Shown one piece after another: positions 1 to 64,000 of a stretch of 64,000 bases of DNA. Numbering within the stretch: the stretch's first letter is position 1; the number at the start of each line of letters is the position of its first letter. Source of the DNA: Lepidodermella squamata (taxonomy: Eukaryota > Animalia > Gastrotricha); contig JBLDXI010000066.1 of the NCBI GenBank assembly GCA_047495785.1, positions 310,001 to 374,000 on the forward strand, read 5' to 3'. Below the pieces are notes generated by a model, which had not been told where the DNA came from, made no database searches, and worked only from the letters and a program-made list of their open reading frames with translations. Made by a program: the position numbers and the translations under genes.

Positions 1-2157
1 GCGTTCCGCCTTCACCCTTTCATTTTACATAAAATCGCCATGCAATGGGCGCGGACGAGGGGTCGTGACAATCATCGGTTTCATCGCAGTTGTTTGCAGA
101 CACAATGCACGCGGTTATAGTGTTATATTCCGCCCAACAAATGACAACGATAAAAATCGCGGTCATTATATGGCTTATGAGCCCGATACTTGGTCGTTTT
201 TTGCTATTACCTCGAACAAAAACAGTGCCAACTGCTCGTTTTACTCTCAATCGATACACTACGAGACTGAACTACATAAGGGTAAATTATTCAACTCGAC
301 ACTACAGTGTGAAAAATAGTGGTATAATTACCCGGCTAAATAGCCTCCACTGTGCAAGGCATAGATATCACATTAACCAGAGAAGAAACTGATGCAGATA
401 AAATTCTGTAAAAATTCATCTCACATTTTCTTCATTAAGGTGGAATTTTAATAATATTTGCCCTCTTCGAGCTTATGGGAAAAGGTACAATTTAGTCATC
501 AGGTTTTTCTCGAATTCATGATGAAAAGGAATACTATAGAATTCCTCGTCTCGTGAACAACACACCGCAAAAAACCGCATGCTCAAATCAGCTTCCCTAT
601 TTGTCAGGCTCTATCCCGAGAAAATTGCTAAATGGACCAACTTTTTATTAAAAGATTTATACATGGATTTTTCGTATTTCGGCAGGGCTCGATTGCATGT
701 TGTTCAGTGAGTTACCGTCAAGTTCCCCAGGCGTGTCAATCGACTACGTTTCGATAGAAATGGGTGCTGGCATCGACTATGAATGGGTCAGCAAGGATTT
801 CAAATCAGTTATTGAAGAGACAACGATGTATGGAGATCTAACAAGCCAGTACGCCTGTTTCTATTTCTACGACGCCGATTTGGGCCCCGATGAACTCTTT
901 AGCCTCAGCAATGCTTGCCGTCGGGTCCCGCAGCAACCAATATTTTCAAATGGAAACTCGATCGCCGAGCTAATGGTTCCGTTCTTCGAGAGCGAGCGAT
1001 TCGACTACATCGACAACATGTCCTCTATACAGCGTAACTGCGGCCACTTCAACGTCTCGGTAAACGCGCCGCGGAACTATGAAAATCTATCGAATTACGA
1101 CGCCCCTCTGAAAATCAAAGTTGGTTTCGAGATAACAGGCTTGAATGAAATTGATACGGTTAGTGAAATCATAACTGTAAACGCACTGCTGCTGCTCTAC
1201 TGGCGAGTAAATACTTGCCCATGGCCGTGTTCACCCGCCATTTCAACTGGCAGAGAATTCGAGAACGTTTACATAGACAATCTCGATAATTTATGGCGTC
1301 CGAGAATTCGCTTTCTAAGCGCGGCTAATTCCAACGTTCAGATGAGGAACATGATAATCAATGACGATTACTTAATGATGATGTCTACTACATTTGGCTC
1401 AAAATTTAACAGAACTTTCGACTTTTACTGGCAAAAGGAAGGTTTGTTCGAGGCAAACTGTGAACTTTCGCTTCAGCTGTTCCCGTTCGACACTCAAATT
1501 TGCGATTTCGAATTCTCACTCGAAAAGAGCCTCAACATTGTTCAAGTGGATGATGAACATCTCATGTTCGATTTCAAGCCTTCTCACACAGGAGGCAGTT
1601 GGACTCTTGTTTCTACCGATAACTCGACCGGCCAGATTTTCTACAAGGGATATAATGTGTCAACATTCAAATTTACGGTGAGAGTAGCAAGGAACCCTAG
1701 GTATTACGTCAGAAACTTTGCGATTCCGTCATCGACCCTCGCCTCTCTGAATTTGTTTCTTTTTCTAATGCCACCTGACGCACCGGATCGAGCTGCCTTT
1801 TCAGTCACTGTCCTATTGACCATGACCGTTATGCAAAGTGCGATTTTGAATGAAGTTCCGAAGAAGCCTTATGAAACTCTTCTCGGCAAGCTGGTTCAAA
1901 GTTTAACATGGTTTTGTATTGCAGCGACTACTTACAATCTAGTGATTTTATGGTTGGCTGCATCTTTCTTTGATCCACTGGTGTATTCGAGGCCTCATCC
2001 GCGGTTCATCGGTGAACATATTGGATTGGTTCGCGTTATTGATAGCTGCTTCGCCATTTTTAGCTTCTCTCTATTCTGCTTTGTTCACTATTGTGTCTTG
2101 CACGACCCAACCCTCGATCCTGGCATGCTATCGAAAGCATTTAATCTATTTGACTAG
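1..2157 (+). CDS. LamG-like x2 / Cys-loop ligand-gated ion channel fusion, paralog 1 (5'-truncated by window edge); exons <1..281, 686..2157
   Basis: Reading frame from base 2 gives RSAFTLSFYIKS...TWSFFAITS...YETELHK. Donor G|gtaaat at 282 and acceptor tttcggcag| at 685 are phase 1 and join in frame to ORF 697..2157 (K-G-L-D-C-M). Channel part has Cys-loop CELSLQLFPFDTQIC (C-x13-C) and four hydrophobic segments. Confidence 0.88.
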
Positions 2158-2291
2158 CTTCTCGAGCTATGTCCATCCTGTACGATCGATGTAATCTTGA
2201 AATAAAATCTCCAATCCTCCCAATTATCGGGTAGGCGGGCAGAAATGGTGCTATAAAATTTAGGAGAGAATTATAATGGATGTGGCAATTC

Positions 2292-3018
2292 GGACACAAA
2301 ATTGTGTGTCACGCAATGGCTATTCGATTACATTGTGTGTGTGCGTGACTGGCTACTCGAACACAAGCGGGCGTGAAGTGGTGTGTGCGCTGTGCGCGCA
2401 TTCGACTATTTGAACACATCATCCTAAGTCACCTGCTAATCACCGAAATCCGGATTTTAACAACTTTTTGTTAGTCCGGAAAATGCTAAAACTGCGAAAA
2501 TGCGAAATACCAGCATAACGGAAAAATACCCGGTCCAAAATTTGAGCGCGCTGTAGCATCAGCAATAAAGGCGATAAAGCAAAAAAGGCCGCTCTCTTTG
2601 ATTTTGGGTCTCGGCCATCGAGTCTGGCCGAAATTCCGATAAAAGGCTGCTGCGCGGCGTGATTGCAACTGATAATTAGCGATTTGATAGCTCGAATTCG
2701 AAGCTCGCCGGACGTCAGCTTTCGGTTTTATTTCAATTTGACTTGTCTTAAAAGCGCGCGGCGAGGTGAGGATACCATTGGAGGCGCGGGCGGTGAGGAT
2801 AGGTTTAAAATCAAGAATACACGACACTAGCAGGGATAGTCTTTGGGATTATGCTAAAAACGCTAAATCCGTCTTAAATCCGGTCAATTACCGTCTTATC
2901 GACTTCGAGGGGTGTGTTCGAATAGCCGTTTCCGCGCACACACCGCTGTGTTCAAATAGCGAAAAGCGCGCACACAATGTGTTCGAATAGCCATTGCGTG
3001 ACACACATTTTGCTGTCC
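2292..3018. mobile_element. Non-autonomous TIR element (MITE-like)
   Basis: Imperfect terminal inverted repeats of about 36 bp (GGACAC/AGCAAAAT(T)GTGTGTCACGCAATGGCTATTCGA) with several subterminal GCTATTCGAACAC-like copies on each side. AATTATAATGG occurs at 2269 and 3019. No credible ORF. Confidence 0.7.
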
Positions 3019-3810
3019 AATTATAATGGTGCTATCACAAATAAGTACGACGGTGAAAACTTCGGCTAGCATCTCGCAAACTTCGGTAGAGTGAAGCGAA
3101 ACGTCGGGGAGCGTTATCAGTGGAACTTCGGACGCGCGCGCGCGCGGTCGGGCGCCCGAAGTCTCTATTGTTTAGTCGCCGAAGCAGCCCCATGCAGTTA
3201 AAAAGGCATATTAAGTATGGAATTATGGACCAGATTAGCCAATTTTTCTACTATTCAGCCCTTAAATCCTGAAAATGCCTGAAAGACTTAATACGCTGAA
3301 ACATATTCTTCTGTTCTGATCACAGAATCAATCACATTTCATGTTTTGTCAACTTCTTATAAGCCGCTGAGCTACCGCACCAAACTGAACTTGCGCGAAG
3401 CTCGCGGAATCGCTTGAAGCAGATTCGCAACCACATGAGGCCATGAGTAGAATCACACAAAGTTTACGAAGTTGGCAGCATTCAAGAATTGCTAGGATGA
3501 CTTGTACCACTGCATCCTGAGAAAGATAGCTGATCGTCTTGTTAATGTGATCTGGTTAGCGATGTAGCGATGATTGTCTATTAGCAATTAGCAACCAGTC
3601 CACCGTATTCGATGCAACTCGCTTGGCATAAATCGTATACGACATTTTGGCTAGAATCCTATCTATAATTGGGGCTAACAGGAATGCTTACGACACTTCA
3701 AACCGATCTAATGGCGAGAATGCAGAATAATTCTCAGGGTTTCAAAGTAATTGAAGGTAACAAATTGGCGTGTACTTTATGATGGGAGATGAGAACCGGT
3801 TACGGATAGA

Positions 3811-4026
3811 CCTGTAATGCAAAGTGCAATTTTGAATGAGGTTCCGAAGAAGCCTAATAAAACTCTTCTGGACAAGCTGGTTCAGAGTTTGACATGGTTT
3901 TGCATCGCAGTGACAATCTACAATCTCACAATTCTATGGGTCGCAGCTTCTTACTTTGATCCAAATGTCCCATCGCGAGATTACGTGAGTTTTTTTAACA
4001 AGATAATCGGTTTTATTTGTTCATAA
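3811..4026 (+). pseudogene. Orphan fragment of the channel M2-M3 region
   Basis: MQSAILNEVPKKP..LVQSLTWFCIAVTIYNLTILWVAASYFDPNVPSR matches the paralogs, with no upstream extracellular domain and no M4. Confidence 0.85.
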
Positions 4027-4259
4027 ACTCGGAACTTGGAATTTCTTCCACGGCTTATAAACTTGCCTCTCATTCCGTCCCGAAACCCAATCGTAATTCC
4101 ATTCATTATTGAATATTATCAAAATATTATGCCTAGATACAAAGCGTAGCTCATATAGAACAGGATTTTGTCTGCTAGGTGAAACTTTATTGATTTCACG
4201 CTGTTCACCGAAGTTCGGATCTTACTGCGATGGGTAAAGCAACCCGGAGTTCCTCTACA

Positions 4260-4271
4260 CAGGAAATTAAA
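4260..4271 (+). promoter_or_regulatory. Conserved 12-mer CAGGAAATTAAA upstream of LamG-pLGIC start (also at 7687, 11956, 15487, 29496, 36301)
   Basis: Identical 12-mer 92-111 nt upstream of the conserved M(H/R)(C/W) start codon in all six copies with an intact 5' end, including copies whose surrounding sequence does not align. Confidence 0.6.
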
Positions 4272-4359
4272 AATCGACCCACCCAGCTGGTCGGAGATAC
4301 GAATCCGCGTTTTGAAATTCAATTCTCGTATTCCTATGTTAAAGATTCACGTACTGCCC

Positions 4360-7353
4360 ATGCACTGTTATCTGATGGTGAGTTGTTTGGTTGCGTGTAC
4401 CAACGGCTTGGATGTTTCGGAGATAAAGCTACCTCGCTTGGACCAACTCATCGCCTTTTGGCCCATGGATGCATACTCTGGTCTAACCGGCTTCACGAAA
4501 AATAACGAAGAGTTGCAACCATTACCATCAAATAGCACTTCAAAGTTTAGTAGCAATCATGTCACAAATTCTGGGTATTACACGCTGACGAGCGGGGACA
4601 GAATTGCTTCGTACTCTTTACCCGAAATTCCGAGTTCCTTCACAATTTGTGTTCACACTGGCCTCAACTACGGCTTCGGGGCAATAGAATTCGTCGGATT
4701 ATTTATGATGCAGCAATACAGCCTTTCACTGAGAACAGGACCGGAAAGTTGGCATCTAGCCGGTAATGATTTGGATGATTACGATGCCTTTTATTCGACG
4801 GATAGCAACATGAAGGCATTCACCTACGATGAGTCATCGGGCACAGTAAATTTCTATGTACCAAGAACTACTGCTGATCAGGGCTGGCAAATTGAAAACT
4901 ACACCATCCCGAGTAAGCTTTACTACAACAGCGAAATTCGGCCAGAATTTGTCATTGGACAGCGGAAAGAATCCACGGCTGACTACCCGATGTTCAAAGT
5001 ATCATGTGTTTTATTGTACGCAACCGCCTTAACAGCGGATGAGGTGAAATCGCTGTTTCTAACACCGTGCCGTAATGCAGTTAAAGCATCGATTGGTGAA
5101 ATCGATCAAATCAATATGGCGGTCATCCCACGACTTGAGAATCTCATCGGGTTCTGGCCTATGTCGTACGACTCGAATTTGCTCGGTTGGGATGGGGCTG
5201 GTAACGTAATTTTACCCCGCCAACCTAGCTCTTATGCGGTGAAACGGATCAAATTCGAAGGGCCGTATGGGCAAGGCAGTTATGCGGAGAATTCGAGTCT
5301 GTCGAGTCAATTTTTTTTAGTAGCCTACGACCACTTGCGTAGGCCGCGTTCCGCCTTCACCCTGGCATTCTATATCAAATCGACGTGCGACGAGGCAAAC
5401 GGAATTGTGACAATCCACGGTTTTCTAACAGTTAAATGTCTTGCTGATATTAACGGCATAGACGTCTCGTTTACTCCGTTGACGTCCAGAGGTCATGAGC
5501 AGGCAAATGGCACGTTAATGCGCTATGAGCACAGCGGAACATGGACGTTTTTCGCCATTACTTCAAACAGCGGCGCCTCTCACTGTTCAGTTTACACACT
5601 AGCTGTGAACTTTGATAGTCAACTTGCAGTTAACGGTAAGGCAACCACTTTGCTGTTGAAGCTCCATTCTATGTTTTACGTGGGTTTATACGCCTAAAAT
5701 GCGAGAATTCACATTTTAAGAGCAATCCCTTTTGAGCGCCATCCCATGGGTACATTGAAACACGGGGAATCTCTTGAGCCTTGAGCTTGTCCATGTCAAT
5801 TGCGCGACCGGACCGCAATAGCAAAAATGAAAGTTTGCAAGCCTAGTGAATAGGCCTAAAAAAGAGACCAGGGATGAAGGATCAGTATTATGATCAGTAA
5901 GGAATAATCATCTTTTTTCAACTTAGATGAGTGCCTGGACTTCGCGAAATATTTTATGACACCGGTCTCAGACGTTTCAATGGATTACGTTACAATGGAA
6001 ATTGGAGACGGTGCCGAATGGCCAAACAAGATCTCTGATACTCAGTTCGCTTGCTTCTATTTCTACGACTCAGCCTTGCGAGCTGATGAGATTTTCAATC
6101 TTAGCAACGCCTGCGGTCGACTCTTATCTCAGCAAACAACTTTCTCTAGTGGCAACTCGATTGCCGAGCGAATGGTTCCGTTCTTCGAGAGCCAGCAATT
6201 CGACTATATCGACAACATGACCTCGATACAGCGAAACTGTGGTCATTTCAACGCTTCAGTCAATGCGCCGCGAAATTTTGAAAATGCATCGAATTACGAC
6301 GCCCCGCTTAAGGTCAAAGTTGGATTCCAAGTGACTGGCCTGAATGAAATCGATACAGTTCGGGAAATTATAACTGTGAAAGCATTGATGGTGCTCTATT
6401 GGCGGGTAAATACATGCCCATGGCTGTCTTCGCCCACTCTACCAACGGGCAGAAATTTTGAGACCGTATACATCGACAATCTCGGCAATCTGTGGAGGCC
6501 CAGGGTCCGCTTTCTCTCCGCAGCTAATTCTAACATTCAGATGCGTAACATGCCTATCAATGACGATTATTTGATGATGATGTCGTCCAAAGTACCCACT
6601 GTCAATAGAACGTTTGACTTCTATTGGCAGAAGGAAGGTTTGTTTGTGGCGAAATGCGAACTCTCACTGGAATTGTTCCCATTCGATACACAAACGTGCA
6701 ATTTCGAATTCTCTCTCGAACGTAGCATCAACGTTGTTCGAGTCGATGACAAAACACTTATGTTAGATTTCAAACCTTCTCATTCTGGAGATAGTTGGAC
6801 CCTAGTTTCGACCGATAACTCGACCGGCCAAATTTTCTACAAGGGATATAATGTGTCAACATTCAAATTTACGGTGAGAGTAGCCAGGAATCCGAGGTAT
6901 TACGTCAGAAACTTTGCGATTCCTTCATCGACCCTCGCCTCCTTGAATTTGTTCATATTCATGATGCCACCTGATTTACCAGATCGGGCTGCTTTTTCTG
7001 TCACTGTTCTCTTGACAATGGCTATTATGCAGAGTGCGATTTTAAATGAAGTCCCGAAAAAACCTTATGTTACTCTCATCGGCGAGCTGAGCGTGAGTTT
7101 GTTGTGGTTTTGTATTGGAGTGACGATTTACAATCTATCGATTTTATGGTTGGCTGCATCTTTCTTTGATCCTAATGCAAGACGGAGGCCTCAGCCGCGC
7201 TTCATCAAGGGCCAAATCGGGTTGGTTCGAGTTATCGATAGCGGCTGCGCCATTTGCGGTATTTTCCTATTCTTTTTCGTACACTTGAGTATTTTGCGCA
7301 CGCCGGATCTCGATGCCGATTTGCTTTACAAATCATTTAATCTGTTTGAATAG
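4360..7353 (+). CDS. LamG-like x2 / Cys-loop channel fusion, paralog 2 (about 900 aa); exons 4360..5635, 5927..7353
   Basis: Signal-peptide-like MHCYLMVSCLVACTNG (alternative ATG at 4336). Repeats LIAFWPMD...SSFTICVH...AFTYD...FVIG...VSCVLLYATALTADEVKSLF and LIGFWPMS...SAFTLAFYIKS...TWTFFAITS. Phase-1 intron gtaagg..acttag (5636..5926) joins in frame. Spliced length 2703 nt. Cys-loop CELSLELFPFDTQTC. Confidence 0.9.
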
Positions 7354-7788
7354 CATCAGAAACTAGACACAATTCGAAGGGATAGTCATCATCTTGGAAA
7401 TTATTTTGATTATCGGTTAAAAATGAAACTGTTAATTTTTTATTTTTGATGAGGCAATTTCGTTTCATTTCTCAATCATTGGAATAAATAAATATAAATT
7501 TGAAGCTTTCTCGCACAAAACATTAGCGTTGTGATTTTACAAATATGTTCAGCTTTCAGTATTACGAATATCTCTTTACCGCGAACCATCGATTTTGAGT
7601 GCAAATATCTCCAATATATTTTGATCTCACAGTGTTCACCGAAGTTCTTATGGGTAAAACGATGCGAGGCTCCTCTACACTCTACACAGGAAATTAAACC
7701 TGTCGACCCACCCAGCTGGTCGGAGATACAAATCCGCGTTTTGAAATCCAATTCTCGTATTCCTATGTTAAAAATTCACGTACTGCCC

Positions 7789-10700
7789 ATGCACTGTTAT
7801 CTCATGTTGAGCTGTTTGGTTGCATGTACCAACGGCTTGGACGTTTCAGAGTTGGTGCTACCTCGTTTGGACCAACTATTGGTCTTTTGGCCCATGGACG
7901 CATACTCGGGGCTCATTGGTTTCACGAGAACAAACGAAGAGTTGCAACCGCTGCCGACAAACACTACGCCCAAATTCCTGCTGAATAACGTGGTGAATAC
8001 GGGATATTACGAAAGAACAAAGACCGCCACTAGAATCGCGGGCTATACTATACCCGAAATACCAAATTCCTTCACAGTTTCGGTACACACTGGTTCGAAT
8101 TTAGGCACGATCGAATTCGATGGCTTATTCAAGCTGTTTGAAGCTGGCATGTCTTTGAGAACAGGCGCTAACAGTTGGTACCATGTCGGAAATAAATCCG
8201 ATGCAGATGATGGAACTAAAGTTGAAGGAGACGGTAATTTTGCAGCTTTCACGTATCGCAAGTCGTCAAACGTGGTTGTATTTCACTGGATTAAATCAAC
8301 GGATCAGATTTTGCATAGCAAACGCTACATTGTTCCAGCGAAATTATACAGCAGCGAAACTAGGCGACAATTCGTAATCGGGAACCCTGAAGACCCCCAG
8401 AATTTCAAAGTCTCATGTGTCACTTTATACAAGGCTGCTCTAACTGCAGAGGAGGTGAAATCGTTGTTTCTAAAGCCGTGCCTAAACGCGGCGAAAGAAA
8501 GCATGGGTGAAATTGATGGAATCGATATGTCAAACATTCCTCGGCGGGAGAATCTCATTGGGTTTTGGCCGCTGTCGTACGATTCGAAATTAATCGGCTG
8601 GGACGGAGCAGGTAACCCCATTTTACCACGCCAGCCTAGCTCTTATAACGTGAAGCAAACACAATTTGAGGGGCCATATGGGCAGGGTAGCGTTTCGTGG
8701 AATGACACAGACTGGAGTTCTGCAAACGGCGGACTGGTTGCCTACGACTTCCTGCCGAGGCCGCGTTCGGCTTTCACCCTCGCGTTCTACATAAAATCGT
8801 CATGCTATGGGCGTGGACGAGGGTTCGTCACAGTCATCGATTTCATCACAGTTGTTTGCAGTCGTCAATTTGCAGAGGAAATCGAATTCGTATTCCGATC
8901 GACAGGAAGGAATCGAAGTGAACGTAAGGATTATAAACCCGAAACCTGGTGGTTTGTTGCTATCACCTCGAGCCAAGACAAAGTCAACTGCACGATTTAC
9001 GTTCAACCGATGCACTACGAGACTGAACTAAAACCGGGTAAATTATTCAACTCACTCTTTCGGAATCAGCGAGAAATAAATGCCGCATTTAGGCGCAATT
9101 TTCTCTATGATTCCTAACAGCTAATTCGCCAAATTGTTAACCAAAGAAGGAGGAATATACACCTTTTTTCCTTTTGCATTTTCATCTTGTTCCAACAAAA
9201 GTCTGAAATTTGTTCCAACAAATCTCAGAACTCATAAGCAGAAGCGATGTAAGCCAAGCGCCTGTTTTTTTTCAGGCGATTCTCTTTCTTCATTTTTTTA
9301 TCCTGTGGCTATCATAGCTTGTTAAAATTGTTTTTAACAAAATGAAAGGCAAAAGAAAATAGAAGTAGGTATTAATGATTGATTACAAGATTTTTGGGCA
9401 CCCTGTGATTTGTGTGACCCTGTGGTTTTTTTGGGGTTTTTTCACTTTGGCCTGCCGAACTGGGGTGTACGATATCACTCCTTCTCGCGTATTACCTCCG
9501 TACTTCGCGCCCTGGATCCCAGGTATCCCAACATTCCAACTGGGACTTCAGATGTTATCTATCGTCTTGGCAGAAATTCAAACCTTCAATTACAGCACCA
9601 GATTATAAAAAAACATTTGTGCTTCGGATTGTAGGAAATTCGAAACTATTTTGAGAAAAAAATCCGAGAAAAATACCAGAAACCCCGTACTGTAGCGTTT
9701 GGGAGCCCAGAGAGAATCACTGCATGGACTAAGTTGTTCATTGAAAAAAGTAACATAGAATTTTCGTATTCCGTCAGGGCTCGATGCGTGCGTGATGTTC
9801 AGTGAATTCGCGTCAAGTGCGCAAGGTGTCTTCATGGATTATGTTTCGATAGAAATCGGTGTTGGCTTCAGCTATGAATCGGTTAACAATGGTTTGGATC
9901 AGGTTATGGAGGAAAGAACGATTGATGGAGATCTAACAAGTCAGTACGCCTGTTTCTACTTCTACAACGCCGCTTTGGGCCCCGACGAACTCTTAAATCT
10001 CAGCAACGCTTGCCGCCGAGTTGTCGCACAGCAACCAATCTTTTCAAATAGCAACTCGATCGCCGAGCAAATGGTTCCGTTCTTCGAGAGCCAGCAATTC
10101 GACTTTATCGATAGCATGACCTCGATACAGCGAAACTGTGGTCATTTCAACGCCTCGGTGAACGCGCCGCGAAATTTCGAAAATCTATCGAATTACGACG
10201 CCCCCCTAAAAGTCAAAGTTGGTTTCGAGATAACAGAATTGAATGAAATTGATACGGTTAGTGAGATCATAACTGTGAACGCACTGATGGTGCTCTACTG
10301 GCGAGTGAATACTTGCCCATGGTGGTCTTCACCTGCCATTTCAACTGGCAGAAATTTCGAGAACGTCTACATAGACAATCTCGATAATTTATGGCGTCCG
10401 AAAATTCGTTTTCTAACCGCGGCTAATTCCAACTTTCAGATGAGGAACATGATTATCAATGACGATTACTTGATGATGATGTCTACTACATTCGGCTCAA
10501 CATTTAACCGAACTTTTGACTTTTACTGGCAGAAGGAAGGCTTGTTCGAGGCGAACTGCGAACTTTCGCTTCAGCTATTCCCGTTCGACACTCAAATTTG
10601 CGATTTGGAATTCTCACTCGAAAAAAGCATCAACATTGTTCAAGTGGATGATGAAAATCTGATGTTCGATTTCAAGCCTTCTCACTCAGGAGACAGTTGG

Positions 10701-11255
10701 ACCCTGCTTTCGACTGATAACTATACCGGCCAAGTTTTCTACAAGGGATTTAATGTTTCAACATTCAAATTTACGGTGAGGGTAGCCAGGAACCCTAGTT
10801 ATTACGTCGGAAACTTCGCAATTCCTTCTTCGACCCTCGCCTCTCTGAATTTGTTTCTGGTTCTAATGCCACCTGACGCACCGGATCGAGCTGCCTTTTC
10901 AGTTACCGTTCTTCTAACCATGACCGTTATGCAAAGTGCGATTCTGAACCAAGTCCCGAAAAAGCCTTATGAAACTCTTCTCGGCAAGCTGGGTCAGAAT
11001 TTGACGTGGTTTTGTATTGGAGTTACGATTTACAATCTCTCAATTTTATGGCTGGCTGCATCTTTCTTTGATCCGCTGGTGTATTCGAGGCCTCAGCCAC
11101 GTTTTATCAACGGACATGTAGGATTGGTTCGAGTTATTGACAGCTGTTTCGTCATTTTCGGCATTTCCCTATTTCTTCTTGTACACTTTCGTGTTTTCCA
11201 AAACCCAAATCTAAACACTAGCCTTGTTTTCAGAGAATTCAATCTATTCGATTAG
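7789..11255 (+). CDS. LamG-like x2 / Cys-loop channel fusion, paralog 3 (about 908 aa); exons 7789..9037, 9778..11255
   Basis: Phase-1 intron gtaaat..ccgtcag (9038..9777) is in frame; spliced length 2727 nt; same domain motifs as paralog 2. Confidence 0.9.
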
Positions 11256-11265
11256 CTTCACATTA

Positions 11266-11565
11266 GCTGCATCTTTCTTTGATCCGCTGGTGAATTGAAT
11301 TTGAGGCCTCACCCGCGGTTCATCGGTGAGCATTTTGGATTGGTTCGTGTTATTGATAGCTGCTCTTCGCCATTTTTAGCTTTCCCCTATTCTGCTTTGT
11401 TCACTATTGTGTTTTGCACGACCAAAACCTTGATACTGGAATGCTATTGAAAGCATTTAATCAATTTGATCTTTGATGAGCTTCATGAGATCTATGAGAT
11501 GTAATCTCGAAATTGTATCTCTAATTTTCCCGATAGTAGACAAGGCAGCAGAAATCTTGCCTTAA
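11266..11565 (+). pseudogene. Degenerate duplicate of channel 3' end (M3-M4 loop, M4 and 3' UTR) of paralog-1 type
   Basis: Starts 10 nt after the paralog 3 stop. Aligns to 1958..2260 (HPRFIGEH.GLVRVIDSC..LFCFVHYCVLHD and downstream UTR) with indels. Confidence 0.85.
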
Positions 11566-12047
11566 AAAATGTGCGCACAATTTTTCGTTCGCAATGAAAG
11601 ATTTGGCTTGTTTAATTGATTTTTATTTTTTCTGTCGTGTTGTTTCGGTATTTTCTTTGCTCATTGCTGTTTTGTTAAGAAGCGGATAGGTCAGGTGAAC
11701 CAGCTAATTTTTACTAGCGCAAACGCGTTCGCTGGTGGTGTCATGAGTGTTGGGGTCAGACCTAAGCTGCAATTCAGGTCAGAAAGGCAGAAAATGCCTT
11801 GCAACCCTCTCTTCCACCTTTCAGGTCCTCAGTACCGAATATAAGAACGCTGAAAAAACTGTTGCACGCAGGGCCGAATTCGATTAATTCAACAACGCTA
11901 CAGGGCAGTCGATAATATACGTGCAAATAATTCCAGCTTTGTGAAACCACACGATCAGGAAATTAAAGAACAACAAACCTAGCAGGTCGAAGATGCCACT
12001 GGTGTTTTTGTGAAAAAAATATTTGACGGCACTCACATTTAATAACC

Positions 12048-15000
12048 ATGCGTTGCGGTCTTATTCTTATAGTGAGCACGTCAGTGCTATGTTCTAATAG
12101 CGATGGCCTGGATGTTTCTAAGCTTGAACTGCCGCGCTTGGACCAGCTCATCGCATTTTGGCCTATGGACGCATATTCGGGTCTTACTGGGTACACGAGA
12201 ACGAACAAAGAGCTTCAGCCGCTGCCGACGAACAGCACAGCAGGATTTCGCCGGAACAATCTTGTAAACACTGGTTATTACGACCTGATTAGCGGAACCG
12301 AAATTACGAGTTATTTGGTACCCGAAGTTCCGAGTTCCTTTACGGTTTCGGTTCACACTGCCTATCTCTTTGGCGCGATCGAATACGAGGGTTTATTCGA
12401 AATGCGGAAAGCTGGCATCTTTTTGAGAACAGGCCCTTATAAATGGAGTCTAGTCGGTGATAGATCTAATGTTAGAATTGCCGATGCAAGAGAAGATAGC
12501 ACATTGGTGGCTTTCACGTATACGTCAGACAATACATCGTCAGAGGTTTGGTTCTACCGAATAAGAACATATGATCAGAGGCTCTATCGTGAACGCTACA
12601 CGGGTTCAGTGAAACTCTATAGCGAAGACACCCGGCGACATTTTATGATCGCCACGCAGCAGAATTGGCTACAGAGACATTTTCTTTCCGACCTTGCGAC
12701 CTTCAAAGTTTCATGCGTCGCTTTATACAAAACCGCTTTAACTGCAGACGAAGTGAAATCGTTGTTTCTCAAGCCATGTCTTAATGCCGCGAAAGCAAAG
12801 ATGGCTAAAATTGATAGAATCGATATGACAGACATTCCTCGACGAGAGAATCTCATCGGATTTTGGCCTCTGTCGTACGATTCGAAGTTAATCGGCTGGG
12901 ACGGAGCAGGTAACCTTATTATACCACGCCAGCCAAGCTCTTATAACGTGAAGCAAACACAATTTGAAGGGCCATATGGGCAGGGTAGCGTTTCGTGGAA
13001 TTACACAGCCTGGTGTTCTTTGTCCGGCGGACTGGTTGCCTACGACTTCCTACCGAGGCCGCGTTCCGCATTCACCCTCGCGTTCTACATTAAATCACCA
13101 TGCGGCGACGATGGTAGAGGAATCGTTACAATCATCGGTTTCATCTCTATTGCATGCATGTCCGCTAGAGCAGTCACCGTCCGTCCAATATCGAATGGAA
13201 CTTCGATGACTGATTTTCCAGAAGACAGCGCAATCTACGTTGCGTTTCGCCACCCCAAAACCTGGGTATTTATCGCCATCGCCTCGAACGAAGACTATAC
13301 TAACTGCTCAATATACACGCAAGCGATTTACTACGAGCCGTGGTCAGAAAAAAGTAATTGGCATAAAAATTTTGTTTTCCAGCGCAATGCAAATACCCAT
13401 TCTTAAACTCTGTCCTCTCAATACCTATAGTCTTACTCGTACTAGGCATTCCAGGCATTACTCACATTTTGTTGAAACCTGGGTTATCCAGCCAGGGATA
13501 GGGGATAGCGGCGGTCTCTACCCGGGACGCCCAGCATCTTCCACGCTGAAGGCACCTAAAATCTAGAGAAATGCTGAAATGATTGCTATAGCATAATGCG
13601 CCATCTCGCAGCTGATTGAAAGCTAAAAATAGTCGAAAATGCCGGGCTATCATTAAATGGGGTTTATATTCCAGTGAGGCTATTAATCGATGAATTACGG
13701 TATTCCTTAAATCTACGATATTCTGTTGTTCAGCATTCGCGGGAAATTGCATGCTTTTTTATGAGAATTTCCCGCCTACTGTCGCAGGCGTCTCTTTGGA
13801 TTATGTTTCAATGGAAATAGGCATTAGCTACAAAACTGATTCAGAGCTATTCGAATACGATTATGCCACCCAGTATGCTTGCTTCTATTTCTACAACGCC
13901 GCCCTGGGCCTCGATGAACTCTTAAATCTCAGCAACGCCTGCGGTCGGATTTTCTCTATGCAAACTACTTTTTTGGGTGGAAACTCGATCGCAGAGCAAA
14001 TGGTTCCGTTCTTTGAGAGCAAGCGATTTGAGTACATCGACAGCCTTACCTCAATACAACGGAATTGCGGTCACTTCAACATTTCAGTAATCGCGCCCCG
14101 AAATTTCCAAAATCTAACAAATTACGACGAGCCCTTGAAAATCCAAGTTGGCTTTCAAATCACTGGCCTAGATGAAATTGACACGGTTAGCGAAATCATA
14201 TCAGTGAAAGCGTTGATGGTCCTCAATTGGCGAGTAAATACATGCCCATGGTGGTCCTCGCCCGCCCTTCCGATTGGCACGAACTTCGAGACCGTCTACA
14301 TCGATAATGTCAATAATTCGTGGCTACCAAAGATCCGCTTCCTATCAGCAGCTAATTCGAATCTTCAGATGCGGAACATGGCTATCAACGAAGATTATTT
14401 GATGCTGATGTCTTCAAAGGTGCCGACAGTCAATCGAACCTTCGACTTTTACTGGCAGAAGGAAGGTCTATTCGAGGCGAACTGCGAGCTCTCGCTGCAA
14501 TTGTTTCCCTTCGATATACAAAATTGCAGCTTCGAATTCTCACTGGAAGAAGGCCGGAACATTGTTAGAGTTGATGAAGAAGCACTTCGTTTCGATTTCA
14601 ACCATACTCATGTAGGCGACAGTTGGACCCTAGTCTCGACTGAAAATTCGACTGGCCAAGTGTTCTACAAGGGCCTTTACCTTTCCACGTTCAAATTCAC
14701 CGTCGCGCTCGCGAGAAATCCTCGGTATTATATCAACAACTTCGCAATTCCTTCGTCGACCCTCGCCTCTCTAAATTTGTTTCTATTTTCGATGCCACCT
14801 GATTTACCAGATCGAGCTGCTTTTTCCGTTACCGTTCTTCTAACAATGACTGTTATGCAAAATGCTATTTTGAATGAAGTTCCGAAAAAACCTTACCACA
14901 CTCTCTTAGGGAAACTGATTCAAAGTTTGACGTGGTTTTGTATTGCAGCAGCTATCTACAATCTCCTAATTCTGTGGGTCGCAGCTTCCTACTTTGATCC

Positions 15001-15187
15001 GAACGTCCCTTCGCGACCTCATCTGCGTTTTTTCAACGGGAGAATCGGCTTGGTTCGCATGATTGATTTTTATGCATTACTTTTAGGTAGCTGCTTATTT
15101 TTGTTTGTTCATTTTCACGTTCTCCGAAACAAGCATCTGGACTATGATTTAGTTTTGAAATTATTCAGTCTTATTGATGAGTGGTAG
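12048..15187 (+). CDS. LamG-like x2 / Cys-loop channel fusion, paralog 4 (about 919 aa); exons 12048..13353, 13734..15187
   Basis: Signal-peptide-like MRCGLILIVSTSVLC. Phase-1 intron gtaatt..ttgttcag (13354..13733) is in frame; spliced length 2760 nt. AATAAA near 15232. Confidence 0.9.
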
Positions 15188-15584
15188 ATCAAAGCGTAAG
15201 AATCCGTAATGAGTATATTGAACATGTTGAAAATAAAAAAAATAATGTTTTCTTACTTACTATCCTACATTATCCTACATAAGTAGTATTTTGCTGCACA
15301 AAAATTCGACACTTGCATACTACAAATAATGAGAACGCTTTTCGGCGGAAATGGCATTGGTTTTGCGATCGATTTAGCGATTTCGCAGGCAAATAACTCC
15401 AGCTTATCAGCTTTGTGAATTCATCTTGTTCGAAGAACGGCTAACTTTATTGGTATCCTAAAATAACAGGACGGGCGTGAAGTTGACAGGAAATTAAACA
15501 ATATCACGATCAGATAGTCACAGAGATCTACACCTCAAGCATTCAACAGATTTACGACGCCAGCACAACTCCGCGTTAATATCC

Positions 15585-18500
15585 ATGCATTGGGGTCATA
15601 CATTAGCGTTGAGCTGTTTAGTTGCATGCAACAGCTGCTTGGATGTTTCTAAGCTTGAACTGCCACGCTTAGACAAACTCATCGCGTTCTGGCCGATGGA
15701 CGCATATTCGGGTCTTGTTGGATTCACGAGAACAAACGAAGAGCTTCAACCGCTGCCGACGAACAGCACATCTAAATTTCGTCGGAATAACGTCGTAAAT
15801 ACGGGATACTACGACCTTGTTAGCGGAACCGAAATTGCGGCTTATTTAGTACCCGAAGTTCCGAGTTCGTTTACGATTTCCGCGCACACTGGTTATGATT
15901 TGGACTTCTCAATTAGATTTGATGGCTTATTTAATATGTTTAAAGCTGGCATTTCCATGAGAACTGGGCCCAGCAGTTGGTACCTTGTAGGAAATTATCG
16001 CTCTGTAGATGATTTGGATGCTGGAGATAGCAATTTTTTGGCTTTCACTTATCGCAAGTCGTCAAACAAGGCTGTTTTTTATCGAATGAAAACACATGAT
16101 CAGAGGTTATACGTGGAAAATTACACATTTCCGGAAAAACTGTACGCGGAAGACACATGGCGCGAAGTTGTGTTCGGGAGCCAAGTATTTTGGGTTCCCA
16201 GGTCAGTTCAAGACAAATATGTTACGAGAATTTCGTGTGTCTCCATGTACAAGACCGCCTTAACTCAAGATGAAGCGAAATCGCTGTTTCTCAAACCGTG
16301 TCTAAACGCCGCTAAAGCAGAGATGGGAGAAATCAATAGGATCGATATGACCGACGTTCCCCGACGTGAGAATCTTATTGGATTTTGGCCGCTATCTTAC
16401 GACTCGAAGTTAACAGGCTGGGACGGAGCAGGTAACCCCATTATACCTCGCCAGCCAAGCTCTTATAACGTGAAGCAGGTAAAATTTGAAGGGCCCTACG
16501 GGCAAGGTAGCGTTTCGTGGAATAGAACAGCGATATCTGACGATGGCGGGGTGGTTGCTTACGACTTCCTGCCGAGGCCGCAATCAGGCTTCACCTTTTC
16601 GTTCTACCTAAAATCCTCATGCGATGGCGAAGGGAGAGGACTGGTAACAATCATCGGCTTTCTCGCTGTTAGTTGTCAGGGGAACTATGAAATCATTATC
16701 AGACCAATATCGCTGGAGGGGATATCGATGACTAATTTTTCGCAAGCCAATGCTCAATCCATTCCTTACCGTCACCCCGGAACATGGTTATTTATCGCTA
16801 TCACCTCGGACGACGATGATCCTAACTGCTCGATGTACTCACAAGCGATTTATTACGAGCAATTGTCGAAAAGTAAATTAATTCAAAATCTGAATTTAAT
16901 ATTTTTTGAAGAGAGGAATGTCACCTGGTCCAAACTTCGCTGAGGAAGGGAATGGGAGTAAGGGGAGGTGGGTTTAAGCAGTCATACGGCCTTCATACCC
17001 ATTAATCAAGCCCATATAGGCAGCGAGAGAATTAGCACCAGGGACACTAGGGACTATGAGGGTAGTACCGGTAAGTTTGGTAGCCCGTGGTCAGCAGCTA
17101 ACCTAACAAGCAAGATTGATATGGAAATTAATATACGAAAATTGCGGCAAGTTTACTTACCTACTCTCCTCGCTACCTATAGGTTGATATGAGCAGCCTT
17201 CAAAATACTTGCCAAGTTGAACCACCTAAACTATTATCTATTATCATCTTTTGGACCCAAGATTTAAGTACATTTTTGGGCCTGTCATTCTAGGGGTTTA
17301 TAATTTGAGGTAGGATAGTGGAAGAATTTTAAAATTTGAGAATTAAAATGATAAATATCATGCTTTATCTTGAATATTTAGGTTTCGTTAGGAATTGCCA
17401 ATGGTTCAGCTATACCTTCCCGCTTTCTGTCGGAGGCGTCTCCATGGATTATCTTTCTATGGAAATAGGCACCAACTATGATAAAAAGAGCAATGGCGAG
17501 GACACACAATATGCTTGCTTCTACTTCTACAATGCCGCTTTGGGTGTCGATGAACTCTTCAATCTCAGCAACGCTTGCGGCCGACTTTTCTCGCTAGAAA
17601 CTATTTTTTCTAATGGCAACTCGATTGCAGAACAAATGGTGCCGTTGTTTGAGAGTCAGGAATATGATTATATCGACTACATGTCTTCGATACAGCAAAA
17701 CTGTGGCCACTTCAATGCTTCAGTAAAAGCGCCTCGAAATTTTGAGAACTTAGGGAATGCCCCCCTAAGAATTCAAGTAGGCTTTCAAATCACTGGCCTG
17801 AACGAAATTGACACGGTTAGTGAGATCATATCAGTAAAGGCGCTGATGGTCCTTCATTGGCGAGTAAGCACATGCCCATGGTGGTCTTCATCCGCCCTTC
17901 CAACTGGTACGAACTTCGAGACCGTCTACATCGATAATGTCAATAATTTGTGGCTACCAAAGATCCGCTTCCTATCAGCGGCTAATTCCAACCTTCAGAT
18001 GCGGAACATGCTCATCAACGACGATTATTTGATGCTGATGTCTTCAAAGGTGCCGACAATCAATCGAACATTCGACTTTTACTGGCAGAAGGAAGGTCTA
18101 TTCGAGGCGAACTGCGAGCTCTCGCTGCAATTGTTTCCCTTCGATACACAAACATGCAATTTCGAATTCTCTCTCGAACAAGGCCGCAACATTGTCCGAG
18201 TTGATGAAGAAGCGCTTCGGCTTGAGTTCAACCATACCCATGTAGGCGATAGTTGGACCTTAGTCTCAACCGAGAATTCTACAGGCCAAGTTTTCTACAA
18301 GGGCCATTATGTTTCAACATTCAAATTTACGGTTAAGCTTGCAAGAAATCCGAGGTATCACATCAAAAACTTTGCAATCCCTTCTTCGACTCTCGCCTCT
18401 CTGAATGTATTCCTATTCCTGATGCCACCGGATGTACCGGATCGAGCTGCTTTTTCAGTAACCGTCCTTCTAACCATGACTGTTATGCAAAGTGCTGTTT

Positions 18501-18811
18501 TGAATGAAGTTCCGAGAAAGCCTTACGATACGCTTCTGGGCAAGCTGGTTCAAAACTTGACGTGGTTTTGCATCGCATCTACTATATACAGTCTGCTAAT
18601 CTTATGGTTAGCAGCGTCTTACTTTGACCCGAACGTTCCATCGCGACCTCAAAAGCGATTTTTCAATGGAAGATTTGGTTTGATTCGCGTCATTGACTGC
18701 TACTTTTTCTTTGGCGGCGTTTCAGTATTTGTTTTTGTTCACATTTATATCATCCAAGAAGCAAATTTGGACTATGGTTTTGTTATGAGATCTTTTAACA
18801 TAGTTGCCTAG
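15585..18811 (+). CDS. LamG-like x2 / Cys-loop channel fusion, paralog 5 (about 905 aa); exons 15585..16872, 17382..18811
   Basis: Phase-1 intron gtaaat..atttag (16873..17381) is in frame; spliced length 2718 nt. Confidence 0.9.
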
Positions 18812-21581
18812 CCCCACAATCGTTTATATATAATCACGATTTTAGAAAAATGGTCGATTGATTCGGAGCGAAGAACGAAAAAAATCGATGCCCTATTATC
18901 TTGACTGTTGTCGGTCTTTGAAATCTTTTGCTGATGTCTGTTGTCGCGAAAATCAAAGACAAATAAATATAGCGAAAATGAACTGAAAAAAATTGTCTTT
19001 TGAAGTAGAAAAATCGCACTTTTTATGCACAAAAATCCGTTTTTTGAATAATTTTTATAAAAATTTGAAAATTTAATTTAATAAATTTGAAAAATTCAGC
19101 TTTAATTAAAATTGAATAAGTAATTCTTTTCTATTTATGAAGCCTTGATAAAATTTGAATATTTTATCCAATCGCTAAGCTGTTCACGCGTTTATAAAAA
19201 CACAAGACGCATAAATAAAACGTGGGTAAAATTATGATGATCAATACCGAAAATTCGGAACGTTTCCTCTGATTTGTCGCGTCACACGCGTCATTTTGAG
19301 AAACCGACTACTCAGACAAATATTTTGCCATTTTTCTGAGCGACAATTCAGAACCAGCCCGAAAATTTTGAATGCAAAGGTTCAAGTAGAATTGTTCAAA
19401 AAAAAACGTTCTGGAAATTTCTCAGCCTTAATTAAAGTCGTTAGAGTAAACAAAAAATGGTGAATTGGTACTTCCACCCATGTTCGCTCTTGATTTTTCC
19501 GCGCAGACCAAGCGAAAGATTCAAAAATTATGAAATTCTCAAGATGGAATATACTTGCACTAATGAACCCTGTGTGGAAATATACAAGTGCGGATCTTGC
19601 GGCGCGAAGTACCAGCACAATTCTGCAAATTTATGTCAATTTTTTCTGGGTGCATGATAGTGAGTTGTCCCAAAATTGAAGTAGGACGCAGATTAATATT
19701 ATATACACTCTTCATGTATAACTATTTTTATACATTATCCTGAAAATGACCGACTGCGCAATATTTTTGTACACTATTTTTGTACACATTTGTCAACGCG
19801 CACGTGTTCACGGCGCACGCGTTCAATAAGAATGCGCGTCAACATGTCAAACACGCACACTCATCAGCTGCCTGAATCGGTCCGTTTTTATGAACAATTA
19901 TTTTCCTGCTTCCAACTGCTGCTGCTGCTCGTCACCAGAACGACACGAAATTAGGTTAATGTTGAAAATGCTCTTCAATCTCCAATAATTTTATTTATTT
20001 TAATCTAAAAAATGCAGGGTCGTTTCGAAAAAATATATATTTATTAAAAAATTTATTTATTTAAAAATATTAATTCATTTTTTTTAATCTAAGCTAAAAA
20101 ATTCAGGGTCATTTCTAAAAATAATATAAACTATGTACCTGAAATCGCGAAGAATTGATAACATTTAATACTAAAACTCAGTTTACAGGGATGTGATCTG
20201 TGATCGATAGAAAAGTGCAAACTTTGAGTCTCGAAAACTTATGAATGGCCAAATTTTCTACCACAGGTAGCTCTTAGGTATCGCTAACAGCAGTTATAAT
20301 TGGGCTGCTATCGGGTAGTTCATTGTTGCGTAACAAAAATTGCAAATTTACACTTTTCCTTTGAGCAATCTTTGTTAAACTCGACCTAACCCTGGCTTCT
20401 AACCTCAACCCCGACCCCTAATCACGTTTTCCTAAGAACCATTTTTGCGTTAAAAAGAAAATTCAAGTGAATTAAATTTTACGAAGTATTTAAAAAATTT
20501 TGAAAAAAATATATTTAAAATCGAAATTTCTCGATATTCTATACGTAAATTTCGACGTGACCTAGTTTTCAACGTTTTCTCGCATGTTTAGTCCAGCTTT
20601 GCTTTTTCTAGGTCAACCAGCAATAATATCAGTCCGATATAATTATTAGAGGTCAAATCGTTTTATAGCAGACGTTCTATAGTCTCAATGACCTTTATTT
20701 TTCTGCTTGTCCGCTGTGGAAAATTCTTGTAGGTTAATTATAGAACCAGACGTCTACTAGCCTCCAGATTTTCAAGGCAGCTGTTTGCTGCTGCGTAGAA
20801 AGAGCGAAACTAGTAAATAACGCTGGCTAGAGCTAATTTGGTCCCAGAATAACTCCAGCCAGCATTTGAAAAATGAATAGACAATGAAACTATTTTCTAC
20901 AATTTTGTGGGTGAAATTTTATATTTTATTTAATTGAGTCTGTAAAACGTCAAAGAAGCCGAAAGGCGGGATTGTGAGATCAACCGCGGGCCGGAAAAAA
21001 AGTAAAATTGAATACTGAAAGTGAATTATGTTTTGTAATTTTAATTTTATTTCAATAAAATTTTCAATTTTTCAATTTTTCATTCAAAATTGCTGCTTTT
21101 TTTTTATCATGTGACAAGGTTCTGGTAACAATTGCAGATTCATGTGGTGCGAGCGAGCGCAGTTTGGGTAACATTATGCATCACAAATGTTCACAATTTC
21201 GCGTCATTTGTATAGGCAGGCCAATGATTAAGACGCGCGAGGATGTCAACGGGCTTTATTTACGAATCAACTGGCGGTTTTACGCATCGAAAGAAAACTC
21301 GCAGATTGCTCTTGAAATTGAGTACCTAAACTATGGAAATCTGTCATGAACAATTTTACGCCAAGTTTGCTGGAACTTGCCACGTGCGTAAAATTGAATG
21401 AGCGCATATTTTTTTTCATGGAATGTGTTTATATTGAATGAATTCATCTTCTTTTCAGCTAAAAATTGCTAGTTTTACCGTTTGAAACTTTCGTTATCCC
21501 ATGAATTTACCTCCTATTTTCTTTTTTATTTATTCACTTCTTTTTTCTATCTTTTTAATTTTTTTAATAATTTTCTAGCAG

Positions 21582-22571
21582 ATTTTAACCTGCCCTGTAT
21601 GACTCGAGTTTTGCTCATCTTACCTCAGGGCCGTAGACACCCATCGCCCGGGTGACCAAACCATATCTAAATACAACTTGAAATCTCCTTCTCACAAGCG
21701 ACCCTACCAGATTTCAAGTCACCAGCGGTAATGTCGTGGGCTTATTTGTCACTCAACAAAAAATAGCAAATTTAGTATTTTCGAGTTCGGTAACAGGTAC
21801 TCGAAAATCATAATTGTCCAAAACTAGGTCATCGATTGATGACAATTTTAAGACGGCTGCTACAGAGCTACGCGCATTTTCGATGAAAATTATTTGGAGA
21901 GTTTTTAAAATGTCGAGACATTTTATTTTCCTTCAAAATTATGGCTTAATGTTATTTGTGATTTTTTTTAGAACATTTTCAATGATTTATTCAATTTTTT
22001 TCCTAGCTGATTTTCCATGTTTTGCAAACTGCATTCTGTATTGAAAAGAATTCGTCGATTCGAATGAGAGTCAGTGGAGCTTCGGAATTGCCAAGTTCTC
22101 GCCAATCGAAGCTAAGTCCAAAGGAAAATGTGGAACCTTTCCATTCGAATCGCTGAGGATTGCGTGACCTTTTTCCTGTGCCGAATCATCGATAATTTGG
22201 GATGCTGAATATTTGATTGTTTCCCAATTTTTAAAACCCGTTTTTTATTCGAGATGGACTGCCATTTATGGCGATGAAATTGGTTATATCAATCGGTTAA
22301 TCGAAAAATCGAAAAATCGAGTAATCGAACTTTCGCCATTTTTAACTTCGAGCGGGAAATAAGCCGGAATTCCTACGTCATCTTGGTGTTAGATTTGCGA
22401 CTGAAAATTTGTGAATTGATTCTCATCACGGAAGGAGCTGATATTTCACGTGTTAAATTGATCGATTCGGGTCTAATTTTTGTTGAAATCTTCGAACTGT
22501 CAGGGATCACTGATTACTATCTCGAAAATTCGATTGGAAATATTTTGTCTAGGACGAAAGAAAATAAATGA
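21582..22571 (+). pseudogene. Decayed copy of the short RING/coiled-coil/ankyrin gene at 48843..51228
   Basis: cag|ATTTTAACCTGCCCTGTATGA matches cag|ATTTTCACCTGCCCTATATGC (49159). TTGTCCAAAACTAGGTCATCGATTGA matches 50009. CAGTGGAGCTTCGGAA matches 50364. C-terminus SIGNILSRTKENK vs SIGNISLVRKKK. Stops and deletions throughout. Confidence 0.75.
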
Positions 22572-22633
22572 AAGTGGCCCGCGGTTCTAGATTATGTTAT
22601 CTGTTTTCTTTTTAGACGTAGAAATTGATGGGA

Positions 22634-25600
22634 ATGAAAAGCTCCTATTTAACCTCAAATCGATTAGACGCTGGGACCTCGATAAAGGTAATACAGCTTT
22701 TTTGAACTTAATTTCACTTTTTTGAATTTTTTCAAACATTTTAGCTCATAAATTGTCCAGTTTGTTTGAACCCTCCGAAAGATCCTCGTATTTTGCCGAA
22801 ATGTGGCCACACGCTGTGCCTGGACTGCATCCAAACAAGCATGCCGGAAATCAACCAGCGCCACCGCATCACTCAGTACCAATTCAAATGCCCGATTTGC
22901 AAAGCTGAAAATTTGATCGAAGGCCGGCGTTTCCATCAGCACCGCGGCTTGCAAGACTATCCGAAGAATTTCCTCGCGAAATCAGTCGGCCAGTTGCTGG
23001 AGAAAGCCCGCGATGCGGTTGAAGAGAGCGTGATAACTGGAGCGTGTCCGCATGTGCCGTACTTCGAGAAGAAGGGCACCAATTGTGAGCATTGTTCGAG
23101 GCCTTACTGTGACACTTGTCAAATCGGCCACAAAGAAATCGTTCGCCTGGATATCAACTGCATCACGCAGGGCGTAAGCTGTTATAAAGCTTTAAAATTT
23201 GAAAAATAGTGAACATTTAAAAAAAAATGTGATCGAGGTTTAAGCATTACAATTTTTCGCTTTTTTTACGATTTCAACTCTCTAAATTTTTAATATAGCT
23301 TTTGCTTTCTAAACTGATAATATCGGAAAAAATCATTGATTTTTAAAGTCGATATTTGAAATCGATATACAGCGTGTCCCAGAAATTGCGCAAGTATTTT
23401 TGAATTTAGCAAATTTTTGTAGGAAATTCAACTAATTTTAAATTAAACCTATATCCATCTTTTACCCGCGATTTAACCGAAGAAATTAAAAATTTAACGG
23501 AGAAAACCCAGAAAACCCCGGTAACTGGTTTGGTAATTTTCGGTATTTTACCCGGGTGGGCTAAATTTCTCCGCACTTTTTCAATTCCATTAACAGGTGA
23601 CATAATTGCTATATCTATTCTCATGATTTTTTGAATTTTTCTAAAAATATTCTGGCCATGAGATATGAGATGCTTTTGCTTGCGTTACTTATGGGACACG
23701 CTGTATGTGGATTGAAGTAACCCTCTTGAACCTAGAACCTAGCGTTGATAGTTCAAAATATTAATATCCACCTTTCAAAAATTCCTATTTTCTCAACAAA
23801 TAAGTGTTAGGGCCTATAATTTATCAATGGAACCCTAATTTTTTAATGTTCAAATTCGCGTGCCAAAATTCTTCTGAACCTACTGCCAATGCTCAGTGCT
23901 CATTACTGGTCTTCCAGATTACCAGAAATCTTTAGAAACATTAGTTCGATTTTTTATTTATAATATTTTTTGCCATTCAATTGCCTGTTTTCTGCTCCTT
24001 CTAGCTACCTTCTCGGTTATCAGATATTAATCAAGGATTCGATTTAAAAATCGAATGTGCCAGAACTCATCTGGCGAATCAATTGAAAGAAGCTGAAGAA
24101 CAAGCTCGAAAATTCACTGAATTATTGCTTCAAGCCTTCAAATCAATTGTCGAAACCAACCTCGATCGCCTGGTCGAAGAGGGCCGTTCCATCTACAAAG
24201 CTCAGGTTGAAGAGCTGGAAAAGGTCGCTGCTGATTGTCGAAATCATCTGAATTTCGATTCTTTACTCGCAAAGGTCGACGAGTTGAACGAAGATTCTGT
24301 CTTGAATTTTTCACTGGCTGATTTGGGGGAAATTTACGCAGAAGCCAAATCTATTGATGACCAAGTAAGTTTGAAAAAATCAGCTTCAATTTTAATTTTT
24401 TTTTTAATTATTTCTACTCACATTTTTTAATTTAAATTCTAATTTTAGTCATTTTTAATTTTAATTTTTTAATTTTTCACATTTTATTTGGAAAGCTTCG
24501 AAAGGGCGAAACTATTGCACCTTCATGGTCGAAACGCTCTATCGATATCAAATTCGATGAAAACCTTCAAAAAGAGCTTGAGGCGATTTTGAGAAAATCT
24601 TCCAAGGTTCAATGGAAAGACACTTCTGAGGCCGAATCTGTCAATATTCCATGGCTAATCCACGACGTCCACAGCTTGGCCGGTGAAGGCGATCTCGAAG
24701 GGTTGAAAAATTCAATCGAGCAACCTTTTGTGAGCCGCGAAGTTCGGCAATATGTTTCGAATCACCGCCTCAAGTCGGCTAATCGATTGCATCATCGTAC
24801 AATATTGATGTCTGCCAGCCAATCGGGAGATTTGGACCTGGTAAGGTACATTGTTGAAGAATTAGGGGCGGATCTTAGAATTGGCCAGAAGAATAACGCT
24901 ATGGCGATTCATCGAGCGGCTGCCTATGGCCGTATTGATGTTGTCAAGTACCTGATCTCAAAAATTCCATCTGGCCAGGATCCTGTCAGCTTTTATCCGG
25001 GTCAGTTAAATTTTTATTTAAATTCCAATTTTTTTTAATTTTAACGAGATATTTAAATTCGAAATTTCAAAATTCAAAATTTACGGATTATGAATTTGAA
25101 AGAATTGGAAATTAAGAAAAATTGGATAAAAATTTTAAAAAATTAATTGAAATTGATAAAAATTAAAATTTGAACCAAAATTATAAAAGAATTACAAATC
25201 ATCCTTGAAATTAATAGGATCATCCTATTCAAAATCATCCTATTCAAAAATCAACTTAATTTAAAAAAATTTAAAATCTTGAATTTTACTGAATTTCGAA
25301 GGTCTTCTGCATCTCTCTTGTGCATCTGGAAAATTGGACGTTGTCAAGTACCTGGTAGATGAGTTAAAATGGCCGATAAATGATCCTAAACCAATGCGAG
25401 GCTCGGATGCTACACCTCTCTACAAGCTATGCCGATTCAATACTGGCAAGGTTGAAGTTGCCGAATTTCTGCTGCAAAGAGGCGCTGATGTTCTCGCGAA
25501 ATCTGGCGACAATTTGGAGCTAGCAACTCACGCTGCCGCAACGACTGGGGCTTGGAAAATCTTTAAGCTGGTCGCTGAAAAATTTCCGCCCGAAAAACGG

Positions 25601-28600
25601 CTTGAGCTGTTGAATGCTAAAAATAAATCTGGTTTAAGCGCCTTACATTTATGTACGGGATTTTTTGAAAGCGATCGGTATTTTACTAAAACCGATCAGG
25701 CGCGACTCGGAATCACTGATGCGGAAATTGAGGCGGAAAGCTACAACTCGCCTGAGGTGATTAAGGAAGAGCGTGATTTCGGCTTGTTGCAGCTCGGAAT
25801 TCAATACGGCCAGGTTAAAATTGCCGAGTTTTTAATTGAGCTGGGCGCTGATTACAACGCCATGGTTGAGCGGAACGGTTACGCTCCGGTGCATTTGGCG
25901 GCTGGTCGCGGTCATATTGGCGTTTTGAGGGCGATTTTGCGGAAAGATTCGCATCTCGCGACGGAGATAACACACGGCGATGATGAGAGACGGCCGTTGG
26001 ATATCGCGACTGATATCACGAACCCGAATTACAGTGGAGAGGTAACAGCATAACTGTACAGAAATTGGTTTTAGCTGAACTAAATTATTTTATCAAAAAA
26101 GCATGACCTAATTATTTCATTCAACACATTTTGAAATTTAAATTTAAATTTCTTTAGCTGTCCCAAAAATATGAATTCCTTGATATAGACTAAGGACTAA
26201 GGAGAGCCGTCCCAGTTTACGATTCCACCTTTTCCTTTTTCTGATCGGAACAAAATTTAATCGGAAGCATTGAGAATTTCGAATTTTTGAATCGCATTTT
26301 TTAAAATAATATTTTCAGAATTTTCAAGTATCAACTCTATCACCCCCAAAATCATGCATTGACCCGCTATGGAAGAGCCCCAAAGCTGCACAATCTGATT
26401 TCAGTTTCGGGAGGCTTGCTTGAACAATTTGGGTGATGATCCAGCAAAATTGAGCAACTAAATAGCTCTCACTATGATGCGTCTACCTGGAAAATTTCAT
26501 GACGCTACCGTCAAATATCGAATTTCCACACCTTGCTGAAAAATCGGGAAAAGCTAGGTACGAATAGCCATTTTCGCATACATAATTATGTAGGAATCGC
26601 TTGACCCTATAATATATTTCAATTGTCATTTATTGAATTTAATTTTTTCGAAATTTCGAAATTTGCGAGCCTTAATCAGTGATAAAATCAGGTAACCAAT
26701 AACTGTATTTGTTCCAATAGTAGCCCATTCACTAATAATTGCCCATGCCTAATAGTGGCCCAGGGTTGAGGGGTTAAGTCGGTTAGAAAACATCAAAAAT
26801 GAACGATTCACGAGAAATTAATTTTCAAAATTTTCAAAATTTCGAGGTTGAAATTTTAGTGGCCCGGGCTGCCATAGGAACAAATACGGTATAGGGAAAA
26901 TATAACATTTAATTCGAATTAAAGGGATACAATCAATTACCACTGTCGGCCTGCGGCCTTTGACAGTTGACGGGGAACTCCGTGACTTCTTCAAGCACGT
27001 GGCACGACCTTGAACATGCACAACCTAAGACCTAAGTATAACGTTTTCGTGCACATCTTTGACTTGCTGCCCAGCTTTGCGCATAATCATGTAGCGTGTC
27101 ATCCACGCGCGACGACGGCGTAATTCCAGGATGGAATTGAGAATTGATCCTTCATTTGAGAGTCATTCGGTAACCGCCACCTACACCACTTGGCATTAGG
27201 CTCTCTATCTCGCAGCTTATCGAGTTCGTTGTATCGTTGCTCAGGTGGGCTTCAATTCTAGCTACAAATCACGAATGTGCTAGTATTTGAACATTTACGT
27301 GTTACGTCACATTACGGTAAAAATAGCGCGAATGCGTAGCGTAATGGTTTTTACGAAAACGTAAGCGGGTCTGAAAATGTGCTATTACCGTTAGTCGCAG
27401 GTCCAAAGTTGCCACGTCGCACATGCAAAAATAGTATGGGCGGTTCCCGTCTGCGCTACTCATTTTGCCCGACCCAGAGTAAACTTGAGTTTGCGAAACA
27501 CGCAGCATGAATAATGTGTATGCACCATGTAATAGGCGAGCAGATCACGTCGCGAAAACGGTCTCGCGAGTCAGCATGTCAGCCCATGTTGTCGTCGATG
27601 TCGTGCGCACAACTGCACTTGGCATTGACTGGCATCCCGGCAGACAGCACATTTTTTACTGGCACGCCCTAATCCTCCTGTGAATGGGATTCATTTTTTA
27701 CCCCCCCCCCCCCCCCTACTGTTTTTTTGCCGTCGGACCGACGTCACACGACAACGCATTTTTTACTGCTACGCACACATCCTCCTGAAACAAGGACTCA
27801 TTTTTTGACAACACTAACACACGCCCACGCTGGTATGGTACCTTCCCGAAGGGATTGCCAGTGTTTTACGGGTGGTTTTTTTACAGACACACCTCTATCC
27901 TCCTCGCCATAGGCGATGGAGGCAATCCATTTTGTATTGCCTCCTCATATCCTCCTTGACGAACGACGAACGACGAACGAACGACGAACGAACGACGAAC
28001 GAACGAAGGCGACCCGTGACAACGGGGAGTTCCCCGTCACAGAATCTTAGGATTTCAAAGTAGTGTATCATTCATTGAAAATAGGGTCTCACTTTTAGCG
28101 GAACCTAATTCGTGTACTTCCAATTGACCTATAAAACCACTTTTCCAAACGTCCAAAGAACGTCATGATAAATAAATTCAGCGTAAAATTCTGTATGAGT
28201 CGCATTCTTCACTAGAGATTCCCTACCTTGCTCTAATTTTGTAGACATATTCGAAGGGACCTTTTGCTAATCTAAAATTAGGTTCCGTAACATGCGGTTT
28301 TGGTTCCGCTAAAAGGTATTCTGTTGAAAATATCATGAAAATCCTCGATATAGTCATTGAGTTGTAGTAAAAATCCCAGTCAATAATTCTTAAAATGTTA
28401 ATTTTTTTAGGAAAATCTTACGGTGGTACCAAATTTCGTTTAATTCAATACCTAACCATTTAATTCGGTTATTTAACTGGTTAGCTTAGATTATGGTTAG
28501 CTTAGGGTTAGAGGCTGGGACTTGAAATTGGGGATTTGGAACTTATTGGGATAATTTGGTACTGAATTCGCTATATCCCCAATTTGTATTTTAATATTTT

Positions 28601-29090
28601 TTGCTATTCAAATGTTTATGCTCACTACCTTTAGGTTGTTCGATGCTTGGTCGGTGAGTACCAAGCTCCTCTGCGCCTCGCTCGTTCAAGTGGCGGCGAG
28701 GGTACCCTGCTCGACGTTGCTCATCACGGCGATGCCGAAACCCTGCGATATCTTATCGACGAGCAAATGGCCGATGTTACCGACTACGACCCAGTCTCTG
28801 GTACTAGCCTAATCCACACGGCTATCAACTCTCAAAACTTCGAAACTGTTAAAGTTGCCGTTGAACGAGCTGCTAGGATCATCAACAGGGTGAGTGAAGA
28901 CGGCTCCCCGCTACGGCTAGCAATCGAGAAAAACGCGCCGATGGAGATCATCAAGCTGCTGCTCGACAACGGAGCTAAATTCGATGAAGGTTTTCCGGAT
29001 AATGACGGAGACGAGATTATTCTGGGCGGTTCTGATACCTCTGACAACATGAGCGTTGATTCTATTTCCCTTTTTCCATTTATTGAGTGA
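22634..29090 (+). CDS. TRIM-like RING-HC / B-box-like / coiled-coil / ankyrin-repeat protein, copy B1 (about 847 aa); exons 22634..22687, 22745..23173, 24005..24364, 24496..25000, 25302..26041, 28635..29090
   Basis: C3HC4 RING CPVC..CGHTLCLDC..CPIC; B-box-like CPH-x10-CEHC-x4-CDTC-x3-H; helical E/K/L-rich exon; ankyrin motifs (AIHRAAAYGRIDVVKYLI, APVHLAAGRGHIGVLRAIL, SPLRLAIEKN..EIIKLLLDNGA). All introns are GT-AG with compatible phases, and exons 1-5 have the same lengths as in copy B2. Confidence 0.88.
23370..23703. mobile_element. Tc1/mariner-type MITE (334 bp) in intron
   Basis: TA|CAGCGTGTCCCAGAAATTGCGCAAG ... CTTGCGTTACTTATGGGACACGCTG|TA; TA target-site duplication; absent from the matching intron of copy B2. 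Confidence 0.8.
26703..26889. mobile_element. Small MITE-like element, related copy at about 38550..38700
   Basis: Imperfect TIR CTGTATTTGTTCCAATAGTAGCCC / GGGCTGCCATAGGAACAAATACGG. Internal GCCCAGGGTTGAG(G/A)GGT(T/C)AAGTCGGTT is shared with 38561. Confidence 0.6.
27958..28007. repeat. (GAAC/GAC)n microsatellite followed by a small stem-loop (28016..28040)
   Basis: GACGAACGACGAACGACGAACGAACGACGAAC...; then GTGACAACGGGGAGTTCCCCGTCAC. Confidence 0.8.
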
Positions 29091-29606
29091 AATTCAAATA
29101 AAGTTACCCTGTTCGGCTCTAATCAATGTGAGACGTTGTTTTGATTAAATTGATAGCAGTAATACCACATTTTGAATTCGGAAAAATTTAGATTGCAGCA
29201 TAGGTGTTGAGTATTGTTAAATTTCTTGCTGAAAAATCGGCGATGAGGGGTGACACTTCCGGCCAAAAGTTTCCCCACACCAACGCAGAATATTGATTTG
29301 TTCGTCACGCACGAAAATATTTCGTGGTTGCCCTTGAGTTCGACCGTATTGTCGAAGTCAGTTCTTCAGCCTTCGATTTTGCGTATGTATTATTTTAATT
29401 TATGAACAACATTGCACAAACAAATCAAAAGGACTGATCTGATATCTGATGGAGATTAAATTTCATGCACTACCGAGGCTCGATATTTACCAGCACAGGA
29501 AATTAAATCACAACGCGCCGGAGTGGTTGGAGATGAACAATTTTTGATTTAGATTGTTAGCTATGTATGATTGTCATTTCTCCGACTCAAGTTCACGATA
29601 TTAGAC

Positions 29607-32600
29607 ATGCATTGTTCTCTTATTCTGGTGATAAGCTGTTTGGTTGCGTGTAATACTGGCTTGGATGTTTCCAAGCTTGAACTGCCACGCTTGGACCAAC
29701 TCATCGCGTTCTGGCCGATGGACGGATATTCTGGTCTTACTGGATTCACAAGAACAAACGAAGAGATTCAACCCCTGCAGAACAATAGCACGGCTGAATT
29801 TGATGGTAATGAAGTCGTAAATACCGGATACTATGGCGCGACTAGCGGAACAGAAATCGCGAGTTATTTGGTTCCCGAAATTCCGAGATCGTTCACGGTT
29901 TCGGTGCATACCTCTGAAAGGTTTGGCACGATAGAATTTGAGGGCTTATTAAAGATGTTTGATGCTGGTATTTCGTTGAGAACTGGGGCTAACAGTTGGT
30001 TTCGTGCCGGAAATGATTCTTACGATTCTACGGTATTCACAGATGGCTGGTTGGTGGCTTTCACTTATCGCCAGCTGTCTAACGAGGCTGTTTTCTATCG
30101 AATGAGGACAAACGATCAGAGGCTATATAGTGACATACATATAGTGCCTCATAAACTCTACGTCAATGACTCTAGCCGAGAATTTGCCATCGGGAAACTA
30201 GAATCTCGCAGTTCTCTCATACAACGTGTTTCTTGTGTCACCTTGTACAAGGCAGCCTTAACCGAACACGAGGTGAAAACTCTGTTTCTCAAGCCTTGCC
30301 TAAACGCCGCGAAGGCAAGGATGGGCAACATCGATCGAATCGATATGACAAGCATTCCTCGACGAGAGAATCTCATCGGATTTTGGCCGCTGTCTTATGA
30401 TTCGAAGATGATCGGCTGGGACGGGGCCGGTAACCCCATCTTACCTCGCCAGCCGAGCTCGTTTTATGGTTTAGACCAGATAGAATTCGAAGGGCCCTAT
30501 GGGCAGGGTAGCGTCAGTACACGGAGTCCAAGCAGCGGGGTGCTTGCCTACGACTTCCTGCCGAGGCCGCGTTCCGGCTACACCCTTTCATTCTATATAA
30601 AAGCATCATGCGGCGACGAAGATGTAGGAATCGTTACACTCATTGGTTTCCTCACAGTTTATTGTCGCGATGAACCAGATATACCGGGACATAAGTGAGG
30701 ACCTATTTAGACGAAAGAGTTGCAAGGCGGTAGAATTAATTAAAGGGAGGGCCGAATGTATGGAGAGGCTGCTCATATGAAAAACTGGTGACTTCATCGC
30801 ACGACTACGTAATCCCTCTTAACATACAGCTTACCTGGAATTTCACTGATTTGGGAACACATTTGGAATTCTTAAGTAAAACGGTCGCGAGCTGAAACGC
30901 AGTTCACGCATGTTTTTCGAATGAAATTTGTTTAAAAAACAATGTAGAATTTTCGAAAATATTTTGTTTACATTACCGTATTCCCGTGCAAAGTGTGGCA
31001 CTGTCGTTATACAAGAAGGGAGCTGGCATGCAACTATACCCCGGCGAAAAATTACATGACAATGGCATGGGGCAAATAGAGACAATTTTAATTCTTCAAA
31101 TAAGATTATTAACACTTTAATAGCACTCATTATTTACCTTGCGATGCGTATCCTATGAGATTATGGTGTCATTTTGAAGCTAATTGGAGACTCCATAGAT
31201 CATAGATAATAATAAAGATCGGAAGCTTACGATCCTGCCATAGTGTCAACATTTTAAGGTGCAAAGGTCACCATATGCAAAGCCACATTTTTGTGCGTTT
31301 TATTTGAGCCATGTGCGCATAGCTAAATGCATGTAAAATCTATACAGTAGTTTTGCGTTAAGCCGGACGATCATAAGCCGGACTTGCGCTTAGCCGGACC
31401 ATTTTGCTTGGCTCGTGCCGCGGACGCGGCGTTTTACATGCAAATGGTTGCAATAAGCCGGACTGTCATAAGCCGGACTTGCGTTATAACGGACTGATTT
31501 TTAGTGAATTTAACTCAAAAAAGTCCGGCTTACAGGATAATTTTCATCTAGAGCGCAGAAACACCCTCTTTACGCTGTTTTTGAGTGGCTTTGATAGCAA
31601 AAATGATCGCAGTATTGAAAAATAATTTGTCGATATATGGCCTTGATTCCATCGCGATAATCGAACTTTTTCACACCTAAATAGCTCATTACTTAATAGC
31701 GCTCATATTTTTGAATAATTTGCAAAGAAATGCACTGTTTTTTTTTTACAAACCGGACCAGTCCGGCTTACGATAAAGCGGACTTTCATTAAGCCGGACT
31801 AAATCATCTGGCGCGGATCGAGTCCGGCTTAACGCAAAACTACTGTATATATAGAACCAAAACCGACTAGGTAGTAATTAATCATAATTAATGAAATACA
31901 CCATTTTAACCTGGTTTCGCTTATTATACCAGTCCCTTTCGGTTAGTGGCACTGCCATATTTAATGAGCGATTTCGTTGGTCAATTTTTGATGTTCCAGC
32001 TTTTATATCGGCTGCCAAAGTTTGCAAGGGAATACGGTAGCAATGGGTTTTCTTCGTTTGGGCAATAACGCACGCGGACGGTCGCGGCGTGGTCCCATTT
32101 TCATAGAAAAACATAATATGGAGACCATAATTAAAGGAGAGGCCTTGAATTTAAAAGAGGGGGTTTCGGGCAAATAGTGGTATTTTATATTCCGGTATAT
32201 ACGGTATTTTATGTCAGGGCACTCTATTATAGCCCAATAGCAGATGAGCTGTCAATGACTAATTTTCGACTGAAATACAAAGATTCTATTCGGCTTGGAA
32301 AAGTTGGAACTTGGCTATTTATCGCCATTACCTGGAGAGAAGGTGCTCGCAAAATATACACACAAGCGGTTCATTACGACGTTGGTCTGACATCAATAGG
32401 TAAACTGATTGAAATCGCTACATAAAATGTCCAGTTTCGTCAGCCGCAACTAGAGCAGTTGCGGCTGAAGGCTGGACATTTTTAGATTAATCTATAAGGC
32501 TAGTTGAATCCGGTTCAATAGGCTGTAAAGCAATTCATTAGGCTCGTATAGGAAGGAGTTTTAAATTCGGCTACTACGGATGGCGATTTCCACAAGAATA

Positions 32601-34403
32601 CGTTTTGATTTTCTACTCTTGAATACTACAAGCAGCCCTCAATCTAATGATCCCCTACATCGGATGGAGGCAATTTTCAACAGGGATCAACTCATTTTTT
32701 TTAAAATTTCAAAAATGTACTGGACGAGCCAAACACGGCAGACGAATGGCATTTTTGCCCAAAATAACAATTTATAGCGCTTTTCGTCGAATTTCAGAAA
32801 ATTATCCATTAGTGAACATAGGATGTGCTTAGTATCGATAGTATCGATAGAGGGCCGCTTCTAGTAATCTGATGAGCAGAAAATCAAAACTTTTGAGATG
32901 GTTGGCCATAGCTAAGAAATAACAGGTGTGATTCCTCTTTTGAACGAATGCTGTCTCGATTGCATGGAGGAATGCTTGGCGTTCAGCAATTATTTCCCGC
33001 GGATGGTCGCTAACGTCTCACTGGACTATCTTTCAATGGAAATAGGCATCGGCTATGAGAACGATACATGGCTACAGACTGGAGGAGACAGAGCCGAACA
33101 ATTCGCTTGTTTCTACTTCTACAATGACGCTTTGGACCACGAAGAAATCTGTAATCTCAGCAACGCTTGCGGTCGACTTGTCTCGATGGAAACTACGTAT
33201 TTGAGTGGAAACTCGATCGCAGAGCAAATGGTTCCGTTCTTTGAGAGCCAGAAATACGAATATATCGACTACATGTCTTCGATACAGCGAAATTGTGGCG
33301 ATTTCAACGCTTCAATAAAAGCTCCCCGAAACTTTGAGAACCCACCAAATGCCCCCCTAAGAATTCAAGTAGGCTTTCAAATCACTGGCCTGAACGAAAT
33401 TGACACGGTGAATGAGATCATATCAGTGAAGGCGCTAATGGTGCTCCATTGGGAAGTAGACACGTGCCCATGGCGGTCATCACCCTCCCTGCCGACTGGT
33501 ACGAACTTCGAGCCCGTCTACATTGACAATCTAAACAACTTATGGCTACCAAAGATCCGTTTTTTATCCGCAGCCAATTCAAACCTTCAGATGCGAAACA
33601 TGATGATCAATGACGACTATTTGATGATGATGTCTTCAAAGGTGCCTGCAAGCAATCGAATTTTTTACTTTTACTGGCAAAAGGAAGGTCTGTTCGATGC
33701 GAACTGCGAACTCTCGCTGCAATTGTTCCCATTCGATACACAAACTTGCAGCTTCGAATTCTCCTTCGAGCAAGGAGACAAAATTGTTCGAGTTGATGAA
33801 GAAACGCTTCTATTCGATTTCAACCATACCCATGTAGGCGACAGCTGGACCTTAGTCTCAACCGAGAATTCCACAGGCCAAGTTTTTTACAAGGGCTACT
33901 ACGTTTCCACTTTCAAATTCACGGTTAAACTCGCTAGGAATCCTCGGTACTACATCAAGAACTTTGCAATCCCTTCCTCGACCCTAGCCTCCCTGAATTT
34001 GTTTCTGTTTCTAATGCCACCCGATTTACCAGATCGGGCTGCTTTCTCTCTCACTGTTCTTTTGACGATGACCGTCATGCAGGGTGCAATTTTGAATGAA
34101 GTTCCGAGAAAATCTTATGACACCCTTCTCGGCAAGCTGGTTCAGAGCCTGACTTGGTTTTGTATCGCATCCGCTATATACAGCCTGCTTATTTTATGGT
34201 TGGCGGCTTCTTATTTTGATCCCAACGTTCCATCGCGACCTCAAAAGCGATTTTTCAATGGGAGATTTGGTTTGATTCGTGTTATTGACTGTTACTTTTT
34301 CTTTGGCGGCGTTTCAGTATTTGTTTTTGTTCACGTTTATATTATCCAAGATGCAAATTTGAGCTACGATTCTGTTGTGAGATCTTTCAATGTAGTAGCC
34401 TAG
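29607..34403 (+). CDS. LamG-like x2 / Cys-loop channel fusion, paralog 6 (about 915 aa), three exons: 29607..30694, 32218..32399, about 32926..34403
   Basis: Extra phase-2 intron AA|gtgagg..atgtcag|G (30695..32217) restores ...PGHK-ALYYSPIAD..SMTNF..GTWLFIAIT. Phase-1 donor G|gtaaac at 32400. The only in-phase AG seen in the open frame is aacag at 32925, so the last acceptor is less certain. Spliced length 2748 nt. Confidence 0.82.
31345..31845. mobile_element. pogo/Tigger-like MITE (501 bp) in intron
   Basis: Perfect 24-bp TIR CAGTAGTTTTGCGTTAAGCCGGAC, TA on both sides, many internal TAAGCCGGAC(T) repeats. Confidence 0.9.
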
Positions 34404-34589
34404 TACGGAAAATGTTGAAATACTGCCCGGGCTTCTGGATTTTCAATTTCCAAAAACGATGAAAAACTATTCGAGACTCTCTTCGTGTGATTTCAACTAA
34501 ACTAAACTCAACTAGTTCGAACTAACCTCAATTCGAACTCAACTAAACTTGTTGGCTGAATTTTCTGAAGCAATGCCGATATTCAGCAA

Positions 34590-35521
34590 AACGGTGCCGA
34601 TATGGGGGACTGAGACAAGGCTGCCCATTGTCGCCCCTGTTATTAATAGCAGTAGGTATTTAATGTAGTTTGCAAGCGAGTTGAATTAGAAAAAACAGGT
34701 ATCCCCCTAACTGACGATGAGTGGCTAATGTTACTAGCATTCGCGGACGATACTGCTTTATTATGCGGACACTTGCGCTTGAAAATTAATGTTCCAAAAA
34801 CCAAATTCATGAGAGTTAATAAAAATGACTGCAATTTACATGTACCTTTCTCCATCTACGGGCAGTACATTGAAGAAGTTGATGAATTCGTATATTTGGG
34901 AAGTGTTATCACGTCCGACGGCAGGTGTAAAGCTGATGTAAGGACTCGTTTAGAAAAAGGCAACAAAGCGTTTGCGATCTGTCCCGACTAAAGAAAAAAT
35001 GAAATGTTTAAAGGGCGTTGTGGATGCAACTATCATGCATGGCAGCGAAAGTTGGACGTTAACTTCTGAGGATGCGAGGCGACTCGACGTAGGTTATATG
35101 CGTTATTTGCGTAAAATATGCGGCGTAACACTTAGGGACAGGATTCGCAATGAGGTCATTAGAAATATGTGTGGTTCAGAACAATTTACATTCAAAATTG
35201 CTAGGCGGCAACTTCGCTGGTACGGGCACGTCGCTCGCATGGACCCCGGAAGGCTGGCAAGCCAGATGCGGTACTGGCAGCCGCCAGATGATACTTGGAG
35301 TAGACCTCGAGGGCGACCAAAATTAAGGTGGATTGATTGCATCAAAAAACATCTGAACAAAATAGGGATTACTAATTTTGAGGAGGCCGACGCCCTGGCC
35401 CAGGATAGAACTACTTGGAGACAAAAAATTTATAGTTATTTTGGTGGAATTGAAATATCAGATTAAGGGTGAGTTTTTTGAGGTTGACGATCAGGATAGG
35501 TAGCTAAGCTAAGCTAAGCTA
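34590..35521 (+). mobile_element. 5'-truncated, degenerate non-LTR retrotransposon (RTE-like reverse transcriptase 3' part)
   Basis: GLRQGCPLSPLL, LAFADDTALL, LKINVPKTKFM, EEVDEFVYLGS, HGSESWTLT, RQLRWYGHVARM and RPRGRPKLRW across frameshifts and deletions; (AGCTA)n 3' tail at 35502..35521. Confidence 0.9.
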
Positions 35522-36411
35522 TTCAGTGTGGAATAAGGTGGTGGGTATGGTGGGTACTGTACCCTGCAGTTGACCTTTTGCAGCTTGTACCCACCGGGTA
35601 TGACCGCGGTACAAGCTAAATTGTTAGGAGCGTCAACCAATGAGGATCAATGTTTACAGTTTACAGCCAACCAAAGCATTTCCCTCACTGACTCCCTTTT
35701 AAACGTAGCTCGCAGCTGATTGGCCGACTATACCAACTTCATAGAGTGTGGCAGCGCACTAATGCCACAAAATATACTGCGCGCTCACACCACACACATT
35801 CAAGAATCACAATTTTCTTTCGCCTATTTCTTCCCCATTCCGGAAGATAATCGCGCGCAAATTTGCACACCGCCCTAACTTTTCATGCTGAATCAGAATA
35901 CCTAATTTGTTTTTGAAATTATCCAGAATTCAAAACTTCAAGATTTCCTAGCAGCAGCTATGGGACATTTTTAATATCGAAATTTCTTAATTCCTAACGA
36001 GAATAGAATGTTTCATATTTCTATCTGATATTTCAACAACAATGAATCAGCTTACTTGCAGTAAGGGAAAACAGAAATTTTATCGGTTGAATTTCATTGT
36101 GTTCGAGGTTTTTAGGCGGGAAAAAAGCCTTCTCCCCATTGGTTGATTCAAAAAAAATCAACAGTTCTTCAGCCTTCGATTTTGCGTATGTGGCGTGTGT
36201 ATTATTTCAATTTATGAACACCACTGCACAAACAAATCCAAAGGACTGATCTGATGCGGTGACAATTCCATGCACTACCGAGGCTCGATATTTGTCAGCA
36301 CAGGAAATTAAAGCACAACGCGCCGGGGTGGTTGGAGATGTACAATTTTCGCTTTCGATTGTTAGCTATGTAGAATTATCATTTATCCGACTCAAGTTCA
36401 CGATAGTAGAT

Positions 36412-39400
36412 ATGCATTGTTCTCTTATTCTGGTGATAAGCTGTTTGGTTGCGTGTAGTACTGGCTTGGATGTTTCCAAGCTTGAACTGCCACGCTTGGA
36501 CCAACTCATCGCGTTCTGGCCGATGGACGGACATTCTGGACTTACTGGATACACGAGAACAGGCGAAGAGATTCAACCCCTGCCGAACAACAGCACGGCA
36601 AAATTTGCTCGGAACGAAGTCGTAAATACCGGATACTACGGCGGGGCTGGCAGAAGAGAAATCGCTTACTTGGTTCCCGAAGTTCCGAGTTCATTCACGG
36701 TTTCGGTGCATACCCATAAAAGTTTCGGTACGATAGAATTTGATGGCTTATTCAAGATGTTTACTGCTGGTGTTTCATTGAGAACTGGGGCTAACAGTTG
36801 GTATCTTGCAGGAAATGCTTCTTACAATGGATCTGACGATTCAAGTAATGCGGCATTCGTAGATGGATTGTTTGTGGCTTTCGCGTATCGCCAGCTGTCT
36901 AACGAGGCTGTGTTCTATCGAATGAGGACAAATGATCAGAGGTTATATAGTGGCATTTACACAGTGCCGCATAAACTCTACGTCGAAGACACTCGCCGAG
37001 AATTCGCTATCGGGAAACTAGAATCCCGGAGTATACTCAAGGTTTCGTGTGTCACCTTGTACAAAACTGCTCTAACTGCAGACGAGGTGAAATCGTTGTT
37101 TCTTAAACCGTGTCTCAGTGCTGCGAAAGCAAAGATGGGCAAAATCGATGCTATCGATATGACAGGCATTCCTCGACGAGAGAATCTCATTGGATTTTGG
37201 CCGATGTCCTACAATTCGAAGTTTATCGGCTGGGACGGGGCCGGTAACCCCATCTTACCGCGCCAGCCAAGCTCTTATAACGCGATGCAGATAGAATTTG
37301 AGGGGCCCTATGGGCAAGGTAGTGTTTCATCAGACGGGACATCTTTCTTTGGCGGGCTGGTTGCCTACGACTTCCTGCCGAGGCCGCAATCGGGCTTCAC
37401 CCTTTCGTTCTACATAAAATCGTCTTGTGATGGCGGTGGGAGAGGAATCGTCACGATCATCGGTTTCCTCACAGTTTATTGCCGCGATGAACCAGATAAA
37501 CCGGAATATAAGTGAGGAATTAATTAGAAGGGAGGTTCTATTTATAAGAAAGTGTTGCATGGCGATAGAAGTAACTAGGGAGTACCTATTTTATGGATAG
37601 GGTCTGACAAAATTGGTGACCTCATCGCACAAATACTAATTCCCGAACAAAAATTTTCAGGGTTATTTTGATATTTTTTAACTAGTTTTCATTCCGGGGT
37701 TCTTACATATTAATTTGAAATTACCAGATAAACTCCGAAATAGTGAGAAACCTTAATATCGAAAAAACCCTTATTTATTATGCTCTGAAAAACCCCGAAT
37801 TATTGCGGAAACTATGGGAGTATTCCTGTCACCCACGACTCCAACTATAATCCGATCGAGCTGTCGCCATATGTGTGAAATGGCGGCTATTCGAGCGGAT
37901 TATATTTGGAGTCGTGGGTGACAGGAATATTCCCATAGTTTCCGCAATAATTGAGATTGAGTAAGTACAATAATAAGGCGCCTGGCGTTAACAGAAAAAT
38001 AATTCATACAAACAGCACGCAGATAAATGGCATTTCACAGAAAATTGGTGAGTATTTTTAGTGCATTCAAATTATGGTATTCAAGTCTATTTATGTATTC
38101 CAGTTCATGTAGAAGTAAAAGTTAAGGATGGCCGAATATCGTTCCGTAGGTTTTCGGGTTTCATCGTCGAAACTCACGTCAAGCCATCAACAAATTTCTA
38201 AATTAGAGATAAAAATTATTAAAATAATTTTGAGAATTATGGTCACTTTTACACGAGCAACTTCGTACTTTGTAATCATCCATGTTGAATGACTTCGACT
38301 GTTACGTGATAATTTTTACTAAAATTTACTAAATTTAATTTTTTACTAAAAGATGAACGATTCACCGAAACTATTCTTATAATATTTTAGGTTCCGAGGG
38401 TACCTATACATAGAACAGTGAGTCAAATATTTTCTTAAAAAACCCAAGTTTCATACGTAAAACTAATCTAGAATAGGGGTGATTAGTGGCATGCTTGCCG
38501 CCATTCTAAGTGAACGGTGAAATTTAAGAAAAATTTAGGAAAAAATTTGGTTCAATAGCAGCCCAGGGTTGAGAGGTCAAGTCGGTTGATAAACATCATA
38601 AAAGAATGATTCGCTGACAAATAATTGCTTGACTTAATAATGATAATTTCAAGCTAGAAATAGTAGTAGCCCAGGCTGCTATAGGAACAGATGATACTGT
38701 ATAATGGGAAGCAGTTCAATCGCTGACTGGGAAAAGATGCTCTGGCATTGAAAATGAGGGTGAATTCCAAGTGCTAATAAGATTGCAAAATTGCAAAGTG
38801 TTTTGTTCATTTCTTAAACTAGTTCAGAGACACCGTGACGCAACAATGGTGACTCGACTTGACAGAAAAGTTCAGAAAAACCCCAAGTACATACTCGATT
38901 TCGCGTTTTAATAAATCGGAGTTTTTTCGTTATGTATGTGTCGTAGGCGATGGTGAAATATTGGCCAATAACACATTAGAGTACTCTATCATGACAAGTG
39001 AAAAGTGGGGTTTGGTGAAATCTTTCACATCGTGAGATTTTGCAGCCGCTCTAAGAATTTGATGGAATCAAGGTAATGCTTGCACGTCAGTCGAAATCGA
39101 TAAGCCGTTTCGGCGACACTTTGGGATCTCCGGTCTTTGAGAATTGAGAAGGATGGGAGCCTCCTATAGAGGTCTTATTTCTTTTTTGAATTCAAAATCT
39201 TCAAGTAAATCCAAGTAAGAAAATGTAGGAATCGTCCCACTTAAAGTCACACTACAGAACACACCACAGAAAATCGCAAACCCCCACTTATCACTTCTTA
39301 ACTGTCATTTCATTTAACTTACTTTTACAACTTCAACTTATTATGATTTTTTACTATTATTGCATTAGTATGCACTTCGTATTAGATGACACGATAGAAG

Positions 39401-41779
39401 GCAAAGAATACTTTCCGCATGTCAGTTGACGTTAAATTGCTGCATTTTTATTGCACCTGTATAGCCTGTTGTTCAAGTACTTGAACATTTGGATATGGAT
39501 CGGACAATTTTTTTCGACCGCATTAACTTATACCGCCTGACGTCACATAAACAAGCCTAGAGGTTCCTTCTGCCGCGTTGTCAACGATATCCTATGATCG
39601 TAGAGCACCGTGCAATATCAGCCAATGAAATAAGAAGAAAAGCCTCAACTCCATTGACTGATCATTGGCTGATATTGCACGATGCTCTGTGACATACGCC
39701 ATACCTATACGATATTATTTTATGACAGGGCGCTCCACTACCGTCCAATAGCCAATGGACAGTCAATGACTGATTTTCGGCGCGATGATTCTATTCAGAT
39801 TGAAATAGCTGGAAGTTGGCTATTTAACGCCATCACCTGGAGCGAAGATGCTCGCGAAATAATATACACACAAGCGGTGCATTACGATACAGGTCTAAGA
39901 TCAGCAGGTAAAGTGATTGAAATTGCTATGTCATGGTGATGTTTCGGGTGCTGCTATTGACACAAAGTTATGTGCCTATTTTCGGCCATTGACACGTGAA
40001 GCTGATAAATTTTCTACAGTGCGGTGTAAACTATGGAAGCGGCGATTTAAGATTCGGGAATAAGCTTACACAATTTCAAACAATGTCTTACAGTTTGTAC
40101 TTATCACCTCTCATCTTTAAACTGACGTAAATTCATCCGTAAACTGACGGTTGTTTGCGTCAGTTTGAAGATGAGGGGTGATACGTCAAAAACTGTAAAA
40201 CATTGTGGCCAAACCCACGTTATTGTCAATTTTGAGCAGGTTTTTTATCCTTTCACAGCGGGAAGGATATTTTCGGAATTTTGACTTTTGACAATTCACA
40301 GTAATTTTGATTTACTGATTACTGATACATTTTACTCAGAGCCTGTAGTCAGAGCGGCATTCAGCCATAATTTCCCGCGGATTGTCGCAAACGTCACACT
40401 GGACTATCTTTCAATGGAAATTGGCATGGGCTATGTGAACGAAACTTTGGCACTCGATGGGGACGAAACCACACAATTCGCTTGTTTCTACTTCTACAAT
40501 GCCGCTTTGAATAAAGATGAAATCTTAAACCTAAGCAACGCTTGCGGTCGACTAGCCTCGATGAAAACTACGTACTTGAGTGGAAACTCGATCGCAGAGC
40601 AAATGGTGCCGTTCTTTGAGAGCCAGCAATTTGAATCTATCGACAACCTGACATCGATACAGCGAAATTGTGGCAATTTCAACGCTTCTCTAAATGCACC
40701 TCGAAATTGTGAGAACCTGTCAAATTACGATGCTCCTCTAAAAATCAAAGTTCGCTTTCAGATCACTGGCTTGAATGAAATTGACACAGTGAGCGAAATT
40801 ATAACTGTGAAAGCCTTGATGGTGCTCTACTGGCGGGTGAATACATGTCCGTGGCTCTCATCGCCTGCCCTGCCAACTGGCAGGAATTTCGAAACAATCT
40901 ACATCGATAATCCCGACAATCTATGGAAGCCTAAAATCCGATTTATATCAGCAGCTAATTCGAATCTTCAGATGAGAAACATGGTCATCAATGACGATTA
41001 TTTGATGATGATGTCTTCGAAGGTGCCGACAATCAACAGAACCTTCGACTTTTACTGGCAGAAGGAAGGTCTGTTTGAGGCGAACTGTGAACTTTCTCTT
41101 CAGTTGTTTCCTTTCGATACTCAATCGTGCGAGTTCGAATTCTCACTCGAGCGTAGTATTAACATTGTTCGAGTGGATGACAGAACACGTTTGTTTGATT
41201 TTAACCACACCCATGTTGGCGACGGTTGGAGGCTGATCTCGACTGAAAATTCTACAGGCCAAGTTTTCTACAAGGGATTTTACGTTTCTACGTTCAAATT
41301 CACGGTCAAACTCGCTAGGAATCCTCGGTATTACATCAAAAACTTTGCAATCCCTTCGTCGACCCTTGCATCTCTGAATTTGTTTCTGTTTCTAATGCCA
41401 CCTGATTTACCAGATCGGGCTGCTTTCTCTGTCACTGTTCTTTTGACGATGACCGTCATGCAGGGTGCAATTTTGAATGAAGTTCCGAGAAAATCTTACG
41501 ACACCCTTCTCGGAAAGCTTGTTCAGAGCCAGACTTGGTATCGCATCCACTGTTTACAGCCTGCTTATTTTATGGTTGGAGGCTTCTTATTTTGATCCCA
41601 ACGTTCCATCGCGACCGCAAATGCGTTTTTTCAATGGAAGATTCGGTTTGATTCGTGTCATTGACTGTTACTTTTTCTTTGGCGGCGTTTCAGTATTTGT
41701 TTTTGTTCATGTTTACATTATTCAAGATGCGAATTTGGACTATGATTTTATTTTGAGATCTTTCAATATAGTTGCTTAG
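36412..41779 (+). pseudogene. LamG-like x2 / Cys-loop channel fusion, paralog 7, frameshifted in M3; exons 36412..37511, 39729..39907, about 40340..41779
   Basis: Same three-exon structure as paralog 6 (phase-2 intron 37512..39728, phase-1 donor at 39908; acceptor at 40339 or 40348, both in frame). A 5-nt deletion at about 41538 (TGGTATCGC vs TGGTTTTGTATCGC) shifts the frame; the rest of M3 and M4 are in ORF 41477..41779. Confidence 0.8.
37798..37952. repeat. Long palindrome (arms of about 73 bp, 9-nt loop) in intron
   Basis: AATTATTGCGGAAACTATGGGAGTATTCCTGTCACCCACGACTCCAA... pairs with ...TTGGAGTCGTGGGTGACAGGAATATTCCCATAGTTTCCGCAATAATT. Confidence 0.9.
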
Positions 41780-43291
41780 TGCTGTAATTGTTGAAATACT
41801 AGCCCGGGCTTCTAGATTTTCAATGTACAAAAAGGATGAAAAATTGGGCGTCTATTGCAGATGAATGGTGAACGGTGTGAACTTGTTGTCCTCAGCTAAA
41901 CTTGTTGGCTGAATTTACCGAATTAAAGCGGTGGAAAAAACAGCTAGAGCATATGAAGATAAACAAGTATAACAGGTGGAAGTGTTGTTGAGACGTAAAT
42001 AAAGACTTCTTTGGCGATGCAATTTCAGGTACTAACAATAAATGAGGGATGTAAACCGACACAAGCTGGATTTTTCGCGATGTCTTGAAGTAGAAGCAGG
42101 ACTAATCAGCTGAATGACTGCTTACTTTGGTTTCCTTCACCAGACTAATTAAAATTGGCTGGTGAATTGTTGCTTTTAAATTGCGTCGGAGGAAAAAGTC
42201 GCAAGCAAAAAAGCCGTAAATTTTCGAAATGTTAATGCATACTGATCTGAGAACTCGCTTGAATTGACTTGGAATTTGAAATTGCCCCCATTTGAAGCCT
42301 GACATCGGGAGGAATCTGTGGGTGAAACTCTATTTCTCCGATTCACTCCGTTATAAAATGGCCATAATCTTCTGTTCCTCCAGAATCTCGAAAGTGCTTA
42401 TGGTAGGCGCGTTCCGCTGATGTGCAATAACAGCTAAAGCAAATATCGGAAAAATCGACAGTATCGGATATGACAAACATTCCTCGTCGACAGAATCTCA
42501 TTGGATTTTGGCCACTATCGTATGATTCAAAGCTCATCGGCTGGGACGGCGCCGGGAACGCTATCTTACCTCGTCAAGAAAGCACTTATAACGCGAATCA
42601 AATAAAACCCGAAGGACCCTATGGGCAGGGTAGCATTTCATGTATGAGTACCTCCTGTGGGCTAGCTTACGATCACCTACTAAGGCCGACTCCAGCATTC
42701 ACCCTTTCGTTCTACATAAAATCGTCTTGTGATGGCGATGGGAGAGGGATCGTTACTATCATCAGTTTCCTCACCGTTATTTGCCGCTTTATTGAGAATG
42801 AAATAGCAATCTTCCAATAGCGAACGGAAAGTCGATGACTGATTTTGAGCAGAACGAAAATTGTAATCAAGGTAATATCCACGCTGGAACCTGGCTATTT
42901 GTGGCATTACCTCGGACGAAGACGAAGGCGATTCCAAATTACACACAAGCAATTTATTACCAGCACGAACCGTAGTTTGGTAAGTTTATCAAAATATTGG
43001 AGTCATAATCATTGCTTTGTTGAAACAATGGCAGTGCTATTGTTGAGCGTGACCTTAAGCTGTGCGCTTTTTCTTCGTTTTTTGATGTTCTCGTCTTTCC
43101 AGACTGTTAGCGCATTGGTTTCTGTAGTTGCCGGTTCACTTATGATTCATTGTGATTCATTGAATACTGTAAACGCAGCAGCTCCCTAGATTTAAATAAT
43201 TCAACAATGAATTCTTAGCCCACCCCAAACTGCGGTTCCAAACTGACTAGACTAGACTAGCAAGAACTTCCCGCCTAACGTCGTCGGTGTA

Positions 43292-46200
43292 CAGGGTGTT
43301 CTTTTTAAAACCGAACATCCTGCCGTAGTCGCGAAAAATAAATTTACCGGCTATTTTACAAAAATAATTTTACTAAAATAATTTTTTATCACTTTTAACA
43401 ATTATTTTTAATTTTATTTTCAATTGCGCGATGCCCTTGAATTTTAGCGCGCGTTGCCACGTCGACGCGTCGGTTTTTAAATTTTAGCGGTTAAAACGCC
43501 TGAAATCAGGGTTTTCGCGCCTGGTTCCTAAGGTAACCGGCAAGCGCGCGGCTCCTTGCCGCGCATCATTCAAGTCAGTTAAGCGAGCTTAATGTTTTAG
43601 CCGCGCCGTTTTTTCTTATTCGGTCTCAGTTTTCGCAATGTGGTAGACCCAAAATCGGTAAAAAGAGCCTTAAATTGCGGTTCCTTGCCGTTGAAATCCA
43701 CCGCTGGAATCAAGAAGACGGCGGTGCAACGTGGTTTTCTGCTGTCTTGAGGAGTCTAATGATATAACAAGCGGCCTTGATAACTTGTCGCTCAAGTTTC
43801 AGTCCGCGGATCAGAGAAACGCACGCTTTTCTGGGCGAAATGCAATGCAACTAGCTGTTACACGATGAAAAGGGCAGTGGTATCATGTAAATAAACGGAA
43901 AGCTGGGGGGAAACATGTCGAATTTACTGGCATAGATGTTGCTGATGCGGAAGACACGTTGCCTTCCTTCTTTATCCTTGATGTTCTCTCATCCTTGTGT
44001 GATACTTCGTCGTCCGCAGTGATGCCGTAGCTAACTTCTATAGACTAATCAAAGCTGATCTCAAAGGCGTTACCACTGTTATCATCAAAGCTGTCTCGTA
44101 GAACATGTTCATAATATCAAAAAGAAAAAATACAAGGTATTTTAGATTACGATGGTTTAGCCGCTCAGTTTATTTCGTTTACTGCTGTTCGTAACATCAG
44201 TCATGTTCCTTACTAAGGATAGTGGTTTACAAGTCAGCGTAGCTTGGTGCTTAGTAAGGACTGTCATCTTAATAGTCATAACTATGGACACTCACTCTTC
44301 ACTCTACGCCGCGTCTTTTAAGGTGCACAGGTCCATCTGAGATCAGATCCTTAGATCGCTCAGTCTGAAGCGGCGAAGTCTGAGTAAGGATTGTTGAGTA
44401 AGCCATTCCTACCAAGCATACCAGTGACACCGCGTCCTTACTTGGAAGCCTTCTTGCTAAGGATGTCTTGCTTAGTAAGGACATCCTTAGTATGGAATTC
44501 CTTATAGCAAGATTGCTTTCAAGTAAAGAGAGCGCTTAGCATCTATAAATGCATGCTTAACATCCATAGCATGGAAAATCAACATCGCTAGGCTATGAAC
44601 AGCCGTTTATTTGCACCATTCAGATCAAGTTGAGTGTTTAACAAAACGTCATGTAAACTTTAACATCATTGGCAGCATCCGGCGCGCGGCGTGAGTCGTT
44701 AAGAGTGAGAATTTAGCATCATTTTCGGCGAAAAATTCATTGGTATCACTCAAGGTATCACTGGATCCGCCGGAGATTTGAAAACAGCGGATGACTGAGA
44801 CAACGCTTAGGACTGATAACCGAGATCTTATTCAGACATTGATCACTCGTTTGCGGCGGCGCAGGGCAGGAATATTCCGTGGTGATGCCCGTGTCCTGTC
44901 ATCAATTTCCCTGCGGTAACCGCAGTTGCGGGCGGGTGTAACTGTTTGTGAGACTGCGGTAACAAAGCAAGTTTAACACCACGCCAGTCTTTGTCTTTTA
45001 TATGCATCCCTTTGATCTCTGATTCTACGCGTCCTGTAAGAACAGTCCAGCATTCTCGCATAGATTTTACGTTTCTTGTAATATTTTAGTGGTAAACGGT
45101 AAACTATTTGATTGATGTAACTTCAAGCGCAATAAATCACAATAATATAACGCGCCCCACCCGCTGAATTTCCCGGAGAAATAGAAGAATAAGCGAAAAC
45201 AAACGATTTCAAACCTTAGCCCTAATGCGACCGCTGAAAACCAGTAGCAGCGGCTGAATTGTGTCAACGGGTAAAGTCTTTTGCAGAATTTTAACACGAT
45301 TAAAGCAATATATTCACACAATGCCTAAAATTCATGCATCGACGTCATATGGCCCCATAAATCACGAAGAATTGCGGCTACAACGCGTTGAAACGTCCTC
45401 TAACAAGGATGGTATGGTATCAGAAAGCCGACCCAGCGCTCGAGTTAGGGCGCCAGCACCAGCATTTTTCTGCTTTAATGTCAAACTGACATCTTCTCTT
45501 AGCAAGTTCACTTATGTTGGCTAAAATTTAACCGCTAAATTATTTGCTATGACCAAAAATATCCCGAAAAACCCGAAAAAACCCGAAAAATGCATGCCAA
45601 GCCACTTAAAGCGGAAAACCGCGTTGTCCAACCTAAAAGTAATGGTAACTAAGAAATATACAGTTTATTCTACAAGAAAACCATGAGAAAGATTGTTCTT
45701 ACCAGATTATTTCATGAAATGGGCTATCCTTAAGGTTGCTGATCTGACTCAATGATGACGTCTAACCAGAGTGTGTAGGGCAGACGAAAGTCGATCCTGC
45801 GCTCGAATTACGGCGGCAACACTAGCTTTTTTCTGCTTTGTCGTCATATTGATATAGTCTCCAAGCAAAATCACCCAATTTTACCCATATCTGACCGTTG
45901 ATTATTTCCCAGCATCAATAAATGTTCCGATAAACCCGAATAACTCCATTTTAACGTCTAAATGCATCCTAAGCCGTAAAACGAGAAAAACCACGGTGAC
46001 CTCCCAAGAAGACATGGTAACTAAGAAATTTACACTCTATTCTACCAGAAAACAATGAGTAACAATGCTAATTAAGCAAAATTCATGACATGGACCATCT
46101 TGAAGATCGTTCATCTGGCCAGAGGATGAGATCTAACACAGCAGGTATGGCAGAAGGAAGTCCCTCCTGCTCACGAGTTAGTATGGCAACACCGACTTTT

Positions 46201-47063
46201 TCTTGTTTCATTGTCAAAGTATTTACGTCTCCTAGTGAATTCACTCATTTGAGCCCCCATTTGACCGCTGAATTGTTTGCTAACATTGTAAATGTTCCGA
46301 ATATCCCGAAAAACTCCATTTATCGACAGAATGCATCCATAGCAGCAGCAAGTGAAAAACCGCGGTGACCCTCCAAAAAGTAACGGTAACTAAGTAGTAT
46401 TTACTCTGCTTTACAAGAAAACAATGAGAGACAGTGTTTTTGACGGGTGATTTGAAGGCATAGACCTCCTTGAAGATGGTGATAATGAGATCTATGCTCT
46501 GAAAGACCGGCTGGCTGTTAGGGCAGACGTGCTAAAAATAACCATCTTCCTACAAAAACGGCTGTGGTAATCTTGTAGAGAATACATTACTGTACTTAGA
46601 AACACTGTTTCCGCAAGGTATAACCGCACTTAGGTGAAAGTTTCCGGGGTTAAACGCTTAAGATCTGCGAAAAACGGCATAAAAATGGCTTGTTTAGGCT
46701 TAGCGCATACGTCTAATTGAGCCATATTTAGAAAAAATGACGCCGGCTGCCTTATTAAATGCTTGAAATGCTATCAGAAAAACACTAACAAAGGTGTCGT
46801 CACCGGTGATAAAATGCGGAATTACGGGGATGAAGTTGCGCGCCGGGGAACTTGCGGTGCGCGGAGCGGCTACAACGCGAAAACGCGCGGCATCGCGCAG
46901 CACGCTTTTCCGTAGCAACAAAATTTTTATTTAAAAAAAATTATTAATATAATAAAATAAAAATATTTTTAAAAGGATATTTAATTTTGTGCATAAAAAT
47001 TTGCGGTAGCACGCGATTTTCCAACGCGCGCGGCGGATGTTCGGTTTTAAAAAGAACACCCTG
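43292..47063. mobile_element. 3.77-kb Tc1/mariner-type TIR element without a recognisable transposase ORF
   Basis: Perfect 29-bp TIR CAGGGTGTTCTTTTTAAAACCGAACATCC; TA duplication at 43290-91 and 47064-65; removing it restores GGT GTA TCT ATG GAT TAT (GVSMDY). Confidence 0.95.
45400..46470. repeat. Three diverged tandem units of about 370 bp inside the TIR element
   Basis: GGTAACTAAG at 45644, 46016 and 46385 (periods 372 and 369), with co-repeating AAAACC(G/A)CG, TTTTCTG/TTTTCTTG and AGAAAAC(C/A)ATGAG. Confidence 0.8.
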
Positions 47064-48842
47064 TATCTATGGATTATCTTTCGGTGGAAATAGGCGTCGG
47101 CTACGCAAACGCTGAAGAATAAATGGTTAACTATGGTGCCACCACACAATTAGCATGTTTCTATTTCTATAACGCCGCATTGGGTCGCGATGAAGTTTTC
47201 AATCTAAGTAACGCGTGTGGCCGACTGATCTCCGAGCAGACTACTTTCTCGAGTGGAAATTCAATCGCAGAACAAATGATACCGGTATTCGGAACCCCGC
47301 AATTAAAGTACATCGACAACATTACAGCTATTCAGCGTAACTGTGGTGTATTCAACGCTTCAGTCTACGCTCCTCAGATCTTTGGAAACATATCGGACCC
47401 CGACGTTCCTCTAAAGGTGAGCATTGGCTTCCAAGTTACAGGCTTGAATGACATCGACACTGTGAGTGAAATCGTAACAGTTAAAGCGCTGATGGTCCTG
47501 AATTGGCGGGTAAATGCTTGCCCATGGTGGTCATCTCCTGCCCTACCAACTGGCAGGAATTTCGAGACCATCTACATTGACAATCTCAGTAATTTGTGGC
47601 TACCGAAGATCCGCTTCCTATCAGCAGCAAATTCGAATCTTCAGATGCGAGACATGATAATCAATGACGACTATTTGATGATGATGTCTTCAAAAGTGCC
47701 CACAATCAACCGTACTTTTGACTTTTATTGGCAGAAGGAAGGTTTGTTCGAGGCCTATTGCGAACTGGACCTTCAATTATTTCCATTCGATACACAAAAT
47801 TGCAGCTTCGAATTCTCCCTTGAGCGCGACATGAACACAGTTCGCGTTGATGGAGAAACCCTACGATTTTACTTCAAGCATTCGCATTCCGGCGATAGCT
47901 GGACCTTAGGTTCAACCGAGAATTCGACAGGCCAAGTTTTCTACAAAGGCTTCTACGTTTCAACATTCAAATTCACGGCGAAACTCGCGAGAAATCCGCG
48001 ATACTACATCAAAAATTTCGCCATCCCTGCGTCGACTCTCGCATCTCTGAATGTATTCCTGTTCATGATGCCACCTGATTTACCAGATCGGGCTGCTTTT
48101 TCTGCGACGGTCCTGCTAACCATGACGGAAATGCAGGGCGCTGTGGTGAATCAAGTTCCGAAAAAGCCATACACAACCCTTCTCGGCAAGCTGGTTCAGA
48201 GCTTGACTTGGTTTTGCGTCGCATCCACCATTTACAGCCTGCTGATCTTATGGCTGGCAACTTCTGCCTTCCATTCGGAGGCGAAGAAATCTTTTAAAAG
48301 GCGATTTTTCTCTGGACGCATTGGTTTGGTTGGCGCAATCGATTTCTGTTGTCTACTTTGCAGCGTTTTCCTATTCTTTTTCGTTCACATTCTAGTTTTG
48401 CAGAACAAGAATTTGGACTATGATTACGTCATTGGATCGTTCGATCTAATTGATTAATAGAGGATCAGGGTCAAACTTTCCAAAATAGAAACAATTATTC
48501 TTCAATTTTGTTAAATAGATAAAACTGTAAACGTGTCGTCATGAAAGGTGAACTTTCGTGAACGTGAAACTAGAACACGGCTTTGCTTTCCGTTAAAAAC
48601 TGACACATTTCTTGTTTATTATTACGCAACACCTTGAGAAAAATAAATAAATATTGTTGGCAAAATCTGCCTCCCTTTTATCATTCACGCCCAATATTTT
48701 TTCTATACGCAGTGTACTACAAATGATTTCTATGAATAAAATAGTTGTAACAGTGTAGCTCCGTGCGAAATTACCATTAATTTTTTGTTTATTTTTTGCT
48801 ACAGAAGATTTGTATGCAATTTATTCGAGATAAGGCTTGCCT

Positions 48843-51228
48843 ATGAAGCCGAGAAAAGCTGCTGCAAAATCAGCCAAGCCTAAACAGGCAAGCAGCAGCA
48901 AATTGAACACAGGCAATAGCGATGGAGGAGAAATATTTTCGGTAATCAATGTTCAATTTTCACTTTTCACTAAATTGTTCAATTCCAACGTCAATTTCAA
49001 TTTTTGATTATTTAATTTTAAATTATTTTCAATTTCAGGAATTTTTAATTATGATCTATTGTAATTTAATTTATCTCAATTTATAATCAATTTTTCTGAT
49101 AATTTATCTTATTTATCATAATTTAATAATGATAATTTTGAATCTTTATTTTTTTCAGATTTTCACCTGCCCTATATGCCTCGGTTATCTTGACGAACCG
49201 CGAGTTCTAACCGGATGCGGCCATTCGTTTTGCACATCATGCCTGAAAGCCCTAGGCACCGAAGGGTTCTCACCTGTCACCCGGGTGACCACGTGCCCAG
49301 AGTGCCGTGACCCCACGGATATGCGGGGCCGTGATTACCGCCGCATGCCACTCAATCGCTGCGTGAAAGAGGCCATTTCAACGCTGAAAGATTACCAAGA
49401 ATCGCTAACTCCAGCAGCAAAATCGATCAAATCGTCGGCTTCGGCGTCGAAAATCGTGGATAAAATCGCGGGTGAAGAGCTGAAATGTGGCCATATTCCG
49501 TTTGTCATTGCGAGTGGCGACGAGTGCGGCCATTGCGGGCGCGAAATTTGCATCCATTGCCAGGCCGGTCACATCGAAATGCTCAAAATTGAAGTCAATC
49601 TCATGGCCAGCGGTGTAATTTATTCAACTTAATTTTTAAGAATGATTCTATCCATTTTTTCATTCAAAAAAATTCTTGAAATTTTTACATTATATTTTTT
49701 GCGATTTTTTCATTTGAAATTGCAAATTTTCAGAAAAATATTTGAATAATCAGGAAATTTCTGTGCCTAAAAAAAAATGAAGAATTTCAATTATTTTATA
49801 GAGCAGTGAATTATCGATAATTTGAAATTTATCCAAAAAATTTATATTTTCCTTTCAATTCAATTTTTAATTTTTAAAATTTTCAGAAACTCTCTTTTAA
49901 CTGTGTTGAAAAGCCCTTTTTCAAATTTAGTTTCGCGCTCGGGCGTCTAAAGTTGCTGAAAGTTTCAAAACCGACCTTGATGAGGTCAAATCTCACCTGG
50001 CTGATCAATTGTCCGAAATTAGGTCATCGATCGAAGGCCTCGACGATAGCATTAAGGCGGCTGCTGAGCAGCAGGCTGCTGAATTTTACGAAAAATACGT
50101 GAAAATCGTCGAAAATCTCGGTTGCTGGTTCGAACCTTGGCTGGAAAAAATCGACGAGACGGAGAAAAAGGCCGAGGAATATCGCAAAATGCCTTGCATT
50201 TTCATTTCCCTTGAAAATATGGCTAAATGCCATGCGGAATTTGCGAGTTATGATTTTCAGGTAATTTTCTGATATTTTCCGCAATTTTTCCTGAATTTCC
50301 TAGATTTTAGTTATGGCAACTGGAGCATTTAAAGGACAGCTTTTTATCAATTCAAATGAAATTCAGTGGAGCTTCGAAAGTTCAAAGTTCTCGACAATCG
50401 AAGGTTCGCCGAGCTGAAAATGAACCTTTGATTCGAATCACCCAAAGTGACGAATATTCCGCCATTTTCGAGCCACTGAAACCTTACATCCCAACTGCTT
50501 AGTGGAACCATCGAATCCACAAAATCGCTATTGGTTGACTAAAAATGTTTGAAGGACGCGATTGGTTAGATTTTCCGGCATCTTAGCGTGTTATTTCTTG
50601 AACAGAAAGAAAATCCTGAATTTCCCGGGTTCGATTCGCGGTGGCCGAGCATCATTTTTTCTGAGAGTTTTTCACTTTTCAAGAAATAACATGCCAAGAT
50701 GCCGGAAAATCTAACCAATCGCGTCCTTCAACCATTTTTAGTCCAACCAATAGCGATTTTGTGGATTCGATGGTTCCACTAAGTGATTTCGAACTGTTAG
50801 CTGAAGCTGCGAAAAATTCGGATTTTTCGATTTTAAATTCGATTCTTACTCGCAATGGATTGTCACGTGGGACGAAAAAATTGGTTGTTAATCGGCAATT
50901 TTCGCCGAATAGCCAAACTTTGGCCATGTTTGCAGTTTCAAGCAACAAATTAGCCGGCCGTTTTGACTGTTTGAAACTGTTAACTGAAGCTGGGGCTGAT
51001 TTGGAACTCAAGGATTCGGAATCGAAAACAATTTTACACCATGCTGTTACTGCAAAAGGAGCCGAGTTGTCACTTGTTAAATTTCTGTTTGAAAAATTTC
51101 CGAATTTGAAGAAATCGATCGATGCGGACCTGATTGATTTAGCAAAATCTGCGAATTATACCGCGATTTCTGATCATTTCCACGAAATTTCGATTGGAAA
51201 TATTTCTCTTGTTCGAAAGAAGAAATAA
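48843..51228 (+). CDS. TRIM-like RING-HC / B-box-like / coiled-coil / short ankyrin protein (gene A); exons 48843..48941, 49159..49614, 49931..50260, 50311..?, ?..51228; possibly disrupted
   Basis: MKPRKAAAK..EIFS|IFTCPICLGYLDEPRVLTGCGHSFCTSC..CPECR; CGH..CGHCGREICIHCQAGH; ankyrin-like LKLLTEAGADLELKDSESKTILHHAV. The first three introns are clean phase-0 GT-AG. The region 50498..50680 holds an inverted duplication with an in-frame TAG, so the junction there is unresolved. Confidence 0.65.
50498..50783. repeat. Inverted duplication, arms 50498..50602 and 50678..50783
   Basis: Arms of 105 and 106 bp are reverse-complementary with 3 mismatches and 1 indel; 75-bp spacer. Confidence 0.92.
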
Positions 51229-51285
51229 AGTTGTTTCGGTTCTTGATTTTTCCCGATTTTTTTTTAATTATAGGAATTAATTTAA

Positions 51286-54200
51286 ATGAAAAATTCCTAT
51301 TCAACGTCAAATCGATTACAGGCTGGGACCTTCAAAAAGGTACTAACGGTGATTTTTTCCTGATTTTTGCGATGAATCACCATTGGGAAACCAAACATTT
51401 TCGAAATTTCAGATTTAACCTACAGTGTGTCCGTCAAATAATATGAGCCTATATATAGCATTTTAATTGCGCCTGTTCACGAGTCGTGCACGAGGCAAAA
51501 AAAACGCAGCACTGAATGATAGTACAGCTATTGTTGTTCATTGCTGGAAAAATATCAATTATTGCTCCGCCAAAATTTGTATTATTTAATCAAGATAAAG
51601 AACATTCTTCGGAACGAAAGCATTAGCTTCGGGATTTTCACCTGCAAGCTTTGTACATTGCTAAAGTTTTGGGGACAACGAGTTGCCCTGAATATTCATG
51701 CAATAAGATCAAACGCGCAACAATGTCAACCTAATATCTGGAAAAAATATAACCATTTAAATAGCAAATTTTCTTATCCAATTCAGTTAAAACTGTTTGT
51801 ACTAGCCATTGGACGTATTCTTGCGGGTATGTGAAATTCACGTATATAACGGTTAGCCGATAGCGCCCCGGATGCTACACAAATTGGCGAAAGCGACATT
51901 ACCCCTTTATTTCAAAACGCGGAACTCATTTCAAACAGATTACCAGGTCGTAATGGAAACTGCTTAGGTTGCTTTCATTGCATTTGTTGCATTTGTTGCT
52001 TTTGTTGCATTTTATGCTTCAACGGCAGTTATTAAATTAGACATGTAAGATTACGAAAAAATTTAGAAAATGTCCCGCGGCTGTTGAAGACCCAAGTCGA
52101 TGGGCAAGTCGATGTAAGCGAAAAAGGGGAAACCCGATTCCAAAAAAGCGGTTTGTAAAACTGGCCATGGCCGAATTCAAAATGGCCCTTGCAAAACAAA
52201 AAACTGAAACGGCTCAGGGAGAAGATGGTGATGACGGAGATGAACCTGATAATTAAGATAATTTTTAAAGGCGCGGCTCGTTAAGAGGAAAATATTAGCA
52301 TTCCTGATGGTCAGAACATCACCTTCTCTATCACCTGAAAGAATTAAGACGAAGAAAGTTTAATCATCAACACTAGCTGATGCATACAAATTTTAACTAG
52401 CAGTAGTAAATAAAGCTTTCGATTTCATTGACGTATTATTTTTTGCATCTCATGAAAAAAATGAGACGCCAGATCTGGCACGCGCCACGCTTGCTGTTGC
52501 TTTTGGACTATAAATAGCCTCATATTATTTGACGGACACACTGTAGTTTCGGACATGAGGAAATTGCATTTCCTAATTAGGGGCCTTTGATGATTCATCA
52601 GACGATTTTTATGGGTTTTCATCTTGTTATTAAAATTTTCGAATTTTTACGTCCAGCTGGTAAATTGTCCGGTTTGCTTGAACTTGCCGAAAGATCCTCG
52701 AATCCTGCCGAAATGTGGCCATACCCTATGTCTGGACTGCATCCATACAAGCATGCCGGAAATCAATCAGCGCCACCGCATCACTCAGTACCAATTCAAA
52801 TGCCCGATTTGCAAGGCTGAAAATGTGATCGAAGGCCGGCGTTTCCATCAGCACCGCGGCTTGCAAGATTATCCGAAGAATTTCCTCGCAAAATCAGTTG
52901 GCCAATTGTTGGAGAAAGCGCGCGATGCGGTTGAAGAGAGCGTGATCACTGGAGCGTGTCCGCATGTGCCGTACTTCGAGAAGAAAGGCACCAATTGCGA
53001 GCACTGTTCGAGGCCTTACTGCGACACTTGTCAAATCGGCCACAAAGAAATCGTCCGGCTGGATATCAACTGCATTACGCAGGGCGTAAGTTTTTTGAAA
53101 CATTAAGGTGGAAAACAAAATGAAGCTTTGCGGTAAATTATCACAAATTTGGGAGATTACGCACGAAAAATAAAAATTCTGATTTTCATAAATTAATTTT
53201 TTGTTAATTAAAAAATCACAAAATTACCAAATTTAAATATAAATTTAAAATTTAAAATGTTTTATATTTATTTTAAGATAATTAAAAATTGGAAAATTCA
53301 AATTTTTCGAAAATGGAAACTTAGTTATACATATTTCTAATGCAAACGATTCCTGTCATAGCTATCTTCGCGATTATCCGGAATCGATCAGGAATTCGAT
53401 TCGAAAATCGAAGGTGTCAGAACCCACCTTTCGAACCAATTGAAAGAAGCTGAAAGACAAGCTCGGAAATTCACTGAATTGCTGCTTCAAGCCTTCAAAT
53501 CGATTGTCGAAACCAATCTCGATCGCCTGATTGAAGAAGGCCGTGCTCTTCACAATGTTCAACTAGAAAAGCTGGAAAAAGCCGCTGCTGATTGTCGAAA
53601 TCAACCGGAATTCGGTTCTTTACTCGCGAAGGTCGAAGAATTGAACGACGATTCTGTCTTGAATTTGTCGCTTTCCGAACTGGGCAAAATTTACGCTGAA
53701 GCTAAAACCATCGACGACCACGTGAGTTATGAGTTATCAACAATTATATCTACCTAAAATTCTAGAATTTGTTCGAATTTTAAGCTGATTTCTTGATTTT
53801 AGCTTCGAAAAAGTGAAGTAATCGCGCCTTCATGGTCGAAGCGATCTATCACAGTCGAATTCGACGACGATCTTCAAAAACAACTGGAGTCTATTGTGAA
53901 AAAGTCTTCCAAGGTTCAACTGAAAGATTCGAGCGCGACCGAATTTGCCAATCTACCCTACCTGATTCACGACGTCCACGCTTCGGCAGTCAATGGCGAT
54001 CTTAGCCAGTTGAAAAAATTGATCGAGCAACCTTTCGTGAGCCGCGAAGTTCGGCAATATTTGTCAAGGCATCGTCTCGAGTCGCATCACGGCTTGCAGC
54101 AACGAACAATCTTGATGTCTGCTTGCCAATCGGGGGATTTGGACTTGGCGAGGTACATTGTTGAAGTATTAGGGGCGGATCTTCGAATGGGTTCGAAAAA

Positions 54201-55600
54201 CAATGCTATGGCGATTCACCTAGCGGCAGCGAACGGCCGAATCGGCGTTGTCAAGTACCTGATTTCGAAGGTTCCAGCTGGCCAAGATCCTGTCAGCTTC
54301 TATCCGGGTCAGTTCAATTCTTTTTCAATTTTATTTTCAATTTTCTGTTTCTTTAAGGCTTGTTACATGTTGCGACTGCATCTGGGAAGTTGGATGTTGT
54401 AGCATATCTCATCGATGAAGTAAAATGGCCTGTTAACGATCCTAAACCAATGCGAGGCTCGGATGCTACGCCTCTCTACAAGCTATGCCGATTCAACACT
54501 GGCAAAGTCGAAGTGGCCGAATTTCTGCTGCAAAGAGGCGCTGATGTTCTCGCAAAATCTGGCGAAAACTTGGAGCTGGCAACCCACGCAGCTGCAGCGA
54601 CAGGGGCTTGGAAAATCTTCAAGCTGGTCGCGGAAAAATTTCCGCCTGAAAAACGGGTTGACCTGCTGAATTCTGAGAATAAATCTGGCCTGAACGCCCT
54701 GCATATTTGCACGGCATATTTTGCAGCGGATCGTTATTACACGAGAGCAGATCAAGCGGAACTCGGAATCACTGATGCAGAAATCGAAAGCGATGACTAC
54801 AACCCACCTGAGTTTGTCGAGAAATCGCGCGATGTTGCCTTGCTACAACTTCGGGTTCAGTACGGCCAGACGAAGATCGCCGAGTTTTTGATTCAGCTGG
54901 GCGCTGATTACAACGCTATGGTTGAACGGAACGGTTACGCCCCGGTGCATTTGGCGGCTGGTCGCGGTCATATTGGCGTGTTACGAGCGATCCTACGCAA
55001 ACATCCGCATCTTGCGACGGATATTTCCTATGGCGATGATGAGAGGCGGCCGTTGGATATCGCGACTGATATAAACAACCCGCATTATAATGGAGAGGTA
55101 AGAGCAACACTACTACCTGAAACAAAAGCTGAAGCTATATCTTTTGCATTAAGGTGGTTCGCTGTTTGGTTGGTGAGTATGACTCGAATCTTCGGCTCGC
55201 TAGTTCAAGCGGCGGCGAAGGTACCCTGCTCGACGTTGCTCATCACGGCGATGCCGAAACCCTGCGGTATCTCATCGACGAGCAAATGGGAGATGTTACC
55301 GACTACGACCCACGCTCTGGCACTAACCTAATCCACACAGCTGTCAATTCCCACGATTTGGCAACTGTTAAAGTTGCTGTTGAGCGAGCTGCTAGAATCA
55401 TCAATCGGACGAGTGAAGACGGCTCCCCTTTACGGCTAGCCATCGAAGATAAAGCGCCGATCGAGATCATTAAGCTACTTCTGGATAACGGAGCCAAGTT
55501 TGATGAAAGTTTGTCTGATGATGATGACGAGATCATTCTGGGCGGGTCTGACAGCTCTGACAACATGAGTATTGATTCCATGTTATTTGGTGCTATATGA
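51286..55600 (+). CDS. TRIM-like RING-HC / B-box-like / coiled-coil / ankyrin-repeat protein, copy B2 (about 844 aa); exons 51286..51339, 52657..53085, 53362..53721, 53803..54307, 54358..55097, 55154..55600
   Basis: Paralog of 22634..29090 with the same intron positions and phases; spliced length 2535 nt; AATAAA at about 55619. Confidence 0.88.
51423..52543. mobile_element. Tc1/mariner-type non-autonomous element (1121 bp) in intron 1 of B2
   Basis: Perfect 25-bp TIR CAGTGTGTCCGTCAAATAATATGAG, TA on both sides; the matching B1 intron is only 57 bp. Confidence 0.9.
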
Positions 55601-55808
55601 ATGCCCTCTTCTTCGAAAAATAAAATTGAATCGATGTTTTGTCTTGAGTTGCCTCCTCAATGCTAAGAAAAGCTCGGGACCTATCAAGAGTTAGACCTTA
55701 CGCAACAACCGAATCGGAATAAAGTCTACCATTCAAGTCCAAATTCAAGTTTAATCAAATCAAGAAAGATTTTCTATTAACTATTCCTGGCTTCGTTTTC
55801 ATTCATTG

Positions 55809-56643
55809 TCATCCTTGACAATCGTAAACAGCGATTTTGTATAATTCAACGTTGCCAGCCAGATCCGGCGTGTGACGACCAGCGATTCCAAGATAGATTT
55901 CATCTGTTTCGTCCTCGAAAAATGGTAAAATGGCTTCATTTATGAAAGGCCCAATGCAAATTCCATCTTGAAGGCATGATGATATCGAAATTGTCCGCCC
56001 ATTTTCAACACGAATCTGATACTTCACAACAGTGTCAAAGGTCCATAGATCGACATTCTGGCAAATCAGGAGATTAGGAATGCTCGAGCAGTTATCCAAG
56101 CCTTGAAAGAAGCTGAATGGGATCAGATCGATAGAAGCTATATAAGCGTTGTAGTAAGGGCTGAACAGAACGCTGAAGCCACGAAATGCTGGGTAATTCA
56201 TTCCGTAGTAAAGCCAGTCTGGCCAATAGCTCTCTGAAATTTGCAAAAATCAACTGATTTTGATGTTGGAACCTTAAAAGCAACTCACTTTGATGCAATT
56301 CATCCTGTGTTGTGCCATCGTTTCCAATGGCCAACATGAAGCCATGCGAAAGCTGGCCGTCCACCATGTCCACTGAAACTTCAATCAGGAAGTTCTTCAG
56401 GTCGAACTCTACAACATTCCACAAAGTATTAGCTCCATATGCTGAAGACTTTGAAGCTAGACGAACGGCAGTTGGCGTGTTATCCGGTACATCCAAAGTT
56501 TTGTGAGGCTCGTAGGTCCAATTTGAGGATAAATCCGCCGGACCCTCAAATGAGTACTCTCGAACGTAATGTCCGCATTTTGAAATTACGGAAGCTCCTA
56601 GTAAAAGTGGCTGCAGGAGGGCTGGTAGAATGAATAAGTACAT
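55809..56643 (-). CDS. Secreted protein, probable L-type (legume/ConA-like) lectin fold, 259 aa; exons 56643..56289, 56233..55809
   Basis: Signal-peptide-like MYLFILPALLQPLLLG. A 55-nt phase-1 intron gtgagt..tttcag (56288..56234) joins the two overlapping ORFs in frame (780 nt). VRLAS..GANTLWN..FLIEVSVDM..HGFMLAI and C-terminal IYLGIAG resemble L-type lectin strand patterns; the fold call is by eye. Confidence 0.62.
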
Positions 56644-57288
56644 TTCAATTGTAGCCTCATTCGCTCTTCAAAACGCTCTTCAAAACGGGAACCATCCAAA
56701 CATTTTAAGGTGGAATTTTTTATTTGTTCACCATATTACCAGTAATCTTACAACCGAGCCTGATGTAGTCTTGTTAGACATGCCTCGATCAGGGCCACGG
56801 GTCAAGGATTCCCACCATTCTGAACGCTTTCCACCATCGTGGCGATTTTTCATTCCAAAATATAATTCTTTCTCCCGAGAAACCCATATTCATTCGATAG
56901 AGAATCATTTTAATTTCATTTAGATACAAAAACCGCCGCGATATTCGAAATTAGCCCTTTGGCATCAGCATGCGCGGCCTAAATTGTGTTTCAAATGTTG
57001 ATTTGGCGTTTTGCGTAAAAGGTAAAAGTTTAATTTGACCCTGCATTCTTGCAGCCAACGCTTGCGGGCCGGGCGGAACCAATACAAGCCCGGAATTGAG
57101 CTTTTTAACAGGTACTGTGTATCAGTTGAAACTCACTCCGAGATACCCAAACACGCGAGTATGTAGCGAGAGATCGCAATCTCTGGGTAAACACATCCTC
57201 GTAAAAGCTAAACATTTATTTTTAAATCGATACTTTCGATATCATAATATCCCCTAGCAAATTTCATAGTCAAAAATTTAGACTTGAA

Positions 57289-58473
57289 ATGAACTACAAG
57301 ATATCTTTATGCGTCCTGCTCATGTTAGCTAAGCTCGCGTTGATAGAAGCAGTTTCATCCGCTGCTGGCAGGTTACAGGCGAGATTTGCCGAATATTGCC
57401 CGGCCTTACTGTCGATGTGCCTACCTACGGATCAAGCACTTAGTCCCAACAGCAGCCGCCCGGTTCTCGTTAACGTCACAATGGCCCTCCTCCGTTTTGT
57501 CGGAATAGACGACGTGGATCAAAAGCTGTCCTTACTAGCGTATATGTCCATGTATTGGGATCTCCCATGCAAAGCTCCGAAATGCACGGATTTACTATCC
57601 GAAACTGAGTGTAAGATGGTATCCAATCCTGAAGAGCTTTTCTTTGTCGTCCCAGGGTCGGATATTTGGACGCCAGGAATCGCTCATTTCACTGCTTACC
57701 AGTCGCCTGTTTTGGGTCGCAAAATGAGTGAACACGTCTGGATCTATCCATTTTACAATTCCAATGCGTTAAATTATGTTGTCTACGACCGATTTGATGT
57801 ATTCTGCACTTCCTTCAGCTACAGCAAATTCCCATTCGATACACAATCCTGCTCCATGGTTTTCGAATCCGCTGATTTCACCAGCGACGTCAAGTTCCAT
57901 CTCGATTCATTTGAAATCGATCTATCAGCTCGGGATGCTTTCATCATGGCCACTGATATATGGTCGCTTGTCGAGCCACTCGACTACACCAGCTATCCAT
58001 CGTTACAGGCGAAAGGCTCATATAGCGTTAACCGAATGAACATGACGATGCGATTTCGAAGAAAAAGTGTCTATTACATCTGCAACATCTTCGTCCCAAC
58101 AATCACACTTTTCTTCCTTCAAGTTGTCTCTCTAATTGCAGAGCCCGTTAACAGGGACCAATGCGCATTTTGCGTCACTGTGGTTTTGTCATACGTTGTG
58201 TTTCTCACGTTGATTTTTGGCATGGTGCCAACAACTTCAGACCACGTCTACCTTGTTTACATGGTCGCGACTAAATTCATCGTGGCAGTCCTAATAACGG
58301 CCTATACCTGCTTGAGTCCTAGTGTTCCTGGGTCACTGAAAAATCGGGCTGTTAAATTACACAAATCTCTGGCCATGCCCATGCATCGTTTCCTGGACCT
58401 GGTGATTGCTGTGGCAGCAAGCGCGATTGTAATAATTATCGATACAGTTCTTTTCTCGCTGATGTTAGGCTGA
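57289..58473 (+). CDS. Intronless divergent Cys-loop ligand-gated ion channel subunit without LamG domains
   Basis: Signal peptide; PVLVNVTM..FVGIDDVDQKL..YW; IWTP; Cys-loop CTSFSYSKFPFDTQSC; FRRKSVYYICNIFVP pre-M1; four TM segments; short M3-M4 loop. Confidence 0.9.
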   Translation: MNYKISLCVLLMLAKLALIEAVSSAAGRLQARFAEYCPALLSMCLPTDQALSPNSSRPVLVNVTMALLRFVGIDDVDQKLSLLAYMSMYWDLPCKAPKCTDLLSETECKMVSNPEELFFVVPGSDIWTPGIAHFTAYQSPVLGRKMSEHVWIYPFYNSNALNYVVYDRFDVFCTSFSYSKFPFDTQSCSMVFESADFTSDVKFHLDSFEIDLSARDAFIMATDIWSLVEPLDYTSYPSLQAKGSYSVNRMNMTMRFRRKSVYYICNIFVPTITLFFLQVVSLIAEPVNRDQCAFCVTVVLSYVVFLTLIFGMVPTTSDHVYLVYMVATKFIVAVLITAYTCLSPSVPGSLKNRAVKLHKSLAMPMHRFLDLVIAVAASAIVIIIDTVLFSLMLG

Positions 58474-59601
58474 ATGCTGTTTTTCGTTTCGCTTCCTGGT
58501 CGCAACAAGCTGTCCTATCGATAGTCCATCTCGAAATCGAAGTGCTGTAGTGATGTATTTTCAAAATACGGCTTTTCCAATAAAACATAGCTCGGTTTTA
58601 CTTTGTTAGATTCCAAATGCATGTCCCAAGTCCCAAGTGCGCTGATTGATGAGCTGAGTTACTCTGAAATGCAGCAGTAGGGCTTCGGGTAACATTCTTA
58701 GCCTCGAACTCTATAGCCTTTTGGAGGTGCTTTTGAGCTTTGATTAAATCAGAAAAGCTGACTGAGATCTAGTTTCTGGGCTGCTTTTCGCTCCGAACTT
58801 CTTGCTGGGCAGCTAAGAAAACAATGTGTTAGCTGTGTGTTGTACTGCAGCCCGCTAATGCTTCCATTGTTCTACGTCGTTAGGCTGGATAAATGGGTGT
58901 ATTGTTCATTGAGAACACTAGCGCTCTCCTATGTGGGTTTTGCATATGTTATACGCCTATAGCCTATAGCGGATTTAAGCCTTTAGGATAAGAGGAATGA
59001 GTTATGATCATTATATTTCACCGAGATAATGGCCCAATCGTGAGGGTCACTGTGGATTATTATGCATCGATCGATTGCTGTAAGCAAGGGCTATCGATTG
59101 GTGTCCGATCGAATTCCGCCGGGAACTTTTGGGAGAATGATTTTTGCGCAATCTTCACGTTGTCTGGCCAAAATGTGACCCTGAAAAGGCCGTTTGGACT
59201 TCGATTGGATGCCTATCAATCGCCCTTCATTACAGCAATCGATCGATATTTAATGATCTCACGATTCGGCCACTGGCCACTATGGCAATATATCAGGTAA
59301 CTTGAACGGGGGAAAATATCTACCCATTTTAATCTATGCATATTGCAACCTTATGAAGTTAGATTATTGATTTTACCTGCAATTGAGTCATGTTGAGTAT
59401 CCATCATTCTTACAACACATACCCCTGTTATTTGATATGACAGCCGCATCGTAAATTTATAAGCCTAACAATGCGTATCGATTTACACTTGCTGATTACT
59501 ACGTCCAAAAAAGAATAGGATTCTTATCAAAGTCTCAAGTACGCATGGCATGCCGTGCTTTGCCTCTCGCCCCTTCGCAGTAGCCAGTGAATAAGGACGA
59601 A

Positions 59602-60705
59602 ATGCAGGTGCATCGCACCTCGAAATGGGCCCTGCTTGTTGGTGCTGTGCTCGGGGCTGTTGTTATAACAATCCTCCAAGCAATCAACATGTTATCAATA
59701 CCACTACCGGTTTGCACTTTCAACTACGGAGAAAGTTACGCTCAGACCCCAAACAGCACTACGGCCACTGAAACAAGTCCAGAAAAAGCGAAGGTTAGTC
59801 CAACAGCTAAGACGGTGGATGGCGATATTACCTTCGAAGAATTGGACAAGGCGATGGATGCAGTTGCTGCAAAATTTAAAAATCTGAAGATGATACCAAA
59901 AATCTTGCATCAAACCTGGAAAACTTCGAAACCACCTCCGAAATATGCGGCTTATCGAAGAGCTTGGTTGAGCCTACATCCCGATTGGACCCATCACCTG
60001 TGGACTGATGAAGAGAACCGGGCCTTGGTTGCGAAGTACTATCCATGGTTTCTCGATACCTACGACGCTTTTCCGGTTGGAGTGATGCGTTCCGACGTGA
60101 TTCGTTACATCCTGATGCATCGATACGGAGGGATGTATGCCGATCTGGACGTTGAGCCACTTCGTAAACTCGATTTTCTGTTTGAAAACGAGACTCAGCC
60201 TGTGATCTTAGGTTACATGGAGTGCAGCGAGAGTCGTCACAATATCCCGCCAGCCTGGTTTATGTCTCGACCTGGGCATCAATTGTGGCTACTGGCGCTG
60301 ATGAGGTCGCAGGATGCCACAACAAAATACCAGAGAAATGTTAGGCCGGAGTACATTACTGGACCAGTTGTGCTCTACAAATCGCTTGAGAGCTACATCA
60401 ATTTGAAACCTGATACCCTAGGCAAACCGATGGATGGTAAACCTCAAAAGTGCTCGCCAGTGATAGGTGATATAAGAATCCTCGAGCCAGGTCTGATTTA
60501 TCCTTACCACTGGAAAATGGCTGGAACTCCGATTGGGAAAGTATGTTTTGGCCGGTCGAGTGAGCAGAATGAAGTTGAGTGCAAAAAGAACTTCCCGAAT
60601 GCCTATACAATCCAGTACAGTGGCTATTCTTGGCAAAGTGATTGGAATGGGTTCTTGGCCAAGGCGAAGTTGAGTGAAGGCGCCATACCCAGCGACGGCC
60701 ACTAA
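59602..60705 (+). CDS. GT32 (DXD, Gly_transf_sug) glycosyltransferase, type II membrane, copy 1
   Basis: N-terminal hydrophobic anchor, T/S/P-rich stem, IPKILHQTWK, LWTDEENR, RSDVIRYILMHRYGGMYADLDVE. First ATG is at 59602 (the ORF track starts at a GTG). Confidence 0.9.
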   Translation: MQVHRTSKWALLVGAVLGAVVITILQAINMLSIPLPVCTFNYGESYAQTPNSTTATETSPEKAKVSPTAKTVDGDITFEELDKAMDAVAAKFKNLKMIPKILHQTWKTSKPPPKYAAYRRAWLSLHPDWTHHLWTDEENRALVAKYYPWFLDTYDAFPVGVMRSDVIRYILMHRYGGMYADLDVEPLRKLDFLFENETQPVILGYMECSESRHNIPPAWFMSRPGHQLWLLALMRSQDATTKYQRNVRPEYITGPVVLYKSLESYINLKPDTLGKPMDGKPQKCSPVIGDIRILEPGLIYPYHWKMAGTPIGKVCFGRSSEQNEVECKKNFPNAYTIQYSGYSWQSDWNGFLAKAKLSEGAIPSDGH

Positions 60706-61124
60706 TAAATCTGTGATATATACATAGACGTAGCATTGAAAATAACTGTTTCCCTCATTTAGATTACATGCATATGAAATAAACTCGTCTTTTCATTCCT
60801 TTTTTCTGCGAATGAAACATGTTGCAATGTGTCGGTTCGCGCCTTTCGGAAATTCGCGTGTAGATGAGTTTAGTAAGGATGCCACATCCTTGCCCTTAGT
60901 GGTACTTCTCTATACTAATAATTGGATCTATTTAAATCACAGATATCGATGCGATGAATTATGCATGAAGCTTGAATGTTACGGTCCTATTGTTTTGCTA
61001 TCTACAAAGATAAATAGGTATTGATTTCAAAATCTAAACGAACGGTTAGTAGTGTTGAGTAAAGGAACCGTTTCTAGCTCAATCGAACCGTAAGATAAGT
61101 ATACCTCCAACTTTCATAATTAGG

Positions 61125-62177
61125 ATGCCTCATGCTTCGAAATGGTCCCTGCTAACCGGTGCAGCTTTTGGAGTTGTAATGGTTAACATGCTACAATTCC
61201 TAGGAATCTTCCCAATACCAATGCCCATGGGCTCAATCTCATACCAAATCATTCGCGAAACAATCAAGGATGCGACTGAGATTCGAAATGAAACTACTGT
61301 GAAGCTAGGGGTTGATTTTGACATTTTGGACCGTGAGATGGATGCGGTAGTCAGCAAATCTCAAAAAATTCCAAAAATCCTGCATCAAACCTGGAAAACA
61401 TCTACACCACCTCAAAAATACCAAGGCTATCGAAAACGATGGCTGGAATTGCATCCTGATTGGCATCACCACTTATGGACCGATGAAGAGAATCGAGCCT
61501 TAGTAGCGAAATACTACCCATGGTTCCTTGGGACCTACGACGCATTCCAGGTTGGGGTAATGCGTTCCGACGTCATTCGCTACATCCTAATGCATCGATA
61601 CGGCGGGATGTACGCCGATCTGGACGTTGAGCCACTTCGAAATCTTGATTTTCTGTTCGAAAACGAGACTCAGCCGGTGATCCTAGGCTACATGGAGTGC
61701 AGCGAAAGTCGACAGAACATACCCCCGGCCTGGGCCATGTCTCGACCTGGCCATCAATTGTGGCTACTGGCGTTGATGCAGTCTCAGGATGCAGCGGCTA
61801 GGTACCCGAAAAATGTTAGGCCGGAGTACATCACTGGACCAGCTGCGTTGTACAAGTCGATCGAAACCTATAGCTTACTAAAGCCAATGACCTTGGGAAT
61901 GAAGATCGACGGCAAGCCTCAGATATGTTCACCGGTCATTGGAGATATAAGGATCTTGGAACCTGGCCTGATTTACCCGTATCATTGGAATATGGAGAAA
62001 ACACCACTCGGCAAAATTTGCTTTGGTAAATCCGCCGAACAAAACGAGACTGAGTGTAAGAAGAAGTTCCCGAATGCTTACACAATCCAATACAGCGGCT
62101 ATTCATGGAAAGATGACTGGTACAACTATTTGAAGCAAGCTAAATTGGGTGAAGGCGGAAGTCCCTTTCGAAAGTAA
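61125..62177 (+). CDS. GT32 (DXD) glycosyltransferase, copy 2
   Basis: Tandem paralog with the same motifs and a diverged stem. Confidence 0.9.
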   Translation: MPHASKWSLLTGAAFGVVMVNMLQFLGIFPIPMPMGSISYQIIRETIKDATEIRNETTVKLGVDFDILDREMDAVVSKSQKIPKILHQTWKTSTPPQKYQGYRKRWLELHPDWHHHLWTDEENRALVAKYYPWFLGTYDAFQVGVMRSDVIRYILMHRYGGMYADLDVEPLRNLDFLFENETQPVILGYMECSESRQNIPPAWAMSRPGHQLWLLALMQSQDAAARYPKNVRPEYITGPAALYKSIETYSLLKPMTLGMKIDGKPQICSPVIGDIRILEPGLIYPYHWNMEKTPLGKICFGKSAEQNETECKKKFPNAYTIQYSGYSWKDDWYNYLKQAKLGEGGSPFRK

Positions 62178-63595
62178 CTGCCAAAGTAAACTTTTCTAGT
62201 GATTAGGATATTTTTCTATTAATTTAACAATTTGTCCGCACAATAAAGTTTGCTCGAAATTAAAAATATGAGCTCTTGCTGCTGGGTCGAAAATCCGTTG
62301 GTGGGTCGAAATTAAGGAATCCTTAACGGTGTTGAGGGCAGAAACGAGATTTCGGCCCGCTGAAAATGCCCGAGGGCGTAGCGAAGCGAAGCCCGAGGGT
62401 ATTTTCAAGGGCTGAAATCGAGTTTTTGCCCGAAACACAAGTTTAGGATTCCTGTTCCCACATTGTTGGTTATTTTCTGAATAAAAACCCAATTTTCCAC
62501 TGGAAATCTGGATAAAATGCCTAAACACTCATACCCACTGTGTCTGACTAAATTAATTTTGTTGAAATTAAAAAATCAACCTTAAAAAATCGATTAACAA
62601 ATTCTAATTGTTTCATTCCTTTTTTAAATCAATTTTTGCACTGAATTCTTTGTTGGTTGAAACCACGCACGGCATCGGCGATTTAATCCTCGGAAACGCA
62701 GTCGATTCTAACCAAATGGATATGGCTGTTGCAGTCTGAGCGACACCAATCAGCTCGTGAAAACCGCAATGCTCAAGATATCGAGCTGCTATAGCAAAAG
62801 CCCGAATTTCCTCTTCGCCGATGTTCAGTGTTCAATCCAGTGTTCAATCCGACGGCGATGACGGCGATGACTTTGAAGGCGTTGCTGAATAACTGCAACA
62901 ATACATCGAAGAATTGGCGCTTGAGACAATTGGCACGGTGCAAAATTCCAGGAAACGATACGCCGACTATGCTGTTCAACGACTTTCGGTGGAAAATCTC
63001 TATGCGAAGCGACGGCATTGGCATTGTTGGGCTGTGATCCTGTTAAGCCTGAAGAACCGGTTTGAATCACGCCATTTCACGGTCGACGCCAGTTGTCAAG
63101 TAATTTACTGCACGGTGCATGTCACATCCAGAACTGACTATTGTTTATAAGCTCTCCCACAGTATTATTGTTCAATAAAAATTGTTTTTGTTAAAATGCT
63201 TTATTTTGGTTCAAATTTTTGCTTTGCTAGTCCAATCCCTAAATGGAGTCTGGTTCGCCCAGTAATTCAATGATTTGGATTTTAACCGAAATTAATAATA
63301 AAAGATCCACCTTAAAACGCGTGAGCGGGCGGAATCACCGGGCGGAAACACCGGGCGGAATCACATTTTCCATTGAAGCAAAAAATAACCAACCATGTGG
63401 GAACTAGTTTTGTTTTAATAAATAAGGAAAAACGCGGCATTTTTGCTCTAAGAGATGCAAATCATTATTGCAGCATCATTACTCTATTGCAGTCATTGAA
63501 ATTTTCAAAACGTATGGCATCGTGGCAAAGGTCCATAGGAGGGCGGAATTGAAAGAGGGTGATGAAGCCATTCACATTTCCGTTTGATTGTTACA

Positions 63596-63753
63596 GCAAG
63601 TCGAGCAGGCAGAATGAAACTGAGTGTAAAAAGAACTTCCCGAATGCTTATACAATTCAATATAGCGGTTATTCTTGGGAAGATGACTGGAACGGGTTTT
63701 TGGCTCAGGCGAAGATGGGGGAAGGCGGAATACCGAATGACAGCCACAAATGA
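63596..63753 (+). pseudogene. 3' fragment of a third GT32 copy
   Basis: SSRQNETECKKNFPNAYTIQYSGYSWEDDWNGFLAQAKMGEGGIP matches the C-termini of both GT32 genes; no upstream catalytic part seen. Confidence 0.8.
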
Positions 63754-64000
63754 ATCTGTGATGTATTTAGGCCTTGTAAAATGAAAAATTATTTGTAGAT
63801 CACATATCACATGCCACATGCTCTAGAAAATAAATTATGTATCTGTGTAGTGAATGTATGTTGCTGTTGGATTGAAATCGCCAAATTAATAACGTCGGGG
63901 CTTCATCATTTTCCCATCAATTGAAATCGTGAGATTACTATAGACCAATAAATTGGGGAATTAGCATATAGTAGGGAATTTTGAGAATCGTTTATTCCAA

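Follow-up and report, generated by a model that had tools for sequence, protein, structure and literature searches.

The 64,000-nucleotide stretch of Lepidodermella squamata DNA analysed here (the window) raises the question of whether an animal Cys-loop channel can carry two lectin-like domains ahead of its ligand-binding domain within one polypeptide, as a sequence-only reading of the locus had proposed, and what such heads would do for the channel.

A tandem array of Cys-loop channel genes

Paralogs 1 to 8 and one orphan exon fragment, all on the forward strand, make up a lineage-specific tandem family in the window, whose genes encode subunits of Cys-loop (pentameric ligand-gated) channels. 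In paralogs 1 to 5, an exon 1 is followed by a channel exon, with GT..AG present at all five junctions (281/686, 5635/5927, 9037/9778, 13353/13734 and 16872/17382). Exon 1 is 3n+1 nucleotides long and the two frames are open once joined, which bears out the phase-1 splice originally read at these positions. The position of the intron is homologous among the copies, its exact boundary sliding by 1-5 residues.

Paralog 1 is truncated at its 5' side by the window edge. What remains of its exon 1 (2..281, repeat 2) is an open frame running into a GT donor at 282, in frame to 686, and its channel exon (686..2157, 67% identity to paralog 4 by tblastn) comprises the last strands of repeat 2, the linker, the ECD, the predicted helices M1-M4 and the stop. 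The orphan fragment, from the M3-M4 region of a channel exon, lies at 3814..4017 (tblastn with residues 809-876 of paralog 4, 76% identity). Paralog 2 has an exon 1 of 1276 nt encoding the signal peptide, repeat 1 and most of repeat 2 (4360..5635, phase 1, GTAAGG donor) and a channel exon at 5927..7353. Paralog 3 occupies 7789..9037 (exon 1, 1249 nt) and 9778..11255, paralog 4 occupies 12048..13353 (1306 nt) and 13734..15187, and paralog 5 occupies 15585..16872 (1288 nt) and 17382..18811, again in phase 1; the channel exons of paralogs 3 and 5 were placed by the in-frame GT-AG junction, tblastn and alignment. The joined frames of paralogs 2, 3, 4 and 5 are intact and encode 900, 908, 919 and 905 aa, respectively.

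The initial count of intact products in paralogs 1-7 was overstated, because paralog 6 needs an extra intron and paralog 7 has a 5-bp deletion; with paralog 1 cut by the window edge, the intact set comprises paralogs 2-5 and probably paralog 6. The best open model of paralog 6 has three exons and 894 aa: exon 1 at 29607..30694 (phase 2, ending at a GTGAGG donor), a middle exon encoding the middle of repeat 2 at 32218..32380 (tblastn with residues 374-430 of paralog 4; 3' boundary uncertain) and a channel exon at 32970..34403 (tblastn; 5' boundary uncertain), so that the bounds of the second intron are uncertain. Paralog 7 shares this additional intron, with exon 1 at 36412..37511 (the same GTGAGG donor), a middle exon at 39727..39888 (tblastn) and a channel exon at 40285..41779, whose frame is lost in M3, where 5 bp are deleted near 41540. 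The channel exons of paralogs 6 and 7 share 91% nucleotide identity, and the one gap between them, 5 nt long, is where the frame changes; paralog 7 is thus probably a recent pseudogene or an assembly error. Paralog 8 is a relic without repeat 1. Of repeat 2 it retains a remnant (42467..42963) that changes frame somewhere from 42784 to 42814, and the reading frame of its channel exon (47063..48457) is interrupted by a stop a little upstream of 47123.

Two exons, probably one protein

Each exon 1 could, alternatively, belong to a gene of its own, or transcripts could stop before the channel exon, so that no fusion protein would be made. Indeed, every exon-1 frame continues for 17-25 codons to a stop within the intron, and an intron-retaining transcript would thus encode a secreted protein; contigs assembled from DNA reads continue through the intron. 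Two separate genes would, however, leave repeat 2 truncated, since its last strands are encoded in the channel exon, and the channel without a signal peptide, since no signal-peptide-like start is found in the channel exons; both of these features had been recognized from the start. When aligned to P0002, P0003 and P0005, relatives that have a single such domain, the exon-1 part of repeat 2 and the part at the head of exon 2 lie end to end. A conserved pair of cysteines, about 20 residues apart, spans the junction with one member on each side, and the position and phase of the junction are constant in five paralogs. Moreover, in P0002, a distant relative from a metagenome (on L001), repeat 2 and the channel stand in the same domain order within one uninterrupted ORF of 702 aa. 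Residues 256-897 of paralog 4 align to it in a single HSP of 707 columns (26% identity, E 3e-63), colinear across the junction, and P0002 itself matches Neur_chan_LBD with E 1.4e-13. The split of repeat 2, the straddling Cys pair, the colinearity with P0002 and the low dN/dS values given below all support the splice. This leaves separate genes as a most improbable explanation, and the predicted product is very probably a fusion in which a signal peptide and two LamG-like domains, together a lectin-fold N-terminal region, precede a Cys-loop channel.

The LamG-like heads

Alignments of the two N-terminal repeats contain the motif series that had been listed for them: L-I-x-F-W-P, S-F-T, W-x-F-x-A-I-T, I-G and C-x-x-x-Y-x-x-A-L-x-x-x-E, and each repeat ends in a Cys. 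Repeat 1 of paralog 4 (12126-12788) was folded with AF2 as a unit (pLDDT 77.4, pTM 0.80). When this model was compared with the PDB, Foldseek returned 143 matches at E <= 1e-3, ConA-like lectin domains leading, and VIA-align superposed 190 of its 221 residues at 3.0 A, with a Z score of 16.2. Its neighbours in AFDB and the Atlas are LamG, Laminin_G_3, pentraxin and TSPN domains (TM up to 0.74; 0.70-0.74 against Laminin_G_3 clusters). Repeat 1 is therefore modelled as a two-sheet ConA-like/LamG jelly roll. AF2 on the whole of exon 1 gave no usable fold (pLDDT 43.6), and because of this failure the fold of repeat 2 and the geometry between heads and channel are only inferred: judged from the alignments, repeat 2 is a homologue of repeat 1, and its jelly roll is placed by homology only.

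At the level of sequence profiles, the assignment of the heads to the ConA-like/Laminin_G_3 group is fainter. Laminin_G_3 matches at E <= 1 occur in 3 of 12 repeat units, and no head exceeds the Pfam gathering score. The best, 20 bits where 27.6 are required, comes from repeat 2 of paralog 2 (E 8e-4); this match pairs residues 329-408 with positions 15-94 of the 151-position profile and stops at the end of the exon. It is repeat 2 that gives the weak Laminin_G_3 matches. Among the relatives, P0003 matches Laminin_G_3 with E 2.8e-4 and P0005 has a precomputed PF13385 match; weak sequence matches of the heads to neuronal pentraxin-1 and the ESM features concur with a lectin-type assignment. Only four sequence relatives of the head family were detectable (P0001, P0002, P0003 and P0005). 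As P0002 has exactly repeat 2 and the channel, these two parts are the conserved core and repeat 1 is an additional outer copy. Each protein has 11-14 N-x-S/T sequons, almost all in the outer part.

The channel core

Between the heads and the ECD lies a conserved linker, about 60 aa in length. Neur_chan_LBD (PF02931) is matched above its cut-off in paralogs 2 (E 1.8e-12) and 4 (E 8e-11), and the loop C-E-L-S-L-Q-L-F-P-F-D-x-Q-x-C (a C-x13-C loop with an F-P-F-D core) is invariant in all copies. A PDB sequence search with the channel returned 208 chains at E <= 0.01, including nAChR alpha7, nAChR alpha1 and 5-HT3A; for paralog 4, the best are the alpha7 and alpha1 subunits, with E about 1e-13. 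Hydrophobicity peaks mark M2, M3 and M4 in every copy, while M1 passes the threshold in paralog 3 only. M1-M3 align to nAChR, and PF02932 reaches 22-25 bits, short of its 28.1-bit cut-off (Neur_chan_memb E 2.4e-4 in paralog 2). The M3-M4 loop is only about 20 aa long.

Pocket and pore residues were read from the alignment to PDB matches. When aligned to alpha1 with HMMER, the query has no residue for the loop-B Trp149 of the nicotinic aromatic box, whose column is an insertion; its loop C is shortened by 4 residues and carries G-L in place of a Cys-Cys pair. The classical acetylcholine pocket thus appears to be degenerate. The pore carries Asp at -1', Leu at 9' and Pro at -2'. These are mixed signals for selectivity, Pro at -2' being an anion-channel habit and Asp at -1' a cation habit; from Asp -1' and Leu 9', the channel is probably cation-permeable.

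Selection on heads and channel

The dN/dS ratio is lowest in the ECD (0.09), followed by the TMD (0.16) and the linker (0.17), and highest in repeat 1 (0.25) and repeat 2 (0.32). The heads thus change at about three times the rate of the channel, with purifying selection acting on both. The heads of neighbouring paralogs differ by about 40%; their rapid evolution could reflect relaxed constraint rather than diversification of ligands. The frameshift in paralog 7, the relic that is paralog 8 and the orphan exon at 3814-4017 might suggest that the whole array is decaying, a recently expanded family turning into non-functional pseudogenes. Yet paralogs 2-5 have remained intact despite a mutual dS of about 1-1.4, with dN/dS between 0.09 and 0.32 in every domain, and we regard general decay as very unlikely.

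A possible role for the heads

The best explanation overall, and in our judgement a probable one, is a two-headed Cys-loop family whose heads may sense ligands. It is because the classical pocket seems degenerate that the heads are proposed as the ligand-capturing part. Five subunits would form one channel with ten lectin-fold domains outside; the fast-evolving heads would capture extracellular ligands, either glycans or proteins, and, once bound, would modulate or trigger gating via the conserved linker and the ECD. Such channels could act in chemosensation or pattern recognition, as has been proposed for the lobster pentaxin/lectin-LGIC receptors. The sensing mechanism as such is put forward tentatively, as less likely than not.

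Contacts with matrix and synaptic proteins are a common task of LamG and pentraxin domains, and neuronal pentraxins cluster AMPA receptors. The fusion could therefore be real and the heads serve as modules for anchoring, clustering or assembly, tied to the extracellular matrix or to partners, while a small ligand, pH or ions gate the channel via the ECD. That the ECD is the most conserved domain (dN/dS 0.09) is expected if it has kept a ligand site of its own, and the N-terminal domain of DeCLIC merely speeds gating and binds calcium (PMC12664993). A divergence of about 40% between neighbouring heads, however, exceeds what a shared scaffold contact would lead one to expect, and the canonical aromatic pocket looks degenerate; we consider this alternative rather unlikely. 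A bolder form of the ligand-sensing reading, in which binding of a macromolecule or glycan at the LamG heads, and not at the degenerate neurotransmitter pocket, opens the pore, and in which the heads are an add-on independent of both the crustacean pentaxin-LDLa fusions and DeCLIC, is less likely still. If it were true, appended sensor domains would be a recurrent route for pLGICs to new stimuli. In any event, with its compact two-exon genes, its several intact paralogs and no extensive intracellular loop, this family would be a convenient system for studying head-to-gate coupling and for asking whether lectin-headed Cys-loop channels sense glycans or proteins.

Comparison with known systems

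With nAChR alpha7 and alpha1 and with 5-HT3A, the family shares Neur_chan_LBD, the C-x13-C loop with F-P-F-D, the predicted M1-M4, a Leu at 9' and an acidic residue at -1', at an identity of about 20-25%. It differs from them in the missing loop-B Trp, the shorter loop C without Cys-Cys, a Lys in place of the Asp of WxPD and the short M3-M4 loop. Repeat 1 shares its predicted fold, including the C-terminal helix, with Laminin_G_3 and ConA-like jelly rolls (pentraxins, collagen TSPN domains, sialidase CBM40 and the N-terminal half of the clostridial neurotoxin binding domain), and the heads have in common with pentraxins a closing motif of the type x-W-x-x-x-L-T-x-x-E-V. They differ from these domains in a low identity (8-16%), in Pfam scores under threshold and in a family-specific Cys pair spanning the last strand and the C-terminal tail.

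As is predicted for the present family, the prokaryotic pLGIC DeCLIC has two beta-sandwich lobes per subunit before the ECD, ten per pentamer, and a short or absent intracellular domain. The parallel, first drawn from the sequence, does not extend to kinship. Each DeCLIC lobe is a small jelly roll of 8 strands and is related to the calcium-binding domains of Tk-SP protease and collagenase (PMC12664993), whereas the LamG domains here have about 220 aa and 12 or more strands (the lobes being compared by description); DeCLIC is bacterial and a Pro-loop channel, the present family a Cys-loop one. No DeCLIC chain was among the best 50 matches listed by Foldseek or VIA-align for the repeat 1 model. 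The resemblance is one of analogy, not homology.

Closer parallels come from arthropods. The American lobster genome paper (Polinski et al. 2021, Sci Adv; PMC8221624) described 66 Cys-loop receptors to which pentaxin, C-type lectin and LDLa domains are joined, proposed a neuro-immune sensor role for them and stated that the chimeric class is confined to the lobster and its crustacean relatives; no structural or functional follow-up was found in the literature searched. The ESM Atlas holds large arthropod clusters combining Neur_chan_LBD with Ldl_recept_a and Pentaxin or Lectin_C. By ESM features, the channel part studied here lies nearest to compact arthropod and nematode clusters, and the structural neighbours of those clusters include these fusions. 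Lectin-headed animal Cys-loop channels as such are thus not new. The view that extra N-terminal domains are mainly prokaryotic agrees with structural work, which states that they are absent from eukaryotic pLGICs (PMC9897478), but not with the lobster fusions or the arthropod clusters. The lobster receptors and the present family are both animal Cys-loop subunits with extra N-terminal lectin-type domains, pentaxin and LamG both belonging to the ConA-like superfamily, and are also alike in having expanded greatly within a lineage, in their compact channel core and in the sensor or immune role proposed for them. Neither exon 1 nor exon 2, however, has a Pfam match at E <= 1 to Pentaxin (PF00354), LDLa (PF00057) or C-type lectin (CLECT); the family has instead two tandem Laminin_G_3-like domains and no LDLa, an architecture that is a variant distinct from the lobster form and almost without sequence relatives. 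The restriction of chimeric receptors to crustaceans therefore needs to be re-examined, since a differently built family occurs in L. squamata, as a second eukaryotic case of N-terminal accessory domains that structural work on pLGICs has treated as purely prokaryotic.

Layout of the channel gene array

The ORF list, the stop-to-stop frames and a tblastn map together reveal eight copies of one gene type at positions 1-48457, all on the + strand. In its intact form, the gene encodes a signal peptide, two LamG-like repeats (the head), a linker, an extracellular domain (ECD) and a transmembrane domain (TMD, M1 to M4). Paralog 1 is truncated at the window edge, and the products of paralogs 2, 3, 4 and 5 (p2 to p5) are 900, 908, 919 and 905 aa long, respectively. 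The sequence-only reading had proposed a two-exon, phase-1 structure for paralogs 1-7. For paralogs 1-5 its junctions proved exact, each with a GT donor, an AG acceptor and joined frames that are open. These introns measure 291-740 nt, and the lengths of exon 1 in p2 to p5 (1276, 1249, 1306 and 1288 nt) are all of the form 3n+1, therefore phase 1. The same structure fails for paralog 6, which requires an additional intron within repeat 2 (three exons encoding 894 aa in the best open model, with uncertain bounds for the second intron), and for paralog 7, which has the gene structure of paralog 6, to which its DNA is 91% identical, and whose M3 has lost 5 bp near 41540, which shifts the frame. 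Paralog 8 is without repeat 1; its frame changes at 42784/42814, and an in-frame stop precedes 47123.

Between paralogs 1 and 2, tblastn detects an orphan fragment of the channel exon (M3-M4; 3814-4017, + strand) that is 76% identical to p4. The array is broken between paralogs 5 and 6 by a multi-exon RING-finger and ankyrin-repeat gene (22745-29087, + strand), a second copy of which comes after paralog 8 (49087-55597, + strand). A 170-aa open frame without a Pfam match lies between paralogs 6 and 7 (34954-35463, + strand); its tail presumably resembles the C-terminus of a LINE ORF2. Further downstream are two intron-free glycosyltransferase genes of the A4GALT type, in tandem on the + strand (59587-60705 and 61125-62177; Gly_transf_sug, E ~2e-17), with a DXD sugar-binding region. 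Rfam gave no match anywhere in the window.

Splicing of the head to the channel

Exon 1 encodes the signal peptide, repeat 1 and most of repeat 2, and the channel exon the rest. The splicing of the two into one product is supported by four independent points read from the sequence: the intron cuts a folded unit, a cysteine pair spans the junction, the channel exon is without a signal peptide, and a relative is colinear in a single ORF. As had been noticed from the sequence, repeat 2 is split by the intron. Indeed, in A6, a 23-row alignment of repeats and relatives, the exon-1 part of repeat 2 and the opening 65-78 residues of the channel exon lie one directly after the other along P0002, P0003 and P0005, three metagenomic relatives with a single domain of the head family; the Laminin_G_3 match of p2 in Pfam ends at profile position 94/151, ~17 residues short of the exon end. 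The junction is flanked in p2-p5 by a conserved Cys pair, ~20 residues apart, with one Cys on each side. The topology of Cys-loop subunits requires a signal peptide, and the channel exons were found, as first read, to have no signal-peptide-like start. Finally, residues 256-897 of spliced p4 align to the P0002 ORF in a single HSP of 707 columns (26% identity, E 3e-63), which crosses the p4 junction at aa 435/436. The sole sequencing run retrieved, X1, is of DNA; its depth is flat at ~52 and its contigs are continuous through the 5635-5927 intron.

Sequence and fold of the head

The motif series described in the sequence-only reading is common to repeats 1 and 2, and a Cys closes each of them. 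In p2-p5, a conserved pair of Cys, spaced by 20-21 residues and extending from the last strand to the C-terminal tail, stands at the end of each repeat; P0001-P0005 have this pair too. Homology between the two repeats is accepted mainly because of the common motif series and alignment A6, hhalign giving a local match over the first 29 columns only, at 81% probability. The sequence evidence for a Laminin_G_3-type family is weak but consistent: E-values are 8e-4 for p2 repeat 2, 2.8e-4 for P0003 and 1.6e-4 for the best of 12 units, P0005 has a precomputed PF13385 match, and 79 of 100 neighbours of the head in ESM features are Laminin_G_3 clusters. Among PDB sequences, the profile covering the head with both its repeats matched none and the repeat profile matched only two, neuronal pentraxin-1 (E 0.1) and the lectin domain of the NanA sialidase (E 0.16), both ConA-like and both aligned via the closing L-T-x-x-E-V motif.

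A model of the whole exon 1 reached a pLDDT of 43.6 and was left out of fold searches. Repeat 1 of p4 alone, modelled with A6, gave a pLDDT of 77.4 and a pTM of 0.80; the model shows twelve strands and a helix at the C-terminus. Foldseek returned 143 PDB matches to this model at E <= 1e-3, headed by clostridial neurotoxin binding domains (their lectin-like N-terminal half), trans-sialidase lectin domains and the NanA CBM40, and VIA-align superposed 190 of 221 residues at 3.0 A (Z 16.2). Further matches came from Swiss-Prot models (collagen TSPN domains, pentraxins and ADGRD1) and from the AFDB clusters and Atlas (LamG/Laminin_G_3 proteins, with TM up to 0.74). By these matches the predicted structure of repeat 1 is a ConA-like/LamG jelly roll, which is an assignment of fold and not of function. 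Repeat 2 is assigned to the same fold by homology only.

Relatives of the head

Within the databases searched, the head family is very rare. When the head profile was run exhaustively with HMMER against 1.84 billion representatives, 3 proteins matched, and the repeat profile contributed one further protein. A word-indexed protein search found no match for the head or the channel, which excludes close relatives in that collection only, and with the repeat profile it returned P0003 and P0005 only; two scans of JGI metagenomes gave no match. All these relatives trace to one or two metagenome projects and to a eukaryote that is compact and poor in introns; their contigs have no DNA in common with the window.

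P0002, recovered by the exhaustive HMMER search, is encoded without interruption by a 702-aa ORF at 7197-9305 of L001, a eukaryotic contig from a metagenome whose sister contig (L002) carries a LINE reverse transcriptase. Its signal peptide is followed by a single LamG-like domain, then by a stalk rich in Pro and Thr, and last by a Cys-loop channel (Neur_chan_LBD, E 1.4e-13). The LamG-like domain of P0002 aligns to repeat 2, which makes repeat 2 together with the channel the conserved core and repeat 1 an outer addition. P0001, a single ORF of 1036 aa in the related metagenome eukaryote (contig L003, 7045-10155), has four tandem LamG-like repeats, a hydrophobic C-terminal tail and no channel, which shows that the LamG-like domain of the head family exists outside channel fusions too. 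P0003 and P0005 have one repeat each.

Two uncharacterised animal proteins in the AFDB clusters carry a LamG fold, A0A6P5A5G1 (927 aa) at 264-469 and A0A1S3JMC7 (610 aa) at 21-243. Their size and domain position would fit a LamG plus channel layout; from the ranges of their LOC numbers, we take them to be possibly amphioxus and Lingula proteins.

The channel

The channel exons match Neur_chan_LBD in Pfam (E 1.8e-12 and 8e-11), with a Neur_chan_memb match below threshold. Among solved structures, nAChR alpha7 and alpha1 are closest in sequence (HMMER, PDB; E ~1e-13); other nAChR subunits and 5-HT3A come next, and this is the cation-channel branch. The C-x13-C loop and its F-P-F-D are the same in all copies. 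As read off the HMMER alignment to nAChR alpha1, the nicotinic pocket of the array channels is degenerate: the column of the loop-B Trp is absent, and loop C retains both Tyr but is four residues shorter and without the Cys-Cys pair. In the same alignment, a Lys stands where WxPD has Asp. M2 carries P(-2'), D(-1'), R(0'), Thr 6', Leu 9' and Val 13'; the acidic -1' suggests a cation-permeable channel, which the Pro at -2' renders uncertain. The M3-M4 loop is ~20 residues long. Hydrophobic peaks mark M2, M3 and M4 in every copy, and M1 exceeds the threshold in p3 only. Almost all of the 11-14 N-x-S/T sequons of each protein fall in its outer part, in agreement with the expected topology. An additional conserved Cys is found in the linker of p2-p5 (R-N-C) and may pair with the ECD Cys of T-C-P-W.

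In ESM features, the array channel is closest to compact Neur_chan_LBD clusters of 354-389 aa from arthropods and nematodes (score 0.95, 216/256 features). At 57289-58473 (+ strand), the window itself holds an intron-free gene for a compact Cys-loop channel of 394 aa (Neur_chan_LBD, E 2.6e-11), which has a signal peptide of its own and bears no lectin domains at the N-terminus. It shares ~24% identity with the array channels, and the head-less ancestor may have been similar to it.

Selection and possible mode of action

Among p2-p6, where dS is ~1-1.4, pairwise dN/dS is 0.25 for repeat 1, 0.32 for repeat 2, 0.17 for the linker, 0.09 for the ECD and 0.16 for the TMD. All parts of the array proteins are under purifying selection, with the heads changing faster, and these values agree with a coding function in both exons.

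Beyond the architecture shown for the array proteins, we propose that pentamers would bear ten outer lectin-fold domains, that the heads would bind extracellular glycans or proteins, and that ligand-bound heads could influence gating via the linker. The linker is well conserved, with 72% identity at its dN/dS of 0.17. The main rival explanation is that the heads merely anchor or cluster the channel.

Comparison with known systems

According to structural work on DeCLIC, eukaryotic pLGICs do not carry N-terminal domains (PMC9897478). The prokaryotic channel DeCLIC itself has a two-lobe N-terminal domain. Each lobe is a jelly roll of 8 strands, of the Tk-SP/collagenase calcium-binding type (PMC12664993); homology with the heads was rejected since the type of jelly roll differs, so that the lobes are analogous to the heads, not homologous.

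Closer in general design are 66 predicted Cys-loop receptors of the American lobster bearing CLECT, pentaxin and LDLa domains (PMC8221624). They are expressed in brain and antennules, were proposed to be neuro-immune pattern-recognition channels and were said to occur only in the lobster and in crustaceans related to it (PMC8221624). In the ESM Atlas, arthropod clusters of 679, 88, 55 and 57 members combine, by automatic labels, Neur_chan_LBD, Ldl_recept_a and Pentaxin, and one of 63 members, labelled likewise, has Lectin_C in place of Pentaxin. Both the general idea and a related architecture have thus already appeared in print. In the literature searched, no paper joins LamG or concanavalin-like domains to Cys-loop channels. 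In contrast to the lobster and arthropod fusions, the array proteins, which have no Pfam match to LDLa, Pentaxin or Lectin_C at E <= 1, bear two Laminin_G_3-like domains instead.
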